Part shown: positions 1 to 64,000 of the stretch, in pieces | Numbering within the stretch: position 1 is the first letter of the stretch | Layout of the letters: each line of letters begins with the position of its first letter | Source: a virus | Reading direction: 5' to 3' (one strand) | Length of the DNA: 64,000 bases | Virus record (IMG/VR): IMGVR_UViG_3300042691_022450 | The notes under the pieces: model-generated | Told to the model about the DNA's origin: nothing | Seen by the model: only the letters and a program-made list of their open reading frames with translations | Databases searched by the model: none | Position numbers and translations under genes: made by a program

Positions 1-111
1 GGTGGGTATTATGTCTATGAACAAGAATCCACAGACTTTACTGATTTTGTAAGGTTCAAACTTGGTATTAGTGATTATGATGCTGTTGCTGTTGATGAGA
101 TGCTGAAATGA
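1..111 (+). CDS. 3' end of a hypothetical protein (partial, begins before the window)
   Basis: Frame 1 is open from base 1 (GGYYVYEQESTDF...EMLK*). Its stop overlaps the next ATG (ATGA). Confidence 0.6.
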   Translation, partial: GGYYVYEQESTDFTDFVRFKLGISDYDAVAVDEMLK

Positions 112-452
112 GATTTGAAACTCAATCAAAATGGGAAGATTTCCTTGATGGATTTCGTAATGTCCTGTATATTCTTGACTGTTATGATGACGGTGATGAA
201 TGGGGTTATGGTGAGTTCTGGGAGAGTTTGAGTATTGGTTGGTTTCAGGAATATATCTATCCTTATGATGACCCATACAATCTAACTATCAGTCCAGAAC
301 GTAAGTTAAGATTAGCACAAGAACCAGAAAGGATTATTGTATCCGCAGAAGCATATGATGAACTTGTGCGACGAATAAATGAACCACAAGACTCTGCTGT
401 AGTTGAGAGAATTAAAGAAATTATGAATCGTAAAGCACCGTGGGATGAATGA
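108..452 (+). CDS. Acidic hypothetical protein with a DUF1778/TacA-antitoxin-like C-terminal segment
   Basis: 114-aa ORF. Its C-terminus RIIVSAEAYDELVRRINEP...RIKEIMNRKAPWDE resembles DUF1778 tails. Confidence 0.5.
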   Translation: MRFETQSKWEDFLDGFRNVLYILDCYDDGDEWGYGEFWESLSIGWFQEYIYPYDDPYNLTISPERKLRLAQEPERIIVSAEAYDELVRRINEPQDSAVVERIKEIMNRKAPWDE

Positions 453-493
453 TATCATTTTCCCACAACCACTTTTATAAACAAAGAACTTTT

Positions 494-982
494 ATGAACA
501 AAGAACCACTCCAAGCAAAAGTATCCGACGAAGATTACCAAAAGGTTTTAAATCTTATGAATAATCAAGAACCATATCCTGATTCTATGTTTGAGGAAGC
601 AGAACGTCGTGAAGTAGCAAACAGAGAACTTGCAAAAGAAGAATGGGAACGCAAAAAACGCAGTGATACTCTGCTGGCACGATATAATGCTTTCTATAAT
701 GATGAATGTTCTGGACTGCCTCACGGGACACCAATCACACCAGAACATATGCAGGCAATTGCATTACAATCTGCAATTGATGCTCTGCGTTGCGAAAACC
801 TGAATCGTGAGTATAATGAAATCGCAATCTCTGATATTGAGGATTTGATTGAACGATTGTATCAACAGAGTAATGAGTATCTTCAACGAGTGAGGAAACT
901 GAAAAATGACTTACTCACCAAACCTGTGACACTTGTGAAACTGGCACAAGACCCCACCAATCCCCCTGTGGATGCCCTATAA
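494..982 (+). CDS. Hypothetical protein; its C-terminus reads through a palindrome promoter
   Basis: ORF 449..982, likely start ATG 494. The last ~20 codons overlap the repeat at 926-983. Confidence 0.6.
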   Translation: MNKEPLQAKVSDEDYQKVLNLMNNQEPYPDSMFEEAERREVANRELAKEEWERKKRSDTLLARYNAFYNDECSGLPHGTPITPEHMQAIALQSAIDALRCENLNREYNEIAISDIEDLIERLYQQSNEYLQRVRKLKNDLLTKPVTLVKLAQDPTNPPVDAL

Positions 983-983
983 T
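926..983 (+). promoter_or_regulatory. Palindrome-associated early promoter, copy 1
   Basis: GTGACActtgtgaaacTGGCAC at 926-947, 30-bp gap, TATAAT at 978-983. Confidence 0.8.
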
Positions 984-1005
984 AGTCTCATATTCAAAAA
1001 GAGCA

Positions 1006-1269
1006 ATGACTGCTTCCAATCTTTCTAAAATCAAACCTAAACTTCGCACTCAAGGCTCTGTATCTGGGAACTTTGGTAGGGCAAAAGTTAAAGCAGGTTC
1101 TCCTTTGCGTGATATTGGAATGACCGATGCAAAAGTAGTTAAAGTTTGCACACAAGAAGATTATCTGAAGAGACTCTATCTTGCATATAAGACAACTGAA
1201 GATGCTAAACTGAAAAAGTTTGTATTTTCTGAAATTAAAAAGATTATGATTCAACGAGGAGAATGGTGA
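1006..1269 (+). CDS. Basic hypothetical protein
   Basis: 87-aa ORF directly downstream of promoter copy 1. Confidence 0.7.
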   Translation: MTASNLSKIKPKLRTQGSVSGNFGRAKVKAGSPLRDIGMTDAKVVKVCTQEDYLKRLYLAYKTTEDAKLKKFVFSEIKKIMIQRGEW

Positions 1270-1451
1270 GTAACACTGTTTACGCATATTCAGAAGTTGA
1301 ACGTGCTTACAAGATTCTTAAAGAACTTGTAGAACGTGAGAATAAACTTCATATGATGGATATGACCATCAATCTCCAACATCTTGATGTTATTCAATAC
1401 GAGATTCTTCCTGCACTGGAAGAAATCGTTTATTTTGACCCAACTCCTTAA
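1263..1451 (+). CDS. Hypothetical protein
   Basis: 62-aa ORF overlapping the previous stop. Confidence 0.6.
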   Translation: MVSNTVYAYSEVERAYKILKELVERENKLHMMDMTINLQHLDVIQYEILPALEEIVYFDPTP

Positions 1452-1455
1452 ACTA

Positions 1456-1746
1456 ATGCAATTCAATTTTAATACTGTTAAAGATTTTTACGTTGAAAAC
1501 GTGAATGATGATGTCCTTAAAAAAGTTGGACTGACTGCTGGTATCTTCACAGTCGTGATTGTCTCTCAACTCTTTCTTCACGGATTTGTTGAAATTGTTG
1601 ATAGTATCCCCGTATTCAACTCTCTGATGCAAGTTGTTGGTGTTTATGCATCTGCAAGGTTTGCTATAGCAAACCTCACAACTCAAGAGAAACGTGATAA
1701 TCTTGCGAAAAACGTTCGGAATACCTACCAAGATGTAGTAGGTTGA
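1456..1746 (+). CDS. CAAD-domain / CurT (CURT1)-like thylakoid membrane protein
   Basis: 96 aa from ATG 1456. Two hydrophobic helices and the pattern IVDSIPVFNSLMQVVGVYASARF...LTTQEKRDNL...VVG match the CAAD profile as I recall it. Confidence 0.7.
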   Translation: MQFNFNTVKDFYVENVNDDVLKKVGLTAGIFTVVIVSQLFLHGFVEIVDSIPVFNSLMQVVGVYASARFAIANLTTQEKRDNLAKNVRNTYQDVVG

Positions 1747-1767
1747 TTGAATACATAAGTATAACGA

Positions 1768-1825
1768 TGGACGGTTTTTGTTCTGTCCATTTGCACTTGA
1801 TTACGCACCGAAAGGGTGCTATGAT
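1768..1825 (+). promoter_or_regulatory. Palindrome promoter, variant copy 2, which also has a -35 box
   Basis: TGGACGgtttttgttcTGTCCA at 1768-1789, 30-bp gap to the -10; TTGATT(1797)-17 bp-TATGAT(1820). Confidence 0.7.
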
Positions 1826-1844
1826 TACGAAGTAAATCACTCAA

Positions 1845-1973
1845 ATGATGTTCGACACGTTCAATTTTACTGGTGATGCCACTACCTTTATTGGTTTGGT
1901 TGGTGTTATTAGCACTGCTGTTATTGTTATTACTGTTTTCCGTTCTTACTGGTCTAGTCCTTATCGCAAATGA
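1845..1973 (+). CDS. Small single-transmembrane protein (42 aa)
   Basis: MMFDTFNFTGDATTFIGLVGVISTAVIVITVFRSYWSSPYRK, below the ORF-track cutoff. It follows a promoter and its stop overlaps the next ATG. Confidence 0.65.
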   Translation: MMFDTFNFTGDATTFIGLVGVISTAVIVITVFRSYWSSPYRK

Positions 1974-2191
1974 TTTATTCAAAATCCATTCAAGAGTACG
2001 AAAAAGAACTCAAGGAAGCAAAGAAAAAGTTTGATAAACTCTCTAAGCAATATAAAAAGTGTAGAAGTGTTTATCAAGCAGAGATGATGTACGATGACCT
2101 AACAATTCTGAATGAAGATATTTCTGAACTTCAGATGATTGTGAAGGAACTGCGTCAACAAAAGAAACTTGCCGAAATTGATGTTGTCTAA
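1970..2191 (+). CDS. Coiled-coil hypothetical protein
   Basis: 73-aa ORF with heptad-like K/E/L pattern. Confidence 0.65.
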   Translation: MIYSKSIQEYEKELKEAKKKFDKLSKQYKKCRSVYQAEMMYDDLTILNEDISELQMIVKELRQQKKLAEIDVV

Positions 2192-2193
2192 TT

Positions 2194-2424
2194 ATGTCTG
2201 ACCTTTATACTGAAATCTTGGTGTTTAACAAAATGTCTTTTAATCGTGAGCAACTTGTTGAGGATTATATCCAGCAAACGATTGGAGGAATGGATTATAA
2301 GACTATGGAACGTTTTGTTTATGATACTTTGAAAGATAATCTAGCAGATTATAATGATGAAGAATTGATTACAGAGGTTACAGACTACTACCCAGAATTG
2401 TTGGAGGATGTTGATACTCTGTGA
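2194..2424 (+). CDS. Acidic hypothetical protein
   Basis: 76-aa ORF; its stop lies inside palindrome copy 3. Confidence 0.65.
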   Translation: MSDLYTEILVFNKMSFNREQLVEDYIQQTIGGMDYKTMERFVYDTLKDNLADYNDEELITEVTDYYPELLEDVDTL

Positions 2425-2478
2425 CACTTGTGGCACTGGCACACTAAAAGAGCACAGCACCTCAAATCCTGCTATAAT
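2421..2478 (+). promoter_or_regulatory. Palindrome promoter, copy 3
   Basis: GTGACActtgtggcacTGGCAC at 2421-2442, 30-bp gap, TGcTATAAT (-10 at 2473-2478). Confidence 0.85.
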
Positions 2479-2500
2479 TACTTCGTAATCAATCAACACC

Positions 2501-2677
2501 ATGTTAGTCCTTGATTCTATTGGTTTCTACGATAAGTTTCAAAATTATAATCTAATCCTAGATTTTTCTGGTCGTTGGGTAGAATATTATAATTATATGA
2601 TATCTCCTTTTAATGAAAAATGGATAAATAAAACTTATCAAGATGAGATAAAGCAAAATCGGTTTTACGATGTTTGA
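2501..2677 (+). CDS. Hypothetical protein (58 aa)
   Basis: MLVLDSIGFYDKF...NRFYDV; the only ORF between palindrome copies 3 and 4. Confidence 0.6.
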   Translation: MLVLDSIGFYDKFQNYNLILDFSGRWVEYYNYMISPFNEKWINKTYQDEIKQNRFYDV

Positions 2678-2686
2678 TTGTGCCTT

Positions 2687-2744
2687 GTGCCACTGATTCT
2701 TCTGGCACATAACACTTTACAGACCCCAGAACCTGTGATATGAT
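2687..2744 (+). promoter_or_regulatory. Palindrome promoter, copy 4
   Basis: GTGCCActgattcttcTGGCAC at 2687-2708, 30-bp gap, TGaTATGAT (-10 at 2739-2744). Confidence 0.8.
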
Positions 2745-2772
2745 GTATTCATCAAGTCAAGGAGGTTTCAAG

Positions 2773-2916
2773 ATGATTGACACTTGTGTTCTTCACGATG
2801 ATTACGAGGACTTTGCTAAAAAGTTTCTCGGTGTTGATTATGAGGACTTTATTGGTCTTCAACTTGGTCTTCCCGATGAAGATGAAATTGAAATTGAATA
2901 CTCTTTAAGTATTTGA
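2773..2916 (+). CDS. Small acidic protein (47 aa)
   Basis: Strong SD GGAGG at 2761; MIDTCVLHDDYEDFAKKFLGVDYEDF... Confidence 0.65.
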   Translation: MIDTCVLHDDYEDFAKKFLGVDYEDFIGLQLGLPDEDEIEIEYSLSI

Positions 2917-3001
2917 TTTCATTTGGAACGGGTTTGCCAATGGGTTGGAAATATCTAACCAATAAAGTTACCCATTTTTCGTTCCCTTGACTTTTCATTA
3001 A

Positions 3002-3226
3002 ATGTCTGCTAAACTGATTGCTCTTGCTTCCGAAATCGTTGATACCAACCCTGCTGGTGCTCAACTGATTGTTAGTCTGACTAAAGCAGAAACTGGTGCT
3101 GAACTCATCGAAGCACTTGATAACTATGATTCCACCGTGCTTGAGAACTATTCTGAACCTGTGGATTCTGAAGATGAAGGTGAAGTGACTCTCACCGATG
3201 CAGATGGTATTGTAACTTCTGTTTGA
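3002..3226 (+). CDS. Acidic hypothetical protein
   Basis: 74-aa ORF with phage-like codon usage. Confidence 0.7.
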   Translation: MSAKLIALASEIVDTNPAGAQLIVSLTKAETGAELIEALDNYDSTVLENYSEPVDSEDEGEVTLTDADGIVTSV

Positions 3227-3264
3227 TTTTTGATTCTTTAATTTCTTAACCAACTAATTTTATT

Positions 3265-3516
3265 ATGGCACGTCGCAACAAGTCTGCATCTCGTCAAATG
3301 GTTGAAAATCTTCAAGAACAACTTGTTGAGTATTTTCAAGAAAACATCTTTGATGATTGTGATTACGAAGATTTGACTGGTTCTGACCTTCTTGAAGCAC
3401 TGGTTGGCACTTTCCGTGAACTGGAAAGTGAAATCCAAAAGAAAATGAACCCGATTCAATATGTTCTAAATAAAATTGACCCAGAGGATTCTGAATCTCA
3501 AGTCCTTAACGGTTAA
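3265..3516 (+). CDS. Acidic hypothetical protein
   Basis: 83-aa ORF. Confidence 0.7.
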   Translation: MARRNKSASRQMVENLQEQLVEYFQENIFDDCDYEDLTGSDLLEALVGTFRELESEIQKKMNPIQYVLNKIDPEDSESQVLNG

Positions 3517-3600
3517 TTCTTACGGGCATCAAAGGTCCAAACTTTGAATAAGACCCACACCTCCTATGCCTCTTCACAATGCACAAACCTGGAGGTTTAT

Positions 3601-3674
3601 GGGTTAGTAGCTCAGATGGATAGAGCAATTCACTTCTAATGAATTGGTCGGGGGTTCGAGTCCCTCCTAACCCG
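3601..3674 (+). tRNA. tRNA-Arg (anticodon TCT)
   Basis: Acceptor stem GGGTTAG/CTAACCC; D-arm GCTC...GAGC; anticodon arm ATTCA-CTTCTAA-TGAAT; T-loop GTTCGAG; no encoded CCA. Confidence 0.95.
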
Positions 3675-3688
3675 TTATTTTTATTATT

Positions 3689-4459
3689 ATGAAACTCAAA
3701 GTTTTAAGTGACCTACATCTTGAGCACTTTGTTGCTTGTCAAGTATTTGATGTTGGTGAAGGTGATGTTCTAGTTCTTGCTGGTGACATACTTAATGCCA
3801 AGCATTTCAAGACTGATGGGTATATTCACGAGGTTTATGATAGATTCTTGAATGATTGTAGCAAGAACTACGATAGAGTTCTTTATGTATTTGGAAATCA
3901 CGAATATTATGGATACAATTACGAAGGAAGTAAGAGGAAAATAAAAGAGCATCTTCCTCATAATTTCCAAATCCTTGACAATGACACAGTTACCATCAAC
4001 AACTGGAATTTCTTAGGTTTCACTCTCTGGACTGACTTTAGGAATGAAAATGCTCTAGAGATGATGGAAGCAGCACAAGTGATGAATGACTACAAAGTTA
4101 TTCGTATTACTCCAAAGTATCGGAAACTGAATCCAACTGACACTCTTAATTTTCATAAGGATAGTAAGAAGTATCTGTTGAATCAACTAAAAACACTCAA
4201 TGACAATGTATTTGTCATCAGTCATCATGCACCGAGTTATCAATCGGTTCCACAGCAATTCAAGAAACACGCAAATGGTGCCTATTGTAGTAATCTGGAT
4301 GATTTGATTGTTAATCATCCACAAATCAAATACTGGGCTCACGGTCATACTCACACTGCTTTTAATTATATGATTGAAGGTTGCCGAGTGATTTGTAATC
4401 CTGGTGGGTATCCTGGACAAGGAACTGGATTTAATCCAGATTTACTTTTTGACATCTAG
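3689..4459 (+). CDS. Calcineurin-like metallophosphoesterase
   Basis: Motifs SDLH, AGD, GNHE, HH and HGHTH. Confidence 0.9.
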   Translation: MKLKVLSDLHLEHFVACQVFDVGEGDVLVLAGDILNAKHFKTDGYIHEVYDRFLNDCSKNYDRVLYVFGNHEYYGYNYEGSKRKIKEHLPHNFQILDNDTVTINNWNFLGFTLWTDFRNENALEMMEAAQVMNDYKVIRITPKYRKLNPTDTLNFHKDSKKYLLNQLKTLNDNVFVISHHAPSYQSVPQQFKKHANGAYCSNLDDLIVNHPQIKYWAHGHTHTAFNYMIEGCRVICNPGGYPGQGTGFNPDLLFDI

Positions 4460-4507
4460 ATATAAGGAAGGTAGAATCTTCCCACACATTAAACTCGCAA
4501 AAGGTCG

Positions 4508-4984
4508 ATGGACTACTTAAAAATTGAACCAAATCAAACTATTCTTGTTCTAAACGCATCCTATGAACCAATTAACTTTACTAATTGGAAAAGAGCAATC
4601 GTGCTGCTTATGAAGAACAAAGCACAAGCACTTGGTAAGAGAGTCATTCGACTGGTCAATTACATTAAGTTGCCCTACGAGAAACTAATGCAAAATAGAC
4701 CATCACGAGCAATGATTTATAAACGTGATGGTCATAAGTGTCAGTATTGTGGTTCAACTAAAGAACTAACTATTGACCACATCATCCCACGTTCTCGTGG
4801 TGGTGAAGATACTTGGGAAAATCTTACTGTTGCTTGTATGCCTTGCAACTCTAAAAAAAGTGATAAACTTCTTGAAGAAACTAATTTGTCTCTTCGCACT
4901 ATTCCAAAAAAACCACTGAATAAGATGCTATTTGCTCTTGATAGAGCAAATGTCCCAGAGTGGAATGAATACTCTTATGTCTAA
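4508..4984 (+). CDS. HNH endonuclease (McrA-like, bacterial-type VLNASYEP family)
   Basis: LVLNASYEP N-terminus; RDGHKCQYCG; TIDHIIPRSRGG; WENL..ACMPCN.KK. Confidence 0.9.
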   Translation: MDYLKIEPNQTILVLNASYEPINFTNWKRAIVLLMKNKAQALGKRVIRLVNYIKLPYEKLMQNRPSRAMIYKRDGHKCQYCGSTKELTIDHIIPRSRGGEDTWENLTVACMPCNSKKSDKLLEETNLSLRTIPKKPLNKMLFALDRANVPEWNEYSYV

Positions 4985-5141
4985 ACTCAATAATGAGTTT
5001 TATACTGTAGAATATGAGTTTATGGGGAAGAGAAAGTTTGCTTGTTATTTTCAACTTGAATCCGCACAGGAAGCAATGATGAAAATGATTAAGAAAGGAA
5101 TGGTTGTTAATGGATTAGAAACCAAGACTCTCAAAAAATAG
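4977..5141 (+). CDS. Hypothetical protein
   Basis: ORF 4932..5141; likely start MSKLNNEF, overlapping the HNH stop. Confidence 0.55.
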   Translation: MSKLNNEFYTVEYEFMGKRKFACYFQLESAQEAMMKMIKKGMVVNGLETKTLKK

Positions 5142-5146
5142 TCAGT

Positions 5147-5205
5147 GTGCCACTTGTAGCACTGTCCCTAACACCTCTCCAAATCCCCTGGAGGGGTGTT
5201 ATACT
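5147..5205 (+). promoter_or_regulatory. Palindrome promoter, copy 5
   Basis: GTGCCActtgtagcacTGTCCC at 5147-5168, 31-bp gap, TGtTATACT (-10 at 5200-5205). Confidence 0.8.
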
Positions 5206-5228
5206 ATGGAGACAAGCAAAGGGGAGGG

Positions 5229-5910
5229 ATGACTCCAAATTGGCAGCACAACTCAGGAAAAAATAAGAATACTAAAGGTTCTTGTAAGGGGAAACTCAAA
5301 GCAAGAAAACAAGCATTGCAGCACATCAAACGCAAACTCAAAGTAATCTGATGACCTATCAAAATCTTCTGGAGATTCTTCAGACTCTCACTCTGGAGCA
5401 GTTGAAGATGGATGTGTCAATTTATGACATTAGTTATGATGAGTTTTGTCCAATGCACAAATTTCATTTTGCAGATAACACTGTAGATGTGCTTGACCCT
5501 GACCACCCTTACCTTTCTTTCTGATTATGAACTCTAAAACTATTACTTACATCTTTCTTGCTTTTATTGCTGTTCTTGGATGGAACTCATTTGCAATTCA
5601 ACGTGATGAGAAAATGTTTGATGCTTATGATAAACAAGTTAAAGAGGTTTGCAAACAACAAACAGGTTGGCATCCAGACTGCAATCTTAAATAAGTATTA
5701 TAGTTTTGACTCCAAATGTCTAAAATTTCATTTACTGAAGGATTGCAAGTTTATTATAAGGGACTGTTTGGTGTCGTAGATTTTGTCTGCGACCAATATA
5801 TCACTGTATGCGTCCGAAAATTTCCAAATGAAAGAGTCAGAAATGTTTGTTTAGTTGTGCATCCAACAGAGTTTTATAATATAAAATTAGCAAAGGAGTC
5901 TACAAAGTAA
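5229..5910 (+). CDS. Run of four small ORFs (5229-5351 basic; 5351-5524 acidic; from 5527 a protein with an N-terminal hydrophobic helix; 5716-5910)
   Basis: Translated by eye: MTPNWQHNSGK..., MTYQNLLEILQ..., MNSKTITYIFLAFIAVLGW..., MSKISFTEGL...; abutting starts and stops. Confidence 0.55.
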
Positions 5911-5950
5911 AGTAAGTCATAAATACCTAAAAAGTCTAGGTATTTCAATA

Positions 5951-6589
5951 ATGACTACAAGAGTTAGTTTAATTGCCAATGACGCAGTAACTGGTGCTGG
6001 AATTAGTAATGAAACAATTACTAATGATGATATAGCACCTGGAACAATATCAACTAATAAGATCAATTTCACCACAGCACTTGTTCCAGTTGGTGGAATT
6101 ATTATGTGGTCTGGAACTACGACACCAGATGGGTGGCAACTATGCAATGGAACTGATTTACCATCAACTTCTCCATTAAGACCAAATATTACAAAAACTC
6201 CAGACCTAAGAGATAGATTTATTGTAGGTGCTACTAGTGGAGGAGATGGTGTTTATCCTGGAGTTGGTGTCAATCAAACTGGTGGTAGTGCCAATGCCGT
6301 TGTAGTTTCTCACATTCATACTGGAACCACTGGTGGGCAAAGTCAAGATCATACTCATACTTGGGGACGACAAGATGCTCAAAATGATGCCAATAATAGA
6401 CCCTGGCCTGCAAGTAATAATGACTGTATAATTAGTGAAGTTCAAACTGGTGGTACATCACAAGACCACACACATAATTTTACAACTTCCGATGCCAAAA
6501 ATGGATCTGATGTTGTCATTGGCGCATCAGCAACAAATGCAAACCTTCCACCATATTATGCCCTTGCGTTCATTATAAGGGTCTTATAA
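5951..6589 (+). CDS. Tail-collar-domain / short-fibre-like protein
   Basis: VPVGGIIMWSG..PDGWQLCNG...TPDLRDRFIVGA, HxH motifs and C-terminal NLPPYYALAFIIR. Late promoter TAAATA at 5920-5925. Confidence 0.85.
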   Translation: MTTRVSLIANDAVTGAGISNETITNDDIAPGTISTNKINFTTALVPVGGIIMWSGTTTPDGWQLCNGTDLPSTSPLRPNITKTPDLRDRFIVGATSGGDGVYPGVGVNQTGGSANAVVVSHIHTGTTGGQSQDHTHTWGRQDAQNDANNRPWPASNNDCIISEVQTGGTSQDHTHNFTTSDAKNGSDVVIGASATNANLPPYYALAFIIRVL

Positions 6590-6599
6590 TTTATCCAAT

Positions 6600-6657
6600 G
6601 TGCCACTCGTAGCACTGGCACAGTAAATGAGCACAGACCCCCCTGATGCCCTACAAT
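6600..6657 (+). promoter_or_regulatory. Palindrome promoter, copy 6
   Basis: GTGCCActcgtagcacTGGCAC at 6600-6621, 30-bp gap, TACAAT at 6652-6657. Confidence 0.85.
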
Positions 6658-6683
6658 ACAGGGACACAAGCAAAGGAGACCAC

Positions 6684-6932
6684 TTGGCAGACCTCGATAC
6701 TATCTTTAACTACACCACCTCTCGTTGGGATTGGCATGAAGGTAATGTCAATCAAATGTGGATTCAAGAGATTGAAGAATCTCCTGATTTTTATCGTTAT
6801 ATTGCCGTTGCTTACAATCCTCGTAAGAATGTGAGCACGGTAGTATCTGAACCTCGTTGCTATGCTGACACCTTGAACTGGGTTCGTATGTATTGCGGTA
6901 ATTTCTGTATTCTTCCTGAGTATTGCTATTGA
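6684..6932 (+). CDS. Hypothetical protein
   Basis: ORF 6627..6932; likely TTG start at 6684 after SD GGAG, downstream of promoter copy 6. Confidence 0.6.
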   Translation: MADLDTIFNYTTSRWDWHEGNVNQMWIQEIEESPDFYRYIAVAYNPRKNVSTVVSEPRCYADTLNWVRMYCGNFCILPEYCY

Positions 6933-7098
6933 TTATGCTTTACAACATTACAGTTGAGTTTAAGGATGGAACTGTCGAGACGTTTCAACGCAGAAGCAAC
7001 ATCAAACCCATCAACAGTGTAAAACTCAACGATAAGATTGCTAACGAAATCTTTCCACGAGAGTGGAAAGAAATCTCTTCCAAACCTGTTTATTGATT

Positions 7099-7479
7099 AT
7101 GTCTTTCACTTTTCTTCGTCTGTCTGCTGGTATCTACGAAGTTCAGAAGGATTCTAACACTGTTGGATTCATTCGTAAAGCATCTGCTGCTAAGTGGATT
7201 GTTGTTGATGTTGTAGACACTCCTCAACAAGTCACAAAGACTCTCAAAGAAGCAAAGGATGCTTGTGTCAATCTAATCATCTTTGATGTGGTTGACAAGA
7301 CCCCTGAACCTGAGTATAATGACTCTGTAGGGGTTGATAAGGTGAATACTGAACTTAATAAGGTTGTTGAAGGTTCTTTGAATTGCTATAAGCAAGTTGA
7401 AGGTACTGATGAGTTTGTAAAAGTATCTCCTACTGAGTTTGGATTCCCTGAACCTACTCTTGAACCGATTGAGTTCTAA
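7099..7479 (+). CDS. Hypothetical protein
   Basis: ORF 7063..7479, likely start ATG 7099. Confidence 0.65.
   Translation: MSFTFLRLSAGIYEVQKDSNTVGFIRKASAAKWIVVDVVDTPQQVTKTLKEAKDACVNLIIFDVVDKTPEPEYNDSVGVDKVNTELNKVVEGSLNCYKQVEGTDEFVKVSPTEFGFPEPTLEPIEF
7292..7320 (+). promoter_or_regulatory. Consensus sigma70 promoter inside the 7099-7479 ORF
   Basis: TTGACA(7292)-17 bp-TATAAT(7315), an exact consensus match. Confidence 0.7.
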
Positions 7480-7661
7480 TGTTTAAGTTTATTTTACACC
7501 TTTTAGTTAATCAAAACAAAATGCACGATTCTACTCTTGACCTGTTCTGCGAACACGAAGATTCTAAGTATGCAGATGAATATGCACTTTATGTTGAAGA
7601 ACTTGCTTCAAAATACGAAGTGACTTGTGATTACATCATCCAAGAGTTTATTCTTGAATAA
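7479..7661 (+). CDS. Small acidic hypothetical protein
   Basis: 60-aa ORF; the true start may be the internal Met (MHDSTLDL). Confidence 0.55.
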   Translation: MFKFILHLLVNQNKMHDSTLDLFCEHEDSKYADEYALYVEELASKYEVTCDYIIQEFILE

Positions 7662-7664
7662 TCT

Positions 7665-7742
7665 GTGCCACTAATTGCACCGTCCATAACACCTTCCGTT
7701 GATTCGGGGGGTGGGATTTGTGTTATTTTTTTATTATAAATA
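7665..7742 (+). promoter_or_regulatory. Palindrome copy 7, lacking its usual -10, followed by a T4-type late promoter
   Basis: GTGCCActaattgcacCGTCCA at 7665-7686; no -10 at the 30-bp position; TATAAATA at 7735-7742. Confidence 0.7.
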
Positions 7743-7766
7743 ATAACAGAAATAACATTAAACCCT

Positions 7767-8273
7767 ATGCCATTCAAAGATGAAAATAAGTTAAAACAAT
7801 ATAGAAAAGATTATTGGGAAAAAAATAAAGAACATTATGAGAAATCCAGAAGAAATAGAATTTCTAATCAAACTGAAGAAGATAAGGAAAACTATAAAAA
7901 TACCAGGAATATATGGAGAGAAAAAAATAAAGATGAAATTAATAAAAAACAGAGAGAAAGGAAAGAAAAACATAAAAAATATTTGATTGAGATGCTTGGT
8001 GGAAAATGTGCTGGATGCGGAACAACTACCAATTTACAATTCGACCATATTGATAGAAATAGTAAGTTATTTTGTATAACTCATCAACTTGCTTCAAAAT
8101 TAGAAAAATTAATAGAAGAGGCAAACAAATGTCAATTATTATGTGATAGTTGCCATAGAATAAAAACATCAATAAATCACGATGCTAATTGTTTAGCAGA
8201 AGGCAAGAGGGTAATTGACATACAAATTATCGGAAGTAAAACCATTGTGACACTAGAACAAGTGTCCCTATAA
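7767..8273 (+). CDS. HNH homing-endonuclease-like protein
   Basis: K/E/R-rich helical N-terminus; LGGKCAGCG, FDHID, KCQLLCDSCHRIKT; much more AT-rich than neighbouring genes. Confidence 0.85.
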   Translation: MPFKDENKLKQYRKDYWEKNKEHYEKSRRNRISNQTEEDKENYKNTRNIWREKNKDEINKKQRERKEKHKKYLIEMLGGKCAGCGTTTNLQFDHIDRNSKLFCITHQLASKLEKLIEEANKCQLLCDSCHRIKTSINHDANCLAEGKRVIDIQIIGSKTIVTLEQVSL

Positions 8274-8304
8274 TTGACCGAGCACGGGGTTTCTGTGCTA
8301 CAAT
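8247..8304 (+). promoter_or_regulatory. Palindrome promoter, copy 8
   Basis: GTGACActagaacaagTGTCCC at 8247-8268, 30-bp gap, TGcTACAAT (-10 at 8299-8304). Confidence 0.75.
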
Positions 8305-8327
8305 ACTTGTATTGATGAATTGATTTT

Positions 8328-9560
8328 ATGAAACTTTATCCCTATCAGCAGAGAACTCTTGATGCGATTAAGTCTCAAATTAAAGGCACTTGCTATCTTC
8401 CTACTGGTGCGGGTAAAACTGTTGTGATGATGGAAGATGCTCGTCAGAGGATTCTTAACGCACTGGAACCAATGACATTTGTTGTTGTTGCTCCTCGTAT
8501 TCTGCTTGCAAATCAACTTTGTTCTGAGTTTGAAGCATATCTCAAGGACCAGAATGTTGCTTATATGCACGTTCACAGTGGTGAAACTCATCATCAATCC
8601 TCTACACGTCCAGCAGACATTGCAGAATACAATGACACTGCAATCGGAAGTGGAAAGCATCAGTTTATCTTCACCACTTATAATTCGATTGGTCGGGTGA
8701 ATGAATCAGATATTGAAATTGATGTTGTGTATTTTGATGAAGCACATCATTGTGTGAAACCATCCAACTTTGTTGGTATTGCACATACTTCATCAGTTGC
8801 AGATAATGCTTATTTCTTCACTGCAACCCCGAAGTTCAATAACAGCACTGAGTCTATGAATAATACTGATGTTTATGGAAATAACATCATCAGTATTCCT
8901 GCACAAGAACTGATTGATGCTGGTAGTATCATTCCTCCCAAAGTTGTGCCTTATGAAGCACAAACCATTCGCACTAAAGAAAATGCTGCATTTGTAGATG
9001 CAGAAAACGTTGTAGGTATTCTCTCAGAGATTTCTGATTGTGATGCTCCTAAAGTTCTTGTTGCTGCTCCAAGCACCAAAGTAATCTGGGCAATGTTTAC
9101 TGAGAGTGATTTGCTTCAACAACTCAATGATATGGGTTATACGATTATGCACATCACTTCCAAGCACGGTGCTTATATTGACAAACAGAAAGTGTCTCGT
9201 GAAGTATTCTTTGAGAAGATGAGTGAGTTTGGTGCAGACCCAGAGAAAAAGTTCATTGTGTTTCACTACAGCATCTTGTCTGAAGGTATCAATGTTCAAG
9301 GTTTGACTCATTGCATTATGCTTCGCAATCTTCCATTGATTGAAATGGCACAGACTGTTGGACGGGTTATCCGTATGCACGGTGATGACCGTAAAGCAAT
9401 CGCAGATGGTAAGATGAAAGCAGGAGAGTTTGCTTTCTACAAGAAACCATTTGGCACTATCACGATTCCTGTTAATAACAACTATGGTGATAAGATTGCA
9501 AAGCAACTTCAAAATGTTGTGGATACTATCTTTGTGAAAGGTGAAGTTCTTGGTGTATAA
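8328..9560 (+). CDS. SF2 DEAH-box helicase (ResIII-like)
   Basis: Q-motif LYPYQ, Walker A PTGAGKT, FDEAHH, TAT, LSEGINV and QTVGRVIR. Confidence 0.9.
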   Translation: MKLYPYQQRTLDAIKSQIKGTCYLPTGAGKTVVMMEDARQRILNALEPMTFVVVAPRILLANQLCSEFEAYLKDQNVAYMHVHSGETHHQSSTRPADIAEYNDTAIGSGKHQFIFTTYNSIGRVNESDIEIDVVYFDEAHHCVKPSNFVGIAHTSSVADNAYFFTATPKFNNSTESMNNTDVYGNNIISIPAQELIDAGSIIPPKVVPYEAQTIRTKENAAFVDAENVVGILSEISDCDAPKVLVAAPSTKVIWAMFTESDLLQQLNDMGYTIMHITSKHGAYIDKQKVSREVFFEKMSEFGADPEKKFIVFHYSILSEGINVQGLTHCIMLRNLPLIEMAQTVGRVIRMHGDDRKAIADGKMKAGEFAFYKKPFGTITIPVNNNYGDKIAKQLQNVVDTIFVKGEVLGV

Positions 9561-9587
9561 ATTATATTATGTGTCCCACATAGAATT

Positions 9588-9752
9588 ATGCCATTTACAA
9601 AGAAATTTCCACAGTCAGGAGAAACAACCCATATTCGGGTTCCGAAATGTTATGCTGAACTCATTGAAGAACTGATGGTAACGTTAGATGAACGATTTGA
9701 TGTAGATAAGGGCAAACATCTACTGAAGAAGTTCATACACAACTTAACGTGA
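9588..9752 (+). CDS. Small putative ribbon-helix-helix DNA-binding protein (54 aa)
   Basis: MPFTKKFPQSGETTHIRVPKCYAELIEELMVTLDE...; strand (THIRVP) followed by helices, as in RHH proteins. Confidence 0.45.
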   Translation: MPFTKKFPQSGETTHIRVPKCYAELIEELMVTLDERFDVDKGKHLLKKFIHNLT

Positions 9753-9767
9753 GTCCAATGATATCCT

Positions 9768-9824
9768 GTGCCACCTGTAGCACTGGCACAGTAAATGAGC
9801 ACATACCCCTAAATGTGTTATAGT
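9768..9824 (+). promoter_or_regulatory. Palindrome promoter, copy 9
   Basis: GTGCCAcctgtagcacTGGCAC at 9768-9789, 29-bp gap, TGtTATAGT (-10 at 9819-9824). Confidence 0.85.
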
Positions 9825-10014
9825 AGTTCTATGGTTGAGGAAGACCTTCAATGACTTACACCCCACATCTTTCTAAGATTCCTTATTTGATGATTCCAGA
9901 AAACAGAGTGAATCTTGCATTCAACTGGTATCAACGAGATAGGAGTCATCCACAAAACTTTCCTGCTTATTCTTATTGGATTCAACAATGCACAAATGAT
10001 GGGAGTGATTACTG

Positions 10015-10197
10015 ATGGAAATGCTTGATACTGTTCTGACTATTGAGGAAGTTTTGACTGATAAACAATTGCTTGCTCTGCAAGACATTCTTTGCCATTA
10101 CAAAGAGTTTCAGGAAGAACTTTACAACTATCCTGAACCTGATACTCTCTTCACTAAGACTCAACAAGAACTGTTTGACATCTTTAACATCAAATGA
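10015..10197 (+). CDS. Acidic hypothetical protein
   Basis: 60-aa ORF, translationally coupled to its neighbours. Confidence 0.6.
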   Translation: MEMLDTVLTIEEVLTDKQLLALQDILCHYKEFQEELYNYPEPDTLFTKTQQELFDIFNIK

Positions 10198-10400
10198 CTT
10201 CTATTTCTTTTACCTCTGGTGAGTTGTTGGATATTATGTCCGTACTTGAAGAGAAAGAAAATGCTCTTCAACTTGCAGAGAATTATCAACTCTCTGCTTA
10301 TTATATGCACCTTGGGGGTCAATTCCAACGGATTTATGATAAACTGCAGGAGTTTGTTCCTGAGAACCGAGTTGCCAATCTTGTCCTTGCTGTGAATTGA
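10194..10400 (+). CDS. Hypothetical protein
   Basis: 68-aa ORF with ATGA overlap. Confidence 0.6.
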   Translation: MTSISFTSGELLDIMSVLEEKENALQLAENYQLSAYYMHLGGQFQRIYDKLQEFVPENRVANLVLAVN

Positions 10401-10669
10401 TGACTATGGAAACACACAGTCTGATTATTCTTTCTACTGCACACCTACATCCATTGGAAGCAGCAAAGATTGATGAATTTTCTTATGTTGGAAACAAAGA
10501 ATGTGCTCTTGTTTCCACTGTTTCAGAGATGAGGGATTTCTATTATCAGGGTGGATTGGTTTGCTTGTGCGACCTGTTGAAATTGGTGCAAGAAAAATAT
10601 AATGCAAAATATGTTCTCTTTGACCCTGATGCAGATACTACTGATGAGTTCAGGTGTTATCAATGGTGA
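10397..10669 (+). CDS. DUF5983-like hypothetical protein
   Basis: LSTAHL...DLLKLVQEKYNAKYVLFDPDA pattern. Confidence 0.5.
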   Translation: MMTMETHSLIILSTAHLHPLEAAKIDEFSYVGNKECALVSTVSEMRDFYYQGGLVCLCDLLKLVQEKYNAKYVLFDPDADTTDEFRCYQW

Positions 10670-10670
10670 T

Positions 10671-10728
10671 GTGCCAGTTGTAGCACTGGCACACTAAAAG
10701 AGCACAGAGGCACCAGATGCCTTATAAT
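10671..10728 (+). promoter_or_regulatory. Palindrome promoter, copy 10
   Basis: GTGCCAgttgtagcacTGGCAC at 10671-10692, 30-bp gap, TATAAT at 10723-10728. Confidence 0.85.
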
Positions 10729-10749
10729 ACTCTCATACGAAACAAACCG

Positions 10750-10917
10750 ATGACCCTGACCGAAGCAAACAAGATATGGTCCGACTGTTACAACAGCGGC
10801 GACCTCTCACTGTGGAACAACTATACTAACGCCCAGCGTGAGCAGGCAATCGCCACCCGAGACGCCCACTTCAACGGTCGCCAGTGGGGCATCTGGAACA
10901 TCAACGATTGGGACTGA
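10750..10917 (+). CDS. GC-rich hypothetical protein (55 aa)
   Basis: MTLTEANKIWSDCY...; 68 of 120 bases at 10801-10920 are G/C, with C-ending codons. Confidence 0.65.
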   Translation: MTLTEANKIWSDCYNSGDLSLWNNYTNAQREQAIATRDAHFNGRQWGIWNINDWD

Positions 10918-10948
10918 TTGCCCTACCTGGTGGTCTGACTGGTAAGTG

Positions 10949-11007
10949 ATGGCACTCTGAAAACTGGCACAGGGCATCCTTCGGAGTGCCCTTTGATGCC
11001 TTATAAT
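10949..11007 (+). promoter_or_regulatory. Palindrome promoter, copy 11 (degenerate left arm)
   Basis: atGGCActctgaaaacTGGCAC at 10949-10970, 31-bp gap, TATAAT at 11002-11007. Confidence 0.7.
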
Positions 11008-11032
11008 ACTCTCATACACAAAGGAACTTCAA

Positions 11033-11299
11033 ATGCTTGATGCCTTTACTGATTATCCTATTGAAAAACTTGATGATATTGAATTTGAAAAAGCACCCAT
11101 TCGTAAATGCACCATTCTAACTTGGGACAGAAATAAGTATTGTGATGTCCTTGTATATTTTGTAGATGAGGATGGTGATTTGCGAGGACACATTACTAAC
11201 TTCAAGCAGTGGTATTTGTATAAGAATGAAGCACGACTTGATGATGGTATTCAATTTACTGATGATGAACTGAAAACTCTTCCTTGGACTTGCCGATGA
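11033..11299 (+). CDS. Hypothetical protein
   Basis: 88-aa ORF with SD AAGGA. Confidence 0.7.
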   Translation: MLDAFTDYPIEKLDDIEFEKAPIRKCTILTWDRNKYCDVLVYFVDEDGDLRGHITNFKQWYLYKNEARLDDGIQFTDDELKTLPWTCR

Positions 11300-11660
11300 C
11301 TGCTATTGAAATTGATGAAATGATGAACCGAATGGAATCATTTGGTGGTTCATTTGTTGTTGCACTTGCTTATGCAATGCGAAAAGCAGACCCATCAAAT
11401 AAAACTAGACTGATTCTTGCCTTTCCTGAGTATGTGAAAGAGTATGGACCAGAAAGTCAGTTTCCTGCGTATGAATGATGAAACCTAAGTTCCGTGCCGT
11501 ATTAGAAATGGCAATAGAAGAAGGTGTAAGGTTTGGATACAATCGTGCTTTTAAGCATAATTCAGAACCACACATTGATTCTATATCTGATAGTATAGTT
11601 ACAGAAATCTTTAATTCACTTGACACTTGGTTTGATGACATCAACGACACTGAAAACTAA
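11296..11660 (+). CDS. Two coupled small hypothetical proteins (about 11296-11478 and 11475-11660)
   Basis: ATGA overlaps; motifs GGSFVVALAYAMRKAD and LEMAIEEGVRFGYNRAFKH. Confidence 0.6.
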
Positions 11661-11661
11661 A

Positions 11662-12057
11662 ATGAATCCTGAAATTAAACAGAAATGGGTTGATGCTCTG
11701 CGTTCTGGTAAGTATGACCAGGGCAGTAAGAAACTCCGCAGTCATCAAGGTTATTGTTGCCTTGGTGTTCTTTGTGATTTGTATGCACAAGAACAGAATA
11801 GAGAGTGGAAGTTTAGTGGAGAGTATGAGGAAAGTCCTCTCCCGATGGATTATTGGTATTTCGATGGTGAGGGTGAGTTTCTGCCCGACTCTGTAAGAGA
11901 ATGGGCAGGATTTTCTCTTCCTAGTCCTGAAGTTCGAGTTGATGTAACCGACAATGATGATGAGGATGATTGGTTCTATAATGATGAGATTGCCAGTCTG
12001 AACGATACAGGTTATACTTTTGAAGCACTTTCTAAACTAATCAAAGAACAATTTTAA
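11662..12057 (+). CDS. Conserved phage hypothetical protein (W..ALRSG.Y.QG / CCLGVLC family)
   Basis: ATG 11662; KWVDALRSGKYDQG...YCCLGVLCDL...LNDTGYTF. Confidence 0.7.
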   Translation: MNPEIKQKWVDALRSGKYDQGSKKLRSHQGYCCLGVLCDLYAQEQNREWKFSGEYEESPLPMDYWYFDGEGEFLPDSVREWAGFSLPSPEVRVDVTDNDDEDDWFYNDEIASLNDTGYTFEALSKLIKEQF

Positions 12058-12236
12058 TGGAACAACAAACTGTGACTCAATACAAGTCTGTAAATCTTAC
12101 TCTGTATTTCAATGCTGAATTGGATGATGGTGAGGTACAAGATTTCATTGACCGTATGACTGGAAAGTATAATCATCCTGATGACATCATCAAAGATTAT
12201 GAATACTGGTATGATGAGTGAGTCTAGTGTGAGACT

Positions 12237-12295
12237 GTGCCACTTGTAGAGGTGGCACACTATACCCCCCAAACCCCTTGCTGAGGTGCTACAAT
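12237..12295 (+). promoter_or_regulatory. Palindrome promoter, copy 12
   Basis: GTGCCACttgtagagGTGGCAC at 12237-12258, 31-bp gap, TGcTACAAT (-10 at 12290-12295). Confidence 0.85.
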
Positions 12296-12320
12296 GATTG
12301 CATTGAAGGTTGAGAGACCA

Positions 12321-12716
12321 ATGACCGAAACACAAGTTCAACTCAAAGAAGCCACTGTTGATTTCATTAAGGATTTGGTTGAGCAATCCTATTATGATGA
12401 AGATATGTATATTTTCATCGGTGAGCACGGTGAAGATACATTTGTTCAGTATTATGAAGAGTATGTTCAGTTTGGTGAATCTTATAACTATCGTGCTGTA
12501 GATACTTTCATTGAAGAGTTTGGTATTGATAATCTATCTTCCTTTGAAGATGCTTACCGTGGTGAATGGGAGTCTAAAGCAGATTATGCGGAAAACTTTG
12601 TAACTGATTGTTATTCTGTTGATTTCCCTGCTTTTATTGAGATTGACTGGGAAAATACCTTTGACAATCTTGATTCTGTTTATGTCAATGGTTTTGTTTT
12701 TGATACCCAATTCTGA
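12321..12716 (+). CDS. ArdA-like anti-restriction (DNA mimic) protein
   Basis: Very acidic. FEDAYRGEWESKADYAENFV...PAFIEIDWE resembles the ArdA C-terminal domains. Confidence 0.65.
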   Translation: MTETQVQLKEATVDFIKDLVEQSYYDEDMYIFIGEHGEDTFVQYYEEYVQFGESYNYRAVDTFIEEFGIDNLSSFEDAYRGEWESKADYAENFVTDCYSVDFPAFIEIDWENTFDNLDSVYVNGFVFDTQF

Positions 12717-12719
12717 ATT

Positions 12720-12968
12720 ATGAAACTTCAATCTAACGATGGAAACATGGTGGTAGATTTCTACCCCATCAAAACACCTTTTGGTGATGTATCTCAAGAG
12801 TGGTTCTTGAAGACTCTCACTTTTATGGGTCAAAGTCAATCCAAGAAGTTTCTCAATCGCATTGAGATGAATCTTGAGATTGAAGAATATCTCAATCACA
12901 CTATTCCGTATGAAGTTGTAGACTTCAATACGATTCCACAACTTGCTAATCCTTTTATTGGTGTCTGA
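12720..12968 (+). CDS. Hypothetical protein
   Basis: 82-aa ORF. Confidence 0.65.
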   Translation: MKLQSNDGNMVVDFYPIKTPFGDVSQEWFLKTLTFMGQSQSKKFLNRIEMNLEIEEYLNHTIPYEVVDFNTIPQLANPFIGV

Positions 12969-12970
12969 CA

Positions 12971-13186
12971 ATGCTTCTGAAACTAACTGACATTGAGTTT
13001 GATTTTGATGATGGAGAAGAAATCTCTGGGGAACTTCCTTATGATGAACAGGTTGCAGTCACTAAATCCGTGATTGGTGAAGTCTTTGAGGTTGAGACTG
13101 AAGATGAACTTGCTGATGCAGTTTCTGACAGAACTGGTTGGTGTGTGAAATATCTTGATTATGTTGAAATCTCTGAATCTCACTGA
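12971..13186 (+). CDS. Very acidic hypothetical protein
   Basis: 71 aa with IEFDFDD...LADAVSDRTGWCV; its stop TGA begins a TGAGTCCAATG element. Confidence 0.7.
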   Translation: MLLKLTDIEFDFDDGEEISGELPYDEQVAVTKSVIGEVFEVETEDELADAVSDRTGWCVKYLDYVEISESH

Positions 13187-13201
13187 GTCCAATGATGCCC
13201 T

Positions 13202-13258
13202 GTGCCACTTGTTCTAGTGGCACACTAAAAGAGCACAGACCCCTAAATGTGGTATTCT
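13202..13258 (+). promoter_or_regulatory. Palindrome promoter, copy 13
   Basis: GTGCCACTtgttctAGTGGCAC at 13202-13223, 29-bp gap, TGgTATTCT (-10 at 13253-13258). Confidence 0.85.
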
Positions 13259-13315
13259 TAAAGGGTGGAAGGGGTCGCACCCACCCGCAAACGTCCAAAC
13301 TCTATTTTAATCAAA

Positions 13316-13513
13316 ATGACTGTTGATTTCTCTCGTGATGTGATGGTTGGTATGCTCCGCAAGGGTGATACTGGCAACGACATTCTGGATATTCTGAATG
13401 TTCTTGTTCCCGATCAAACTGAACTCACTCGTGAGCAAGTTTGTGAAGACCTGGGCATTGCTGATTGTCCTGAGAATGATGATGAGATTGCCCGTGCTAT
13501 GGTTGCTGCCTGA
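13316..13513 (+). CDS. Acidic hypothetical protein
   Basis: ORF 13265..13513, likely start ATG 13316. Confidence 0.65.
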   Translation: MTVDFSRDVMVGMLRKGDTGNDILDILNVLVPDQTELTREQVCEDLGIADCPENDDEIARAMVAA

Positions 13514-13567
13514 GTTTAATTTGGGGGAGATTCAATTCTCCCTCTGTGGATTTAATTCATTTACTCT

Positions 13568-13765
13568 TTGATTCCAATGTTTGTTATCTGTCCCGCATCT
13601 TTTGATTTGATTGATGCTGAGTGGTTTGACAATGTATATGAAGCAAAAGATGAAGCACTTGATTGGAGTGTTGAACTCTCTGGTGAGAATGTGATTGTTT
13701 ATCGGGCAGTTGAGGAAGATGATGGTGCTTATGAGTTTGATAAACTCTATGCCATCTCTGCCTGA
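13568..13765 (+). CDS. Acidic hypothetical protein
   Basis: 65-aa ORF. Confidence 0.6.
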   Translation: MIPMFVICPASFDLIDAEWFDNVYEAKDEALDWSVELSGENVIVYRAVEEDDGAYEFDKLYAISA

Positions 13766-14090
13766 TGAGAACTAAAACACTCACATTTAGACCACCAAAT
13801 AAGATGCGAACTATAATTCTTATCTTTGCGGTTGCATTTATTTTCTCTCCGAGTGTGAGGAATGTAACTGCAAACACACTTTACACTGTTGCTGACGTTA
13901 TTTCATCCAAATGACACTCACTCACATTAACAATCAAAAACTTAAGCAGTTTGCTATTACTGCTCCTGGATTTGAGTTTCCTGATTATGTTTATGCAGAA
14001 ACAAGAGAACAAGCAATTCTAGAGTGGGCAGATACTATTGTTTGTGCTGATGTAACTGAAATTGAAGAACGGTGAGTCCAGTGTTGAGAC

Positions 14091-14147
14091 ATGCCACTTG
14101 TAGCACTGGCACACTAAACGGGCACTGGCACTTTTTTCTGGTAAATT
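14091..14147 (+). promoter_or_regulatory. Palindrome promoter, copy 14
   Basis: aTGCCActtgtagcacTGGCAC at 14091-14112, 29-bp gap, TGgTAAATT (-10 at 14142-14147). Confidence 0.8.
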
Positions 14148-14199
14148 AAGAGGGTGGAAGGGGTCAGTCCCATCCGAGTCCAATTCTTCACTTCTTGTT

Positions 14200-14874
14200 A
14201 TGGATCGTCAGCAAGTTATCGCAAAGATTCAATCCATTCTGAAACTGCAGAATGGAACTTCTTTTGAAGGTGAGGCAGATGCTGCTGCCAAGATGATTGA
14301 TAAACTGTGTAAGCAGTATGGTGTTACAATCACCGAAGCAACTGAAACTCAAGTTTATGATGAATCTTTCATCAATTTCAAACGTGTGAATGTTGCACTT
14401 ACGACTCTTCTGAATGCGATTGCATCTTTCTATGATGCAAAGGCATATATGAAGAATGGTGATGTTAAGTCTCTGCAAATCATTGGTAGTGAAGCACAAC
14501 AAATCCAAGTGCGTCTCTATTATGATTACCTGAATCAAGTGATGGAGAAAGAAGCAGAAGTTGCATATCAAGCAGAGAAGATTATGTCTGCTCTAACTGG
14601 TGCAACTGTTTCTCGTAGTTTCAAACTTAATTTCCGCAAGGCATTTGCAGATAATGTTGCTCTGCGTTTGCGTGAAATGAAGAAAGCAGAGAACCGAGTT
14701 CACGATGATGCAAAAGCAGTGAGTGATAAACTCTCTACGATGCGATTCGGACGTGCAAAGAAGATGAATGGTGCTAATGGTGCTGGTGCTTATGCTGGTT
14801 CTAACGTTGGTGCTGGTGTATCTCTGAACCGTCAAGCAACTGGTTCTGTGACCAAACAACTGTGTGGAGTGTGA
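14200..14874 (+). CDS. DUF2786-domain protein
   Basis: N-terminal IAKIQSILKL...FEGEADAAAKMIDKLCKQYG; C-terminal F..AFADNVALRL...G.NVGAGVSLNRQ. Confidence 0.75.
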   Translation: MDRQQVIAKIQSILKLQNGTSFEGEADAAAKMIDKLCKQYGVTITEATETQVYDESFINFKRVNVALTTLLNAIASFYDAKAYMKNGDVKSLQIIGSEAQQIQVRLYYDYLNQVMEKEAEVAYQAEKIMSALTGATVSRSFKLNFRKAFADNVALRLREMKKAENRVHDDAKAVSDKLSTMRFGRAKKMNGANGAGAYAGSNVGAGVSLNRQATGSVTKQLCGV

Positions 14875-14918
14875 GTTAATCTCACCTCTACTTCACTTTT
14901 CCCTTTATTCCTAATACG

Positions 14919-15251
14919 ATGAACGCACAACTGACAATTGATGAGTGTAAACTGATGTGGGTTGTTGGTGCATTGCAACGACTTGCAACTTTGGGTATGA
15001 TTGGTCCTGATATTCCTCTGAAACTTTCTGGTAGTGCAGTAGATGATTATCTTTATATTGATGAGCATCGGGAAATTCTGTTTGAATCTGATTTTGAGAT
15101 TGCAAGTATTTTCACTGCTCTTGTCAATAGTGAATGTGACCCAAAAGTTCAAAATCCTGATGATACCAAACCTCTGATTGAACTTCTTCTGCAATATAAG
15201 AACAATCGCACCGAGATTGTGAAGTATGCACTCTCGCAACAAGTTATTTGA
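14919..15251 (+). CDS. Hypothetical protein
   Basis: 110-aa ORF. Confidence 0.65.
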   Translation: MNAQLTIDECKLMWVVGALQRLATLGMIGPDIPLKLSGSAVDDYLYIDEHREILFESDFEIASIFTALVNSECDPKVQNPDDTKPLIELLLQYKNNRTEIVKYALSQQVI

Positions 15252-15451
15252 AAATGACAATGGATAAAGATTTAATGCAAATCACACTGAGTAAGGAAAA
15301 TTATAAGGTTCTACATAAACTCATCTGCGACCAAATGGTTTATATTCTTTCTCCATTTGACAATGATGATTATGAACCAACGCAAGAACATCTAAAGATT
15401 CTCGACGCAGTTACAAAGTTCAGTTCTTATCAAGTTACTTACAATGTTTGA
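15248..15451 (+). CDS. Hypothetical protein
   Basis: 67-aa ORF. Confidence 0.55.
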   Translation: MKMTMDKDLMQITLSKENYKVLHKLICDQMVYILSPFDNDDYEPTQEHLKILDAVTKFSSYQVTYNV

Positions 15452-15692
15452 CCTTCTGAAGTTTAACCCCCATCATATTCCTGAGTCTATTCAAGCACGA
15501 CATAAGTTTTCCAACGGTTGGGAGATTAGTGTAGTTGCTGGTCCACCGAATTGTGGTCTCTATGGCAACATCAATGAGAACACTTATGAAGTTGCAATTT
15601 TCCGTCCCAATGGAAATATGACTGAAGATGTAAATGGTTGGAATACTAAAGAAGAAGTATCTGCGATGATGTGGGTGCTGTCTCAACTCTAG
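15444..15692 (+). CDS. Conserved phage hypothetical protein
   Basis: KFSNGWEISVV...GLYG...TYEVAIF pattern. Confidence 0.65.
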   Translation: MFDLLKFNPHHIPESIQARHKFSNGWEISVVAGPPNCGLYGNINENTYEVAIFRPNGNMTEDVNGWNTKEEVSAMMWVLSQL

Positions 15693-15705
15693 TCTCTTAT
15701 ACCGT

Positions 15706-15762
15706 GTGCCACTTGTAGCACTGGCACAGTAAAAGAGCACAGACCCCTGGATGTGGTATATT
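15706..15762 (+). promoter_or_regulatory. Palindrome promoter, copy 15
   Basis: GTGCCActtgtagcacTGGCAC at 15706-15727, 29-bp gap, TGgTATATT (-10 at 15757-15762). Confidence 0.85.
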
Positions 15763-15811
15763 AAAGAGGTGGAGGGGTCTGGTCCCACCCGAGTCCCATT
15801 CTTCATTCTTT

Positions 15812-17217
15812 ATGCAAACTCTTCAGATGACTGCTGCTCAACGGATGGAAAAGCAATTCTTCATTCAAATGATTCAACTTGTGAATGAAGTGCAAGGTAA
15901 GCAGAAACTTCCTTCTCAAGTTAATTCTTCTCGTAAGTCTGCTTGGTGTAAGAAAGTTTCTAATCCCAAGCAAAAGAAAGATGCACTTGCTCGCATCTAG
16001 TTCTTAATTCTTTCATCTGTCCCACACAAACAACAAACAATGCTGATCAAAACTGTTTTCGATGTTCAAACCAAGCAAGCAGGTTATGCTATTTGTGATC
16101 CTGCCACTGAACGTTGTGGTTTTGTGACTTATAGCATCATCAATGCTATTAAAGCAGGGCAATGTAAAACCTTCGCACAAGTTCAACAACTCATCAATGC
16201 CTGAAATGAATCAAATGTATGAAGTTACTTATCAGGTGCCTTACAACGATTGTGAATGGAGAAGTCAATACTTTAATACTCTACAAGAAGCACAATCAAT
16301 GGTAGAGTTTTATAGGTCTTGTGGATCTCCTGCTAAACTGATTGAACGTAAAGTAAGTAACTGAAATGACTCAAACTCTCACTGAAACCATCTACTCTGA
16401 TGCTCTGTTATTTCTGACTCGATACTTCAATCAGTTTGATGAATGTCAGTTGCAAGAACACGATGATTTGACTATTCAAGACATTGTTGATGTTCTTGGT
16501 TATGCAAGTTTCGAGGAGCATTATCATTCTGATGTAGCATATATTTCTGATATTCAGACACTCAATAAACTTCGTAATGAAATTCGCAATCGGTTCTATC
16601 AATGACTGAACTCATCAATCGAACTCATATGCTTATCGAGGCACTTGAGTATTATATTCAAGACCTCAAAAAGAATAATTGCACTGAAGCATCTATTCAA
16701 GCATACACAACTCTTCTCAAAGAGATTGATGTTGACAACTACTCAGTCATTGATTAAAACAAAGATGAAACGTAAAGAAAAACTTGAACTACTATCTAAA
16801 GCACAAGATGGTAATGAACTTCTTCTAATCGCACAAGCAATTATTAACTCTCAAACCAAATGATTATTCTTCAAAAAGAAAACCACGGTTGTGTTTATAC
16901 AATTGATCCTGATACTCAAGAACTCTTCTATGCCCCCATTCATACAAACAACACTGTAAATCTTTCTGAGTTTGCACCTGTTGATCTATCAAGTGTAGAT
17001 GATGAATATGATGTAATTACGATTCAAAAAGAACTGATTAACCTAAACAAATAGTAATACAATGAATGAAACGTTTGTAAGGTTGAGTGAAGAACAAATC
17101 AATCTGATTATGTTCTGTCTAGAGCAAATGGAATGTGATTTCAATGAGACTGAACAATCATTATGCGAAGCAATCATTGACTCTTTCACCACTGCTCTAG
17201 TAGAGATAAACACTTAA
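15812..17217 (+). CDS. Last early module: run of about 8 small ORFs (15812-16000, 16366-16605, 16860-17054 and several under 60 aa)
   Basis: Abutting short + strand ORFs from the track and read by eye, ending where the non-coding region starts. Confidence 0.55.
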
Positions 17218-17354
17218 TCATAAGATGAAATAATCATTTATAACGATAAAATGTTTTAATTGATAATTAAATTAAATGTATTAAAAAACATATGTTAGTG
17301 TTTTGTGTTGATATAATGATAGTGTTATAATAGTCTTTATATCCTCTTTATACT

Positions 17355-17411
17355 CTTATAAATGCCTCTAGTTCTTGTCTTTAGACACTTATAAATGCCT
17401 CTAGTTCTTGT
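17355..17411 (+). repeat. 24-bp direct repeat
   Basis: CTTATAAATGCCTCTAGTTCTTGT at 17355-17378 and 17388-17411. Confidence 0.9.
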
Positions 17412-17424
17412 TGTCTAGGCCCGC

Positions 17425-17483
17425 ATTATACCATAAGACCCAAAAAAAGTCAAGGGCATTACAGACACTCCTAGGGGTGGCAC
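17425..17483 (-). promoter_or_regulatory. Minus-strand sigma70 promoter with an upstream palindrome copy
   Basis: On the minus strand: GTGCCAcccctaggagTGTC (from 17483), 31-bp gap to the -10; TTGACT(17453-17448)-17 bp-TATAAT(17430-17425), with an extended TG. Confidence 0.8.
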
Positions 17484-17573
17484 AAGACATATAGACAATG
17501 AAACTCCTGAGACTCACACATCTTATGAGTCTTGGGAGTATTTTGCTAGTTACTCGTAAGACTCATAGGTCTC

Positions 17574-17631
17574 AAACCACTGCAGTAACTGGCACATCGT
17601 ATCGTGAGTCTCACTGATTCTGCGATAGACT
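17574..17631 (+). promoter_or_regulatory. Degenerate palindrome promoter pointing into the DnaA-box cluster
   Basis: aaaCCActgcagtaacTGGCAC at 17574-17595, 30-bp gap, TAGACT at 17626-17631. Confidence 0.55.
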
Positions 17632-17691
17632 TATAGGGTCGGGAGGGGAGGGAATATTATAAACTCCCATAACTGATAAGAAATACGCACC

Positions 17692-17868
17692 TGTGGAAAA
17701 ATAGTTTTCCACAGGTTTCATTCATTTCCTATAGGGGAAAGTAATGATTTCCCACAGATAGTTTTCCACAAGTTTATGATGATTTGTAGTGTTTGCAAGG
17801 GTTTATAAGAATTGCCCTGTGGAAAAAGTCTTATAGTTTTCCACAGGTTCGTTATATCTTGTGGAAAA
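17692..17868. promoter_or_regulatory. Cluster of cyanobacterial-type DnaA boxes (TTTTCCACA)
   Basis: Perfect copies: 17692-17700(-), 17705-17713(+), 17762-17770(+), 17818-17826(-), 17837-17845(+), 17860-17868(-). One mismatch: 17748-17756(+). Confidence 0.8.
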
Positions 17869-18003
17869 CTATTCGTGTTAGAATCTCATTCGTCCTGAGA
17901 GTTCGTTATACATAAGAGTTCGTTATAATCATTCGTTGTGCTTATAGTATTATAATATATTCGTCTTATAGTATAATAATATAATAGCAACGTTATGTTT
18001 GAG

Positions 18004-18237
18004 ACCCCCCATAAGGTTTGCTATTTCAATCAGACAGTGCTATACTATTCGTTGTACACAGTTTCTGACATAAACTGATGTCGTCCTCTGAGTATCATAA
18101 ACTCTCGGAGGAGTTCGTTATGCAACCCCCCATAAGGTTTGTTATTCTTATTGACCAAGACTACATAATTCGTGTTGCACAGTTCGTGTTATAAACTGAT
18201 GTCCTCCTTTCGTTATATCTAACCCCCCATAAGGTTT
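18004..18237 (+). repeat. Iteron-like degenerate long repeat
   Basis: ACCCCCCATAAGGTTT at 18004, 18125 and 18222; ATAAACTGATGTC at 18070 and 18191 (121-bp period). Confidence 0.85.
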
Positions 18238-18516
18238 CGTATTAGAATTAAACAGTAATGAATATAAACTATTCGTGATTGTTCGTTTATTATAATTAAA
18301 CAGCACTGTTTGACAGTTATATTTTGTGTTGTTGTATTCTTATACCTAACCGATGCCCCCTTATATAAAATCAATGGGTCCTTCAAGGCTACACCGAACC
18401 GAAAACGAGAGAGTAATTGTCTTTCAAATAAAAAAATTTTTCCAAAAAATTTTTCCAAAAAAGTTGAGGGCACAAGAACAAAAAATGATATATAAGTTTA
18501 GAATTTAATCAAAAAA

Positions 18517-18832
18517 ATGACAATGAGATTAGAAATTGATGATTATGAAAAGGATCTTTTAATTGATACAATTCAGCATAGATTAGACACTGATAAAATC
18601 TTAGTGATTAACAATAGTCTGAAAGAAGAACTTGAAGATCTTCTAAGGAAAGTGGAAGAAGATGAATACGTATAATATTTCAGTAAATGGAAATGAAATA
18701 TTAAGTCAAGTGCCGCAGAATGATTTACAGGAAAATCTGAAACTTATCAGAGGACTTGTATGGACATCTGGGGGAAATGATGGGGATATTACAGTATCTC
18801 TAAATAAGAATGAAAACCATTGCAATGAATGA
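18517..18832 (+). CDS. Two small hypothetical proteins (18517-18675 and 18662-18832)
   Basis: MTMRLEIDDYEKDLL... and MNTYNISVNGNEIL..., read by eye; below the track cutoff. Confidence 0.5.
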
Positions 18833-18848
18833 TTTGTGGTGGTAGAAT
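18820..18848 (+). promoter_or_regulatory. Sigma70-like promoter
   Basis: TTGCAA-17 bp-TAGAAT with an extended TG, upstream of 18884. Confidence 0.6.
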
Positions 18849-18883
18849 ACTAAAGAACAGATTATTTTTCGCAATTATTTTTT

Positions 18884-19633
18884 ATGGCTAAAGGATTTAC
18901 GGTAAAAGCAAAACTTCCGACAGGACCTGTGGAAGGAGAGTTTAATTTAGAAGCAGCAAAAGAAATGATCCGAGGCAAATCAATTGTCTTTTGTTTGCCT
19001 GGACGAGGAGTATCTTATCTGTATCTGAAGAATTTTGTTCAATTATGTTTTGACCTTGTTCAGAACGGAGCAAGTATTCAGATTTCACAAGACTACAGTT
19101 CAATGGTGAACTTTGCACGATGCAAATGTCTTGGAGCAAATGTTCTCAGAGGACCCAAGCAGATTCCTTGGGATGGAAAACTACAGTATGATTATCAACT
19201 CTGGATTGACAGTGATATTGTCTTTGATACTGAGAAGTTCTATCGTCTTGTAGCAATGGACAAAGAGATTGCTGCTGGATGGTACTGCACTGAAGATGGT
19301 CACACCACATCGGTTGCCCATTGGTTACAGGAAGATGATTTCAGAAGCAATGGTGGTGTGATGAACCACGAGACACTGGAGACCATTCAGAAACGTCGTA
19401 AACCATTTACAGTGGATTACACAGGTTTCGGATGGGTTTTGATTAAGAAAGGTGTATTTGAGAATCTTGAGTATCCTTGGTTTGCTCCGAAGATGCAGGT
19501 CTTTGAATCTGGTGAAGTTCAAGATATGTGTGGAGAGGATGTTTCATTCTGTCTTGATGCAAAAGAGGCAGGATATGAGATCTGGTGCGATCCTCAAATT
19601 CGTGTTGGTCACGAAAAGACACGAATCATCTGA
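18884..19633 (+). CDS. Conserved cyanophage protein, GT-A glycosyltransferase-like
   Basis: MAKGFTVKAK start, LWIDSDIVF (DxD motif), TGFGWVLIK, GEDVSFC, VGHEK. Confidence 0.8.
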   Translation: MAKGFTVKAKLPTGPVEGEFNLEAAKEMIRGKSIVFCLPGRGVSYLYLKNFVQLCFDLVQNGASIQISQDYSSMVNFARCKCLGANVLRGPKQIPWDGKLQYDYQLWIDSDIVFDTEKFYRLVAMDKEIAAGWYCTEDGHTTSVAHWLQEDDFRSNGGVMNHETLETIQKRRKPFTVDYTGFGWVLIKKGVFENLEYPWFAPKMQVFESGEVQDMCGEDVSFCLDAKEAGYEIWCDPQIRVGHEKTRII

Positions 19634-19681
19634 TAAGTGTCTAGAAGGTATTTCTTGACCTTCTTTGAAACGTTATGATAG

Positions 19682-19723
19682 AATGTCTCTATAAGGTTTG
19701 TATCGTCTTATAGAGACATTTTT
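19682..19723 (+). terminator. Intrinsic terminator-like hairpin overlapping a sigma70-like promoter
   Basis: 14-bp perfect stem AATGTCTCTATAAG/CTTATAGAGACATT followed by T residues; TTGACC(19655)-18 bp-TAGAAT(19679) overlaps it. Confidence 0.65.
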
Positions 19724-19782
19724 ATTGGCTTGAGAGACTTTATAAAAACCCCCTTATAAAAACCGTTAGATGGAGAACTAAA

Positions 19783-19920
19783 ATGGCACAAAAGAGTCGG
19801 AAGGATATGAAGATTGAGAGTATTCCGAAGAATACTCGACAAGGTGAAGGTAGAAATACTAAATATGCTGCTACGAGTCGCAATGGGGCACGTAAGAAGT
19901 ACCGAGGTCAAGGACGGTAA
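19783..19920 (+). CDS. Small basic conserved cyanophage protein (45 aa)
   Basis: SD GGAG; MAQKSRKDMKIESIPKNTRQG...KKYRGQGR. Confidence 0.75.
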   Translation: MAQKSRKDMKIESIPKNTRQGEGRNTKYAATSRNGARKKYRGQGR

Positions 19921-19922
19921 AT

Positions 19923-20561
19923 ATGGCTTATTTAAACCATAGTCTTCCAGATTGGTCCTGTTATATTCGTAATGAATTTCTTTTTAATCACAAGAAAGGT
20001 CACGGTGAAGTAACTAAATGTGATGTTCATTGTGTTGCTAGTATTGAAAAAAGAGTTCCTTTATTTGAGGCATTCCTTGAGAATGGCGTGAATTGGACTC
20101 GTAGACCTCTTCACGCATTTTGTTGGAAACCAGATGCAGAAATAGAACCTTTAGAGGATCTTATGTACTGGGACTGCTTTTCACCGTATGTTGATGTTCA
20201 AAAACGTGCCCGTCTTGCTGGATTGCAAGCAGAATTGATTCGTCCTGATGGAAAAAAAGTGATTGGGAGATATATGTTTACCCTTGATTGGTCATGGGAA
20301 AATAAAGGAGTCACTGATCTTAATTTTTCAGAGACTCCTGAACATAAATGTGCTCATTTATTCAAGGTGGAAACTGGAAATTACTATGCATATCCAAACA
20401 ATCGCATTATTTGGTATGATAATGCCTGGACTTTCAATAGAATTGACAAAAATCCAGGATATGAAATTGATTTGACAGTATATTCGGTTGAAAATAAAAG
20501 AAAAATCGAAACATCTGATCATTACATGTACGAAATTACAAATTTAAATCAAAATAAATAA
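19923..20561 (+). CDS. Conserved cyanophage hypothetical protein
   Basis: 212 aa; YMFTLDW, EHKCAH and YAYPNNRIIW motifs. Confidence 0.8.
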   Translation: MAYLNHSLPDWSCYIRNEFLFNHKKGHGEVTKCDVHCVASIEKRVPLFEAFLENGVNWTRRPLHAFCWKPDAEIEPLEDLMYWDCFSPYVDVQKRARLAGLQAELIRPDGKKVIGRYMFTLDWSWENKGVTDLNFSETPEHKCAHLFKVETGNYYAYPNNRIIWYDNAWTFNRIDKNPGYEIDLTVYSVENKRKIETSDHYMYEITNLNQNK

Positions 20562-20582
20562 ATTTTTACTAAAGATATTGAG

Positions 20583-20924
20583 TTGAAACAGTTTTCGATG
20601 GGCAATCACCTTCTTTTGGAGGTTTATGATATAGAACACAATCTTCTGAATGATGGTATTTCTCTTCAGGGGGTGATGGAACGTGGAATTGAACGTGCTG
20701 GAATGACTATTTTAAATATTTTTCAGCACTGTTTCTATCCTCAAGGAGTTACGATTGTAATTGCTCTTTCGGAAAGTCATGTTTCGTGTCATACATGGCC
20801 GGAAAGAGGTTGTATTGCCATAGATGTATATACTTGTGGTGAAGGAAATCCAAAATTAGTTGCACTAGAATTGTTGAAGTATTTTAATTCGGATAATTAT
20901 AAACTTCGTCAGTTGGATCGTTAA
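20583..20924 (+). CDS. speD: S-adenosylmethionine decarboxylase proenzyme
   Basis: GNHLL, F.PQGVT, LSESH (autocleavage site), HTWPE, DVYTCG. Confidence 0.92.
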   Translation: MKQFSMGNHLLLEVYDIEHNLLNDGISLQGVMERGIERAGMTILNIFQHCFYPQGVTIVIALSESHVSCHTWPERGCIAIDVYTCGEGNPKLVALELLKYFNSDNYKLRQLDR

Positions 20925-20985
20925 ATAATAATAGAGATAGCAACCTCTTTAAAAGTTCCGGTTTTACTAAAAACAGGAGTTGCAA

Positions 20986-21228
20986 ATGTCTTTTTATCAA
21001 ATTGATAGAAATAAAGATTATATGAGAGAAATGTGGGGAACTACAAGTCTCATTACTGATTACAATCAACAAAAAAATACAAAAAAAGTACTTCAGGAGA
21101 TTATGCACGATCATGCACCAAAGCATGATTTTAAAAAACAAACTGAATTACACGAAAAGATCAGAAATGATGAAGATTATGATGATTGGAATTATGGTAC
21201 AGAACCAGTCTATGGAAAAATTGTCTGA
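20986..21228 (+). CDS. Conserved cyanophage hypothetical protein
   Basis: SD AGGAG, ATG 20986; upstream TAAATA at 20922. Confidence 0.7.
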   Translation: MSFYQIDRNKDYMREMWGTTSLITDYNQQKNTKKVLQEIMHDHAPKHDFKKQTELHEKIRNDEDYDDWNYGTEPVYGKIV

Positions 21229-21265
21229 AAAGTCTTATAGATATATAAAAGACAATTAATCTTAG

Positions 21266-21667
21266 ATGCCAATTAGCATTTCAAGATCTTTTAAAGACAT
21301 TAGTTTGTCTTTTTCACGTCATCCTGTTACAAATGATATTTTAATTTTAAAAAATGAGGATGCAATTAAAAGATCTGTTCTCAATTTAGTTCAAACTCAA
21401 ATTAGTGAGAGGTTCTTCAATAACTTATTGGGAACCTCTGTGAATTCTTCTTTGTTTGAACTTGCAACACAAGAAATAGAGATTATTTTAAAAAGAGAAA
21501 TTGAAACTGTATTAAATAATTTTGAACCAAGAATTAGATTAAATAATATAGAGGTAGAAGTAATTGATGATTATAATGAATTGACCGTTAAAATTGTATA
21601 TGACATTGTTGGACTACCATTACCACTACAGAATATAGAGTTTATTTTACAACCAACTAGAATATAA
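21266..21667 (+). CDS. gp25: Baseplate wedge subunit gp25-like
   Basis: FKDISLSF.RHPVT, AIKRSV.NLV, ERFF, FEPRI. Confidence 0.9.
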   Translation: MPISISRSFKDISLSFSRHPVTNDILILKNEDAIKRSVLNLVQTQISERFFNNLLGTSVNSSLFELATQEIEIILKREIETVLNNFEPRIRLNNIEVEVIDDYNELTVKIVYDIVGLPLPLQNIEFILQPTRI

Positions 21668-23559
21668 TGTCCTTCAATAACTTTACAAACTTAGATTTTA
21701 ATGATTTAAGAACTCAAATTAAGAGTTATTTGAGAGCAAATGCAAATTTTACAGATTTTGATTTTGAAGGATCTAATTTTTCTGTTTTAATTGATATTTT
21801 AGCATATAATTCTTACATTACTGCATTTAACACCAATATGGTGGTGAATGAATCCTTTATTGATAGTGCAACTCTTCGGGAGAATGTTGTTTCTCTTGCA
21901 CGTAATATCGGATATGTACCAAGATCAAAAAGTGCATCAAAGGGAAAAATAAGTTTTTCCGTAAGCACACCTAGAGATTCTAGTGGTAATTTAATTTCAA
22001 AAACAGTTACTTTAAAGGCAGGAGTAGTTGCCTTAGGTGCTGTGGAGGGGGGAAATTATATTTTTTCAATTCCAGAAGATAAAACAGTTGTTGTTGGAAA
22101 TGATGGATTTGCAAATTTCACAGATGTTGAAATTTATGAAGGAACATTTTTAACTAAATCATTTACAATTGACGATTCGCAACCAAATCAAAGATTTTTA
22201 ATTCCAAATGCAAGTGTGGATACATCTACACTTCGTGTGAAAGTTACAAATGTTATAAATGAAAAATATGAGTTATATAATAATATTTTTAAAGTAGACA
22301 AAACTTCAAAATTATTTTTAATACAAGAAGTTAGTGATGAGAAATATGAAATTGTATTTGGTGATAATATTTTAGGAAAAAGACCAATTAGTGGAAGTAC
22401 CGTTCTTGTTTCCTATATTGTAACAAATGGAAAGGAAGGTGATGGTTGCTTTAACTTTACATTTTCAGGAATTTTAGTTGATAATAATCAAACAGCAATC
22501 ACAAGTGGAATTTCTTTAATTACCACAACTCAAGTATCAGAAAATGGTGACGATATTGAGTCTATTGATTCAATTAAATATCTTGGACCAAGAGTCTATG
22601 CCTCCCAGTATCGTGCAGTTACTGCAAATGACTATAAAGGATTAATCCCATCTATTTTTCCAAATGTAGATACTGTTACTGCTTATGGTGGAGAAGAACT
22701 AGACCCACCAGAATATGGAAAAGTTTACATTTCAATAAAACCAAGAAATGGTAAATTTTTATCTCAAATCTCAAAAAATGAGATTAAAAAGCAACTAAAG
22801 CAATATTCAATTGCAGGAATACAACCAGAGATTATTGATTTGAAATATTTGTATGTTGAATTGGAATCCTCTGTATATTATGACAAAAGTTCAACTTCAA
22901 GTGTTACTGATTTACAATCTAGAGTTATTAATTCATTAAAGAGTTATGCAAAATCAACAGAATTGAACAGTTTTGGTGGAAGATTTAAGTATAGTAAAGT
23001 TTCAACGTTAATTGATAGCACAAGCACTGCAGTCACTTCAAATATCACAAAAGTAAAAATAAGAAGAGATTTACAACCAGCACTCAATACTCTTGCAAAT
23101 TATGAACTTTGTTTTGGAAATCAATTTCATATTCAAAAGTTAATTGATGGGAAAGGATATAACATAAAATCTACAGGATTTACTGTCAAAAATATAGCAG
23201 ATAAATTATATTTAAGTGATACACCAAGGACAGATGAAGTTGGAACTATCTTTTTCTTTAGACTTGTGAATGGAGTTCCATTCATTGTAGTAAATAATGC
23301 AGGAGAAGTTAATTACAAAAAAGGAGAAATATTATTAAATCCAGTGATTATAACTTCTTCGGATAATTCTTCGGGAATACAAATTCAAGCAATTCCGGAA
23401 TCAAATGATATCATTTCTTTGAAAGATATATACTTAGAGATGGATACTACTACACTTAAAGTAACTATGCTAGAGGATGTGATAACTTCTGGAGAAAATA
23501 CCTCTGCAACAGAATATCCAGTCACATCTAGTTACAACAACGGAAATTATATAAGATAA
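21667..23559 (+). CDS. gp6: Baseplate wedge subunit gp6
   Basis: LDFNDL, DFDFEGSNFSVLIDILAYN, SATLRENVVSLA, QYRAVTANDY, PPEYGKVYI. Confidence 0.93.
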   Translation: MSFNNFTNLDFNDLRTQIKSYLRANANFTDFDFEGSNFSVLIDILAYNSYITAFNTNMVVNESFIDSATLRENVVSLARNIGYVPRSKSASKGKISFSVSTPRDSSGNLISKTVTLKAGVVALGAVEGGNYIFSIPEDKTVVVGNDGFANFTDVEIYEGTFLTKSFTIDDSQPNQRFLIPNASVDTSTLRVKVTNVINEKYELYNNIFKVDKTSKLFLIQEVSDEKYEIVFGDNILGKRPISGSTVLVSYIVTNGKEGDGCFNFTFSGILVDNNQTAITSGISLITTTQVSENGDDIESIDSIKYLGPRVYASQYRAVTANDYKGLIPSIFPNVDTVTAYGGEELDPPEYGKVYISIKPRNGKFLSQISKNEIKKQLKQYSIAGIQPEIIDLKYLYVELESSVYYDKSSTSSVTDLQSRVINSLKSYAKSTELNSFGGRFKYSKVSTLIDSTSTAVTSNITKVKIRRDLQPALNTLANYELCFGNQFHIQKLIDGKGYNIKSTGFTVKNIADKLYLSDTPRTDEVGTIFFFRLVNGVPFIVVNNAGEVNYKKGEILLNPVIITSSDNSSGIQIQAIPESNDIISLKDIYLEMDTTTLKVTMLEDVITSGENTSATEYPVTSSYNNGNYIR

Positions 23560-23560
23560 A

Positions 23561-26500
23561 ATGTCAGAAGTTAAAAGAGTAAAAATCCAATCTTTTATTG
23601 AATCACAAATTCCAGAATTTTTAAATTCTGAATCTCCTCTGTTCAAAGAATTTTTAGAGCAATATTATATTTCACAGGAACATCAGACTGGTGTTACTGA
23701 TTTAACAGTTAATTTACAAAATTATAAAAGCATTGATAATTTTAATAACGAAACATTTTACAGCACAGTTGGAATTTGTACTCTCACTTCTGATGTTGTG
23801 TCTTTTGATGATACGATTCTCGTCAATCATACAATTGGATTTCCCCAAAAATATGGTTTATTGAAAATTGATAATGAAATTATTACATACACGGGAATTA
23901 CAACAAATTCTTTTACTGGTTGTATTCGTGGTTTTTGTGGATTAGATAAAGATAATACAAATGATTTATTTAAATTTTCTTCAACAGATACTTCAGACCA
24001 TACAAAAAATTCACAGGTAATTAATTTAAATATTTTATTTTTTCAGGAATTATTTAAAAAATTCAAAACACAATTTTTACCTGGATTTGAAGATAGACAA
24101 TTTGCAACTGGAATTAATTTACAAACAATATTATCAAGAGCAAAGGATTTTTATACTACAAAAGGAACTGATACTTCATTTAAAATTCTTTTTAGTGTTC
24201 TTTTTAATGAGTCAATATCTGTCATTAAACCACAAGACTATTTAATTTCTCCATCATCAAATGATTATTTGATAACTAAAAATATTTTAGTTGAACAAAT
24301 AATTAGAGATTCCACATTTAAAGTTTCGGATTCTACTTTAAGAAAAGAATTAAAAGGAAAAACAATATTTCAATCAACTTTAGATAATAAAACAGCAAGT
24401 GCATCAATTTATAATGTTGAATATAGACCAATAAATTCTGGAGATTTTATATACAATTCGGTTGGATTTGACGAAACTGCACAAAAAAATTATATCACCA
24501 AGGATTTTTATGAAATTTCTTTAGATCGTACATCATTTATATTAAACTTTGAATCTACTAAGAAAACAAAAGTTTTAGAAAATACATTCAAAAATTCAAC
24601 TTCTATTTTAGTTGATTCTACAATTGGATTTAAAAAATCTGGAACTTTATTGATTAAACCAAAAAATCTTTCAAATCCAATTGTTTTAACATACACCGAT
24701 AAAACAATTAATGAATTTTTAAATGTAAGTGGTCTAACAATTGATTTAGATTATGGTGCAGAAATAATTGAAGAAAATTTCTTATACACATATTTGGATG
24801 ACGGATCAAAAATTGAATTCAGATTGATTAACATTATTAATGATATTGATTATAAAGAAACATCAAATTTAAGAGTAAATGATAAAATACAACTATTTTC
24901 ATTTGGTATTGATTTAAATGACCGAATTGAATTCAATCAATGGATTTATAATGTACCAACAACGCATCTCATAAAATCAGTAGATACAGGTAGAATATAT
25001 TTGTATGAAAACATTAATTTGTCTATTGGAGACCAAGTAGTATTATCTAATCCAGATTTAGTAGATGTACAAAATGTTACAGTAAGTATTGAAGGATTTG
25101 GTTTTAATGCATTTGGACATTTTATTGATACAAAAGGTCCAAATGCAAGCACATTCAAAAAAACACATTTAACAAAAATCATTAATAAAGTTTCTAGTGA
25201 TCAAAATTATTTTCCAAATGTTTCTATTTTTCCATCTTCAATTCAGAATACCTACATTGATTATAATAGTGAAAATTTTTATGTTGCTTCTTCTGGACTC
25301 CCCAATTATGAAATTTATGCAACCGATAGAAAAACATTTGTTTCTGCAAATGTAAGTACGGGTTCAACTACAATTTTAAATTGTTCTAATCACAATTTAT
25401 TTACTGGTGAAAAAATATATTATATTCAAAAATCTGGAAATGTTGGAATTAGAACTTCTGCATATTTTGTAACAAAAGTAAATGACAATCAAGTAAAATT
25501 GTCATATAGTAATTCTGATTTATTCTCAAAAACTTATGTCCCAATAAAAAATAATGTTGATGGTGATTATTTTGTTAAATTTGATTTTCAAAATAAATCA
25601 TTAGGCAATCAAAAATTATTTAAAAAATTTAATTTAGTTAAAAAATTAAATAAATTTTTTACAGATAATGATAAAAGTACTATAGATAAAGCCACTGGGA
25701 TTTTAATCAATGGTGTTGAAATATTTTCACCGACTCTTTATGATGAAAATATTTACTACGGAAAAATTAATTCGGTCATTGTTGAGAGTTCAGGAAAGGA
25801 TTATGATGTTATTAATTTTTCTGGTTTAGAAGTTGATGATATTTATGGCACTGGTGCATCAGTAGAGGCAAATCTATCTGGAAGTCTGGATAAAGTAATA
25901 TTATTAAATCCTGGAATTGGATATCCAAGAAAACCAAAAATTACTTTAGTTGGAGGAAATGGATCAGGAGCAGTTTTAGAGTCAAACTTAGTAAAAACTA
26001 AAATCGTATCAAAATTTAACCCAAGTTCCGCCATCAGCATTGGATCAAGCACAATACAGTTTTTGACTAATCATAATTTTGATGACGGAGAAGAAGTATC
26101 TTATATTAATGATTCTAATGGAAATGTATCACCATTAATAAACAATTCAAATTATTTCGTAGGTATAGTAAGTGCAACACAACTGAAATTATATAAAACT
26201 AAGGAAAATGCATTAGGAAAAAATAGTCCTATTACTTTCACTGGGATTGGTTCAGGAATACACTCTTTAAAAACCTTAAATTCAAAAAATACAATCACAA
26301 AAATTTATGTAAAAGAAAAAGGAAAAAATTATTCAAATAGATCGGTCAAAATACCAAGTGATTTATCATCAAATAACCAAAATAATGGAATAAACACATT
26401 TGATGATTATATTTTTGCAAAAGAACACAATTTTAAAAATGAAGATGTAGTAATATACTCCACAAGTGGCACTTCAATATCTGGATTATCAACTCAAACA

Positions 26501-29500
26501 AATTATTATGTTACTGTAATTGATAGCAATAGATTTAAATTATCAGTTTTTGGATCTTCTGAAAATCAAAGAATTAATTATGATAATAAAAAATATGTTA
26601 GGTTTTCTTCTGTAGGGGTAGGAACTCACATTTTCTCATATCCACCAATTCAAATTGAAATTGAACACGTTTCTGGAATTGCAACTTCACCATCGGCAGA
26701 ACCGATAGTTCTTGGATCAATTGAAAATGTTTTTATCACAAATGATGGAAAAAATTATGGTTCTCCTGATACATTAAATTATCACAGAAAACCTAGAGTT
26801 GGAATTTTCAGTATTCTTTCTGAATGTATTCTAAAACCAGTTTTGTTGAATGGTTCTATTGTTGATGTTCAAATATTAAACTCTGGTAGAGGATACGGGA
26901 AAGACATTGATATAAAGATATTTGGCAAAGGAAAATATGCAGAATTATATCCAATTGTAACAAATGGAAAAATAACAAGTATTAATATTTTGAATTCTGG
27001 TATAGGTTATGATGAAAAGACTACGTTACTTATTCAAAGAAGAGGTTTAGGTGCAAGATTTAGTGCCAATATTTTTGAATGGAAAATTAATCAAGTAGAA
27101 AAAAACAAAAAAATTATTTCACCCAATGATGGGGGTTTAATTGTACCTAGTAAAAACAACGAAACAACACTGGAATTTATTCATTTTTATCCACCAAAAA
27201 ATCTAAGATTTAAAGTTAATAATTTTATTGATAAAGATAATAATGAAATCTTACCAGACAATAATCAAAATCCATATAAAATTTTAGGGTGGGCTTACGA
27301 TGGAAATCCAATTTTTGGACCATATGGAAAAGTTAATGGTGAGTCAAAATTATTACAATCAAGCTATAAACTAAAAAATTCTGGTGAAATCGGAATTTCA
27401 ATTTCAAATCAACTGAGACCCAATTTTGGATCAGGATTTTTTGTACAAGATTATCTTTATGATAGGGGAACTGGAGATTTAGATGAATATAATGGAATGT
27501 TTATTAATGACAAAAATTTACCAAATATTAACTATGGTTACTTTTCAACGATTTCTAATGATGAAAAAGAACCACAGTATCCATATACAGTACCTTTGAA
27601 TTTTAAAGATTTACCAATAGAAGAAAATTTTAATCCGTTATTTAATCAAGATTTTAATTTTGAATCCTTAGATATTGTTAGAAATATTGGACCTTATTAT
27701 TTGAATTCAAGTAATTCTTCTTATGATTTAATTGATAAAATTGATTCAAAATATAAACAAGAATTTATTGTTAAAGATATAAGTTCTTCTGGTATAACTT
27801 CAATTTCTATTTTTGAACCAGGTGATAATTATAAAGTAGGAGAATTAATTAAATTTGACAGTAAATCTTCTGGTGGAAATTCAGTTTCTGCTGAGATTTC
27901 TAGGATAAAAGGAAAAAACGTATCAAATGTACAGGTTGGAATTTTAACATTTACTGATGTAAATTTCATCACAAAGGGTGTTTCAATAAAAGGAATTACA
28001 AATCAACCACATAATCTAATTAGTGATGATGAAATCATTATATCCAATTTGTCATCAAGTGAATTTAATCATTTGGAAGGAACTAAAAAAATATATGTTT
28101 TCCAAAACAGTGCAGGATTAGTAGAAAACCTAGAGAGTCAATCAGTTACTGGAGTGACAACATACGTTAAAGTTACCGATGTATCTGGATTTGAAGTTGA
28201 TAATTTTATAGGAATAGGAACAGAAGTTTTAAAAATAATCAACATTTCTTCAACGGAATCAAAATTATACGTAAATAGATTTGATAATTATTCTGGAATA
28301 CACAGTGTAGGATTTGCAACTGTAACTTTGTTGCCAAATACATTTACATTTTCAACTCAAAAATATGAAGATGATATAGTTGAAAATAAAACTGTTTATT
28401 TCAATCCAAGCAATACGATTGGAATTGGAACAACTGGTTCAATTTATTATAACATAGTCGGATTTCAAACTGCTTTCGGAACTTTAAATGCAACAGGTCT
28501 CAGCACAGTTGGTGTAAATACTACTTTATTGGAAATTGGTGATTATGTATTTGGGACTAATATTCAAAATAACACAACTATAACATCAATTGGGATTGGT
28601 TCAATTACAATAACACCAGACCACACTCTTGGTGGTGGGATATCAACAAATTTATTGACATTTTCAAGGAAAATATACGATAAAACTGTTCCAAGTCGTT
28701 CAATATACATACCAAGTCACAAATTTTATACTGGACAATCTATTACTTATAATGTTGGGTTGGTTGGAAATGGCATTGTGGTTTCTGAAACTGGGACAGG
28801 AACAACATTTAGATTAGCAAACAACCAAACAGTATATACAGTTAATTTAGGAAAAGATTATGTTGGTCTATCTACTTTAGGATTTACTACTAGTACTGGA
28901 ATTGGAACGACACAAAATTCTTTATATTTTAGAAGTCCTATTGAAAATATTGGTTTGGCTCATTCTTTGACAACTCAATATGAAAAAATTAAGGGGAAAG
29001 TAAATAATTATTCAGTAGTCGTTTCAACTTCTCAAACACACGGTTTGCAAACAGGTGACAATATTAAATTTAATTTTGAACAAAGTAACACAAATACTAT
29101 AAAATTAAGATACGACAAAGTAATTAGAAAAATAACTACAGAACTTATTGATTTTGACCCCTTATCGGGAATAAACACACTCACAAATGAAATTAATATT
29201 CCTGGAAATAATTTAAAAACAGGAGATAAGATTGTTTATTATACTAATGACCAAACTTCTGTTGGTGGATTATCTACAAATGCTGTGTATTATGTTTTAA
29301 AACAAAATCCAGATAAAATTAAGTTATCAAGTTATCAATATGATGCTAATGTTGGAATTGCAATTACTTTGACTTCTGTTGGTGCAGGATTAACTCACAA
29401 TTTTGCTCTCGTCAATCCACCAATCAATATTTTAAATGGAAATATAATATCCTTTGATTTAACTGATGGTAGTCTTTCAAATATGGATTTGAGACTATAT

Positions 29501-31951
29501 GCAGATTCCAATTTTAGTAAAGAAATAGAAACATTCAAATATCTTAATTATGACACTAATAGAGTCAAAGAATTGAATACCAAGTTGTCTTTGCCAACTG
29601 AAATCTATTATAATTTAATTTCACTTTCTAAAAATGAAGATGAAAAAAATCAATTGTCTTCAGATAAAGAAGTAAATGGATTCAATAAAATTAAAATAAT
29701 CCCAAATAATATTAACACTTACCATTCTATAATAAAAACAGGAAATTCGCAGTTTAAATTTAATTTAAACGTTATTCCAGAACCACTCACATTTATTTCT
29801 GGATTATCAACATCATACTATGATACTGATTCAAAAAATGTTGTTGGTCCAATATCAAATCTTAGAGTTAATTTTGGAGGAAGAGGATATAAGAAAATTC
29901 CAAAAATTTCTTCAATTACTACAACATCAGGAAAAGGTGCAGCATTAGAAGCAAAATCTTCTACTATTGGAAAAATAGAAAATTTAGAAAGAGTAAAAGA
30001 TGGATTTGATTATCCAAGTGATACTACACTAAAACCTTTTTTAAGTGTTCCTGCTGTTGCTCAAATAGGAGATATTTCAAGAATAGAATATGTTGGTATT
30101 ATAACTGGAGGAAATGGATATAATACTGCACCTACTTTAAAAGTTTTGGGGAATAATAAAATTAAATTATCGGCCAAATTGCAAAGTGGTAGTGTAATTG
30201 GTGTTGATATTGTTGAGAATACTAATGATTTGATAACTCCATTGAGAATTGTACCTATAAGAAATTCCAATGGTTATGAAATTGATAGTGTTGTTGCCTC
30301 CAATGATGGTTCTACTGTAACTTTAGAACTTCTTAATAATTCAGAATTATTTCCACTAATTACAACTGGTTATGGAACAACTGATGTTGTATTTCCATTT
30401 ACTGAAGGTGATGAAATTTTCATAGAAAACTGCAGGCAAGTGGATAGAACTAAAGATAATATAAACTCCAAAGATTATAGTTATAGATTTTTTACGGTAA
30501 CTTCAGTGAGTTCTCAAAATTTTACTGTCACTTTTAGTATGACTGGTGTTAAAGATTCATTGAATTTAAATCAAAATAATGGAGAATCAAATTATGAAAA
30601 TGGATTTGGATATGGTTATGTAGTGAATAAAAAAGATATGGCCGTGTTTGAAATGAATTTGGTTGATGATTTGAGTTATATTTCTGGAGAAAATGTTTTT
30701 GGATATGATAATAGAGGAAATTCAGTATTTTCTGCAAAAGTTGCAGAAAATGGTTGGGATAATGAAATTAACCAATTGAGAATGGTAGATGCAAAAGGAG
30801 AACTAGAAGTTGGAAATAAATTAAAAGGTGAAAAATCACTACTAAATGGAACAGTAAAAGACGTAAATAAATTTAATTTAAAAGCAAATCTAGGTGTCTC
30901 AAGAGATAAAGTAAATGAAAGCAAAAATCAAAGTGGATTTTTGAATGATTATTTACAAAGACTCTCAGATAATTTTTATTATCAAAGATTTTCTTATGCA
31001 ATTAAGAGTCAGATTTCTTATGATAAGTGGAAAGAACCAATCAAATCTCTAATTCATCCATCAGGATTTAAAGAATTTTCCGATTTAGATATTGTGAGTA
31101 TTCCATCTTCAAATGTAAAAGTTGGAATTAGTAGTAATGATTTAAATCTTAGTGTTTTGATGGATAATATCCAGTCACTTTACACTAAAAATAATTTTAC
31201 ATTAGTTTCAGAAGATGATGATAATTTATTTGAAGATGGATCAATTGAAAGAATTAATGTAGGTGCAGAAGAAGGAAATATTGCTGGAGTTGGAACTTTT
31301 GGTCCTATCTTTGGGGTTCCCCTCAAAGAGTATATTTTAAATAAAACAAATAAAGTTTTATTGATGAATGACATCAGTGATCAGTTTGATGGGTCAAATG
31401 ATTACATTTCAATAGGAATTACCACAGCAACATTTAATGCTCTAAATCAATATTATGTTGGAATTTCCACAGAAAATTTAAAAATAGGTGATTATATTGG
31501 AAATTCTGAATTTTTAATTCCAGAGGCAACATTAGTTGATGAAATTGGAATTAACAGTATCAGAATAAATTTACCTCATCGTTTGCAAGTGGGAATTGAT
31601 ACGACTGATGTATCAATTAGAAGAAAATTACCTGGAAATAAAGTCGTAGGTAAAACATCATTTGAACTCACATCTGGAATTAGTTCGGAAAAAGTACCAT
31701 TATATTATCGTGAATTCAATTCTAATTCTTCCCAAATTTTGAATTTAGATAATAATATAATCAATCTAAAGAGTCATAATTTCCAAACTGGTCAAAAAAT
31801 ATTTTACAACAGATCTATTATTGATTCCCAACCAGTTGGATCTGCAACAACTGAAGTTGATAATGCATTTTCATATAATGTTTCTAATAAATTTGATTCA
31901 AATACAATTATGAGACTTGATATGACTATATTCAAGTTTGATTCAAATTAA
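23561..31951 (+). CDS. gp7: Baseplate wedge initiator gp7-like, N-terminal part (2796 aa)
   Basis: Follows gp6. SQIPEF, KDFYTTKGT..SFKILF, GWAYDGNPIFGPYG, DLDEYNG, YYQRFSYAIKS and HPSGFK motifs. Confidence 0.8.
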   Translation: MSEVKRVKIQSFIESQIPEFLNSESPLFKEFLEQYYISQEHQTGVTDLTVNLQNYKSIDNFNNETFYSTVGICTLTSDVVSFDDTILVNHTIGFPQKYGLLKIDNEIITYTGITTNSFTGCIRGFCGLDKDNTNDLFKFSSTDTSDHTKNSQVINLNILFFQELFKKFKTQFLPGFEDRQFATGINLQTILSRAKDFYTTKGTDTSFKILFSVLFNESISVIKPQDYLISPSSNDYLITKNILVEQIIRDSTFKVSDSTLRKELKGKTIFQSTLDNKTASASIYNVEYRPINSGDFIYNSVGFDETAQKNYITKDFYEISLDRTSFILNFESTKKTKVLENTFKNSTSILVDSTIGFKKSGTLLIKPKNLSNPIVLTYTDKTINEFLNVSGLTIDLDYGAEIIEENFLYTYLDDGSKIEFRLINIINDIDYKETSNLRVNDKIQLFSFGIDLNDRIEFNQWIYNVPTTHLIKSVDTGRIYLYENINLSIGDQVVLSNPDLVDVQNVTVSIEGFGFNAFGHFIDTKGPNASTFKKTHLTKIINKVSSDQNYFPNVSIFPSSIQNTYIDYNSENFYVASSGLPNYEIYATDRKTFVSANVSTGSTTILNCSNHNLFTGEKIYYIQKSGNVGIRTSAYFVTKVNDNQVKLSYSNSDLFSKTYVPIKNNVDGDYFVKFDFQNKSLGNQKLFKKFNLVKKLNKFFTDNDKSTIDKATGILINGVEIFSPTLYDENIYYGKINSVIVESSGKDYDVINFSGLEVDDIYGTGASVEANLSGSLDKVILLNPGIGYPRKPKITLVGGNGSGAVLESNLVKTKIVSKFNPSSAISIGSSTIQFLTNHNFDDGEEVSYINDSNGNVSPLINNSNYFVGIVSATQLKLYKTKENALGKNSPITFTGIGSGIHSLKTLNSKNTITKIYVKEKGKNYSNRSVKIPSDLSSNNQNNGINTFDDYIFAKEHNFKNEDVVIYSTSGTSISGLSTQTNYYVTVIDSNRFKLSVFGSSENQRINYDNKKYVRFSSVGVGTHIFSYPPIQIEIEHVSGIATSPSAEPIVLGSIENVFITNDGKNYGSPDTLNYHRKPRVGIFSILSECILKPVLLNGSIVDVQILNSGRGYGKDIDIKIFGKGKYAELYPIVTNGKITSINILNSGIGYDEKTTLLIQRRGLGARFSANIFEWKINQVEKNKKIISPNDGGLIVPSKNNETTLEFIHFYPPKNLRFKVNNFIDKDNNEILPDNNQNPYKILGWAYDGNPIFGPYGKVNGESKLLQSSYKLKNSGEIGISISNQLRPNFGSGFFVQDYLYDRGTGDLDEYNGMFINDKNLPNINYGYFSTISNDEKEPQYPYTVPLNFKDLPIEENFNPLFNQDFNFESLDIVRNIGPYYLNSSNSSYDLIDKIDSKYKQEFIVKDISSSGITSISIFEPGDNYKVGELIKFDSKSSGGNSVSAEISRIKGKNVSNVQVGILTFTDVNFITKGVSIKGITNQPHNLISDDEIIISNLSSSEFNHLEGTKKIYVFQNSAGLVENLESQSVTGVTTYVKVTDVSGFEVDNFIGIGTEVLKIINISSTESKLYVNRFDNYSGIHSVGFATVTLLPNTFTFSTQKYEDDIVENKTVYFNPSNTIGIGTTGSIYYNIVGFQTAFGTLNATGLSTVGVNTTLLEIGDYVFGTNIQNNTTITSIGIGSITITPDHTLGGGISTNLLTFSRKIYDKTVPSRSIYIPSHKFYTGQSITYNVGLVGNGIVVSETGTGTTFRLANNQTVYTVNLGKDYVGLSTLGFTTSTGIGTTQNSLYFRSPIENIGLAHSLTTQYEKIKGKVNNYSVVVSTSQTHGLQTGDNIKFNFEQSNTNTIKLRYDKVIRKITTELIDFDPLSGINTLTNEINIPGNNLKTGDKIVYYTNDQTSVGGLSTNAVYYVLKQNPDKIKLSSYQYDANVGIAITLTSVGAGLTHNFALVNPPINILNGNIISFDLTDGSLSNMDLRLYADSNFSKEIETFKYLNYDTNRVKELNTKLSLPTEIYYNLISLSKNEDEKNQLSSDKEVNGFNKIKIIPNNINTYHSIIKTGNSQFKFNLNVIPEPLTFISGLSTSYYDTDSKNVVGPISNLRVNFGGRGYKKIPKISSITTTSGKGAALEAKSSTIGKIENLERVKDGFDYPSDTTLKPFLSVPAVAQIGDISRIEYVGIITGGNGYNTAPTLKVLGNNKIKLSAKLQSGSVIGVDIVENTNDLITPLRIVPIRNSNGYEIDSVVASNDGSTVTLELLNNSELFPLITTGYGTTDVVFPFTEGDEIFIENCRQVDRTKDNINSKDYSYRFFTVTSVSSQNFTVTFSMTGVKDSLNLNQNNGESNYENGFGYGYVVNKKDMAVFEMNLVDDLSYISGENVFGYDNRGNSVFSAKVAENGWDNEINQLRMVDAKGELEVGNKLKGEKSLLNGTVKDVNKFNLKANLGVSRDKVNESKNQSGFLNDYLQRLSDNFYYQRFSYAIKSQISYDKWKEPIKSLIHPSGFKEFSDLDIVSIPSSNVKVGISSNDLNLSVLMDNIQSLYTKNNFTLVSEDDDNLFEDGSIERINVGAEEGNIAGVGTFGPIFGVPLKEYILNKTNKVLLMNDISDQFDGSNDYISIGITTATFNALNQYYVGISTENLKIGDYIGNSEFLIPEATLVDEIGINSIRINLPHRLQVGIDTTDVSIRRKLPGNKVVGKTSFELTSGISSEKVPLYYREFNSNSSQILNLDNNIINLKSHNFQTGQKIFYNRSIIDSQPVGSATTEVDNAFSYNVSNKFDSNTIMRLDMTIFKFDSN

Positions 31952-31983
31952 ACCATAAATAATCAAAAGAAACACATTACCTA

Positions 31984-33420
31984 ATGGCAAGACTAGGGAT
32001 ATTTACTGGAACTACACCAAACGATGGAACTGGAGATACTTTATCTCAAGGTGCAGTAAAAGTTAATAGTAATTTTAGTGAAATTTATACTGCAATTGGT
32101 GATGGTACTAACATCACCAATACGATTTCTTTTGCGAACACCTCTACTAATGTAGTGGGGGGAATTGCTTCAGTAACAAGTTTAAATGTTTCTGGTGGAA
32201 TTTCTACTGTTGGTTTTTTAACTGCAACTAACATAAATGTTGTTGGAATTGTAACTGCTTCTAGTTTTACAGGAAACTTAACAGGTACAGCAACTACGGC
32301 TAATAACGTAAGTTCTACTATTAACATAAACACCACTGGTATTGTAACTGCTTCTAGTTTTACAGGAAACTTAACAGGAACAGCAACTACCGCATCTAAT
32401 TTACCTTCAAATATAAACATCAATACATCAGGTATTATAACTGCTTCAAGTTTTGTAGGTAACTTAACAGGTACAGCAACTACAGCAGTTGGTTTAGGTA
32501 CAACTTCAAGCATTAACACTACAGGAATTATAACTGCTTCAAGTTTTGTTGGAACACAGTCAATAACAATTGATGGGTCAACATTAATTGGAACAAATAT
32601 ACTTTCACTTTCTGGTGTTTCTAGTGACTTTACAACAGTTGGTTCTCAAACTTTTACCGTTCCAGCAGGAGTTACAAAAATATCAGCAATCGTAATTGCT
32701 GGTGGTGGAGGTGGTGGAGCAGGACAAGGTGGAAATGGAGGTTCTGGGGGTGGAGGGGGTGGTTTAAGATATATTAACGACCATCCAGTTGCACCAGGTC
32801 AAGTATTAAGCATTTCAGTAGGAAATGGTGGAAATGGTGGAAATGGTGGAAATGGCAGTGCTGGTGGCACTTCTGAAATCACTGGGATTGTAACTGCTTA
32901 TGGTGGATCTGGAGGATCAACATCTCAAGGAGGGTCTGCTTTGGGTGGAACTGGAAGTACAATTTCGGGAAATATTGGAGGATCTAATGGTGGCAATGGT
33001 GGAGGTGGAACTTTAACAACTGGTGGTGGTGGAGGTGGTGCAGGAGGATATACTGGAAATGGAGGAGATGGTTCACCTGCAACTGGAAATAATGGAACTG
33101 GAGGTTCTGGAGCAGGTGGAGGAGGTCTCGGGTCTGGTGGAGGTGGAGTTGGATTGCTTGGATTATCATCAAGTGGAACTGGGGCATCAGTTCAGGGAGG
33201 AGGTGGTGGATCTGGTGGTTCTAATGGAACAACTGGGTCAGATGGTCAAAATGGAAGTCCTGGAGGAAACTATGGAGCAGGTGGTGGAGGAGGTGAAAAT
33301 GGTAGTGCCACTCTTGGAGGAAATGGTGCTCAAGGTGCAGTAAGGATATTATGGACTCCAAATTCCAAGTTCTCAAGACTCTATCCATCACATCAAGTTG
33401 GAAACACTATAAATCAATAA
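31984..33420 (+). CDS. Tail fibre-like protein with gp9/gp10-type N-terminus, 31-aa repeats and a glycine-rich C-terminal domain
   Basis: GTTPNDGTGDTL..GAVKVNSNFSEIY; GIVTASSF.GNLTGTATTA repeats; TFTVPAGVT...GGGG...GAQGAVRI. TAAATA at 31956. Confidence 0.8.
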   Translation: MARLGIFTGTTPNDGTGDTLSQGAVKVNSNFSEIYTAIGDGTNITNTISFANTSTNVVGGIASVTSLNVSGGISTVGFLTATNINVVGIVTASSFTGNLTGTATTANNVSSTININTTGIVTASSFTGNLTGTATTASNLPSNININTSGIITASSFVGNLTGTATTAVGLGTTSSINTTGIITASSFVGTQSITIDGSTLIGTNILSLSGVSSDFTTVGSQTFTVPAGVTKISAIVIAGGGGGGAGQGGNGGSGGGGGGLRYINDHPVAPGQVLSISVGNGGNGGNGGNGSAGGTSEITGIVTAYGGSGGSTSQGGSALGGTGSTISGNIGGSNGGNGGGGTLTTGGGGGGAGGYTGNGGDGSPATGNNGTGGSGAGGGGLGSGGGGVGLLGLSSSGTGASVQGGGGGSGGSNGTTGSDGQNGSPGGNYGAGGGGGENGSATLGGNGAQGAVRILWTPNSKFSRLYPSHQVGNTINQ

Positions 33421-33783
33421 AGGTATTAAACAAAAATGGCAAACAACATAGGAGTATTTTTTAATATAAATGATAATGATGGAATACCTTTGGTTGGTGT
33501 TTCCACCGATGGAAGAGTGTTTCTTGATCCTTTTTATGGTAATGTTGGTGTTGGTATAACAAATCCATCAGCAAAACTTCACGTTTTTGGAGATTCTTTA
33601 ATTACTGGAATTGTAACTGCTTCTAGTTTTGTAGGTAACTTAACTGGAACAGCAACTACAGCAGTTGGTTTAGGTACAACATCAAACATTAACACTACAG
33701 GAATTATAACTGCTTCAAGTTTTGTAGGTAACTTAACAGGTACAGCAACTACAGCAACTACAGCAACTACAGCAACTACAGCA
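32245..33783 (+). repeat. 93-bp (31-aa) fibre repeat shared by two adjacent genes, plus 9-bp tandem repeats
   Basis: Units start at 32245, 32338, 32431, 32524 and at 33607, 33700. (GGAAATGGT)x4 at 32821-32856; (ACAGCAACT)x4.7 at 33742-33783. Confidence 0.9.
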
Positions 33784-34725
33784 TCAAATCTCACCAAAAC
33801 TGTAACTGCAGGATCTGGATTAAATGGTGGTGGAACATTAACCTCCAATGTAACTCTTGATGTTAATGTTGGAACTGGCATTACCATTAGTTCTGATTCA
33901 GTCGCACTTAAAAATGGAGATAATTTAACTGATAATAGAATTTTAAAATGGAATGGTGGTAGTGGGCAATTAACTGATAGTATTATTACTGATACTGGAA
34001 CTAATATTGGTATTGGTTCTACACAACCAACATCAAAATTTGAAGTTATTGGTGATGCTTCAATTTCTGGCAATCTTAAACTTAATACTATTGATCTAGG
34101 AAATAATACAGATACTACAATTTCTCGTTCTTCTGCAGGTGTTGTTTTCATTGAAGACCAAGAAGTAGTGACAACCACAAGAGATCAACTATTACAAAAC
34201 AAAACTTATATAATTCCATTCGTTCAAGGTCAAGGAGTGTCTTTAATTAGTGGATCCGAGACTACTTACCAATATTTGTTTCCTGAACTATTCCCATCTA
34301 TTACTTTGAGTGTAGGAACTTATGAAATGTTTGCATATATTATAGCATCAAGAACAATTACCGGTGCTGCTTCTTCGTCATTAAGAATTCGGAATATTGC
34401 AGTATCTTCAGCTGCAACTGGAACATTTACTGGTACATCTACTGGAAGTTCCCCTAGTTTTTCTAATATTTTAAGCCACCATCTTTCCCAGAGCATCACA
34501 GACCCAATGATTATAACACCATCAGGAAATAATAGTGGAAATTATATTTCTAAGATATCTGGAATTTTAAGAATAGGTGTTGCTGGGAACTATATTCCTG
34601 GGTATTCTATGTCAGCAACTATAAACAGTTCCGTGACCTGCGGTAGTTATAATTATATGATACTTAGAAAAATATCTAGTTCTGGATCTATTGTAGCGCA
34701 AGGTGGTTGGGGAGCTATTCCGTAA
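33436..34725 (+). CDS. Tail fibre-like protein
   Basis: GNVGVGITNPSAKLHV, the same 31-aa repeat, AGSGLNGGG and NIGIGSTQP fibre motifs. Confidence 0.8.
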   Translation: MANNIGVFFNINDNDGIPLVGVSTDGRVFLDPFYGNVGVGITNPSAKLHVFGDSLITGIVTASSFVGNLTGTATTAVGLGTTSNINTTGIITASSFVGNLTGTATTATTATTATTASNLTKTVTAGSGLNGGGTLTSNVTLDVNVGTGITISSDSVALKNGDNLTDNRILKWNGGSGQLTDSIITDTGTNIGIGSTQPTSKFEVIGDASISGNLKLNTIDLGNNTDTTISRSSAGVVFIEDQEVVTTTRDQLLQNKTYIIPFVQGQGVSLISGSETTYQYLFPELFPSITLSVGTYEMFAYIIASRTITGAASSSLRIRNIAVSSAATGTFTGTSTGSSPSFSNILSHHLSQSITDPMIITPSGNNSGNYISKISGILRIGVAGNYIPGYSMSATINSSVTCGSYNYMILRKISSSGSIVAQGGWGAIP

Positions 34726-34793
34726 AAAATTATTTTATTAATCTATAGATTGCAACAATAAATATAAAAAGCACTGATTAAGTAAAAATATTA

Positions 34794-37700
34794 ATGAGAA
34801 CAACTCCAGGGGCAGGTGCAATATTATTTCCAATTTTTGATGGAGATAAATATTCTGTATCAAAAATTGAAGTGATTGATGGTGGAGCAGGATATGCATC
34901 AACAGATCCTCCAAAAATTGAAATTGAAAATACTGCAACCCCAACAATTGAGGGTGTATTTTATCCAATAATTAATCATCCAAGCAATGGATCTATCGTT
35001 TCAGTTTTAATTGTAAATCCTGGTGAAGGTTATTTTCCAGTTACAAATACACTTGGTGAAAAAATTGGAATTGGAACCACGTCTTTAGTGGAGCCACAAT
35101 TTGTAACTAAAGAATACGGTGCTGGAATTATAATGGGAGTGAGTGGTGGTATTGGAAGTGCAATATTTGAGAATGGATATAATGTAGCAATTAGTACCAC
35201 AATTGCTGGCATATCAACTCTAATACCAAATGCATTAAGTCGCATTTATGGATTTGGTAATCCAATTCCATCAACAACAAATGGAATTGGAACGGATGCA
35301 AAATTTGAAGTTTGGATTACATATGATGGAACACCAGCAGGAAATCCAATTTCAACTTCAATTATTCTCAAAGATGGTGGAAGAGGATATAGAGTAGCAG
35401 ATACAGTTTCAATTGCTGGAACTTATCTTGGAGGAGAAAATCCAACTCACACATTATCATTCAATGTTTCTAAAGTTTCAAGTACAGCAATCGTATCAGC
35501 AGCAAATGCATCATATACTGGTGTTGCTGGTACTACAATAGTTGGTGTTGGTTCTGGGGCAACATTCAATATATCAAGAGATTCTACTGGGAAAATTAGT
35601 TCAGTAACTGTTGCAAATGGTGGGAGAAATTATTCAATAGGAGTTGTTGGTGTTGGAACTACAAGCACATCATCAACTCCTACAGATATAATAAGTATTG
35701 CCGGAACACATATTGGTGGTTCTACACCAGCAGATAATTTATTTGTTTCACCAACACTTTTGGGAACAGATATACTCCCTGACATTTTGTATATAGACAA
35801 ACTAAATGATGACCAATTTAAAGTTTCTGGACTTTCTACAGCATCAGAACTTGATATAAGTCAATTGGGTGTAGGGACACATTCATTTGCATTTGATAAT
35901 CCAAATGCAAGTTCTTTAATTGCAATTGATAATATTATTCAAACTCCATTATACAGAAAAAATCTTACTTTTTCTTTATCATCTGGAGTTGGATTAGGAA
36001 ATACAATATATGTGACTTCAGGTATTTCTTCACTAACTTCTTTAGATGTTTTGAAAATTGATTCTGAATATATGAATGTCAGAGCAGTTGGAATTGGTTC
36101 AACAAATGACATTATTGTAGAAAGAGGTCAATATGGAAGTGAAATAAGAGCACACACTTCATCATCCACGATTAAAGTTTATAGAGGTGACTATAACATT
36201 GAAAAGGGAAAAATTTATTTTTCAACTCCTCCTTATGGAAAAATAGGACAAGAAGGTTTGAAAGTTAGTTCAAATTTTCAAGGAAGATATTTTAGTAGAA
36301 GATTTGACCCAGGAAACACCACTGACAAAAATTTAGTTATTGATGACATTTCTTTAGATTTTACGGGAAAAGCAGAAAATTTAGGAATAAGAACAGGCAC
36401 TTTAAATTATGATAGTCAAGATAGTATATCAGGAATAGACACTACTAGTTTGGAGATTGGTGATACATTAAATTTAGAGTATTCTACTCCTTTTTTAATA
36501 AATTTAAATACAGTTATAAATTCAATTGGAATTGGAAGTATTGGAATTTCTCCAAATCATAATGTTTATGTGGGAATAGCAACTACCACATTTAATATCA
36601 GAAGACTTAATTTTTCTTTGAAAACCGATAATGAAATAATATCTGGAATTTACACAAATACTAATAGTTCTACTGATATAAACAACAATCCAATTATTTT
36701 AATAAACAACATCCCCCAAGTAGCAGAAAAAGATTTTAAAATAGATACACCAGGCAACAATACGATCAAATTCATCAGTGGAGTTCCAAATGCTGGAAGA
36801 ATAGTTAGAGTTGCAATTACTACTGGTTTTGGTTATCAACCCCTTGTAGGTGCCTCTGCAACGGTTTCTGTTTCTTCTGCTGGCACAATATCAAGTATTT
36901 CTTTAACTGGGGCAGGAAGTGGTTATAGAACTGCTCCTGTGATTAGTATTGCTTCAACAGTTGGATCTGGTGCTACGATTACTGCGACAATCGGTACTGG
37001 AGGAACGGTAACTTCTCTGAGCATAGTAAATGCAGGAACTGGTTATACTACAAATATACTTCCACAAATAAACATACCAATTCCACCAAACTATAGTGAT
37101 TTGAGTACAACTTATGCAGGAATTTCAACAGGAAGTGGAGAAGGGGCAAAAGTATCAGTAATTGTTGGAAATGGTTCCAGTGTAACTGGTTTTACTTTAG
37201 AAGATCCAGGAAGTGGTTATAAAGTTGGTGAAATTTTAGTTGTTCCAGGAATTACAACCAATCCAACTGTTGGTGCTGGTTTTAGTGAATTTAGAATTAC
37301 TATTGAAGAAACATTTACTGATAAATTTGGAGGGTTTTATCCTGGCCAATTTATTAAATTTGATGATCCATCAAAATATTTTACAGGAACAAAGAGAAAA
37401 TTTGATTTGCTGATAGATAAAGAATCAATTTCATTAAAAACAAGTCCATTATCAGATTTAAAAGTTGAGAATAATTTCTTTGTGTTTATTAACGATATTA
37501 TACAAGTTCCAAATTTATCTTATAAAATAGTTGGTTCCAGAATAATCTTTACAGAAGCACCAAAAAAAGACTCAAAATGTTTAATTTTATTCTATAGAGG
37601 TTCAGATTTAGACGTAGACCAAGTTGACCCACCAAAAACATTAAAAGAAGGAGATATAATTCAAATACAACAAAACAAATTTGAACTGACACAAAGAGAA

Positions 37701-39803
37701 CAATTTGAAAGAGTAATTAAAAAGATTATTTCTTCAGATCAGTTTGATACTTTTACTTATGATAGTTTGGGAATAAATACTGATCCAAAAAAATCAAGAC
37801 CATTAAAATGGACAAAACAAACAAAAGATAGAATTATTAATGGGGTCTTATATTCTAAACAACGACCAGATTTAAAATCAAGGGTAACTCCAAAAACTCA
37901 AATAATTAAATCAGTATCAAAAACAGATACAAAAATTTATGTAAATAATGCATTTCCTTTATTTTCTATAGATGAAAATTTAAATTTAAAAGAAGAACTA
38001 AGAGATGTTGTATTGATATCAAATAAAGATTTTACAATTTCCACTGGTACGGCTGTAGTATCAGCAGCATCAACGATTTCTGGTGTCTCAATTACTAGTG
38101 GTGGTTCTGGATATGAACCTTCAAGTCAACCAGATATTTCTATATCTTCGGCATTTATATCCAAAAAAGATCCAATTTATAATTGGCAAAAAACAAGTGG
38201 AATAAACACTTCTTTTAATTTCAATTCAGTAATTTATGGCAATAAATTTGTTGCTATTGGAAGTAGTAGTTTATTGGGAATTAGTGAAGATGGAAAATCT
38301 TGGACAACCTCTAATGTTGGTTTCGGCACAACAGTATCATTCAATTCAATATCTTTCGCATCAACATCAAATACTTATGTTGCTGTCGGAGATACAGGAA
38401 AAATTATTAAATCTGTTGGTTTATCCTCTTGGACTGAATATAATTTAGTACAAAAAATATCTTTCAATTCAAGCAATATAGATGTAAATGATGTTGAAAC
38501 TGAACCAAGTTTATTTGAAGGAGGGTTCAATGATATTACATATTCACCAATAAAAGATACTTTCATTGCAGTTGGATCTACCTGCATTTTTTCTTCCATT
38601 GGAACTGGTTCTACACAATTTGTAAAAAATAGTTTTAATTCACAAAATAATTTAAATAGTGCATCCAATAATAATTCAGTATTTGTTGTAGTTGGGGATA
38701 ATGGTAGAGTTTCTTATTCAATAAATGAAAATATTTGGAAGTCTGTCACTAATTTCACTAATGAGAATTTAAACAAAGTTATTTGGGATGGTTCTAAATT
38801 TGTAATTGTCGGAAACAATTCAATCATAGCAACTTCCGAAACTGGAATAGATTGGTCATTGCAACAGAGTGTAAATATTTCTGTAAATATTGAAAATATT
38901 AAATATTTTGATGGAATTTATGTTATTTTGGATAATAATGGTGATTTATATTATTCATTGAATCTTTCCTATTGGGAAAAAAGAACAACAAATCAAAACA
39001 ATCCAATTAAAGATATAGTTTATGTGCCAAATTTAAACTCCGATGCCATAACTGTTGCTGTTGGGGTTGCAGGGACAGTAATTTATACAAATCCATCTTA
39101 TAATAGGGCATCTGCAATTTCCACAACAACAGGGGATTCTGTTTCATCTGTAACTATGATAAATGGTGGATTTGGATATTTGGAATCTTCTCCTCCCCCT
39201 GTTATTTTTGAAAGCATAACACCAAATAAGGAAAAAATTATTTCCATAAAAGCAAAGGGTGATTTTGGGACTATAATAGGAATTAATACTATAGGAATTG
39301 GACAATCATCTCTTGAGTTTATTTTAAAATCAGAAACTTATAATAACAGTGCTTTAGGTATTGGTTACTCTTCTCTTAATGTATTTGGAATAAATTATAC
39401 TCAATTGACGGTAGGTGATTATTTTGTAATTTTTGATAGTAATGTAATAACTGGTTATGCTCTCACCGGAATTTCCACAATAACTGGAACGATTGTTGGA
39501 TCTTCTGGTGTATCAACAAATACTATTAATGGAGTTTATAGAGCAGAAAATGTAATTGTTGATGCTAATGTTGGTATTGTAACCGTTAGGTGTGATTTTG
39601 TTGTAGTTTCCGGTGGAGTAGACAAAGCAATTAGTACAGGAATTAATACTACTGGATTTTATGGTAGGTATACTTGGGGTCAAATATATGATTATCAAAA
39701 CAGAGCAAGAGAAAATCCAAAACAATTTAGTGTAAATACAAGAGATGGATTAGTTGGTTTATCAACCGCACCAGAGATTTATAGGACTCGTGGTTTAGTT
39801 TAG
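34794..39803 (+). CDS. Baseplate wedge protein, probable C-terminal part of split gp7 (1669 aa)
   Basis: IDNIIQTP, IYFSTPP, DDIS..F.G, LINNIPQ, GFGYQPL, many GSGY repeats, YG.YTWG...GLSTAP end. Lies before gp8; TAAATA at 34759. Confidence 0.75.
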   Translation: MRTTPGAGAILFPIFDGDKYSVSKIEVIDGGAGYASTDPPKIEIENTATPTIEGVFYPIINHPSNGSIVSVLIVNPGEGYFPVTNTLGEKIGIGTTSLVEPQFVTKEYGAGIIMGVSGGIGSAIFENGYNVAISTTIAGISTLIPNALSRIYGFGNPIPSTTNGIGTDAKFEVWITYDGTPAGNPISTSIILKDGGRGYRVADTVSIAGTYLGGENPTHTLSFNVSKVSSTAIVSAANASYTGVAGTTIVGVGSGATFNISRDSTGKISSVTVANGGRNYSIGVVGVGTTSTSSTPTDIISIAGTHIGGSTPADNLFVSPTLLGTDILPDILYIDKLNDDQFKVSGLSTASELDISQLGVGTHSFAFDNPNASSLIAIDNIIQTPLYRKNLTFSLSSGVGLGNTIYVTSGISSLTSLDVLKIDSEYMNVRAVGIGSTNDIIVERGQYGSEIRAHTSSSTIKVYRGDYNIEKGKIYFSTPPYGKIGQEGLKVSSNFQGRYFSRRFDPGNTTDKNLVIDDISLDFTGKAENLGIRTGTLNYDSQDSISGIDTTSLEIGDTLNLEYSTPFLINLNTVINSIGIGSIGISPNHNVYVGIATTTFNIRRLNFSLKTDNEIISGIYTNTNSSTDINNNPIILINNIPQVAEKDFKIDTPGNNTIKFISGVPNAGRIVRVAITTGFGYQPLVGASATVSVSSAGTISSISLTGAGSGYRTAPVISIASTVGSGATITATIGTGGTVTSLSIVNAGTGYTTNILPQINIPIPPNYSDLSTTYAGISTGSGEGAKVSVIVGNGSSVTGFTLEDPGSGYKVGEILVVPGITTNPTVGAGFSEFRITIEETFTDKFGGFYPGQFIKFDDPSKYFTGTKRKFDLLIDKESISLKTSPLSDLKVENNFFVFINDIIQVPNLSYKIVGSRIIFTEAPKKDSKCLILFYRGSDLDVDQVDPPKTLKEGDIIQIQQNKFELTQREQFERVIKKIISSDQFDTFTYDSLGINTDPKKSRPLKWTKQTKDRIINGVLYSKQRPDLKSRVTPKTQIIKSVSKTDTKIYVNNAFPLFSIDENLNLKEELRDVVLISNKDFTISTGTAVVSAASTISGVSITSGGSGYEPSSQPDISISSAFISKKDPIYNWQKTSGINTSFNFNSVIYGNKFVAIGSSSLLGISEDGKSWTTSNVGFGTTVSFNSISFASTSNTYVAVGDTGKIIKSVGLSSWTEYNLVQKISFNSSNIDVNDVETEPSLFEGGFNDITYSPIKDTFIAVGSTCIFSSIGTGSTQFVKNSFNSQNNLNSASNNNSVFVVVGDNGRVSYSINENIWKSVTNFTNENLNKVIWDGSKFVIVGNNSIIATSETGIDWSLQQSVNISVNIENIKYFDGIYVILDNNGDLYYSLNLSYWEKRTTNQNNPIKDIVYVPNLNSDAITVAVGVAGTVIYTNPSYNRASAISTTTGDSVSSVTMINGGFGYLESSPPPVIFESITPNKEKIISIKAKGDFGTIIGINTIGIGQSSLEFILKSETYNNSALGIGYSSLNVFGINYTQLTVGDYFVIFDSNVITGYALTGISTITGTIVGSSGVSTNTINGVYRAENVIVDANVGIVTVRCDFVVVSGGVDKAISTGINTTGFYGRYTWGQIYDYQNRARENPKQFSVNTRDGLVGLSTAPEIYRTRGLV

Positions 39804-39832
39804 AGATAAATAAAAAAAAGTATTTTCACACA

Positions 39833-41404
39833 ATGCCTGCGATTATATCTGATCAATTTAGAGTTATGAATGCTGAGACTTTCACTAAAAGTCTTGTTGC
39901 AGTTGGAAACACCAATAATACATATTATACTTTTATTGGACAACCAAACGCTCTAAATCCACAAGCAAATGGAATTGCCGAGTGGGGAGCAAATCCCCCA
40001 CCACCACTTGATGGTTTTGAAGAAGAAAATAAAATAAAAGAAACCATCATATCAATGAAAAAGGTGACTCAGAGTGATGTGAGAAGAATGATTAGAAAGG
40101 TTGTCTGGGAATCTGGTTCAAGCTATGAGATGTATAGGCACGATTATTCAATCTATAATTTATCACCAATTACAAACTCTTCTTCATTGTATGATGCTAA
40201 TTATTATGTAATTAATGAAGATTTGAGGGTTTATATTTGTTTACAAAATGGAGCAAATCCAGAAAATTCTAGAGGTAGACCATCTGTAGATCAACCAACT
40301 TTTGTTGATTTGGAACCAAGACCAGCAGGAACTAGTGGAGATGGATATATTTGGAAATATCTTTATACAATTAAACCATCAGAAATTGTAAAATTTGATT
40401 CTATTGAGTTTATTCCAGTTCCAGAAGATTGGGGAACAGTCGGAGAGAGTATATCAACAAAAAATAATGCAATTGATGGAAAAATAGAAATCATTAATAT
40501 CAAAAATAGAGGTTCTGGGTATAGTCCAATTTCTCAAACTTTTACAAATATTCCTATTCTTGGAGATGGGACTGGAGGAAAGGCAACAATTACGGTAGAT
40601 TCTTTTGGGAAAGTTTCTGATATTTTTGTGAGTGATGGTGGAACTGGATACACAAAAGGTATAATCAAATTTGAACCAGGAGCACCTTCAATAACACAAA
40701 ATTTAAGTAATACTGGAACAAATGCTACATTTGAAGTTATTGTTCCACCAAAAGGTGGTCACGGATATGATATTTATAGAGAGTTGGGTGCATATAGGGC
40801 ATTAGTTTATTCAAGATTTTCTACAGATTCTACAAATCCAGATACAATTATAGGAAATGATTTTGCTAGAATTGGAATTATAAAAAATCCAACTAAAAGT
40901 GGAAGTGCTGTAGAAAAATTAGAAACTGCCGAAGTAAGTGCGATGAAAGCATTGAAATTGACTGGTTCAGCAACTAGTACAACAACTTATGCAGTAGATT
41001 CAGTAATTACTCAACAAGTAAGTACTGGAGTTACTGCAATAGGTTTTGTTGCTGCTTGGGATAATGTCACAGGAGTTTTGAAATACTATCAACCTGTAGG
41101 ACTAGCAACTGAGGGTGTTGGATATAACATAAATCAATTCACATCTTCTCCTGGTTCTGGTGGAAGTTTAACAATTGTTGGATCTTCAATGAATGGTTCT
41201 TCATTAACAATTGATAGTGGATTTACTGGATTAAGTACAGTAATAAATAATACTACATACCAATTGGGAAGTTATTTTACGTCTGGCATTTCATCGTCTG
41301 AATATAATAATAAATCCGGTGAAATTATATACATTGACAATAGATTCCCTGTACCAAGATCAAAAAGCCAAAAAGAAGATATTAAAATCGTCCTGGAGTT
41401 TTAA
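39833..41404 (+). CDS. gp8: Baseplate wedge subunit gp8
   Basis: MPAIISDQFR, YEMYRHDY, VYICL.NG, DGYIWKYLYTI, PKGGHG, SGEIIYIDNR, QKEDIKIVLEF. Confidence 0.9.
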   Translation: MPAIISDQFRVMNAETFTKSLVAVGNTNNTYYTFIGQPNALNPQANGIAEWGANPPPPLDGFEEENKIKETIISMKKVTQSDVRRMIRKVVWESGSSYEMYRHDYSIYNLSPITNSSSLYDANYYVINEDLRVYICLQNGANPENSRGRPSVDQPTFVDLEPRPAGTSGDGYIWKYLYTIKPSEIVKFDSIEFIPVPEDWGTVGESISTKNNAIDGKIEIINIKNRGSGYSPISQTFTNIPILGDGTGGKATITVDSFGKVSDIFVSDGGTGYTKGIIKFEPGAPSITQNLSNTGTNATFEVIVPPKGGHGYDIYRELGAYRALVYSRFSTDSTNPDTIIGNDFARIGIIKNPTKSGSAVEKLETAEVSAMKALKLTGSATSTTTYAVDSVITQQVSTGVTAIGFVAAWDNVTGVLKYYQPVGLATEGVGYNINQFTSSPGSGGSLTIVGSSMNGSSLTIDSGFTGLSTVINNTTYQLGSYFTSGISSSEYNNKSGEIIYIDNRFPVPRSKSQKEDIKIVLEF

Positions 41405-41409
41405 GTAAA

Positions 41410-44400
41410 ATGCCACAAAATACAAATTTAAATGTATCCCCATATTTTGATGATTTTTCTGATCAGAAAGGATATCAGAAAGTATTATTTAAACCAGGAA
41501 CTCCAATACAATCAAGAGAATTAACAACACTCCAAAGTATTTTACAAAATCAAATTGAAAAGTTTGGAAAACACTTCTTTAAAGAAGGCTCAATGGTAAT
41601 ACCTGGACAAATTGGTTACGATGATCAGTATTATTCTGTTCAAATTGATGAGTCTCATTTAGGTATTCCTGTTTCTTCGTATATAGAAAAATTTGTAGGA
41701 AAAAGTATCCAAGGAGAAACTAGTGGTGTTACAGCAGTAGTAGAAAACTATATTACCAATGAACAATCCGAACGAGGAAATTATACACTTTATATAAAGT
41801 ACAAAAATTCAAGTAGTAGTAATTTTACTACAAGATCTTTTATTGATGGTGAAAATTTAATTTCTCTAGAAGATGTAGATTATACATTATCTACAATTCA
41901 AAGAAACACATCATTTGCAACTGCAATTATATCAAATTCTACTTCTATTGGATCTGCGGCAAAAATAGAGGAAGGGGTTTATTTCATTAGAGGATTTTTT
42001 TTAACGGTATCCAAACAAACAACAATACTGGATCAATATGAAAATAGTCCTTCATACCGTGTAGGTCTTTTCATTGATGAAGAAATTGCAGTGGCCTCAA
42101 ATAATTATAGTGATTTATTTGATAATGCTCAAGGATTTTCTAATTATTCGGCACCTGGTGCAGATAGATTGAAAATATCATTATCTTTAATCAAAAAACC
42201 ACTTGATGATTTTAATGATGAAAATTTTGTTGAATTGATGAGATTGGATTCTGGTGTATTGGTTAAATTTGTAAACAATTCTGATTATAATTTATTAAAA
42301 AATGAATTTGCCAGAAGAACATATGATGAATCTGGAGATTATTATATCAAACCATTTAATGTTTTTCTGAAAGATTCATTGAATGATAAAGTAGGAAATA
42401 GTGGAATATATTCGGAAAAACAAAAAACATCTCAGGGAAATGTTCCATCTGATGATTTAGCTTGTTTGTCTATAAGTCCAGGAAAAGCATATGTTAGGGG
42501 TTATGAAATAGAAACAATAAGTAATATTAGTGTTGATGTAGAAAAACCAAGAACAACTGAAAAAGTTTTTAATTCATCAATTCCATTTAATGTTGGCAGA
42601 AAAATTATAGTTAATAATGTTTTTGGAACAATTCCAGTGGGATTTGGAACAACATCTCAGGTTTCTCTTTATGGTGATAGAACATCAACAGTCGGAGTAT
42701 CTTCTGGAACTAAAATTGGAATAGCAAGAGTTTATGATTTTAAACTCAAAAATGCTGAATATTCTAATGCTTCTACTCAATTTGAACTTTTTCTTTATGA
42801 CGTTCAAACATACACAAAATTGACTTTAAATTCCACAATAACTTCTTTAAGTACTCCAGCATTTATAGAAGGAAAGAGTAGTGGTGCTTCTGGATATTTA
42901 GTAAGTGCTGTTTCAAATTCTTCAGAATTGGTTTTATATCAGGTATCTGGTTCTTTCATTTCAAATGAACAACTCAAATCCAATGGAGAGGATTTAAATA
43001 GAAATGTATCTAGTTTAATTGATTATAATCTATCAGATGTACATCAAATTACTGCCAATGAATCGGCAGGAATAGGAACATTCACTGCAGATCCACTTCT
43101 TTCAGTTCAAACTCTTTTAGCACCATCTGGAACACAATTTTCCATCAGTTCTAGTGGCACTGTAACTTCCGGACAAGAAAACTTTTATGTGGGAATAAAG
43201 GTAGGTGATGTTGTTTCTTACACAAAACAAGGGGATATTGTCCCAACTTATAATAAAGTTTCCGCAATAAGTACCTCTGGAAAAAATATAACAATTATAC
43301 CAACAACATCAGTCTCTGGCATTTGTAGTGGCACTTTACCTGCAAGTAATATTGCAGTTAATGACTTTAAAAAAGTTTCATTAGAGGTTTTAAATAATCA
43401 AAATGCATTTTTGTACTCTAAATTAAATAATTCAAATATTTCAACGGTAGATTTAACAGGGTCTGAAATTATTATAAGAAAATCATATCAAATTCCATCA
43501 AGTTCATTTTCTTCGGGATCATATTCACAAATTTTAGAAACTGATCCAAATTTAACTTTATTGCCATTTGATGAAGAAGATTACAATTTAAGTTTTTCCA
43601 ATGGAACTATTCCACCATTAAATAACCAAAAACTAACCGTAAGTGGGAGAACTGTATCAATTCAAGGTATTACACCAAATTCCAATTCTTCTACTTTGAC
43701 GGTGACATTTAAAAAAATTAATGTTTCCTCCAGAAAAAAAATATACAATAGATGCTCTTCACTAATTATAAATAAAACTTCATCTGGAATAAACACTTCT
43801 ACTAATGGTTTAACGAAAAGTGATATATATGGATTAAGAGTTGAAGATAAAGAAATATCATTAAATGTTCCAGATGTAGAAAGTATTATTGGGATATTTG
43901 AGTCATCCACATCGTCAGATCCAATTTTACCAAACATAACATTAACAAACTTAAATTCAAATATTTTAAATTTAATTAAAGGAGAAAGAATTGTCGGTAA
44001 TGATAGCAATGCTGTAGCAGTGGTTGTTTCAAGCAATTCAACCAATGTAGTTGAGTTTGTCTACTTAAACGAAAATTCTTTTTACATTGGTGAAAACGTC
44101 ATATTTGAAGAATCAAAGATATCTGGAAAAGTAGATTCCATTTTGACCGGTGATAAAAATATAAAAAATAATTATATCTTGGATGAAGGTCAAAAAGTGG
44201 AATACTTAGATTTTTCCAAAATAGTTAGAAAAAGTGAATTTTCTTCGCCAACAAAAAAACTTAAAATAATTTTTAACAACTATACAATAAATTCAACAGA
44301 TGATGGAGATTTGGTTAGTGTAGATTCATACGATAAAGAAAGATATGGAAAAGATATTTCTTTTGTTGGTTCAAATAGTTTAAGTGATGTTATTGATTTG

Positions 44401-47400
44401 AGACCAAGAGTTGCTCCATATTCAGGTACATATTCACCGTTTGAATATGAATCAAGAAAATTTGAATCAATAAATTCTTCAAAAAATATATTCTCAAATA
44501 ATAAAGATATTAATTTATCTTATGAGTATTATTTGCCAAGAATTGATAAATTATATTTAAATAAAGATGGTATATTTTTTATCAGCAAGGGAATTCCATC
44601 CATAGAATCTAAAGAACCAAATTCTTTGGATTCATCTTTAGAAGTTGCAACGATTAGATTACCGGCATATTTGTATAGTACTACAGATGCAACTATCATA
44701 TTATCTTCTCATAAAAGATATACTATGAGAGATGTTTCTAGATTAGAAGATAGAATAAAAAATATAGAATATTATACTTCATTATCTCTACTTGAATCTG
44801 ATACTCAGAATCTTTCAATTCGTGATCCTCAAACAAAATTAGATAGATTTAAATGTGGTTTCTTTGTTGATAATTTTAGATCATATAATGGTGGTCAAAT
44901 AAGAAGTAGAGATTACAAAGCAAGTATTGATACTGCAAATGGAATTTTAAGACCATCGCACTATACAACGTCAATTGATTTACTCATAGGATCCGAATCT
45001 GTTGTTGGATTGGGAACAATATCAAATCCAAACACAGACCTTCGTTTTGCAAATGATTTCGGATCACCAAATATAAAAAAAGTTGGCAGTCAGTTACTAC
45101 TCAATTACTCTGAAGTGGAGTATGTAAAAAATATATTTGCTACAAGATCGGAAAATGTAAATCCTTTTCATGTTATAAATTGGATTGGATCTATTGAATT
45201 AAACCCATCTTCTGATAGTTGGATAGAAACAAGAAAAACAAAAAAAACAGTTGATATTGAGGGAAGTTATCAGCAATCAATGGAACAACTTGGAGTTGAT
45301 AGTAATACTGGATTCTCTCCAATAGATTGGAATTCTTGGGAAACAAATTGGACTGGAGAAACTATATCCAATGGTCCAGAAATAGGGAGAATTAGTCAAG
45401 GAACAACTAATTTAGGAAACACTACTTTTGATCCAAGCGGATCTGGAAGGAGACAAGTTACTGATACAACTACATTTAGAGATGACTTTTTGACATTTAA
45501 TAACCAAACAATAACTAAAACTGGAACAAGTACAAGAGAAGGTATTCAATATAAAGTATCAGAAAAATTTGATTCAACTAATTTGGGAGATAGAGTAGTT
45601 TCCAGAGAAATCATTAAAAAAATGAGATCCAGAAACATTGAAATTATTGCAAGAAGATTAAAGCCTTCTTCTAGATTTTATTGCTTTTTTGATAACGTAG
45701 ATTTGACTTCTTATGTAATCCCAAAACTTTTAGAAGTTTCTATGAGTAGTGGTACTTTTTCTCCAGGAGAAACAGTAATTGGCACTTTGGGCACAAAAAG
45801 CATAAGGTTTAGACTCTCTCAACAAAACCACAAATATGGACCATACGATTCTGCAACAGAAGTGTATGTAGAGAACCCATATCAACCAGAAAATACATTA
45901 TCTAGTTCTTATTCATCAACAACAACCATTTTAAATGTTGATACTGCTAGTTTATCAATAAATTCTGAATCTAATTTTTATGGGTCATTAATTCAGGGAA
46001 TGCAAATTGTTGGCCAAACTAGTAATGCAATTGCAACTGTCTCTGAGATTAGATTGGTAAGTGATTTTTCTGGAGTCTTTATTGGATCTGTATTGATCCC
46101 CGATTCTACTATCCCATCAACACCTTCGTTTGAAACTGGAACAAAGACTCTTGTTTTGACAACTAGTTCTACAAATTCTACAGTTGTGACCTCAAATGAA
46201 AGTACTGCAGAAACTAATTTTTATTCAGAAGGCACTTTAGATAATGTTGAAAATTCAACTCTTCGTATAAGAAATGCAAATATAGAAAGATTACCACAAT
46301 CAGAAACAATATTAGCATCAGAAACTGAAACTAGATTAGTATCAAGTAACACTTCAGAAAACAGAACAACAACAAGTCAAAGATGGGTTGATCCATTAGC
46401 ACAATCATTTGAAGTTGCAGATAGAAATGGAGTATTCATAACAAAATGTGATATTTTCTTCAAAACAAAAGACACTAAAGGAGTTCCGGTAACTCTTCAA
46501 ATTAGATCTATGAGGGATGGGACTCCAACTCAAGAAATTCTTCCTTTTGGTGAAATCGTATTGAATGCAAGTGATGTAAACATTTCTGAAGATGGAACTG
46601 TCCCCACTACATTCACATTCCCATCTCCAATTTACCTTGAATCAGTAGGTAGTGGATATGCAATTGTATTAGTTTCATCTTCAAATGAATATAATGTTTG
46701 GATTTCTAGAATGGGTGAAACTGATATTTCTACAATTGACAAACCAGATTCTGAGAAAATAATTGTTTCCCAACAACCAACTCTTGGGTCTTTATTTAAA
46801 TCACAAAATGGTTCTACTTGGGAACCAAGTCAATTAGAAGATTTGAAATTTACTTTATATAGAGCAGATTTTGTAACTTCACCAGCATCAATTAGATTTT
46901 ACAATCCAGAGTTGGCAGTTGGAAACAATCAAATAATTTCACTAAGACCAAATCCAATCAATACAAATTCAAATTCTGCATTGATTGGAATCGGAACGAG
47001 TTTATCTCCAGTTCAACAAAGTTCTTTGGTTATCGGAAATACAATAAGTCAAACAACCAATACTAATTTTACTGGAAAGTTAAAATCACTTGTTGGTGCA
47101 GTCGGGATTAATTCTGAATTGACTTTAACAAATACAGGAATGGGTTTTACTAGTGGACCCAAATTATATTCTAATATAAATTTAAAAACACTTACTGGAT
47201 TTGGAAATAATGCCAAGGTAAATCTTTTTGTATCTGGCGGAGTTGCAGTTGCAGCAACAGTAACTGATGGTGGTTCTGGATATAAAATTGGAGATACACT
47301 GACTGTAAATTCTTCTGATACAGACGGATTCGGAAAAAATTTAATTCTGACGATTCCAAATAGTTCTGGAATTATTTCTTCCTTTAATTCAATTATTGTT

Positions 47401-48885
47401 GATAACATTCAAGGAAAAGTAAATACTTCTGGTTCGTATTCATTAACAAATAATGGATCAGAAATAACTAATGCAACAGCAACTAGTTCTATAGAATTGA
47501 CAAATGGTTTATATTTTAAAGTAAATCATAATAATCACGGAATGTATGCAGCAAATAATCAAGTAATTTTAAGTGGAATTGAATCCGATTATTCACCAGA
47601 AACTTTAGTTAGTGATTATTCTGCCACATCTACTGATAATATTGTAGTTTCTTCTGGTTCTATTTTTTCTACTTTTGAAAATGTTGGTGTTGCATCAACA
47701 AATCCAGGATATATTTTAATTGATCAAGAAATTATTAAATATACTGGAGTTTCTGGAAATTCATTAACTGGAATAACAGGAAACAGAGGAATAGATGGAA
47801 CAATACCAACTTTACATAAAGCAAAATCTTTAGTATTTAAATATGAAATGAATGGCATTTCATTGAGAAGAATTAATAAAACACATACATTCACTGATGT
47901 TGATGTGAGTAATTATCCAATTGAAATGGATTCTTATTATTTAAAAATTGATACATCGTCAAAAACTGGAACAGACAGAACTACTGGAAGTGCTGTTGGT
48001 CCAGAACTATTCTTCAACCAATCAAAATCTTGTGGTTCTTATCTAACAAATACTCCACAACTGAATTCAATAAATGGACAAAAGGCAACGCAAAATTTAG
48101 TATTTAATAGTATTAGGCCAAACATAGTCACAATGTTACCAGACACAACTTCAATTTCTGCAAAATTGAGAACAACATCTGCGACTAGTGTAAATGGAAA
48201 TGAATTATCATTTATTGATTCTGGTTTTACTGATATTTCTTTAAACTCAAATAATGAATTTAATTCTTTAAAAATGATTTGCTCTAAGGTCAATGAAGAG
48301 TTTTATTTGAGTTCTTTACCTGGAAATAAATCGTTGACTATAGAAATGTCCTTACAGACCAAGGATTCTAAAGTTTCTCCTGTGATTGATTTTGATCGTG
48401 TAAGTTTAATTACTACTATGAATAGGATTGATACTCCAATTAAAAATTATTTAACTGACCCAAGAGTTAATCAATTAACTGGTGATCCAAATTCAGCAAT
48501 TTACTTATCAAAAATAGTAAAGTTAGAGAAATCATCAGACAACTTAAAAGTTTTATTTGATGCATACAGACATCAATCTAATGATATTAGAGTTCTTTAT
48601 CGTTTATTCAGAAATGATACTCCAGACGAACAACAAATATTTGAGTTTTTCCCAGGATATGATAATTTAGATCAAAATGGTAATATCGTAGATTCATCTA
48701 AAAATAATGGAAGACCAGATAGATTTGTGCAATCATCTAATACCATAAATGATTATGGAAATTATGAATTCACCGCAAAAAATTTGCCTTTATTTAATGG
48801 ATTTCAAATTAAAATTATTATGACAGGAACAAATCAAGCACAAGTTCCTTATATTAAAGACCTTCGTATTATTGCAACAATATGA
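41410..48885 (+). CDS. Large virion structural protein, VrlC-like (DUF4815 family)
   Basis: NLNVSPYFDDF, QSRELTTLQSILQ, APGADRLKI, ARRTYDESGDY, YLPRIDK, RYTMRDV, DPLAQSF, GSLFKSQN. Confidence 0.88.
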   Translation: MPQNTNLNVSPYFDDFSDQKGYQKVLFKPGTPIQSRELTTLQSILQNQIEKFGKHFFKEGSMVIPGQIGYDDQYYSVQIDESHLGIPVSSYIEKFVGKSIQGETSGVTAVVENYITNEQSERGNYTLYIKYKNSSSSNFTTRSFIDGENLISLEDVDYTLSTIQRNTSFATAIISNSTSIGSAAKIEEGVYFIRGFFLTVSKQTTILDQYENSPSYRVGLFIDEEIAVASNNYSDLFDNAQGFSNYSAPGADRLKISLSLIKKPLDDFNDENFVELMRLDSGVLVKFVNNSDYNLLKNEFARRTYDESGDYYIKPFNVFLKDSLNDKVGNSGIYSEKQKTSQGNVPSDDLACLSISPGKAYVRGYEIETISNISVDVEKPRTTEKVFNSSIPFNVGRKIIVNNVFGTIPVGFGTTSQVSLYGDRTSTVGVSSGTKIGIARVYDFKLKNAEYSNASTQFELFLYDVQTYTKLTLNSTITSLSTPAFIEGKSSGASGYLVSAVSNSSELVLYQVSGSFISNEQLKSNGEDLNRNVSSLIDYNLSDVHQITANESAGIGTFTADPLLSVQTLLAPSGTQFSISSSGTVTSGQENFYVGIKVGDVVSYTKQGDIVPTYNKVSAISTSGKNITIIPTTSVSGICSGTLPASNIAVNDFKKVSLEVLNNQNAFLYSKLNNSNISTVDLTGSEIIIRKSYQIPSSSFSSGSYSQILETDPNLTLLPFDEEDYNLSFSNGTIPPLNNQKLTVSGRTVSIQGITPNSNSSTLTVTFKKINVSSRKKIYNRCSSLIINKTSSGINTSTNGLTKSDIYGLRVEDKEISLNVPDVESIIGIFESSTSSDPILPNITLTNLNSNILNLIKGERIVGNDSNAVAVVVSSNSTNVVEFVYLNENSFYIGENVIFEESKISGKVDSILTGDKNIKNNYILDEGQKVEYLDFSKIVRKSEFSSPTKKLKIIFNNYTINSTDDGDLVSVDSYDKERYGKDISFVGSNSLSDVIDLRPRVAPYSGTYSPFEYESRKFESINSSKNIFSNNKDINLSYEYYLPRIDKLYLNKDGIFFISKGIPSIESKEPNSLDSSLEVATIRLPAYLYSTTDATIILSSHKRYTMRDVSRLEDRIKNIEYYTSLSLLESDTQNLSIRDPQTKLDRFKCGFFVDNFRSYNGGQIRSRDYKASIDTANGILRPSHYTTSIDLLIGSESVVGLGTISNPNTDLRFANDFGSPNIKKVGSQLLLNYSEVEYVKNIFATRSENVNPFHVINWIGSIELNPSSDSWIETRKTKKTVDIEGSYQQSMEQLGVDSNTGFSPIDWNSWETNWTGETISNGPEIGRISQGTTNLGNTTFDPSGSGRRQVTDTTTFRDDFLTFNNQTITKTGTSTREGIQYKVSEKFDSTNLGDRVVSREIIKKMRSRNIEIIARRLKPSSRFYCFFDNVDLTSYVIPKLLEVSMSSGTFSPGETVIGTLGTKSIRFRLSQQNHKYGPYDSATEVYVENPYQPENTLSSSYSSTTTILNVDTASLSINSESNFYGSLIQGMQIVGQTSNAIATVSEIRLVSDFSGVFIGSVLIPDSTIPSTPSFETGTKTLVLTTSSTNSTVVTSNESTAETNFYSEGTLDNVENSTLRIRNANIERLPQSETILASETETRLVSSNTSENRTTTSQRWVDPLAQSFEVADRNGVFITKCDIFFKTKDTKGVPVTLQIRSMRDGTPTQEILPFGEIVLNASDVNISEDGTVPTTFTFPSPIYLESVGSGYAIVLVSSSNEYNVWISRMGETDISTIDKPDSEKIIVSQQPTLGSLFKSQNGSTWEPSQLEDLKFTLYRADFVTSPASIRFYNPELAVGNNQIISLRPNPINTNSNSALIGIGTSLSPVQQSSLVIGNTISQTTNTNFTGKLKSLVGAVGINSELTLTNTGMGFTSGPKLYSNINLKTLTGFGNNAKVNLFVSGGVAVAATVTDGGSGYKIGDTLTVNSSDTDGFGKNLILTIPNSSGIISSFNSIIVDNIQGKVNTSGSYSLTNNGSEITNATATSSIELTNGLYFKVNHNNHGMYAANNQVILSGIESDYSPETLVSDYSATSTDNIVVSSGSIFSTFENVGVASTNPGYILIDQEIIKYTGVSGNSLTGITGNRGIDGTIPTLHKAKSLVFKYEMNGISLRRINKTHTFTDVDVSNYPIEMDSYYLKIDTSSKTGTDRTTGSAVGPELFFNQSKSCGSYLTNTPQLNSINGQKATQNLVFNSIRPNIVTMLPDTTSISAKLRTTSATSVNGNELSFIDSGFTDISLNSNNEFNSLKMICSKVNEEFYLSSLPGNKSLTIEMSLQTKDSKVSPVIDFDRVSLITTMNRIDTPIKNYLTDPRVNQLTGDPNSAIYLSKIVKLEKSSDNLKVLFDAYRHQSNDIRVLYRLFRNDTPDEQQIFEFFPGYDNLDQNGNIVDSSKNNGRPDRFVQSSNTINDYGNYEFTAKNLPLFNGFQIKIIMTGTNQAQVPYIKDLRIIATI

Positions 48886-49082
48886 TACCAGTAGAAGGAC
48901 ATAAAGGACTCTATAGAGATGAGACCACTAATGCAATTGTAAATTGTAATGACTATCAGTATCAAGAATATATAAAATTGAAAAATGAATCTTTGAGTGA
49001 AAAAGAAGAAATTGAAAATTTAAAAAATGAATTGTCAGAAGTTAAGAAATTGCTGAAAGATTTAATAAACAATCATTCATAA
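48882..49082 (+). CDS. Conserved cyanophage hypothetical protein
   Basis: MIPVEGHKGLYRD..TNAIVN followed by a coiled coil. Confidence 0.75.
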   Translation: MIPVEGHKGLYRDETTNAIVNCNDYQYQEYIKLKNESLSEKEEIENLKNELSEVKKLLKDLINNHS

Positions 49083-49111
49083 ATACTATAAAATAAAAGT
49101 TTTTTAATATA

Positions 49112-49465
49112 ATGTCTATATACGTAGTCAATATAGTAATTCCTTCTGGTTCTGATTTTAGTCAATCATTTTTTCTTGAAAGTGATGAATCAGATTCTGC
49201 TTTTAATTTGACTAACTATAGTGTGTATTCAATGATCAAAAAAAGTCCATTATCTCTGACAACAGCAGCAAATTTCAATGCTTCTATTGTCTCCCCTCCA
49301 ACTCAAGGTCAAATAATCATTTCTTTGGGATCTAGTATTACTGCATCGTTAAAACCAGGAAGATATTCTTATGATGTTTTAATAAAAAATAATTCATCAG
49401 GATTAAAAACTAGAGTTATTGAAGGAAGTGCTTTAGTTACAGCAGGAATTACAACAACGGTGTAA
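49112..49465 (+). CDS. Putative virion adaptor protein
   Basis: G.DF...F, FNLTNY, LKPGRYSYDV, TRVIEGSALVTAGIT; TAAATA at 49080. Confidence 0.7.
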   Translation: MSIYVVNIVIPSGSDFSQSFFLESDESDSAFNLTNYSVYSMIKKSPLSLTTAANFNASIVSPPTQGQIIISLGSSITASLKPGRYSYDVLIKNNSSGLKTRVIEGSALVTAGITTTV

Positions 49466-49468
49466 AAA

Positions 49469-50284
49469 ATGGCTCAACCATCAACAAGGCAGGGATTAAT
49501 TGATTATTGTTTGAGAAAACTGGGATATCCAGTTTTGGAAATAAACGTTGATGAAGATCAAATTGATGATTTGGTTGACGATGCAATTCAATATTTTAAT
49601 GAAAGGCATTTTGATGGAATAGAAAGAGTATATTTAAAACACAAATTAACTCCCGAAGAAAAAACCACAATAAGAACAGGAGTTTCTACAACCACTGCAA
49701 CTAGTGGTGTTGGAATTACAGCAATTTCTTTTCAGGAATCAAATAATTTTATAAAATTACCAGATACTGTAATTGGAGTATTTAATGTCTTTAAATCAGA
49801 TGCAAATACAATATCCAGTGGGTTGTTTAATATAAAATATCAGTTATTTTTGAATGATTTATATTATTATGGAGCATTGGACCTGTTAAATTATGCAATG
49901 GTAAAAACTCATCTTGAAGATATTAGTAGAATTATCACTCCAGATGTTCAATTGAGATTCAATAAAAAACAACACAGATTATATTTGGATATTGATTGGG
50001 CTATGGTTAATGAAAATAGTTATATTATTATTGATTGCTTTAGAATTGTTGATCCATCAGATTTTCCAAAAGTTTACAATGACTGGTGGATAAAAAAATA
50101 TTTAACTGCACTCATTAAAAGGCAGTGGGGTCAAAATCTCATTAAATTTAATGGTGTCCAACTTCCAGGCGGAATTACTTTAAATGGAAGACAAATTTAT
50201 GATGATGCAATTTTGGAAATAGAAAAACTTGAAGAAAAACTTCATAATGAATATGAATTACCACCAATGGATATGATCGGATAA
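49469..50284 (+). CDS. gp13: Neck protein gp13
   Basis: LIDYCLRKLGYPVLEINV, QWGQNLIKF.GVQLPGGITLNG. Confidence 0.93.
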   Translation: MAQPSTRQGLIDYCLRKLGYPVLEINVDEDQIDDLVDDAIQYFNERHFDGIERVYLKHKLTPEEKTTIRTGVSTTTATSGVGITAISFQESNNFIKLPDTVIGVFNVFKSDANTISSGLFNIKYQLFLNDLYYYGALDLLNYAMVKTHLEDISRIITPDVQLRFNKKQHRLYLDIDWAMVNENSYIIIDCFRIVDPSDFPKVYNDWWIKKYLTALIKRQWGQNLIKFNGVQLPGGITLNGRQIYDDAILEIEKLEEKLHNEYELPPMDMIG

Positions 50285-51660
50285 TGTCACCATTAAATCC
50301 TTATTTCTTACACGGTTCATCAAGTGAACAAAGACTTGTCCAAGACTTAATCAATGAGCAATTGAGAATGTATGGTCAAGATGTTGTTTATATGCCAAGA
50401 AAATTAATTAATGAAAAATCTATCATTAAAGAGGCAATTGTTTCTAAGTTTGATGATAGTTTTAGAATAGAAGCATATGTAATGAATTTTGAAGGTTTTG
50501 GGGGACAAGGTGATATTTTAAGTAAATTTGGAGTAAGAACAACGGATGAATTAAATTTAATCATATCAAAAGAAAGATATGAAGATTTTATTTCCCCATT
50601 TTTGGTTTCAGATCAAAAAGTAAAAGTTGCTACAAGACCACAAGAAGGAGACCTTATTTATTTTCCTCTTGATAATTCTTTGTTTGAAATTAAATATGTA
50701 GAAGGAAAACAACCATTTTATCAATTGAATAATTTATATGTTTATCAATTGAAGTGTGAGATATTTGAATATGAAGATGAAAACATTTCAACAACAATTG
50801 AAGAAATTGATAAATCTGTTCAAGAGTTTGGGTACATTCAAACAATTACAATGGTAAGTTCCGGTGCAACTGCTGCATCGGCAAGTATTTCAAATTTACC
50901 ATCACCAAGTTCTCTTCAATATATTGATCTAATTAATGATGGAACTGGGTATTTGACAACTCCAACAATTCGTATTGAAAAAGCACCTGTTGGTGGAACA
51001 GACGCATCAGCAGTTGCAATTATGACATATAGACCACCAAGAAATGGTAGCTCTATAGATAAAATTTTACTCATAAATCCTGGAGCAGGATATACAGTAC
51101 CACCAAAAGTTGAAATATTAAGTGATACTGGAACTGGTGGAATCGCAACAGCAGTCATTTCTAATGGTTCTCTTGGACAAATATCAATATTAACTAATGG
51201 ATCTGGATATTCTTCTGCACCAACTGTTTCAATATCTTCTGCACCTTCTGGTGGCACAAATGCAACTGCATTGGCATTTATAAATTCTTCCGGAATAGTT
51301 ACAGCAATTAGGTATACAAATACCGGTGCTGGATACACTTCACTCCCATCTATTACATTGTCCTCTCCTGTTGGAACTTCCACTGGAAACTTTATATTTA
51401 ATGAGTCAATCAGAGGAGTTTCTACAGGGACAACAGCATATGTTAAAGATTGGGATGCAGACACCAAAGTCCTTAAAGTTTCAATTGCAAATGGAAACTT
51501 TGCTCTTGGTGAATTAATAGTTGGTTCTAATGCAACTCATAAAGTATTTTCAATTCAATCTGATGATTTGTATGACCCATATGCTCAAAATACTGAAATA
51601 GAAAATGAATCAGATTCAATGTTAGACTTCTCTCAAAGAAATCCATTTGGTGATTACTAG
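50284..51660 (+). CDS. gp14: Neck protein gp14 with an internal GxGY-repeat insertion
   Basis: EQRLVQDLINEQLRMYG, ILSKFG, RPQEGDLIYFP, PFYQL and NPFG end. Confidence 0.9.
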   Translation: MSPLNPYFLHGSSSEQRLVQDLINEQLRMYGQDVVYMPRKLINEKSIIKEAIVSKFDDSFRIEAYVMNFEGFGGQGDILSKFGVRTTDELNLIISKERYEDFISPFLVSDQKVKVATRPQEGDLIYFPLDNSLFEIKYVEGKQPFYQLNNLYVYQLKCEIFEYEDENISTTIEEIDKSVQEFGYIQTITMVSSGATAASASISNLPSPSSLQYIDLINDGTGYLTTPTIRIEKAPVGGTDASAVAIMTYRPPRNGSSIDKILLINPGAGYTVPPKVEILSDTGTGGIATAVISNGSLGQISILTNGSGYSSAPTVSISSAPSGGTNATALAFINSSGIVTAIRYTNTGAGYTSLPSITLSSPVGTSTGNFIFNESIRGVSTGTTAYVKDWDADTKVLKVSIANGNFALGELIVGSNATHKVFSIQSDDLYDPYAQNTEIENESDSMLDFSQRNPFGDY

Positions 51661-51695
51661 TTATTAATTACTAAATAATTATAAAGTGTTTGATT

Positions 51696-52754
51696 ATGTT
51701 AGGAAATTATAGTTATCACGAAATTATAAGAAAGACGGTTATATCTTTTGGTACGCTTTTTAATAATATTTTAATCAAACACGAAGAGCAAGATGGAACT
51801 GATTATAGTTTAATCAAAGTTCCCATTGCGTATGGACCAATACAGAAGTTTTTAGCAAGATTAGAACAGAAGCCAGACTTGAGAAAAAGAGTTGCATTGA
51901 CTCTTCCTCGTATGTCTTTTGAATTAACTAGTATCAATTATGATGCAAGCAGAAAGGTATCTACGGTACAAACATTCAAAACATTAAATTCCGAGAATCA
52001 AAATAAAGCAATAAAAGTTTATATGCCAGTCCCATACAATTTGGGAATAAAATTAAGCATAATGGCAAAATATAATGATGATATGCTCCAAATTTTGGAG
52101 CAAATTTTGCCATTTTTCCAACCATCATTTAGTTTAACTATTGATTTAGTATCATCCATTGGAGAAAAAAAAGATGTTCCAATGATATTGGAAAATATTC
52201 AAATGGAAGATAATTACGAAAGTGACTTTACCACAAGAAGAGTTTTAGTTTATACTCTAAATTTTGTTGCCAAAACTTATATTTTTGGACCAATTGCAGA
52301 TAGTACAGAAGGTTTAATTAAAAAAGTGCAAGTTGATTACTATACGGATACAAATATAAAAAATTCATCAAGACAGTTGAGATACACAGCAACACCAAGA
52401 GCAATTAAAGATTACAATAATGATAATACAAATACACTAACAGAAGATATTAATGAGTATGTTACAAAAATTTCTGTTTCTGATGCTTCACTACTGAGCG
52501 AAAATACTTACATTATGATAGAAAAAGAAGAATTACTCATTAAATCTATTGAAGGAAATGACTTAACAGTATTAAGGGGACAAGACGGAACAACGGCAGT
52601 TCCGCATTTAATTAATTCTTCAATTGATGTAATAAATGCGGTTGATGATAGTTTAGTTGAACCAGAAGATGATTTTGGATTTAATGAAAGTTATTTTGAT
52701 TTTGGTGATGGAAAAATTTATAGTCCAACAAAAGGAATAGATGTATCATTATGA
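51696..52754 (+). CDS. gp15: Tail sheath stabiliser / tail terminator gp15
   Basis: FGTLFNNI, VPIAYGP.QKFLARL, LPRMSFE, QILEQILPFFQP. Confidence 0.92.
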   Translation: MLGNYSYHEIIRKTVISFGTLFNNILIKHEEQDGTDYSLIKVPIAYGPIQKFLARLEQKPDLRKRVALTLPRMSFELTSINYDASRKVSTVQTFKTLNSENQNKAIKVYMPVPYNLGIKLSIMAKYNDDMLQILEQILPFFQPSFSLTIDLVSSIGEKKDVPMILENIQMEDNYESDFTTRRVLVYTLNFVAKTYIFGPIADSTEGLIKKVQVDYYTDTNIKNSSRQLRYTATPRAIKDYNNDNTNTLTEDINEYVTKISVSDASLLSENTYIMIEKEELLIKSIEGNDLTVLRGQDGTTAVPHLINSSIDVINAVDDSLVEPEDDFGFNESYFDFGDGKIYSPTKGIDVSL

Positions 52755-53173
52755 CAAGTAAATTTGAAAATATAGACGAAGCATTAGAAATAGAAGCAAC
52801 TTCTGTATCAAAAGAAATTGTAAAAAAATCAAAAGAAGCAATAGCAAGACCAATCTCTGGAGAAGAAAGTGATAAGGATTATGAATACACACGAGGAAAT
52901 TTGTATTCATTGATTGAAAAGGGTCAAGAAGCAATTGATAGTATTATGGATTTAGCACAACAAAGTGATAGTCCAAGAGCATATGAAGTTGCAGGTCAAT
53001 TAATTAAAAATGTTGGTGATGTGACTGATAAGTTAATTGATTTGCAGCATAAAATGAAAAAACTTAAAGAAGAAGATGCTAGAGGTCCTTCTACCGTTAA
53101 TAACTCTGTTTTTATTGGTTCCACTGCGGATCTCCAAAAATTACTCAAACAAGGATTTGCCGACAATAAATAG
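52751..53173 (+). CDS. gp16: Terminase small subunit gp16
   Basis: DYEYTRGNLY, SDSPRAYEVAG, NNSVFIGSTADLQK. Confidence 0.92.
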   Translation: MTSKFENIDEALEIEATSVSKEIVKKSKEAIARPISGEESDKDYEYTRGNLYSLIEKGQEAIDSIMDLAQQSDSPRAYEVAGQLIKNVGDVTDKLIDLQHKMKKLKEEDARGPSTVNNSVFIGSTADLQKLLKQGFADNK

Positions 53174-53183
53174 TTCAAAAACT

Positions 53184-54362
53184 ATGAAAACTTTTTCACA
53201 ATTTCTTTTAGAAGCAACTGACCCAAAGGGACCCATTAAGAAATATATGTCCTTAGAAGAGATTGCGAAAAAGCATAAAATCTCAATGAAAACTTTAAGT
53301 TCCCAATTAGAGATGGGAATTAAAGTAGAAAGTGAACATACTGGAAGCAAAAGAATGGCAAAAATGATTGCCCTTCAACACTTAGAAGAACTGCCCGATT
53401 ATTATACAAGATTGAAGAAAGCAGAAAAAATTAAAGAAGAAACTGCATCTGGTGATGAAACTCTTGGGGATTGGTTTAGGAAATCCGACGCAATAGACCC
53501 CAAAACTGGAAGAAAAGTTCCGGGGTGGCGTCAGATTGGTGGACCATTTGCTGGTGCTCCTTGTGCTCGTCAACCTGGACAAACTTCTACTCCAAAATGC
53601 GGAAGTTCCAAGATGGCAGCAAACTTATCAGATGAAGAAGAGGATAAAGCATTTAGAAGAAAAAATAAAAAAGATCCAAATCAACCACAAAAATCTGGTT
53701 CTGCAAAACCAACTAATGTTGCAACAGAAGAAACTATTATTGAGAAAAAAGATGCTTGCTACCATAAAGTAAAATCTAGATATAGAGTTTGGCCTTCTGC
53801 TTATGCTTCTGGTGCTTTGGTTAAGTGCCGTAAGGTTGGTGCAGATAGTTGGGGAACAAAAACAGAAAGTACTGATGCTCTTGCATATGATTGGGATGGA
53901 CCAATATATCAAGGGGAAAAGAGATATTGTCCCAACTGCCAAAAGATGGAATATATGAAAGAGTGCAAATATGGTCCAAAGTATTGGTTGTTATATTCTT
54001 CTGCAGTTGAACCGACATTTCCCACGATTCAAATTTATAATAAAAAATATGACCCAAATAGACCCCATCCAGCAAATGAGGAAGTAAAATACAATTACTC
54101 TGACAATAAAATAAAAAATATCCGAGAAATATATACTAGAATACAATCAAGAGGTTCAACTTATACTATAATTTTTAATTGGAGAGGAAGATCTCTTTCA
54201 TCTCAAATGTTTTTCCCCCAATTCACTAGACCATCAAAACCACAGGTGACTTATGAACTGAGAAAAATATACCCAGGTGCTATTGTTTTAACTTTCAACC
54301 CTGCACCAAAAGACCCAACAAAACCTTTATTATTTACAGGAGAATTAGATGGATCCAGATAA
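53184..54362 (+). CDS. Multi-domain hypothetical protein between the terminase genes
   Basis: MKTFSQFL start; GIKVESEHT...IALQHLEELPDYYTRL block; KKDACYHKVKSRY..WPSAYASGALVKCRK block; TAAATA at 53167. Confidence 0.7.
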   Translation: MKTFSQFLLEATDPKGPIKKYMSLEEIAKKHKISMKTLSSQLEMGIKVESEHTGSKRMAKMIALQHLEELPDYYTRLKKAEKIKEETASGDETLGDWFRKSDAIDPKTGRKVPGWRQIGGPFAGAPCARQPGQTSTPKCGSSKMAANLSDEEEDKAFRRKNKKDPNQPQKSGSAKPTNVATEETIIEKKDACYHKVKSRYRVWPSAYASGALVKCRKVGADSWGTKTESTDALAYDWDGPIYQGEKRYCPNCQKMEYMKECKYGPKYWLLYSSAVEPTFPTIQIYNKKYDPNRPHPANEEVKYNYSDNKIKNIREIYTRIQSRGSTYTIIFNWRGRSLSSQMFFPQFTRPSKPQVTYELRKIYPGAIVLTFNPAPKDPTKPLLFTGELDGSR

Positions 54363-54537
54363 AATTATTCTTGATTGTTTATCTAAAAATTTTGAATATG
54401 AAAGGATTTCAAGAGAATTAGATACTTGCGAAAATATAGAACAAGTAAAAGATATAGCAAAATCATTTGTTAAATTATATTTGAAGCAACAAGAAGTTAT
54501 GACACAAATTGGTATAATTGATGGAAAAACATTATAA
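54349..54537 (+). CDS. Small helical protein, possibly NblA-like
   Basis: 62 aa, MDPDKIILDCLSKNFEYERISRELD...KSFVKLYLKQQEV. Size and helix-hairpin pattern resemble NblA. Confidence 0.4.
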   Translation: MDPDKIILDCLSKNFEYERISRELDTCENIEQVKDIAKSFVKLYLKQQEVMTQIGIIDGKTL

Positions 54538-56167
54538 GGGAAATCCCAATCTAAAAGCAGAAAATGTTCAAATTGAATTTACGACAGAACAAATTCAAGA
54601 ATACTTAAAATGCAAAAGTGACCCAATTCATTTTGCAAAAAATTATGTAAGAATTGTCTCTCTTGATCACGGATTAGTTCCGTTTGATATGTATGATTTT
54701 CAAGAAGAATTGATTACAAACTTTCACGAGAATAGATTTAATATTGCAAAATTACCAAGGCAAACAGGTAAATCTACGACTGTTGTTTCATATTTGTTGC
54801 ATTATGCTCTCTTCAATGACAACATAAGAATCGCAATTCTAGCAAACAAAGCAGAAACTGCAAGAGAACTTTTAGGTAGATTGCAATTATCTTATGAAAA
54901 TTTACCAAAGTGGTTGCAGCAGGGTGTTGGTTCTTGGAATAAAGGTTCGTTGGAACTTGAAAATGGTTCCAAAATTGTAGCAGCATCTACCTCATCTTCT
55001 GCCGTCCGAGGAAACTCTTTTAATATTATTTTCTTGGACGAATTTGCATTCATTCCAAATCATATTGCAGAGCAGTTCTTCTCTTCTGTGTATCCTACTA
55101 TTTCTTCGGGACAGAGTACAAAGGTTATTATCATCTCAACTCCAAATGGGATGAATATGTTTTATAAACTTTGGCACGATGCAGAAAGAGGAAAGAATGG
55201 TTATGTTCCACTAGAAGTCCATTGGTCTGCGGTGCCTGGAAGAGATGCAGAGTGGAAACGGCAAACAATTGCGAATACTTCCGAAAGACAATTCACACAA
55301 GAGTTTGAGTGCGAATTTTTGGGGTCTGTTGATACTTTGATTACTCCATCAAAACTTAGAATGATGGTTTATGATGATCCATTAACCAGAAATAAAGGAT
55401 TGGATGTTTATGAAGAACCACAAGAAAAAAATACTTATTTAATGACTGTAGATGTTTCTCGTGGAATGAGTAATGACTATTCTGCATTTATTGTATTTGA
55501 TATTAGTCAATTCCCATATAAGGTAGTCGCAAAATATAGAAATAATGAAATTAAACCTATGCTTTTTCCAAATATCATTCACGAAGTCGCAAAAGCTTAT
55601 AATAAAGCATTTGTCCTCACTGAAGTAAATGATATCGGGGAACAGGTATCAAGTATTTTGCATTTTGATTTAGAATATGACAATATTTTGATGTGCTCTA
55701 TGAGAGGTCGTGCAGGTCAATTGGTTGGTCAAGGATTTTCCGGAAAGAAAACTCAATTGGGAATTAAAATGTCCAAAACCGTCAAAAAAGTTGGATGTTC
55801 AAACTTAAAAACAATCATTGAAGATGATAAATTATTAATAAAAGATTATGATATTATTAGTGAATTGACAACTTTTATTCAAAAAAGTCAATCTTTTGAG
55901 GCAGAAGAAGGTTGCAATGATGACCTTGCGATGTGTCTTGTAATTTTTGCTTGGTTGGTCGTTCAGGACTATTTTAAAGAGATGACTGACAACGATGTTC
56001 GTAAAAGAATTTACGAAGATCAAAGGGATCAAATAGAACAAGATATGGCACCATTTGGATTTTTATCAGATGGATTAAGTGAAGAAACTTCTTTTGTTGA
56101 TGAAGATGGAGATAGATGGCATTTGGACGAATATGGAGATAGATCATATATGTGGGAATACAGATAA
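54521..56167 (+). CDS. gp17: Terminase large subunit gp17
   Basis: PRQTGKST Walker A, FLDEFAF Walker B, STPNG, QEFECEF, DVSRG, DDLAM. Confidence 0.97.
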   Translation: MEKHYKGNPNLKAENVQIEFTTEQIQEYLKCKSDPIHFAKNYVRIVSLDHGLVPFDMYDFQEELITNFHENRFNIAKLPRQTGKSTTVVSYLLHYALFNDNIRIAILANKAETARELLGRLQLSYENLPKWLQQGVGSWNKGSLELENGSKIVAASTSSSAVRGNSFNIIFLDEFAFIPNHIAEQFFSSVYPTISSGQSTKVIIISTPNGMNMFYKLWHDAERGKNGYVPLEVHWSAVPGRDAEWKRQTIANTSERQFTQEFECEFLGSVDTLITPSKLRMMVYDDPLTRNKGLDVYEEPQEKNTYLMTVDVSRGMSNDYSAFIVFDISQFPYKVVAKYRNNEIKPMLFPNIIHEVAKAYNKAFVLTEVNDIGEQVSSILHFDLEYDNILMCSMRGRAGQLVGQGFSGKKTQLGIKMSKTVKKVGCSNLKTIIEDDKLLIKDYDIISELTTFIQKSQSFEAEEGCNDDLAMCLVIFAWLVVQDYFKEMTDNDVRKRIYEDQRDQIEQDMAPFGFLSDGLSEETSFVDEDGDRWHLDEYGDRSYMWEYR

Positions 56168-56398
56168 ATGAATATAAGTGACCAATTTGAATTAGAGCAC
56201 TTATTTTTAACAGAGAGAAAATGCAGAGTATGTAAAGAAATAAAAGATTTAATTGATGGTTTTTATTTAACTCGCAAAGGAAGGGGGGACATACCGTCAG
56301 CATATTCATATGAATGTAAAAATTGTACAGTAAAAAGAATTATACAAAGTAGGAAAAAAATTAGAAATATACCAAATTGGGAATATCCAGATTGGTAA
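56168..56398 (+). CDS. Small CxxC...CxxC zinc-finger protein
   Basis: RKCRVC...YECKNC; ends in YPDW. Confidence 0.75.
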   Translation: MNISDQFELEHLFLTERKCRVCKEIKDLIDGFYLTRKGRGDIPSAYSYECKNCTVKRIIQSRKKIRNIPNWEYPDW

Positions 56399-56482
56399 TG
56401 TTCACGGGTGGTTTCCCCATTGTAACGTATCTAATTTATAAATACTTCTAGGCAAAATGAACTTCTTAACGAGGGGAAACAA

Positions 56483-58879
56483 ATGGCGTTAAATTTAGTA
56501 TCACCTGGCGTCAAAATTAGAGAAGTTGACTTAACTGTTGGTGGAATTACAGCTGGGTCAAATCAGGTGGGTGCTATTGCCGGACCTTTCCAAAAAGGTC
56601 CTGTCAATCAACCTATTTTAATTGAAACTGAAAATGATTTACTTAATGTTTTTGGAAAACCGATTTCTTCAGATTCTCAATATGAATATTGGTTGAGTGC
56701 ATCATCTTTTCTTTCTTATGGTGGAATTCTAAGAGTTGTAAGATGTGATGGTGACAATTTAAAAACAGCAAATGCTGGGGTTTCATCAGCATCAGCAAAT
56801 TTAAAAATTGAATCATTAGAAGATTATGATACTAACCATACTTCGGACACTCATTGGTATTGGGCATCAAGAAATCCAGGTTCTTGGGCAAACAAATTAA
56901 AAGTCTGTATCGTTGATAATCTTGCTGACCAAAGGATTTCAATTGCTACTACTGGTCTTGCTGTTGGTTGTGGAGTTAGTGCATCATACACAAGAACTTC
57001 TGCTGGTATAGGAACTACTTCATCGGAAACTGGAGTTTTAAAAGGAATTATCACACAAGTTAATGTTGGTTCAATAGACGTAAAAATTCTCAGCAAAAAT
57101 GTTGGTGGAGTTGATAGTGAAGTTTCTTATCAACAAGGTGGTACATACGAATTTAAGTCTTCAGATTCCATAGGAATTAATAGTGCAGGAACTCTCGTTA
57201 GAGTCAATTCATCAACAGTTACTAATATTTCTGCTGTAGTTGCAACTGCTTCATCCATTGTTCTTCCTGGTCCTAGTGTTACTGGTTCAACACCATTTGC
57301 AAGTGCTGGTTATTCAGTTGGACAAGTTGTAAGAACAGTTGCAGATAATGGAGTGCAAGTTCCACCTACTGCAATTGTTGGTTTTGGAACCACTAATGTT
57401 AATGGTTTGCAACAAGATACTTTACTTTTAGCAAGTAATTCTCCAGCTTCCAGTGGAACAACAACAATTGGTGTATTTAATGCAACCACAACTATATCTG
57501 CCCCTTCAGATTGGTATGATCAACAAACTCTTGGATTGACAAATTCAACTGTTTATTGGAAAAATATTGCACCAAGACCAGGAACATCTCAATATGCAGC
57601 AGAACGAAGTGCAAAAAATGACGAAATCAATATTGTTGTTGTAGATGATACTGGAGCAGTCACTAGTTCAGTTGGAAATATTTTAGAAAAATACCAAAGA
57701 GTTTCTAAAGCATCTGATGGTAAAATTTCTCCAAATCAAGCAATTTATTATAAAGATATCATTAGAGAACAATCTCAATATATTTTTGCAGGCATTGCAT
57801 CAACTGGTGTTAAAACTAAATTCTCTACTTTATCTGGATATTCTGCAGCAACTGACACTACTTGGGGATTAGAGGCACAAGGAAATACATTCAATTGTGT
57901 TGGAGCAAAAACTTACGAATTATCTGGTGGAGCAGATTATTCCGGTGTAACTAATAATGTTGGTGGTTATTCTGCAAGTTTATCAAATGTAATTACTGCT
58001 TATAGAAAATTTACAAATCCAGCAGAATACTCTATTGATTATTTAATTAGTGGTCCTTCAGGTGGAGCAACAATTTATGATTCACAAGCAAAGGCAAATG
58101 AGTTAATTGCAATTGCAGATTTACGTAAAGATTGTATTGCAGTTATTTCTCCACATAGAAGTGGAGTGGTTAATGTTTCAAACTCAGAAACTCAAACTAA
58201 TAATATAATTGAATTTTTTGGTCCATTGACATCATCTTCTTATGCTGTATTTGATGGTGGTTACAAATACACTTATGATAGATTCAACGGCACATTTAGA
58301 TACATCCCTTGTAATGCTGATATTGCTGGATTGATGGCAAGAACTTCTAATAATTCTTTCCCTTGGTATTCACCTGCAGGATCAAGCAGAGGAACAATTA
58401 ATAATGCAACTAAACTTGCATATAATCCATCACAAGAACAAAGAGATAGACTATACACAACAAGAATCAATCCAATTATATTCTCCCAAGGTGCTGGAAT
58501 TATTCTTTTTGGAGATAAAACTGCTTTATCTTATGCTTCTGCGTTTGATAGAATTAACGTTCGTCGTCTATTCTTAACCATTGAAAGGGCAATTGAAAGA
58601 GCAGCAAGAGCACAACTCTTTGAATTCAATGATTTGATTACTAGATCAAACTTTGTTAATATTGTTGAACCATATCTTCGTGACGTAAAAGCAAAAAGAG
58701 GTGTTTCTGATTATGTTGTAATTTGCGATGAAACTAACAATACTCCAGACATTATTGACTCCAATCAGTTTAAAGCTGACATTTATGTCAAACCAGCAAG
58801 AAGTATTAACTTCATTGGACTGACTTTTGTTGCTACTCGCACTGGAGTTAGTTTTGAAGAAGTTATCGGTACTGTTTAA
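56483..58879 (+). CDS. gp18: Tail sheath protein gp18
   Basis: SPGVKIREVDLT, PWYSPAG, FDRINVRRLF, KPARSINFI; TATAAATA at 56437. Confidence 0.97.
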   Translation: MALNLVSPGVKIREVDLTVGGITAGSNQVGAIAGPFQKGPVNQPILIETENDLLNVFGKPISSDSQYEYWLSASSFLSYGGILRVVRCDGDNLKTANAGVSSASANLKIESLEDYDTNHTSDTHWYWASRNPGSWANKLKVCIVDNLADQRISIATTGLAVGCGVSASYTRTSAGIGTTSSETGVLKGIITQVNVGSIDVKILSKNVGGVDSEVSYQQGGTYEFKSSDSIGINSAGTLVRVNSSTVTNISAVVATASSIVLPGPSVTGSTPFASAGYSVGQVVRTVADNGVQVPPTAIVGFGTTNVNGLQQDTLLLASNSPASSGTTTIGVFNATTTISAPSDWYDQQTLGLTNSTVYWKNIAPRPGTSQYAAERSAKNDEINIVVVDDTGAVTSSVGNILEKYQRVSKASDGKISPNQAIYYKDIIREQSQYIFAGIASTGVKTKFSTLSGYSAATDTTWGLEAQGNTFNCVGAKTYELSGGADYSGVTNNVGGYSASLSNVITAYRKFTNPAEYSIDYLISGPSGGATIYDSQAKANELIAIADLRKDCIAVISPHRSGVVNVSNSETQTNNIIEFFGPLTSSSYAVFDGGYKYTYDRFNGTFRYIPCNADIAGLMARTSNNSFPWYSPAGSSRGTINNATKLAYNPSQEQRDRLYTTRINPIIFSQGAGIILFGDKTALSYASAFDRINVRRLFLTIERAIERAARAQLFEFNDLITRSNFVNIVEPYLRDVKAKRGVSDYVVICDETNNTPDIIDSNQFKADIYVKPARSINFIGLTFVATRTGVSFEEVIGTV

Positions 58880-58898
58880 TTAAAAGAGGTAAAAACCA

Positions 58899-59576
58899 AT
58901 GGCAAATACAGAAAACCTTCTCCCATCAGTAAGAACTTTAAATGATTTTAAGAGCAGACTAACTGGAGGCGGAGCAAGACCTAATCTTTTTGAATGTGTA
59001 ATTAATTTTCCAAGTGCTGCCCTTCCTAGTAATATTGACGCAAATGCATTACAAGAAAAAACTAGATTTCTTGTAAAGGCAGCAAATTTACCTGCTTCAA
59101 CTTTGAGTGTAATTGATATTCCATTCAGAGGAAGAAATTTAAAAATTGCTGGTGACAGAACATTTGATCCTTGGACTATTACAGTAATAAATGACACTGA
59201 TTTTGTAATCAGAAATGCATTTGAAAGATGGATGAATTTTATCAACAAACACGAAGATAATTCTGGACAAATCAATCCAGTTGATTATCAAACAAATATG
59301 AAAGTACATCAACTTGGAAGAGCAATAGTTGGAAAAGATATGTCTAGTAATACAAAAATTCCGTATTTAAAGTCATATGAATTTTATGGGACATTCCCAA
59401 CTTCAATTAGTGCAATTGATTTGTCTTATGATTCAACAGATGTAATTCAAGAATTTACTGTAGATTTACAGGTTCAGTGGTGGGATGCCCTTAACGGAGA
59501 AACTCAAGATAGTATTCTTGGATCGGGAGATTTGGAAGAATTTAACGAATCTTCTGTAAGCAAAGGGATTTTTTGA
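58899..59576 (+). CDS. gp19: Tail tube protein gp19
   Basis: GGARPNLF, KAANLP, FRGR.LKIAGDRTF.PWTITV.ND. Confidence 0.96.
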   Translation: MANTENLLPSVRTLNDFKSRLTGGGARPNLFECVINFPSAALPSNIDANALQEKTRFLVKAANLPASTLSVIDIPFRGRNLKIAGDRTFDPWTITVINDTDFVIRNAFERWMNFINKHEDNSGQINPVDYQTNMKVHQLGRAIVGKDMSSNTKIPYLKSYEFYGTFPTSISAIDLSYDSTDVIQEFTVDLQVQWWDALNGETQDSILGSGDLEEFNESSVSKGIF

Positions 59577-59612
59577 ACAGTCTAAATAATAGATATAGAC
59601 TCAATTATTACT

Positions 59613-61283
59613 ATGGCTAAATTATTTGGATTTAAAATAAAGGATACGGGAGACAATAATTCTAAAGGGATTATGTCTCCCATTCCTCGTAATGAGGAAG
59701 ATAAATCCGATTTTTATATTTCTAGTGGTTTTTATGGACAATATGTAGATATTGAAGGTGTTTATAAGACTGAAGCAGATTTGATTAGAAGATATCGTGA
59801 GATGTCTTTGCATCCAGAATGTGATAGTGCAATTGAAGATATTGTGAATGAAGCAATAGTTTCCGACCTTAATGATTCTCCTGTAGAAATAGAACTTTCA
59901 AATCTTCCAGCATCTGATAAATTAAAAGATATTATCAGAGAAGAATTTAAGTATATTAAAGAGATTATGGACTTTGATAAAAAGTGCCACGAAATCTTTA
60001 GAAATTGGTATGTTGATGGAAGAATTTATTATCATAAAGTGATTGATTTAAAAAAACCAAATGAAGGCATAAAAGAAATTAGATATGTTGATGCCCTTAA
60101 AATTAAATATGTAAGGAAATTAAAAAAAGGGAATAATGATGCTTTTGGTGTTGATTATAGGCAATTTGTAAATGGAAAAAATAAAATTGATTTTTCAACA
60201 CAAGATCTTGAAGAGTACTATATTTACGATCCAAATGTTGGGTCTTCTCAAAATGCAACATATAAGTCATCAGATGTTAATAGTGTAAAAATCGCAAAAG
60301 ATGCTATTACTTACATAACTTCTGGTTTAGTTGATCGTAACAAACAAACCGTATTATCATTTTTACATAAAGCAATCAAATCACTCAATCAATTAAGAAT
60401 GATTGAAGATAGTCTTGTAATTTATAGACTATCTCGTGCTCCAGAAAGAAGAATTTTTTATATTGATGTTGGCAATCTTCCAAAAATCAAGGCAGAGCAA
60501 TATCTCCGTGATGTGATGAATCGTTATCGTAACAAGTTAGTATACAATGCAGACACTGGTGAAATTAAAGATGACCGAAAATATATGGCAATGCTTGAAG
60601 ATTTTTGGCTTCCAAGAAGAGAAGGTGGCAGAGGAACTGAAATCACAACTCTTCCTGGTGGTCAGAATCTTGGAGAACTTGCTGATATTGAATATTTCCA
60701 GAAAAAACTTTATGATTCTTTAGGTGTTCCCCCAACTCGTCTTGATGCTGGTGGAGGATTTAATCTTGGACGTTCATCAGAAATTCTTAGAGATGAATTA
60801 AAATTCACAAGATTTGTCGGAAGACTGAGAAAAAGATTTTCTCAAATCTTTATTGATATGTTGAAAACTCAGTTAATTCTTAAGAATATTGTAACACCAG
60901 AAGATTGGAAAACCTTAAGTGATCACATTCAATTTGACTATGTTTATGATAATCATTTTTCAGATTTGAAGAAAAATGAATTAATGAACGATAAGTTGGG
61001 TGTTGTTGCAGCAATGGAACCATATGTTGGTCGTTATTTTTCATCACAGTATGTAAGGTCAAAGATACTTGGTCAAACTGATAGTGAAATTTTAGAAATT
61101 GACAAGCAAATTAAAAAAGAAATTAAAGATGGAATTATTCCTGACCCATCTTTAGCAATGAATCCTATGATGGGTATGCCTCCTGGACAACCATCTTCAA
61201 ATAATTTTGGTAATATTCCACAAGAAGGTGGACTCACTGATGCCCAAACAGGAGTTGAATTGGGTAGTCAGGGAGAGATATAA
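59613..61283 (+). CDS. gp20: Portal vertex protein gp20
   Basis: YRLSRAPERRIFYIDVGNLP, EDFWLPRREGGRGTEITTLPGG, RDELKF. Confidence 0.97.
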   Translation: MAKLFGFKIKDTGDNNSKGIMSPIPRNEEDKSDFYISSGFYGQYVDIEGVYKTEADLIRRYREMSLHPECDSAIEDIVNEAIVSDLNDSPVEIELSNLPASDKLKDIIREEFKYIKEIMDFDKKCHEIFRNWYVDGRIYYHKVIDLKKPNEGIKEIRYVDALKIKYVRKLKKGNNDAFGVDYRQFVNGKNKIDFSTQDLEEYYIYDPNVGSSQNATYKSSDVNSVKIAKDAITYITSGLVDRNKQTVLSFLHKAIKSLNQLRMIEDSLVIYRLSRAPERRIFYIDVGNLPKIKAEQYLRDVMNRYRNKLVYNADTGEIKDDRKYMAMLEDFWLPRREGGRGTEITTLPGGQNLGELADIEYFQKKLYDSLGVPPTRLDAGGGFNLGRSSEILRDELKFTRFVGRLRKRFSQIFIDMLKTQLILKNIVTPEDWKTLSDHIQFDYVYDNHFSDLKKNELMNDKLGVVAAMEPYVGRYFSSQYVRSKILGQTDSEILEIDKQIKKEIKDGIIPDPSLAMNPMMGMPPGQPSSNNFGNIPQEGGLTDAQTGVELGSQGEI

Positions 61284-61309
61284 ATAAAAATAGTTAATTT
61301 TGCATAGTT

Positions 61310-61465
61310 ATGGAAGAATTAGTAGATATGATTGCTGGTGAATCATCACCATCAGATGTTTCTGATAAGATTAAAGAAATTCTTTTCTCAAAAGCTTCAG
61401 AAAAAATCAATTCGGTAAGACCAGAAGTTACCGCAACAATGTTTAATTTAGAAGATGAGGAGTAA
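61310..61465 (+). CDS. Small acidic protein after the portal gene (prohead-core position, 51 aa)
   Basis: MEELVDMIAGESSPSDVSDKIKEILFSKASEKI...; TATAAATA at 61279. Confidence 0.7.
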   Translation: MEELVDMIAGESSPSDVSDKIKEILFSKASEKINSVRPEVTATMFNLEDEE

Positions 61466-61471
61466 TAATAA

Positions 61472-62467
61472 GTGAATTTTGAAGATAATTCAAAAGATTT
61501 ATCTGATTTTTTTAATACTATTAGTTCGGGAAAACAAAAAAGAAAAAAAGAATTGCAAGAGACTGTAGGAGACTCTGTAAATGATTTTTTTCAAACCATT
61601 AGTATTGGCAAAAAAATAGAAAAAGAAAAAAAGGAGTCTTTAGTTGGGGACTCCTTTGAAACTCTTTTTTTGTCAAAACTTGAAGAAAGTAAAAAAGAAA
61701 TAAAAAAGAAAAAAATACAAGAACAAAAGACTGTAAAGGCATTTGAGGATTGGTTATATTCTGAGACACCAAAACAACAAGAACAAGTAATTGAAGATGT
61801 AATTGAAGAATCTTTGGATGAAGTTCTTGAAGTTTTGGAAGAATATAAAGAAGAACTTGAAAAACCCAAAGAAGACCTGATTGAAAAATCATTAGGTCTT
61901 CTTGCTGAACCAAGTGATGTTAAAGTTCAACAAGACCCATTAACTCCATTAGACCAAAAGTTCGCAACACTTGACGATTTACAGAAACATTACAAACTGT
62001 TTCTTTCTCGTATTCAACAACAACTATCAACAGTTGGTGGAGGTGGCGAAACCAGATTAAGATACTTGGATGATATTGTAGGCATCGCAACTAATTCTGG
62101 TGCTTATAATAATAAATTTTTACAATGGAATTCCACAACAAATCAAGCAGAGTTTGTTGATCCAAATGATGTTGGTGGCACAACAATTGTAAATATCTCT
62201 GGTATTACCACTTACTATCAGGCATCGAATGTTGATGATTATATTGGTGTAAGTGCAAATGTTCCAGTAACAATTGTATTGCCACAAATTCCTTCTTATG
62301 GAAAAAAACTCATCATAAAAGACGAGGGTAATAAGATTGCTACATACAATATAACAGTCCAGGCAGGTGCTGGAACAAGTGTAGAGAATGATAGTTCAGT
62401 TATTATGACTATCAATCATCAAAGTTTTACTTATTTTTACAATGGTTCAAATTGGTTTCTAATTTAA
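61472..62467 (+). CDS. Hypothetical virion-associated protein
   Basis: Charged N-terminus, GGGGETRLRYLDD linker, beta-rich C-terminal domain (DYIGV...IKDEG...YNGSNWFLI). Confidence 0.65.
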   Translation: MNFEDNSKDLSDFFNTISSGKQKRKKELQETVGDSVNDFFQTISIGKKIEKEKKESLVGDSFETLFLSKLEESKKEIKKKKIQEQKTVKAFEDWLYSETPKQQEQVIEDVIEESLDEVLEVLEEYKEELEKPKEDLIEKSLGLLAEPSDVKVQQDPLTPLDQKFATLDDLQKHYKLFLSRIQQQLSTVGGGGETRLRYLDDIVGIATNSGAYNNKFLQWNSTTNQAEFVDPNDVGGTTIVNISGITTYYQASNVDDYIGVSANVPVTIVLPQIPSYGKKLIIKDEGNKIATYNITVQAGAGTSVENDSSVIMTINHQSFTYFYNGSNWFLI

Positions 62468-62468
62468 T

Positions 62469-63845
62469 ATGTCACATAATCCTCTTCCACAACCAGCAGA
62501 TGTAGTAGTCATTAGTGCTGGTTCATCAGTAACAGAAGTTAATAGATTTCCAGTAGGTATTGGAACAACTGGGCAAGTATCAATCAATCTCAACAATTCA
62601 CCAGTCAGCACAGCAAATCCATTTCCAGTTACTCTACCACCAATAGCAACTGACGCATTTGGTAGACAAAGAATATCATCACCACTTACACTTTTTGATA
62701 GTTCGCACAGATATAGAGATAATAATCTTTGGAGTGGTTTAGTTGTTGGTACTGGTTCAACAGTTGGATTTGTAACAGCACAAGGTTTAGTAAATTTAAC
62801 TGTTGGTGTTGGAAGCACTGCATCAATCATCAGAGAAACTACAAAAGTATTTTCGTATCAACCAGGAAAATCATTACAAACATTAAATACATTTGTATTC
62901 AACCCAGCAAAAGCAAATCTTCGTCAAAGAGTAGGATACTTTGGTGCAGATAATGGAATGTATTTGGAACTTGATGAAACTAATTTATATTTTGTAGAAA
63001 GAACATATGTTCCAGGAATTACAACAGAAACAAGAGTAGCACAAGCAGACTGGAATATTGATACGATGCTTGGTGCTGGACATCTCAATCCATCTGGTGT
63101 CACATTAGATATTTCCAAAGCACAGATTATGTGGATGGATATTGAGTGGTTGGGACTTGGAACCGTAAGATTAGGATTTGTAGTTAATGGTAAGTTTATC
63201 CATTGCCATTCATTCCATCACGCAAATATTATCAATACAACTTATATCACAACAGCATCACTACCATTAAGATATGAAATTGCAAATACAGGAATTACAA
63301 CCAGTGCAAGCACACTTAAACAAGTTTGTTCTTCGGTAATTTCAGAAGGTGGTTATGAACTTCGTGGATTGCAACAAGCAGTTGGAACACCTGTTCAAAC
63401 ACCAGTCGATTTAACAACGGCAGGAACTTATTATACAGTTATATCAATTCGCCTTAAAGCAACACCAAATAGATTGGATGCAATTGTAATTCTAACTGCA
63501 CTTTCAATTCTTGGTATTACAAATAATGCAACTTATAACTGGCAAGTAAGAGCATCTGGAACATCTGTTGGTGGAACTTGGAATGATGCTGGTCTTGATA
63601 GTTCTGTTGAATATAAAATTGATGGTGGAACTTATACTGGTGGAAGAATATTAGCATCTGGATATTTGTACGGGTCTAATCAAGGTTCAACACCGGTTGA
63701 TATTCTTAAAGAGGCATTATTCAAGTTTCAGTTAGAAAGAGATGCATTAAATGGGACACCTTATGAACTTTCTCTCGTTGCTTCTTCCGATGCTAATGGT
63801 GCAGATATTCACGGGTCTATGGACTGGGAAGAAATTAGTAGGTAA
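62469..63845 (+). CDS. Hypothetical beta-rich virion protein
   Basis: DAFGRQR.S.P.TLFD, YQPGKS, EWLGLGTVRLGF, CSSVISEGG, WEEI end. Confidence 0.7.
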   Translation: MSHNPLPQPADVVVISAGSSVTEVNRFPVGIGTTGQVSINLNNSPVSTANPFPVTLPPIATDAFGRQRISSPLTLFDSSHRYRDNNLWSGLVVGTGSTVGFVTAQGLVNLTVGVGSTASIIRETTKVFSYQPGKSLQTLNTFVFNPAKANLRQRVGYFGADNGMYLELDETNLYFVERTYVPGITTETRVAQADWNIDTMLGAGHLNPSGVTLDISKAQIMWMDIEWLGLGTVRLGFVVNGKFIHCHSFHHANIINTTYITTASLPLRYEIANTGITTSASTLKQVCSSVISEGGYELRGLQQAVGTPVQTPVDLTTAGTYYTVISIRLKATPNRLDAIVILTALSILGITNNATYNWQVRASGTSVGGTWNDAGLDSSVEYKIDGGTYTGGRILASGYLYGSNQGSTPVDILKEALFKFQLERDALNGTPYELSLVASSDANGADIHGSMDWEEISR

Positions 63846-63887
63846 TACTAGATATTGATAAATAACTAATATAGTCCAATTATTACA

Positions 63888-64000
63888 ATGTCCGTATATA
63901 AGATTGTACAAAAAATTACGCCATTGACGATGACTGGTGCAGCAGTAACCAGTAATCCAATTGCTTTGAGGTCTGGTTTTTTGAGAATTGTTCCAGAACA
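63888..64000 (+). CDS. 5' part of a late gene (partial)
   Basis: TAAATA at 63859, ATG 63888, frame open to the window end. Confidence 0.6.
   Translation, partial: MSVYKIVQKITPLTMTGAAVTSNPIALRSGFLRIVPE

Follow-up and report, generated by a model that had tools for sequence, protein, structure and literature searches.

The 64,000-nucleotide stretch of viral DNA that we analysed (the window) carries an array of 15 dyad-containing cassettes, which are probably the early promoters of small genes in a T4-like cyanomyovirus, activated by a dimeric protein on the dyad for which the host regulator PlmA is the leading candidate. The window represents a new uncultured lineage of freshwater T4-like cyanomyoviruses. 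It encodes T4-type baseplate (gp6, gp8), sheath, portal and head proteins, and its portal is 66-73% identical to known cyanomyovirus portals.

In 2016, Doron and colleagues reportedly described a "novel regulatory element" of early genes in the T4-like cyanophages Syn9 and P-TIM40, and, judging from that report's abstract and from the Syn9 sequence, the window cassette is very probably that element. The type of promoter cassette is reportedly not new, having already been described for T4-like cyanophages, a precedent that an earlier sequence-only reading of this DNA lacked. The window array shares with the Doron element its occurrence in a T4-like cyanomyovirus, ahead of small genes and in a Syn9-syntenic region, as well as its abundance and conservation among cyanomyoviruses; what sets the window apart is the new freshwater lineage that it stands for, the high uniformity of its consensus and its 15 copies within 15 kb. 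To our knowledge, T4-like cyanophages lack Alt, ModA/B, MotA and AsiA, the proteins with which T4 reprograms the host polymerase, and the switching on of their early genes has therefore been a standing question since the element was reported.

The dyad array and its promoter geometry

All cassettes lie on the + strand between positions 926 and 15762 (Table 1). An exact search of the window with the strict dyad pattern recovered 11 of the 15 sites, where 0.09 were expected and no shuffle reached 11; the four further sites that the sequence-only reading had listed are real, but degenerate or variant copies. The same reading had seen no copies in the structural region, and this was borne out by a PWM trained on the copies of other contigs only (the window's own copies being excluded), which returned 12 window sites, all between 926 and 15727, none from 16 to 64 kb and none in 20 shuffles. 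Each of the 15 copies is found where the upstream ORF ends, at its stop codon or just past it, and has one to six small + strand ORFs behind it, in line with the proposal that the copies head groups of small genes. The box A(C/G)TAAA(A/T)GAGCACA, which was said to be shared by several copies, is present at 2421, 6600, 9768, 10671, 13202 and 15706, and as a variant at 14091. The sequence TGAGTCCAATGAT has exact matches at two window sites only, and allowing 3 mismatches revealed no enrichment; in the relatives it is frequent and constitutes the left edge of one cassette subfamily.

Table 1. Positions and properties of the 15 cassettes in the window
Feature	Position	Strand	Strict pattern	Details
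Cassette head	926..983	+	yes	dyad 926-947, left arm GTGACA; -10 TATAAT 978-983; overlaps end of ORF 449-982
Variant cassette head	1768..1825	+	no	different perfect dyad, TGGACGG-N8-CTGTCCA; TG-extended -10 TATGAT 1820-1825
Cassette head	2421..2478	+	yes	TGA stop of ORF 2194-2424 inside dyad; GAGCACA box; TG-extended TATAAT
Cassette head	2687..2744	+	yes	ATAACAC-type box; -10 TATGAT
Cassette head	5147..5205	+	yes	right arm TGTCCC; TG-extended -10 TATACT
Cassette head	6600..6657	+	yes	GAGCACA box; -10 TACAAT; homology breakpoint in 22 alignments to relatives
Dyad without -10	7665..7742	+	no	dyad 7665-7686, right arm CGTCCA; followed by intrinsic terminator 7690-7713, T4-late-type TATAAATA 7735-7742 and HNH-like ORF 7767-8273
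Cassette head	8247..8304	+	yes	GTGACA ... TGTCCC; TG-extended -10 TACAAT; heads SNF2/ResIII helicase gene 8328-9560
Cassette head	9768..9824	+	yes	TGAGTCCAATGAT before
Cassette head	10671..10728	+	yes	arms GTGCCAGTTG / CACTGGCAC; left arm equals the complete host half-site 10-mer
Degenerate copy	10949..11007	+	no	left arm ATGGCA, right arm intact; -10 TATAAT
Cassette head	12237..12295	+	yes	C-rich CCCAAACCCC box; TG-extended -10 TACAAT
Cassette head	13202..13258	+	yes	TGAGTCCAATGAT before; GGGTGG...CCCACC leader after
Cassette head	14091..14147	+	no	1 mismatch, A at position 1; -10 TAAATT
Cassette head	15706..15762	+	yes	dyad is the exact consensus of the relatives; PWM score 40

Counted by hand, a -10 box follows 29, 30 or 31 nt past the dyad in 14 of the 15 sites (the exception being 7665), and it is TG-extended in 10 of these 14. 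That a -35 is usually missing also held, as a scan with the -35/-10 consensus gave 54 matches versus 52.3 in shuffles and only three dyad copies overlap a match. With a transcription start assumed at about 7 nt past the -10, the dyad is centred near -53, as had been estimated. The window and 72 related viral contigs together yielded 264 non-redundant copies with a spacing of 29-31 nt, and the -10 is TG-extended in 181 of 305 copies from the window and related viral contigs. The orientation of the dyad is constant and its distance to the -10 fixed, while the arms are invariant and the spacer and box variable; the unchanged arms, the fixed -10 distance and the single orientation point to selection on function and not to homogenisation.

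The cassette is widespread among related phages. Some 300 copies were found across 72 uncultured relatives, and the complete relatives, 247 and 284 kb long, contain 10-12 copies each, nearly all within one small-gene region of ~20 kb; the complete relatives that bear the motif carry psbA and psbD. It is present as well in Syn9, in the Prochlorococcus phages P-SSM2, P-HM1/2, P-SSM4 and P-SSM7, and in S-SKS1 and B3. The Syn9 intergenic regions (gp54-gp93) combine a C-rich box and a -10 with arms of the form GTG(A/C)CA ... TG(G/T)C(C)AC, and the region that holds them (gp55-gp93, beside the baseplate genes) is syntenic with the window array. No dyad is present in G001, the nearest record (13 kb). 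Within this collection the window is a clean and highly uniform freshwater example, and the ~300 related copies define two arms, a fixed phase and no pairing constraint. Metatranscriptome runs X15-X18 contained 41-56% of the words of 6500-16000, in the form of contigs only, which cross dyads and may include DNA; the "joints" between paralogous leaders in these runs may be alignment or assembly effects.

Protein site or hairpin

The dyad is a predicted double-stranded DNA site for a dimer and the hairpin reading is disfavoured, because the sequence of the arms is conserved without compensatory changes. Among the 264 copies, dyad positions 7 and 16 vary independently (Fisher p 0.26), and at positions 4 and 19 all of the 34 changes are one-sided and break the pair, with 0 compensatory ones. 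In two window copies (926 and 2421) a stem is impossible, and the z-scores of folding are mostly non-significant, consensus copies reaching -0.9 to -1.4. None of the window copies has a T-run or was called terminator-like.

These results bear directly on the comparison with the promoter-early stem-loops (PeSLs) of the T4-like phages RB49/phi1, PST/T4 and nt-1/KVP40 (Arbiol et al. 2010, PMC2839356; Comeau et al. 2014, PMC4122927), in which a strong sigma70 -35/-10 promoter is combined with a terminator stem-loop and structure is kept rather than sequence (PMC2839356, PMC4122927). Like a PeSL, the cassette is a repeated composite between small non-essential genes of hyperplastic regions with a dyad just upstream of a putative early promoter, and indels between close relatives coincide with the elements, although their specificity with respect to other gene boundaries is weak. 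Unlike a PeSL, it combines a -10 in 14 of the 15 window copies with no excess of -35/-10 matches over shuffles, and its arms are conserved in sequence without covariation, with no T-run and weak z-scores in the window copies. Of the likeness to PeSLs that had been suggested, what stands is a functional analogy; the strict features, i.e. the -35 and the terminator stem-loop, are missing. We consider it highly improbable that the dyad is a PeSL-like RNA or DNA stem-loop, serving as terminator or 3'-end stabiliser of the upstream unit before the next promoter. Its position 4-16 nt past the upstream stop codon, which is where the stem-loops of PeSLs are located (PMC4122927), and the folding of the copies with 7-bp arms at -15 to -18 kcal/mol (z ~-2.8) would agree with such a role, but the pair-breaking changes, the unpaired copies and the conservation of arm sequence and not of pairing speak against it.

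The GGGTGG...CCCACC leaders after 13202, 14091 and 15706, considered separately, fold no better than shuffles. An Rfam search connected the cassettes to no known RNA family and returned only a tRNA and an abiF motif, both elsewhere. Readings of the dyad as a site for sigma-54, NtcA (GTA-N8-TAC), CRP or CIRCE were discarded by inspection on account of misfitting spacings and second half-sites.

The phage arm and the host CGRE1 half-site

Lambrecht et al. (2018, PMC6191309) combined pull-down, EMSA and a GFP reporter to demonstrate that in marine picocyanobacteria the GntR-family protein PMM1637/PlmA binds the CGRE1 palindrome in front of the yfr2 sRNA genes and increases the activity of the yfr2 promoter. 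CGRE1 is a palindrome of 21-22 nt with its CAC/GTG ends central, and 55-57 nt separate its proximal edge from the start site (PMC6191309). The phage arm contains the identical 9-10 bp half-site, GTG(C/A)CAGTT(G), and in both cases, within one and the same group of hosts, a two-fold symmetric site lies upstream of a -10 that has no good -35. Among 41 Yfr2/Cyano-1 upstream regions, 14 scored above the 99th percentile of the control windows with the phage-arm PWM, and did so at a fixed place. The two sites differ in layout: in the phage the GTG ends are outermost, with 4 nt between the 9-mers, whereas the host site reads AACTG(G/T)CAC-N1-2-GTG(C/A)CAGTT, with the GTG ends central. The centre of CGRE1 lies ~52.5 nt before the -10 (~-65) and that of the phage dyad ~41 nt (~-53), a difference of about one helical turn; likewise, in 16 of 20 cases 42-44 nt separate the end of the host arm from the -10 (the -10 boxes of the yfr2 genes being those assigned in this analysis), versus 29-31 nt for the phage dyad. 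Arm position 7 is always G in the hosts and is C in ~57% of the phage arms. Given the opposite arrangement of the arms, one rigid dimer could not bind both sites.

The host-type arrangement was not found in the window. Conversely, the phage arrangement occurs in 13 of 201 host-family genomes, a reversed control pattern occurring in more, and its A/C-pattern version in 4 of 201, twice inside a LysR-type gene; it is not the site of a host regulon. Arm usage differs between phages, those of MED4 having mostly GTGACA like their host and the window clade GTGCCA like Synechococcus, an agreement for which base composition alone could account.

The proposal that the dyad is an activator site replacing the -35 stood in part: the dyad behaves like a protein site, at a fixed and helically phased distance from a -10 that lacks a -35, and the identity of its arms with the half-site of host CGRE1, to which the activator PlmA binds, makes an activator plausible. 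In the mechanism that we favour, the host RNA polymerase, carrying the primary sigma factor, would engage the -10 hexamer, which is often TG-extended and lies, behind a variable box and with no -35, 29-31 bp downstream of a 22-24 bp two-fold symmetric DNA site with inverted arms GTG(C/A)CA(C/G)TT(G), GTG ends outermost. The upstream contact would come from a dimeric DNA-binding protein seated on this site, centred near -53. The candidate dimer is the host GntR-family activator PlmA (PMM1637 type), which leads since the phage arm is a half-site of the CGRE1 upstream of the yfr2 sRNA genes.

Rather unlikely, in our view, is a phage protein in place of PlmA, either an activator delivered with the virion or an early or middle product that shuts the early promoters off, with a recognition helix that happens to read a PlmA-like half-site and a dimer geometry of its own. 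Such a protein would suit an arm arrangement and spacing that are phage-specific, essentially absent from the 201 host-family genomes and opposite to CGRE1, and an element that is conserved across very different cyanomyoviruses with different hosts, as expected of a phage-borne factor. However, a search of four relatives, of which two are complete, turned up no gene with a GntR-type wHTH domain, and 20 early-region ORFs of the window encode no recognisable DNA-binding domain. Moreover, the promoters that fire first depend on a factor which the cell already contains or which is injected, and the 10-bp identity with the half-site of a host activator would have to be coincidence or mimicry.

To return to PlmA, the specific proposition that the first genes of T4-like cyanophages are fired through its recruitment to an "inside-out" and phage-specific form of CGRE1, one helical turn nearer to the promoter, is possible, and we put it forward tentatively. 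PlmA is tied to the PipX-PII system of nitrogen/carbon signalling. If such recruitment took place, the start of infection would be wired to the nitrogen and light status of the host, and the 10-20 sites per replicating genome could draw PlmA off the yfr2 sRNA genes of the host. The arm being the half-site of a host activator with a published site and assay system, the question of PlmA is directly testable. The literature search retrieved no paper that links PlmA or CGRE1 to cyanophages.

Cassette gain and loss between relatives

As repeated homologies of ~60-80 bp at gene boundaries, the cassettes also move with their genes as modules. Between relatives of 95-98% identity, whole cassettes are gained or lost with junctions at the elements. 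As these close relatives show, gene cassettes and their promoter heads move as one in a cyanophage, in a group where PeSL-type shuffling had been regarded as unlikely (S-PM2, PMC4503421). The suggestion that the repeats are recombination points was supported by the indels of close relatives and not by the density of breakpoints. Gene boundaries of any kind accounted for 74% of all homology breakpoints, and hardly any such boundary was without one; per 100 nt, dyad intervals had 10.2 breakpoints versus 13.4, i.e. the dyads are not richer. Counted as loci, dyad-bearing boundaries had breakpoints in about twice as many as other gene boundaries did (12.7 versus 6.2, p 0.01).

The latter excess and the cassette indels ending at the elements are what could be expected if the repeats served chiefly as substrates of recombination, or were selfish and spread along with the gene cassettes, and the dyad had no regulatory role. 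We regard this as very unlikely in view of the per-nucleotide densities and the generality of breakpoints at gene boundaries, and of arms that are invariant next to a variable spacer and box, at a fixed distance from the -10 and in one orientation.

Individual gains and losses can be followed at several cassettes. Relatives L032, L063 and L046 have an additional cassette of ~1.2 kb at the position of 9768, with a dyad on either side. The segment with the 7665 dyad is missing from a 98%-identical relative (L062), and relative L055 is without ORF 13911-14075, just upstream of 14091, the junction being located 21 nt before the dyad.

The composite unit and its conservation

Eleven distinct sites in the 64 kb scanned match the degenerate pattern of the sequence-only reading, against 0.09 expected, and the remaining 4 of the 15 listed sites are real but degenerate or variant copies (see the table), which upholds the proposed array of 15. 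Aligned with one another, the 15 sites form a composite unit of three parts: i) the dyad, a 22-bp inverted repeat with the consensus GTGCCAC-TTGTAGCA-CTGGCAC in the window and T and A as the usual flanks; ii) a variable box of the type ACTAAA(A/T)GAGCACAG, ACTACACCCCCCAAACCCC or ATAACAC; and iii) a -10 hexamer that starts 29-31 nt past the dyad in 14 of the 15 copies and is TG-extended in 10. A scan of the window for the -35/-10 consensus gave no more matches than in shuffles and the units therefore lack a -35; alignment and scan bear out the layout that had been read from the sequence. All copies lie on the + strand, where they coincide with the stop codon of the upstream ORF or lie within ~16 nt of it, and each heads one to six small ORFs.

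Degenerate and variant dyad copies (named by dyad start) and the inserted HNH unit, in window coordinates
Feature	Position	Character
Degenerate copy	14091	Left arm altered
Degenerate copy	10949	Left arm altered
Degenerate copy	7665	Right arm altered
Variant copy	1768	Different perfect dyad
HNH-like ORF	7767-8273	Between dyads 7665 and 8247 (interval 7665-8304); own terminator and T4-late-type TATAAATA

Scanning IMG/VR with the exact pattern recovered 72 stretches, which together with the window contain 305 oriented copies after removal of redundancy; 264 of these have the 29-31 nt spacing. Within each arm, invariance is 91-100% at the six outer positions, and position 7 is always C or G; the 8 nt in the centre are variable. 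A PWM that was trained without the window's own copies recovered 12 of the window sites and none in shuffles; it found none outside 926-15727, in line with the earlier impression that the structural region is free of them. The score was higher in the + orientation for 11 of the 12 recovered sites, and the unit is thus polar. Two complete relatives (247 and 284 kb) carry 10-11 copies, all but two or three degenerate ones within a single ~20-kb region. The cassette is a real feature that is strongly conserved and looks functional.

Further sequences recur around the units. TGAGTCCAATGAT is conserved at 9750-9762, 13184-13196 and 14073-14085 and has many copies in the related stretches; the TGA within it supplies the stop of unrelated ORFs upstream, and it forms the left edge of a cassette subfamily. 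GAGTCCAAT is repeated in the leaders downstream of 14091 and 15706. A purine-rich GGGTGG..CCCACC leader, common to three cassettes at 13259-13330, 14148-14205 and 15763-15820, is also widespread in the relatives; these leaders fold no better than shuffles.

The same arms, C-rich box and -10 are found in intergenic regions of the small-gene region of the cyanophage Syn9, and the dyad family also forms clusters in the matching regions of P-SSM2, P-HM1, P-HM2, P-SSM4 and P-SSM7 (6-13 sites per Prochlorococcus phage, versus 1-2 for the reversed control) and is also found in B3 and S-SKS1. Doron et al. (2016) reportedly described a novel regulatory element that controls early-gene transcription in Syn9 and P-TIM40 and that is abundant among T4-like cyanophages; given the Syn9 sequence, the window cassette is very probably this element. 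The kind is already known as a cyanophage early-gene element, and the lineage is new.

The dyad as a probable protein site and its host counterpart

An inverted repeat could act as a stem in RNA or DNA, in which case paired positions are predicted to co-vary. Positions 7 and 16 do not (CC 108, CG 84, GC 46, GG 25; Fisher p 0.26), and at positions 4 and 19 all 34 of 34 changes are one-sided and 0 compensatory. A stem is impossible in two window copies, shuffled sequences fold as well as the consensus copies (z -0.9 to -1.4), and no T-run follows the dyad in the window copies; a hairpin is unlikely on these grounds. Conservation lies in the sequence of the two inverted arms, a pattern typical of double-stranded DNA sites that bind a dimeric protein. 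The dimer half of the earlier proposal, a dimeric activator bound to the dyad, is on this sequence evidence well supported; that the protein would act as an activator is plausible.

CGRE1, a host element upstream of the yfr2 sRNA genes, is a 21-22 nt palindrome with its edge 55-57 nt upstream of the yfr2 start sites, and PMM1637 (PlmA, GntR family) has been shown by pull-down, EMSA and a GFP reporter to bind it and to increase promoter activity (Lambrecht et al. 2018, PMC6191309). A search for Yfr2 genes (Rfam Cyano-1) found them in 66 picocyanobacterial genomes, and we examined 41 upstream regions, many of which contain AACTG(G/T)CAC-N1-2-GTG(C/A)CAGTT(G) or the promoter-proximal arm alone. 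In 14 of the 41 regions, where 0.4 was expected, a PWM of the phage arm (consensus GTGCCACTTG) scored above the 99th percentile of control windows, with the hits at a fixed place, 47-51 nt ahead of the Cyano-1 start; the phage and host half-sites are therefore the same.

The arrangement of the half-sites differs. In the host the GTG ends face each other at the centre, whereas the phage has them on the outside and its 9-mers are 4 nt apart; the window holds no site of the host type. In 16 of 20 host cases, 42-44 nt separate the end of the arm from the -10, which was assigned by inference, and the phage dyad stops 29-31 nt short of its own -10; these distances put the centres ~52.5 nt (host) and ~41 nt (phage) upstream of the -10, a difference of about one turn of the helix that leaves them on the same helix face. 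The phage arrangement occurs in 13 of 201 host-family genomes, fewer than its reversed control, and its A/C pattern in 4 of the 201, two of these inside a LysR-type gene; it is unused by the hosts. No GntR-domain protein is encoded in four relatives, two of them complete, and no recognisable DNA-binding protein was found among 20 ORFs of the small-gene region. Most copies in MED4 phages have the arm type GTGACA, like Prochlorococcus, and the window clade has GTGCCA (94%), like Synechococcus; this match agrees with a host factor, and base composition could also explain it. PlmA would plausibly be the dyad-binding protein, as a good candidate rather than a finding.

Two host loci are of note. 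A picocyanobacterial chromosome (L169; genome G044, contig 1, 114042-114063; 54% local GC) carries a phage-type dyad followed by AGTAAATCC, possibly an island of phage origin or else a rare case of a host using the phage arrangement. In host genome G049 (L208), two PlmA-type arms ahead of a Yfr2 gene are direct instead of inverted (GTGACAGTT then GTGCCAGTTG), suggesting that different arm geometries are tolerated by the regulator.

Cassettes as gene modules

BLAST of window 1-18 kb against the 72 loci gave 609 internal homology breakpoints, 74% of them within gene-boundary intervals, which account for 20% of the sequence. Breakpoints are 7.6-fold enriched in the 20 nt ahead of the dyad, and about twice as many loci break at dyad-bearing as at other boundaries (12.7 versus 6.2, p 0.01); per nucleotide, dyad-bearing boundaries show no enrichment over other boundaries in the 72 loci.

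Individual relatives show what is exchanged: i) L032, L063 and L046 have, exactly at the 9768 head, an extra ~1.2 kb cassette with its own dyad, promoter and ORFs, flanked by two dyads; ii) L055 lacks ORF 13911-14075, with the junction 21 nt ahead of dyad 14091; iii) L033 has a homologue of 2242-2476 inserted ahead of the 13202 head; and iv) in the 98%-identical L062 a single head replaces dyad 7665, the terminator, the late promoter, the HNH ORF and dyad 8247. In the window, the intrinsic terminator and TATAAATA ahead of this ORF stand in place of the -10 of site 7665, and the whole unit resembles a cassette head that has received a homing-endonuclease-type insertion. These indels indicate that genes move as cassettes starting with the promoter head, much as described for the promoter-early stem-loops (PeSLs) of T4-like phages. 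The element fails the structural definition of a PeSL. The suggestion that the repeats serve as recombination points is only partly supported: gain and loss of cassettes end at the heads, but a preference for dyads over other gene boundaries as recombination points is not supported.

The phage and its small-gene region

Among the proteins encoded in the window are T4-type baseplate wedge, tail sheath, portal and head proteins, and the portal shares 66-73% identity with its counterparts in Synechococcus and Prochlorococcus myoviruses. Relatives with the motif carry psbA and psbD, their psbA sharing 95-97% identity with the gene of Synechococcus, Cyanobium and Vulcanococcus, and most DNA runs containing the stretch are labelled freshwater or riverine. 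The window is therefore an uncultured freshwater T4-like cyanomyovirus; its sole nucleotide match in cultured phages is a tRNA-Arg gene. The small-gene region (1-17 kb, GC 36-41%) immediately precedes the baseplate genes, like the gp55-gp93 region of Syn9, and encodes a CAAD-domain protein, a metallophosphoesterase, HNH endonucleases, a SNF2/ResIII helicase and DUF2786 and DUF5983 proteins. In the adjacent structural region (22000-32000) the GC content drops to 25-31%, and giant ORFs of 2796, 1669 and 2491 aa lie there.

CAAD is the membrane-anchoring domain of cyanobacterial aminoacyl-tRNA synthetases; it was recognised in ORF 1384-1746 (E 2.6e-14), of which the interval 1451-1743 is missing in L062. 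An abiF RNA motif (RF03085), usually placed upstream of abortive-infection abiF genes, was found at 3560-3675 (46.9 bits, gathering score 37), directly upstream of the tRNA-Arg(TCT) gene, and L062 has ~960 bp of other sequence in place of window 3589-3884.

Follow-up and report, generated by a model that had tools for sequence, protein, structure and literature searches.

A conserved cluster of cyanobacterial-type DnaA boxes in a putative control region of T4-like cyanophages and its possible ties to the host replication initiator

Clusters of DnaA boxes outside oriC, among them datA of Escherichia coli, can hold many DnaA molecules, and host DnaA boxes are put to use by foreign replicons such as P1 (at oriR) and the iteron plasmids. 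Phage T4 begins replication from R-loops and by recombination and does so independently of DnaA, as the first-pass annotation of the DNA described here had stated and the literature bears out. T4 origins of the oriF/oriG type consist of a promoter with an A+T-rich unwinding element downstream; both oriF and oriG depend on a MotA middle promoter, and the origin transcript forms an R-loop that primes replication and is later removed by UvsW. For the origin of phage lambda, a transcriptional activation that is stimulated by DnaA is cited in PMC8477408. In cyanobacteria, the 9-mer TTTTCCACA is the DnaA box employed by Ori-Finder and DoriC and in an in vitro study of Cyanothece, and it is bound well even by the DnaA protein of E. 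coli. To date, some pelagiphages are known to encode a DnaA DNA-binding domain, and a paper on a Pseudomonas phage presents an Ori-Finder-predicted origin with DnaA boxes; our literature search returned nothing that links DnaA boxes to cyanophages and no mapping of a replication start in T4-like cyanophages. DnaA-box clusters and DnaA-assisted foreign replicons are already known, but are not known from a T4-type lytic phage.

The cluster described here was found in a stretch of viral DNA of 64,000 bases, which was analysed at its full length and is called the window throughout. Judged by its genes, the window is that of a T4-like cyanomyovirus: Pfam searches recovered T4 gp6 baseplate domains, a gp15-type tail sheath stabiliser, and a ResIII/DEAD helicase, and a tblastn search with gp6 led to T4-like cyanomyoviruses, the closest being S-SCSM2R, Sf-FS3, and S-SSM7 at ~60%. 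A UvsW-like helicase gene is located at 8328–9560 (Pfam only), and a gp59 helicase loader is annotated in other cyanophage records. The host may be a freshwater picocyanobacterium, since the sample numbers of some related IMG/VR contigs recur among freshwater-lake cyanobacterial MAGs. The early region also holds two HNH endonuclease ORFs (4508–4984 and 7767–8273, the second with a weak match), which may be homing endonucleases, and the gene of a 140-aa early protein (12294–12716) with a weak match to the ArdA antirestriction family (E 6e-4, below the Pfam cut-off); homologues of this protein are common in related contigs.

The boxes lie within a gap of more than a kilobase (Table 1), and gap analysis agreed with the first-pass annotation that this is the sole large non-coding region; the next largest apparent gap of the window is occupied by a GTG-start ORF. 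Blocks of small plus-strand early genes flank the gap on both sides, most small neighbouring genes being without known function, and neither Pfam nor PHROGs assigned a DNA-binding family to the small flanking ORFs. No tRNA was found in the gap, and an Rfam search over the boxes yielded only a His-leader match below threshold. Outside the array, the gap aligns with four relatives at 55–81% identity and, as read from its sequence, is a conserved control module.

An exact search of all 64,000 bases found six perfect copies of TTTTCCACA and one single-mismatch copy within the same 177 bp (17692–17868), in both orientations, and zero perfect copies elsewhere in the window, which is what the first-pass annotation had reported from reading the letters. 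Shuffles of the window give an expectation of 2.1 copies per 64 kb; chance would supply ~0.006 copies per 177 bp, and the Poisson estimate for six, with all windows allowed for, is ~1e-14. The copies share the extended consensus ATAGTTTTCCACArG. Two pairs of boxes form perfect inverted repeats (17689–17716, with a 4-nt gap, and 17816–17847, with a 10-nt gap), and the small palindrome between the boxes may represent a pair of weak, degenerate boxes. With several 9-bp consensus matches within a few hundred bp, far in excess of chance, the array has the make-up of a DnaA-box cluster and, being a cluster of high-affinity boxes outside an origin, also that of a datA-type site. Like datA of E. coli, it is a group of strong boxes away from the chromosomal origin with room for many DnaA molecules; unlike datA, it sits on a lytic phage and is multiplied by phage replication. 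Inspection by eye revealed no obvious trinucleotide repeat of the DnaA-trio kind between the boxes and the AT-rich block, and the neighbours of the array are small phage early genes, with no linkage to dnaA or dnaN. A switch in GC skew, which the first-pass annotation had suggested looking for, is absent: the skew is positive left and right of the array, with only a local dip at 15–18 kb, and the test is a weak one in that skew in T4-type genomes follows transcription.

Table 1. Features of the non-coding gap and the box array, in window coordinates.
Feature	Coordinates	Strand	Basis or remark
Large non-coding gap	17218–18352 (1135 bp)		gap analysis; sole large stretch without a plus-strand ORF
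AT-rich block	17228–17287		fifth easiest-to-melt 60-mer of the window; partly kept in relatives
Two tandem 33-nt repeats, 94% identical	17345–17410		directly downstream of the predicted backward promoter
Strong predicted backward promoter, TTGACT-17 nt-TG-extended TATAAT (11 of 12)	17425–17453	-	promoter scan; kept in relatives
Predicted early-type promoter, half-dyad ACTGGCACA-29 nt-(-10)-like TAGACT	17588–17631	+	layout as in the 15 dyad promoters
DnaA box 1 (TTTTCCACA)	17692–17700	-	left arm of the palindromic pair 17689–17716
DnaA box 2	17705–17713	+	right arm of the palindromic pair 17689–17716
Small palindrome between boxes, TTTCC/GGAAA arms	17718–17737		kept in the window, L121, L066, L124, and L139
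Single-mismatch box TTTCCCACA	17748–17756	+	perfect in relatives L121, L066, and L139
DnaA box 3	17762–17770	+	exact search
DnaA box 4	17818–17826	-	left arm of the inverted pair 17816–17847
DnaA box 5	17837–17845	+	right arm of the inverted pair 17816–17847
DnaA box 6	17860–17868	-	exact search
AT-rich block, candidate unwinding element	17943–17982		75 bp right of the last box; several TATAAT-like hexamers

The array is shared with many other phages. Scanning IMG/VR with the extended 15-mer recovered more than 117 loci, 38 of which (30 distinct sequences) contain 4–8 perfect boxes within ~450 bp. Most of these arrays are syntenic, lying ~1.0–1.3 kb upstream of a conserved 249-aa gene (18884–19633 in the window) and before gp25 and gp6, as determined by tblastn with the window ORFs. 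The gp6 proteins of the array-bearing syntenic contigs are just 38–96% identical to that of the window while the 9-mer is unchanged, and such invariance across wide phage divergence would fit constraint by a conserved host protein. When the array was aligned with those of four close relatives, box columns were 90–95% identical versus 65–71% for the spacers; among close relatives, copy number shifts by whole box units. Adjacent direct boxes are 11–12 bp apart in 18 cases and 20–22 bp apart in 28, distances that correspond to one and two helical turns. Lack of conservation in relatives, which the first-pass annotation had named as grounds for giving up its reading, is thus not what we found, as many relatives keep the boxes at the syntenic spot.

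Cultured relatives were located with a 35-nt query around the first box pair, a blastn search of the phage collection with the whole gap having given no match. In Syn1, a pair accompanies three tandem boxes 12 bp apart; in ACG-2014d, two boxes occur in addition to four with exactly 2 bp between them. S-PM2 has three boxes in 34 bp and Syn9 one box pair, and the palindromic pair is present in S-CAM4, S-RIM44, and ACG-2014j. A complete relative of 284 kb (G065, IMGVR_UViG_3300027541_000009) carries two separate arrays (29317–29434 and 239066–239129; L329 3066–3310), the second of which lies between an opposite-strand 287-aa gene and a plus-strand gene. Five perfect copies of TTTTCCACA in ~130 bp were also seen in a 55% GC phage contig that is unrelated to the window (L060, IMGVR_UViG_3300029844_000252, 5221–5354; weak portal-protein match, E 1e-8, below the Pfam cut-off), and DnaA-box clusters may be more widespread in phages.

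The distribution of the array is patchy, and it is therefore dispensable for T4-like cyanophages as a group. In a motif-blind sample, which was drawn through the 249-aa protein and comprised loci with at least 2 kb upstream of its gene, just 5 of 40 loci had at least four perfect boxes. In S-SSM7, S-SCSM2R, and Sf-FS3, the corresponding 9 kb that precede gp6 contain no cluster (S-SSM7 has two copies of TTTTCCACA in its whole genome, S-SCSM2R one); none was detected in P-SSM2, P-SSM4, and two complete contigs, and the nearest record to the window (13 kb) is without a box. Because several related complete genomes do without it, the array cannot be a general origin of T4-like cyanophages.

Where the array is present, predicted promoters adjoin it, a feature to which the first-pass annotation gave no weight in its reading of the boxes. 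The early promoters of the window (15 copies, 926–15762) are without a -35 element and consist of a 22-bp dyad, TGTGCCA-N8-TGGCACA, followed at ~29 nt by a -10 hexamer that is often TG-extended; the dyad resembles a binding site for a dimeric activator or the promoter stem-loop cassettes of other T4-type phages. From a half-dyad in the same layout, we infer an early-type promoter that would read into the boxes, with a predicted start at ~17639 and the first box ~50 nt downstream in the transcript. Its half-dyad ACTGGCACA and the word TAGACTTATAGGG are kept in the four relatives aligned over the promoter block (L121, L066, L124, and L139). Outside the stretch 926–15762, dyad-type elements lie at 17474–17482 and, within the predicted early-type promoter just described, at 17588–17596. 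The conserved 160-nt block at 17490–17650 contains five TGAGTCT/AGACTCA words in both orientations; a structured RNA received no support there, the covariation term of RNAalifold on five sequences being positive, and the block is better read as promoter dyad elements.

The backward promoter is of the plain sigma-70 type. From its predicted start at ~17418, transcription would leave the boxes behind and enter the tandem repeat and the left AT-rich block, which lies 130–190 nt downstream of the start, and the transcript has no obvious gene to express. Strong backward promoters of the sigma-70 type are predicted within or next to 22 of the 27 distinct arrays; for forward promoters the count is 19. 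Clades differ in how the boxes are placed relative to the promoters: in one of them, a box pair follows the backward start site, and the main group of boxes lies upstream of that site. The second array of G065 repeats this layout, with a predicted backward promoter that reads into or through four boxes and a divergent forward promoter beside it. The AT-rich block to the right of the boxes is the easiest-to-melt 40-mer in the 64 kb by nearest-neighbour energy, a rank that depends on window size and falls to eleventh at 60 bp.

Several short repeats were also noted in the gap. The relatives carry a single copy of the 33-nt repeat core, AAATGCCTCT..GTTCTTG. To the right of the boxes (17848–18300), about a dozen TTCGT or TTCGTTAT words occur on the plus strand, often directly before TATAAT-like hexamers, and these words recur in L121, L066, L124, and L139. 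Between 18004 and 18254, ACCCCCCATAAGGTTT occurs three times, each time heading a repeat of ~121 bp (74% identity over 84 nt), and the relatives also have C-rich words followed by TATA.

The region may resemble T4 origins in that the backward promoter would yield a transcript without an obvious gene, AT-rich blocks lie near or downstream of the predicted promoters, and repeats stand at a syntenic place in relatives. It differs from them in the distance from backward promoter to AT-rich block, which is longer than in T4, and in its boxes, as T4 origins have no shared motif and no host initiator sites. The predicted early-type promoter would also transcribe the boxes, and the inverted pairs might then act at the RNA level, as hairpins in an early transcript leader that serve in attenuation, termination, or stabilisation. 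In line with this, 17689–17716 folds at -17.2 kcal/mol (z = -5.8) and 17750–17880 at -48.4 kcal/mol (z = -7.3), and the first hairpin was scored as terminator-like on the minus strand. We nonetheless regard an RNA-level role as very unlikely: direct repeats replace the inverted pairs in relatives (L097 has five consecutive ones, ACG-2014d four, and Syn1 three), the arms are without covariation and are always a DnaA box, and the first hairpin is followed by a weak U-tail that L121 does not keep.

For comparison with the host, bacterial genomes were reached through phage psbA and belong to the WH7803 family (Prochlorococcus/Synechococcus). In 26 genomes of this family, the 350 bp upstream of dnaN contain 4–6 boxes within one mismatch of TTTTCCACA that span ~200 bp, occur in both orientations and at recurring positions, and include 0–2 perfect copies; one sampled host oriC has five perfect boxes, some of them 12 bp apart. 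These 26 regions and the literature concur with the first-pass annotation that the 9-mer is the DnaA box of cyanobacterial oriC, and the phage box matches that of host DnaA at oriC, with the comparison made to the host family. Among the hosts richest in G+C (L311, L313, L314, L319, and L320), the boxes upstream of dnaN are mostly TTTTCCCCA and not TTTTCCACA.

The phage array and picocyanobacterial oriC thus have much in common—that is, the same 9-mer in both orientations, 4–8 sites in 200–400 bp, a preference for G after ACA, and some tandem boxes 11–12 bp apart. The preference for G is found in 41–45% of host boxes and 75–79% of boxes in phage arrays, and the flanks of the phage boxes are more conserved than those of the host (A at -2, G at -1, and G at +1 and +2), which could be a pointer to another binder. 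Unlike oriC, the array is not beside dnaN or dnaA, has a different spacing, and is embedded between predicted phage promoters; its boxes are nearly all perfect, whereas those of host oriC mostly have one mismatch. The first-pass description of a host-like oriC therefore stands for the boxes, which are of the host type, and not for the region as a whole: the array is host-like in its sites yet no copy of oriC, because the spacing differs and, apart from the boxes, nothing in the gap resembles the oriC regions of the sampled hosts; it is also missing from several related complete genomes.

The same comparison bears on the idea that the array was taken up from host oriC only recently and has no function in its own right. 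Host-derived DNA is frequent in cyanophages, and the box type is that of the host, but the perfect boxes outnumber those of almost any sampled host oriC, the arrangement is conserved across deeply diverged phages with boxes more constrained than spacers, and the differences in spacing and surrounding sequence just given speak against capture as well. We consider such an origin of the array exceedingly improbable.

Three host genomes (WH7803, RCC307, and MIT S9451), all of which encode DnaA, contain only 8–16 perfect boxes each, which is no higher than the count for a control word. Close pairs of perfect boxes were found in 4 of 41 host genomes, and two such pairs are in the region upstream of dnaN. 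A convergent pair of perfect boxes, spaced 44 bp, is common to WH7803 (1819368–1819420, L288) and MIT S9451 (207001–207053, L289); a third near-box stands 170 bp upstream of it. The pair lies far from both dnaN and dnaA and may be a site regulated by host DnaA.

The small number of perfect boxes in host chromosomes, together with the mostly imperfect boxes at host oriC, would suit a DnaA sink like datA, in which the array titrates host DnaA and stops new rounds of host chromosome replication, the promoter setting being incidental. Such a sponge was one of the two functions that the first-pass annotation had put forward, the other being recruitment of host DnaA for the first round of phage replication. 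By our reckoning, a single phage genome would add perfect sites amounting to ~1/3 to 3/4 of those of the host chromosome, and replication would multiply them; the box copy number is also free to vary between relatives, as expected if number outweighs layout. A simple sink, however, needs neither promoter association nor helical phasing, and most arrays occupy a single syntenic place, many relatives have no array, and host shutdown in T4-type phages is usually achieved by other means. We therefore hold titration to be an unlikely main role.

As to the protein that occupies the boxes, host DnaA is probably the binder, because the boxes match its site at 9/9 positions, do not drift over a wide phage divergence, and are helically phased. 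Among phages, the DnaA AAA+ domain (PF00308) was not found in Syn1, ACG-2014d, and S-CAM4, the DnaA DNA-binding domain (PF08299) was not found in these three or in Syn9 and S-PM2, and a tblastn search with WH7803 DnaA gave no match in the window or in ~200 viral loci. The boxes might instead be operators or iterons for a phage-encoded DNA-binding protein, as the 12-nt repeats of T4 oriE perhaps are, with the resemblance to a DnaA box arising by coincidence or mimicry. The evenly spaced direct repeats of oriE are not DnaA boxes and have no known binder, and the conservation of the phage boxes reaches past the 9-mer. A few of the small neighbours without known function are, in addition, commoner in array loci, such as a 62-aa ORF (15812–16000 in the window) that is present at 10 of 19 array-bearing loci and at 0 of 33 loci without an array. 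Against this, no neighbouring gene is common to all array-bearing loci, in a co-occurrence test that is confounded by relatedness and flank length, and the phages examined have no DnaA-type DNA-binding domain. A 9/9 match to the host initiator site is, moreover, improbable by chance, and the word does not drift over a very wide divergence, whereas phage regulator-operator pairs usually co-vary. A phage-encoded binder accordingly appears improbable to us, and host DnaA remains the preferred candidate.

On balance, we lean, by a modest degree, towards the view that the array is a set of host DnaA-binding sites in a divergent-promoter control region, where bound DnaA would gate transcription, and possibly DNA opening, so that early transcription or origin firing would be linked to the host initiator. 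The observations behind this view are the sites themselves and their enrichment, the conservation and helical phasing of the boxes, the fact that boxes of host oriC are identical to them, the adjoining predicted promoters, and the absence of a recognisable phage DnaA; from these we infer DnaA binding, promoter activity, and any effect on replication at the array. After injection, the phased boxes would be filled by host DnaA-ATP. They would stand ~50–230 nt downstream of the early-type plus-strand promoter and ~240 nt behind the strong backward promoter, and DnaA on them could gate transcription across the region and, aided by the AT-rich blocks on either side, might contribute to opening of the DNA. 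The opened region could supply a transcript or an R-loop to be used by the T4-type replisome of the phage, and the start and timing of early transcription and of origin-dependent replication would then track the state of the host initiator. As a side effect, many copies of the six perfect boxes would sequester DnaA.

A need for DnaA is not obvious in such a phage, since T4-type phages carry their own replisome and start from R-loops and by recombination. P1, the iteron plasmids, and lambda are like the array in having host DnaA sites in a foreign replicon, and lambda in working through transcription near the origin. Those elements, however, depend on the replisome of the host and, for their part, supply Rep or O/P proteins with iterons, whereas the array belongs to a phage of the T4 type that has its own complete replisome and in which no Rep protein was identified. 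A further-reaching proposal, which we put forward only tentatively and consider rather doubtful, is that several T4-like cyanophage lineages have a dedicated origin that depends on or is gated by host DnaA and is opened, with transcription from the flanking promoters, for the phage replisome. If this were true, the first round of phage replication would be coupled to the cell-cycle, light, or nutrient state of the host, and the array would provide T4-type phages with their first example of an origin dependent on a host initiator; it would also be the first origin mapped in a group of viruses that is very abundant in marine and fresh waters.

A large share of the Prochlorococcus and Synechococcus of the ocean is killed by T4-like cyanophages, and the conserved array is a precisely defined target that could be studied at low cost by binding, ChIP, copy-number, and mutant work. 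Small versions of it are borne by S-PM2, Syn9, and Syn1, laboratory phages for which genetic tools and transcriptomes exist. If the array were only a sink, it would represent a new phage route to stopping host replication. If DnaA acts at the array, a lytic phage with its own replisome would still read the replication-initiation state of its host, and this may bear on the established finding that cyanophage replication depends on light and on the physiology of the host.
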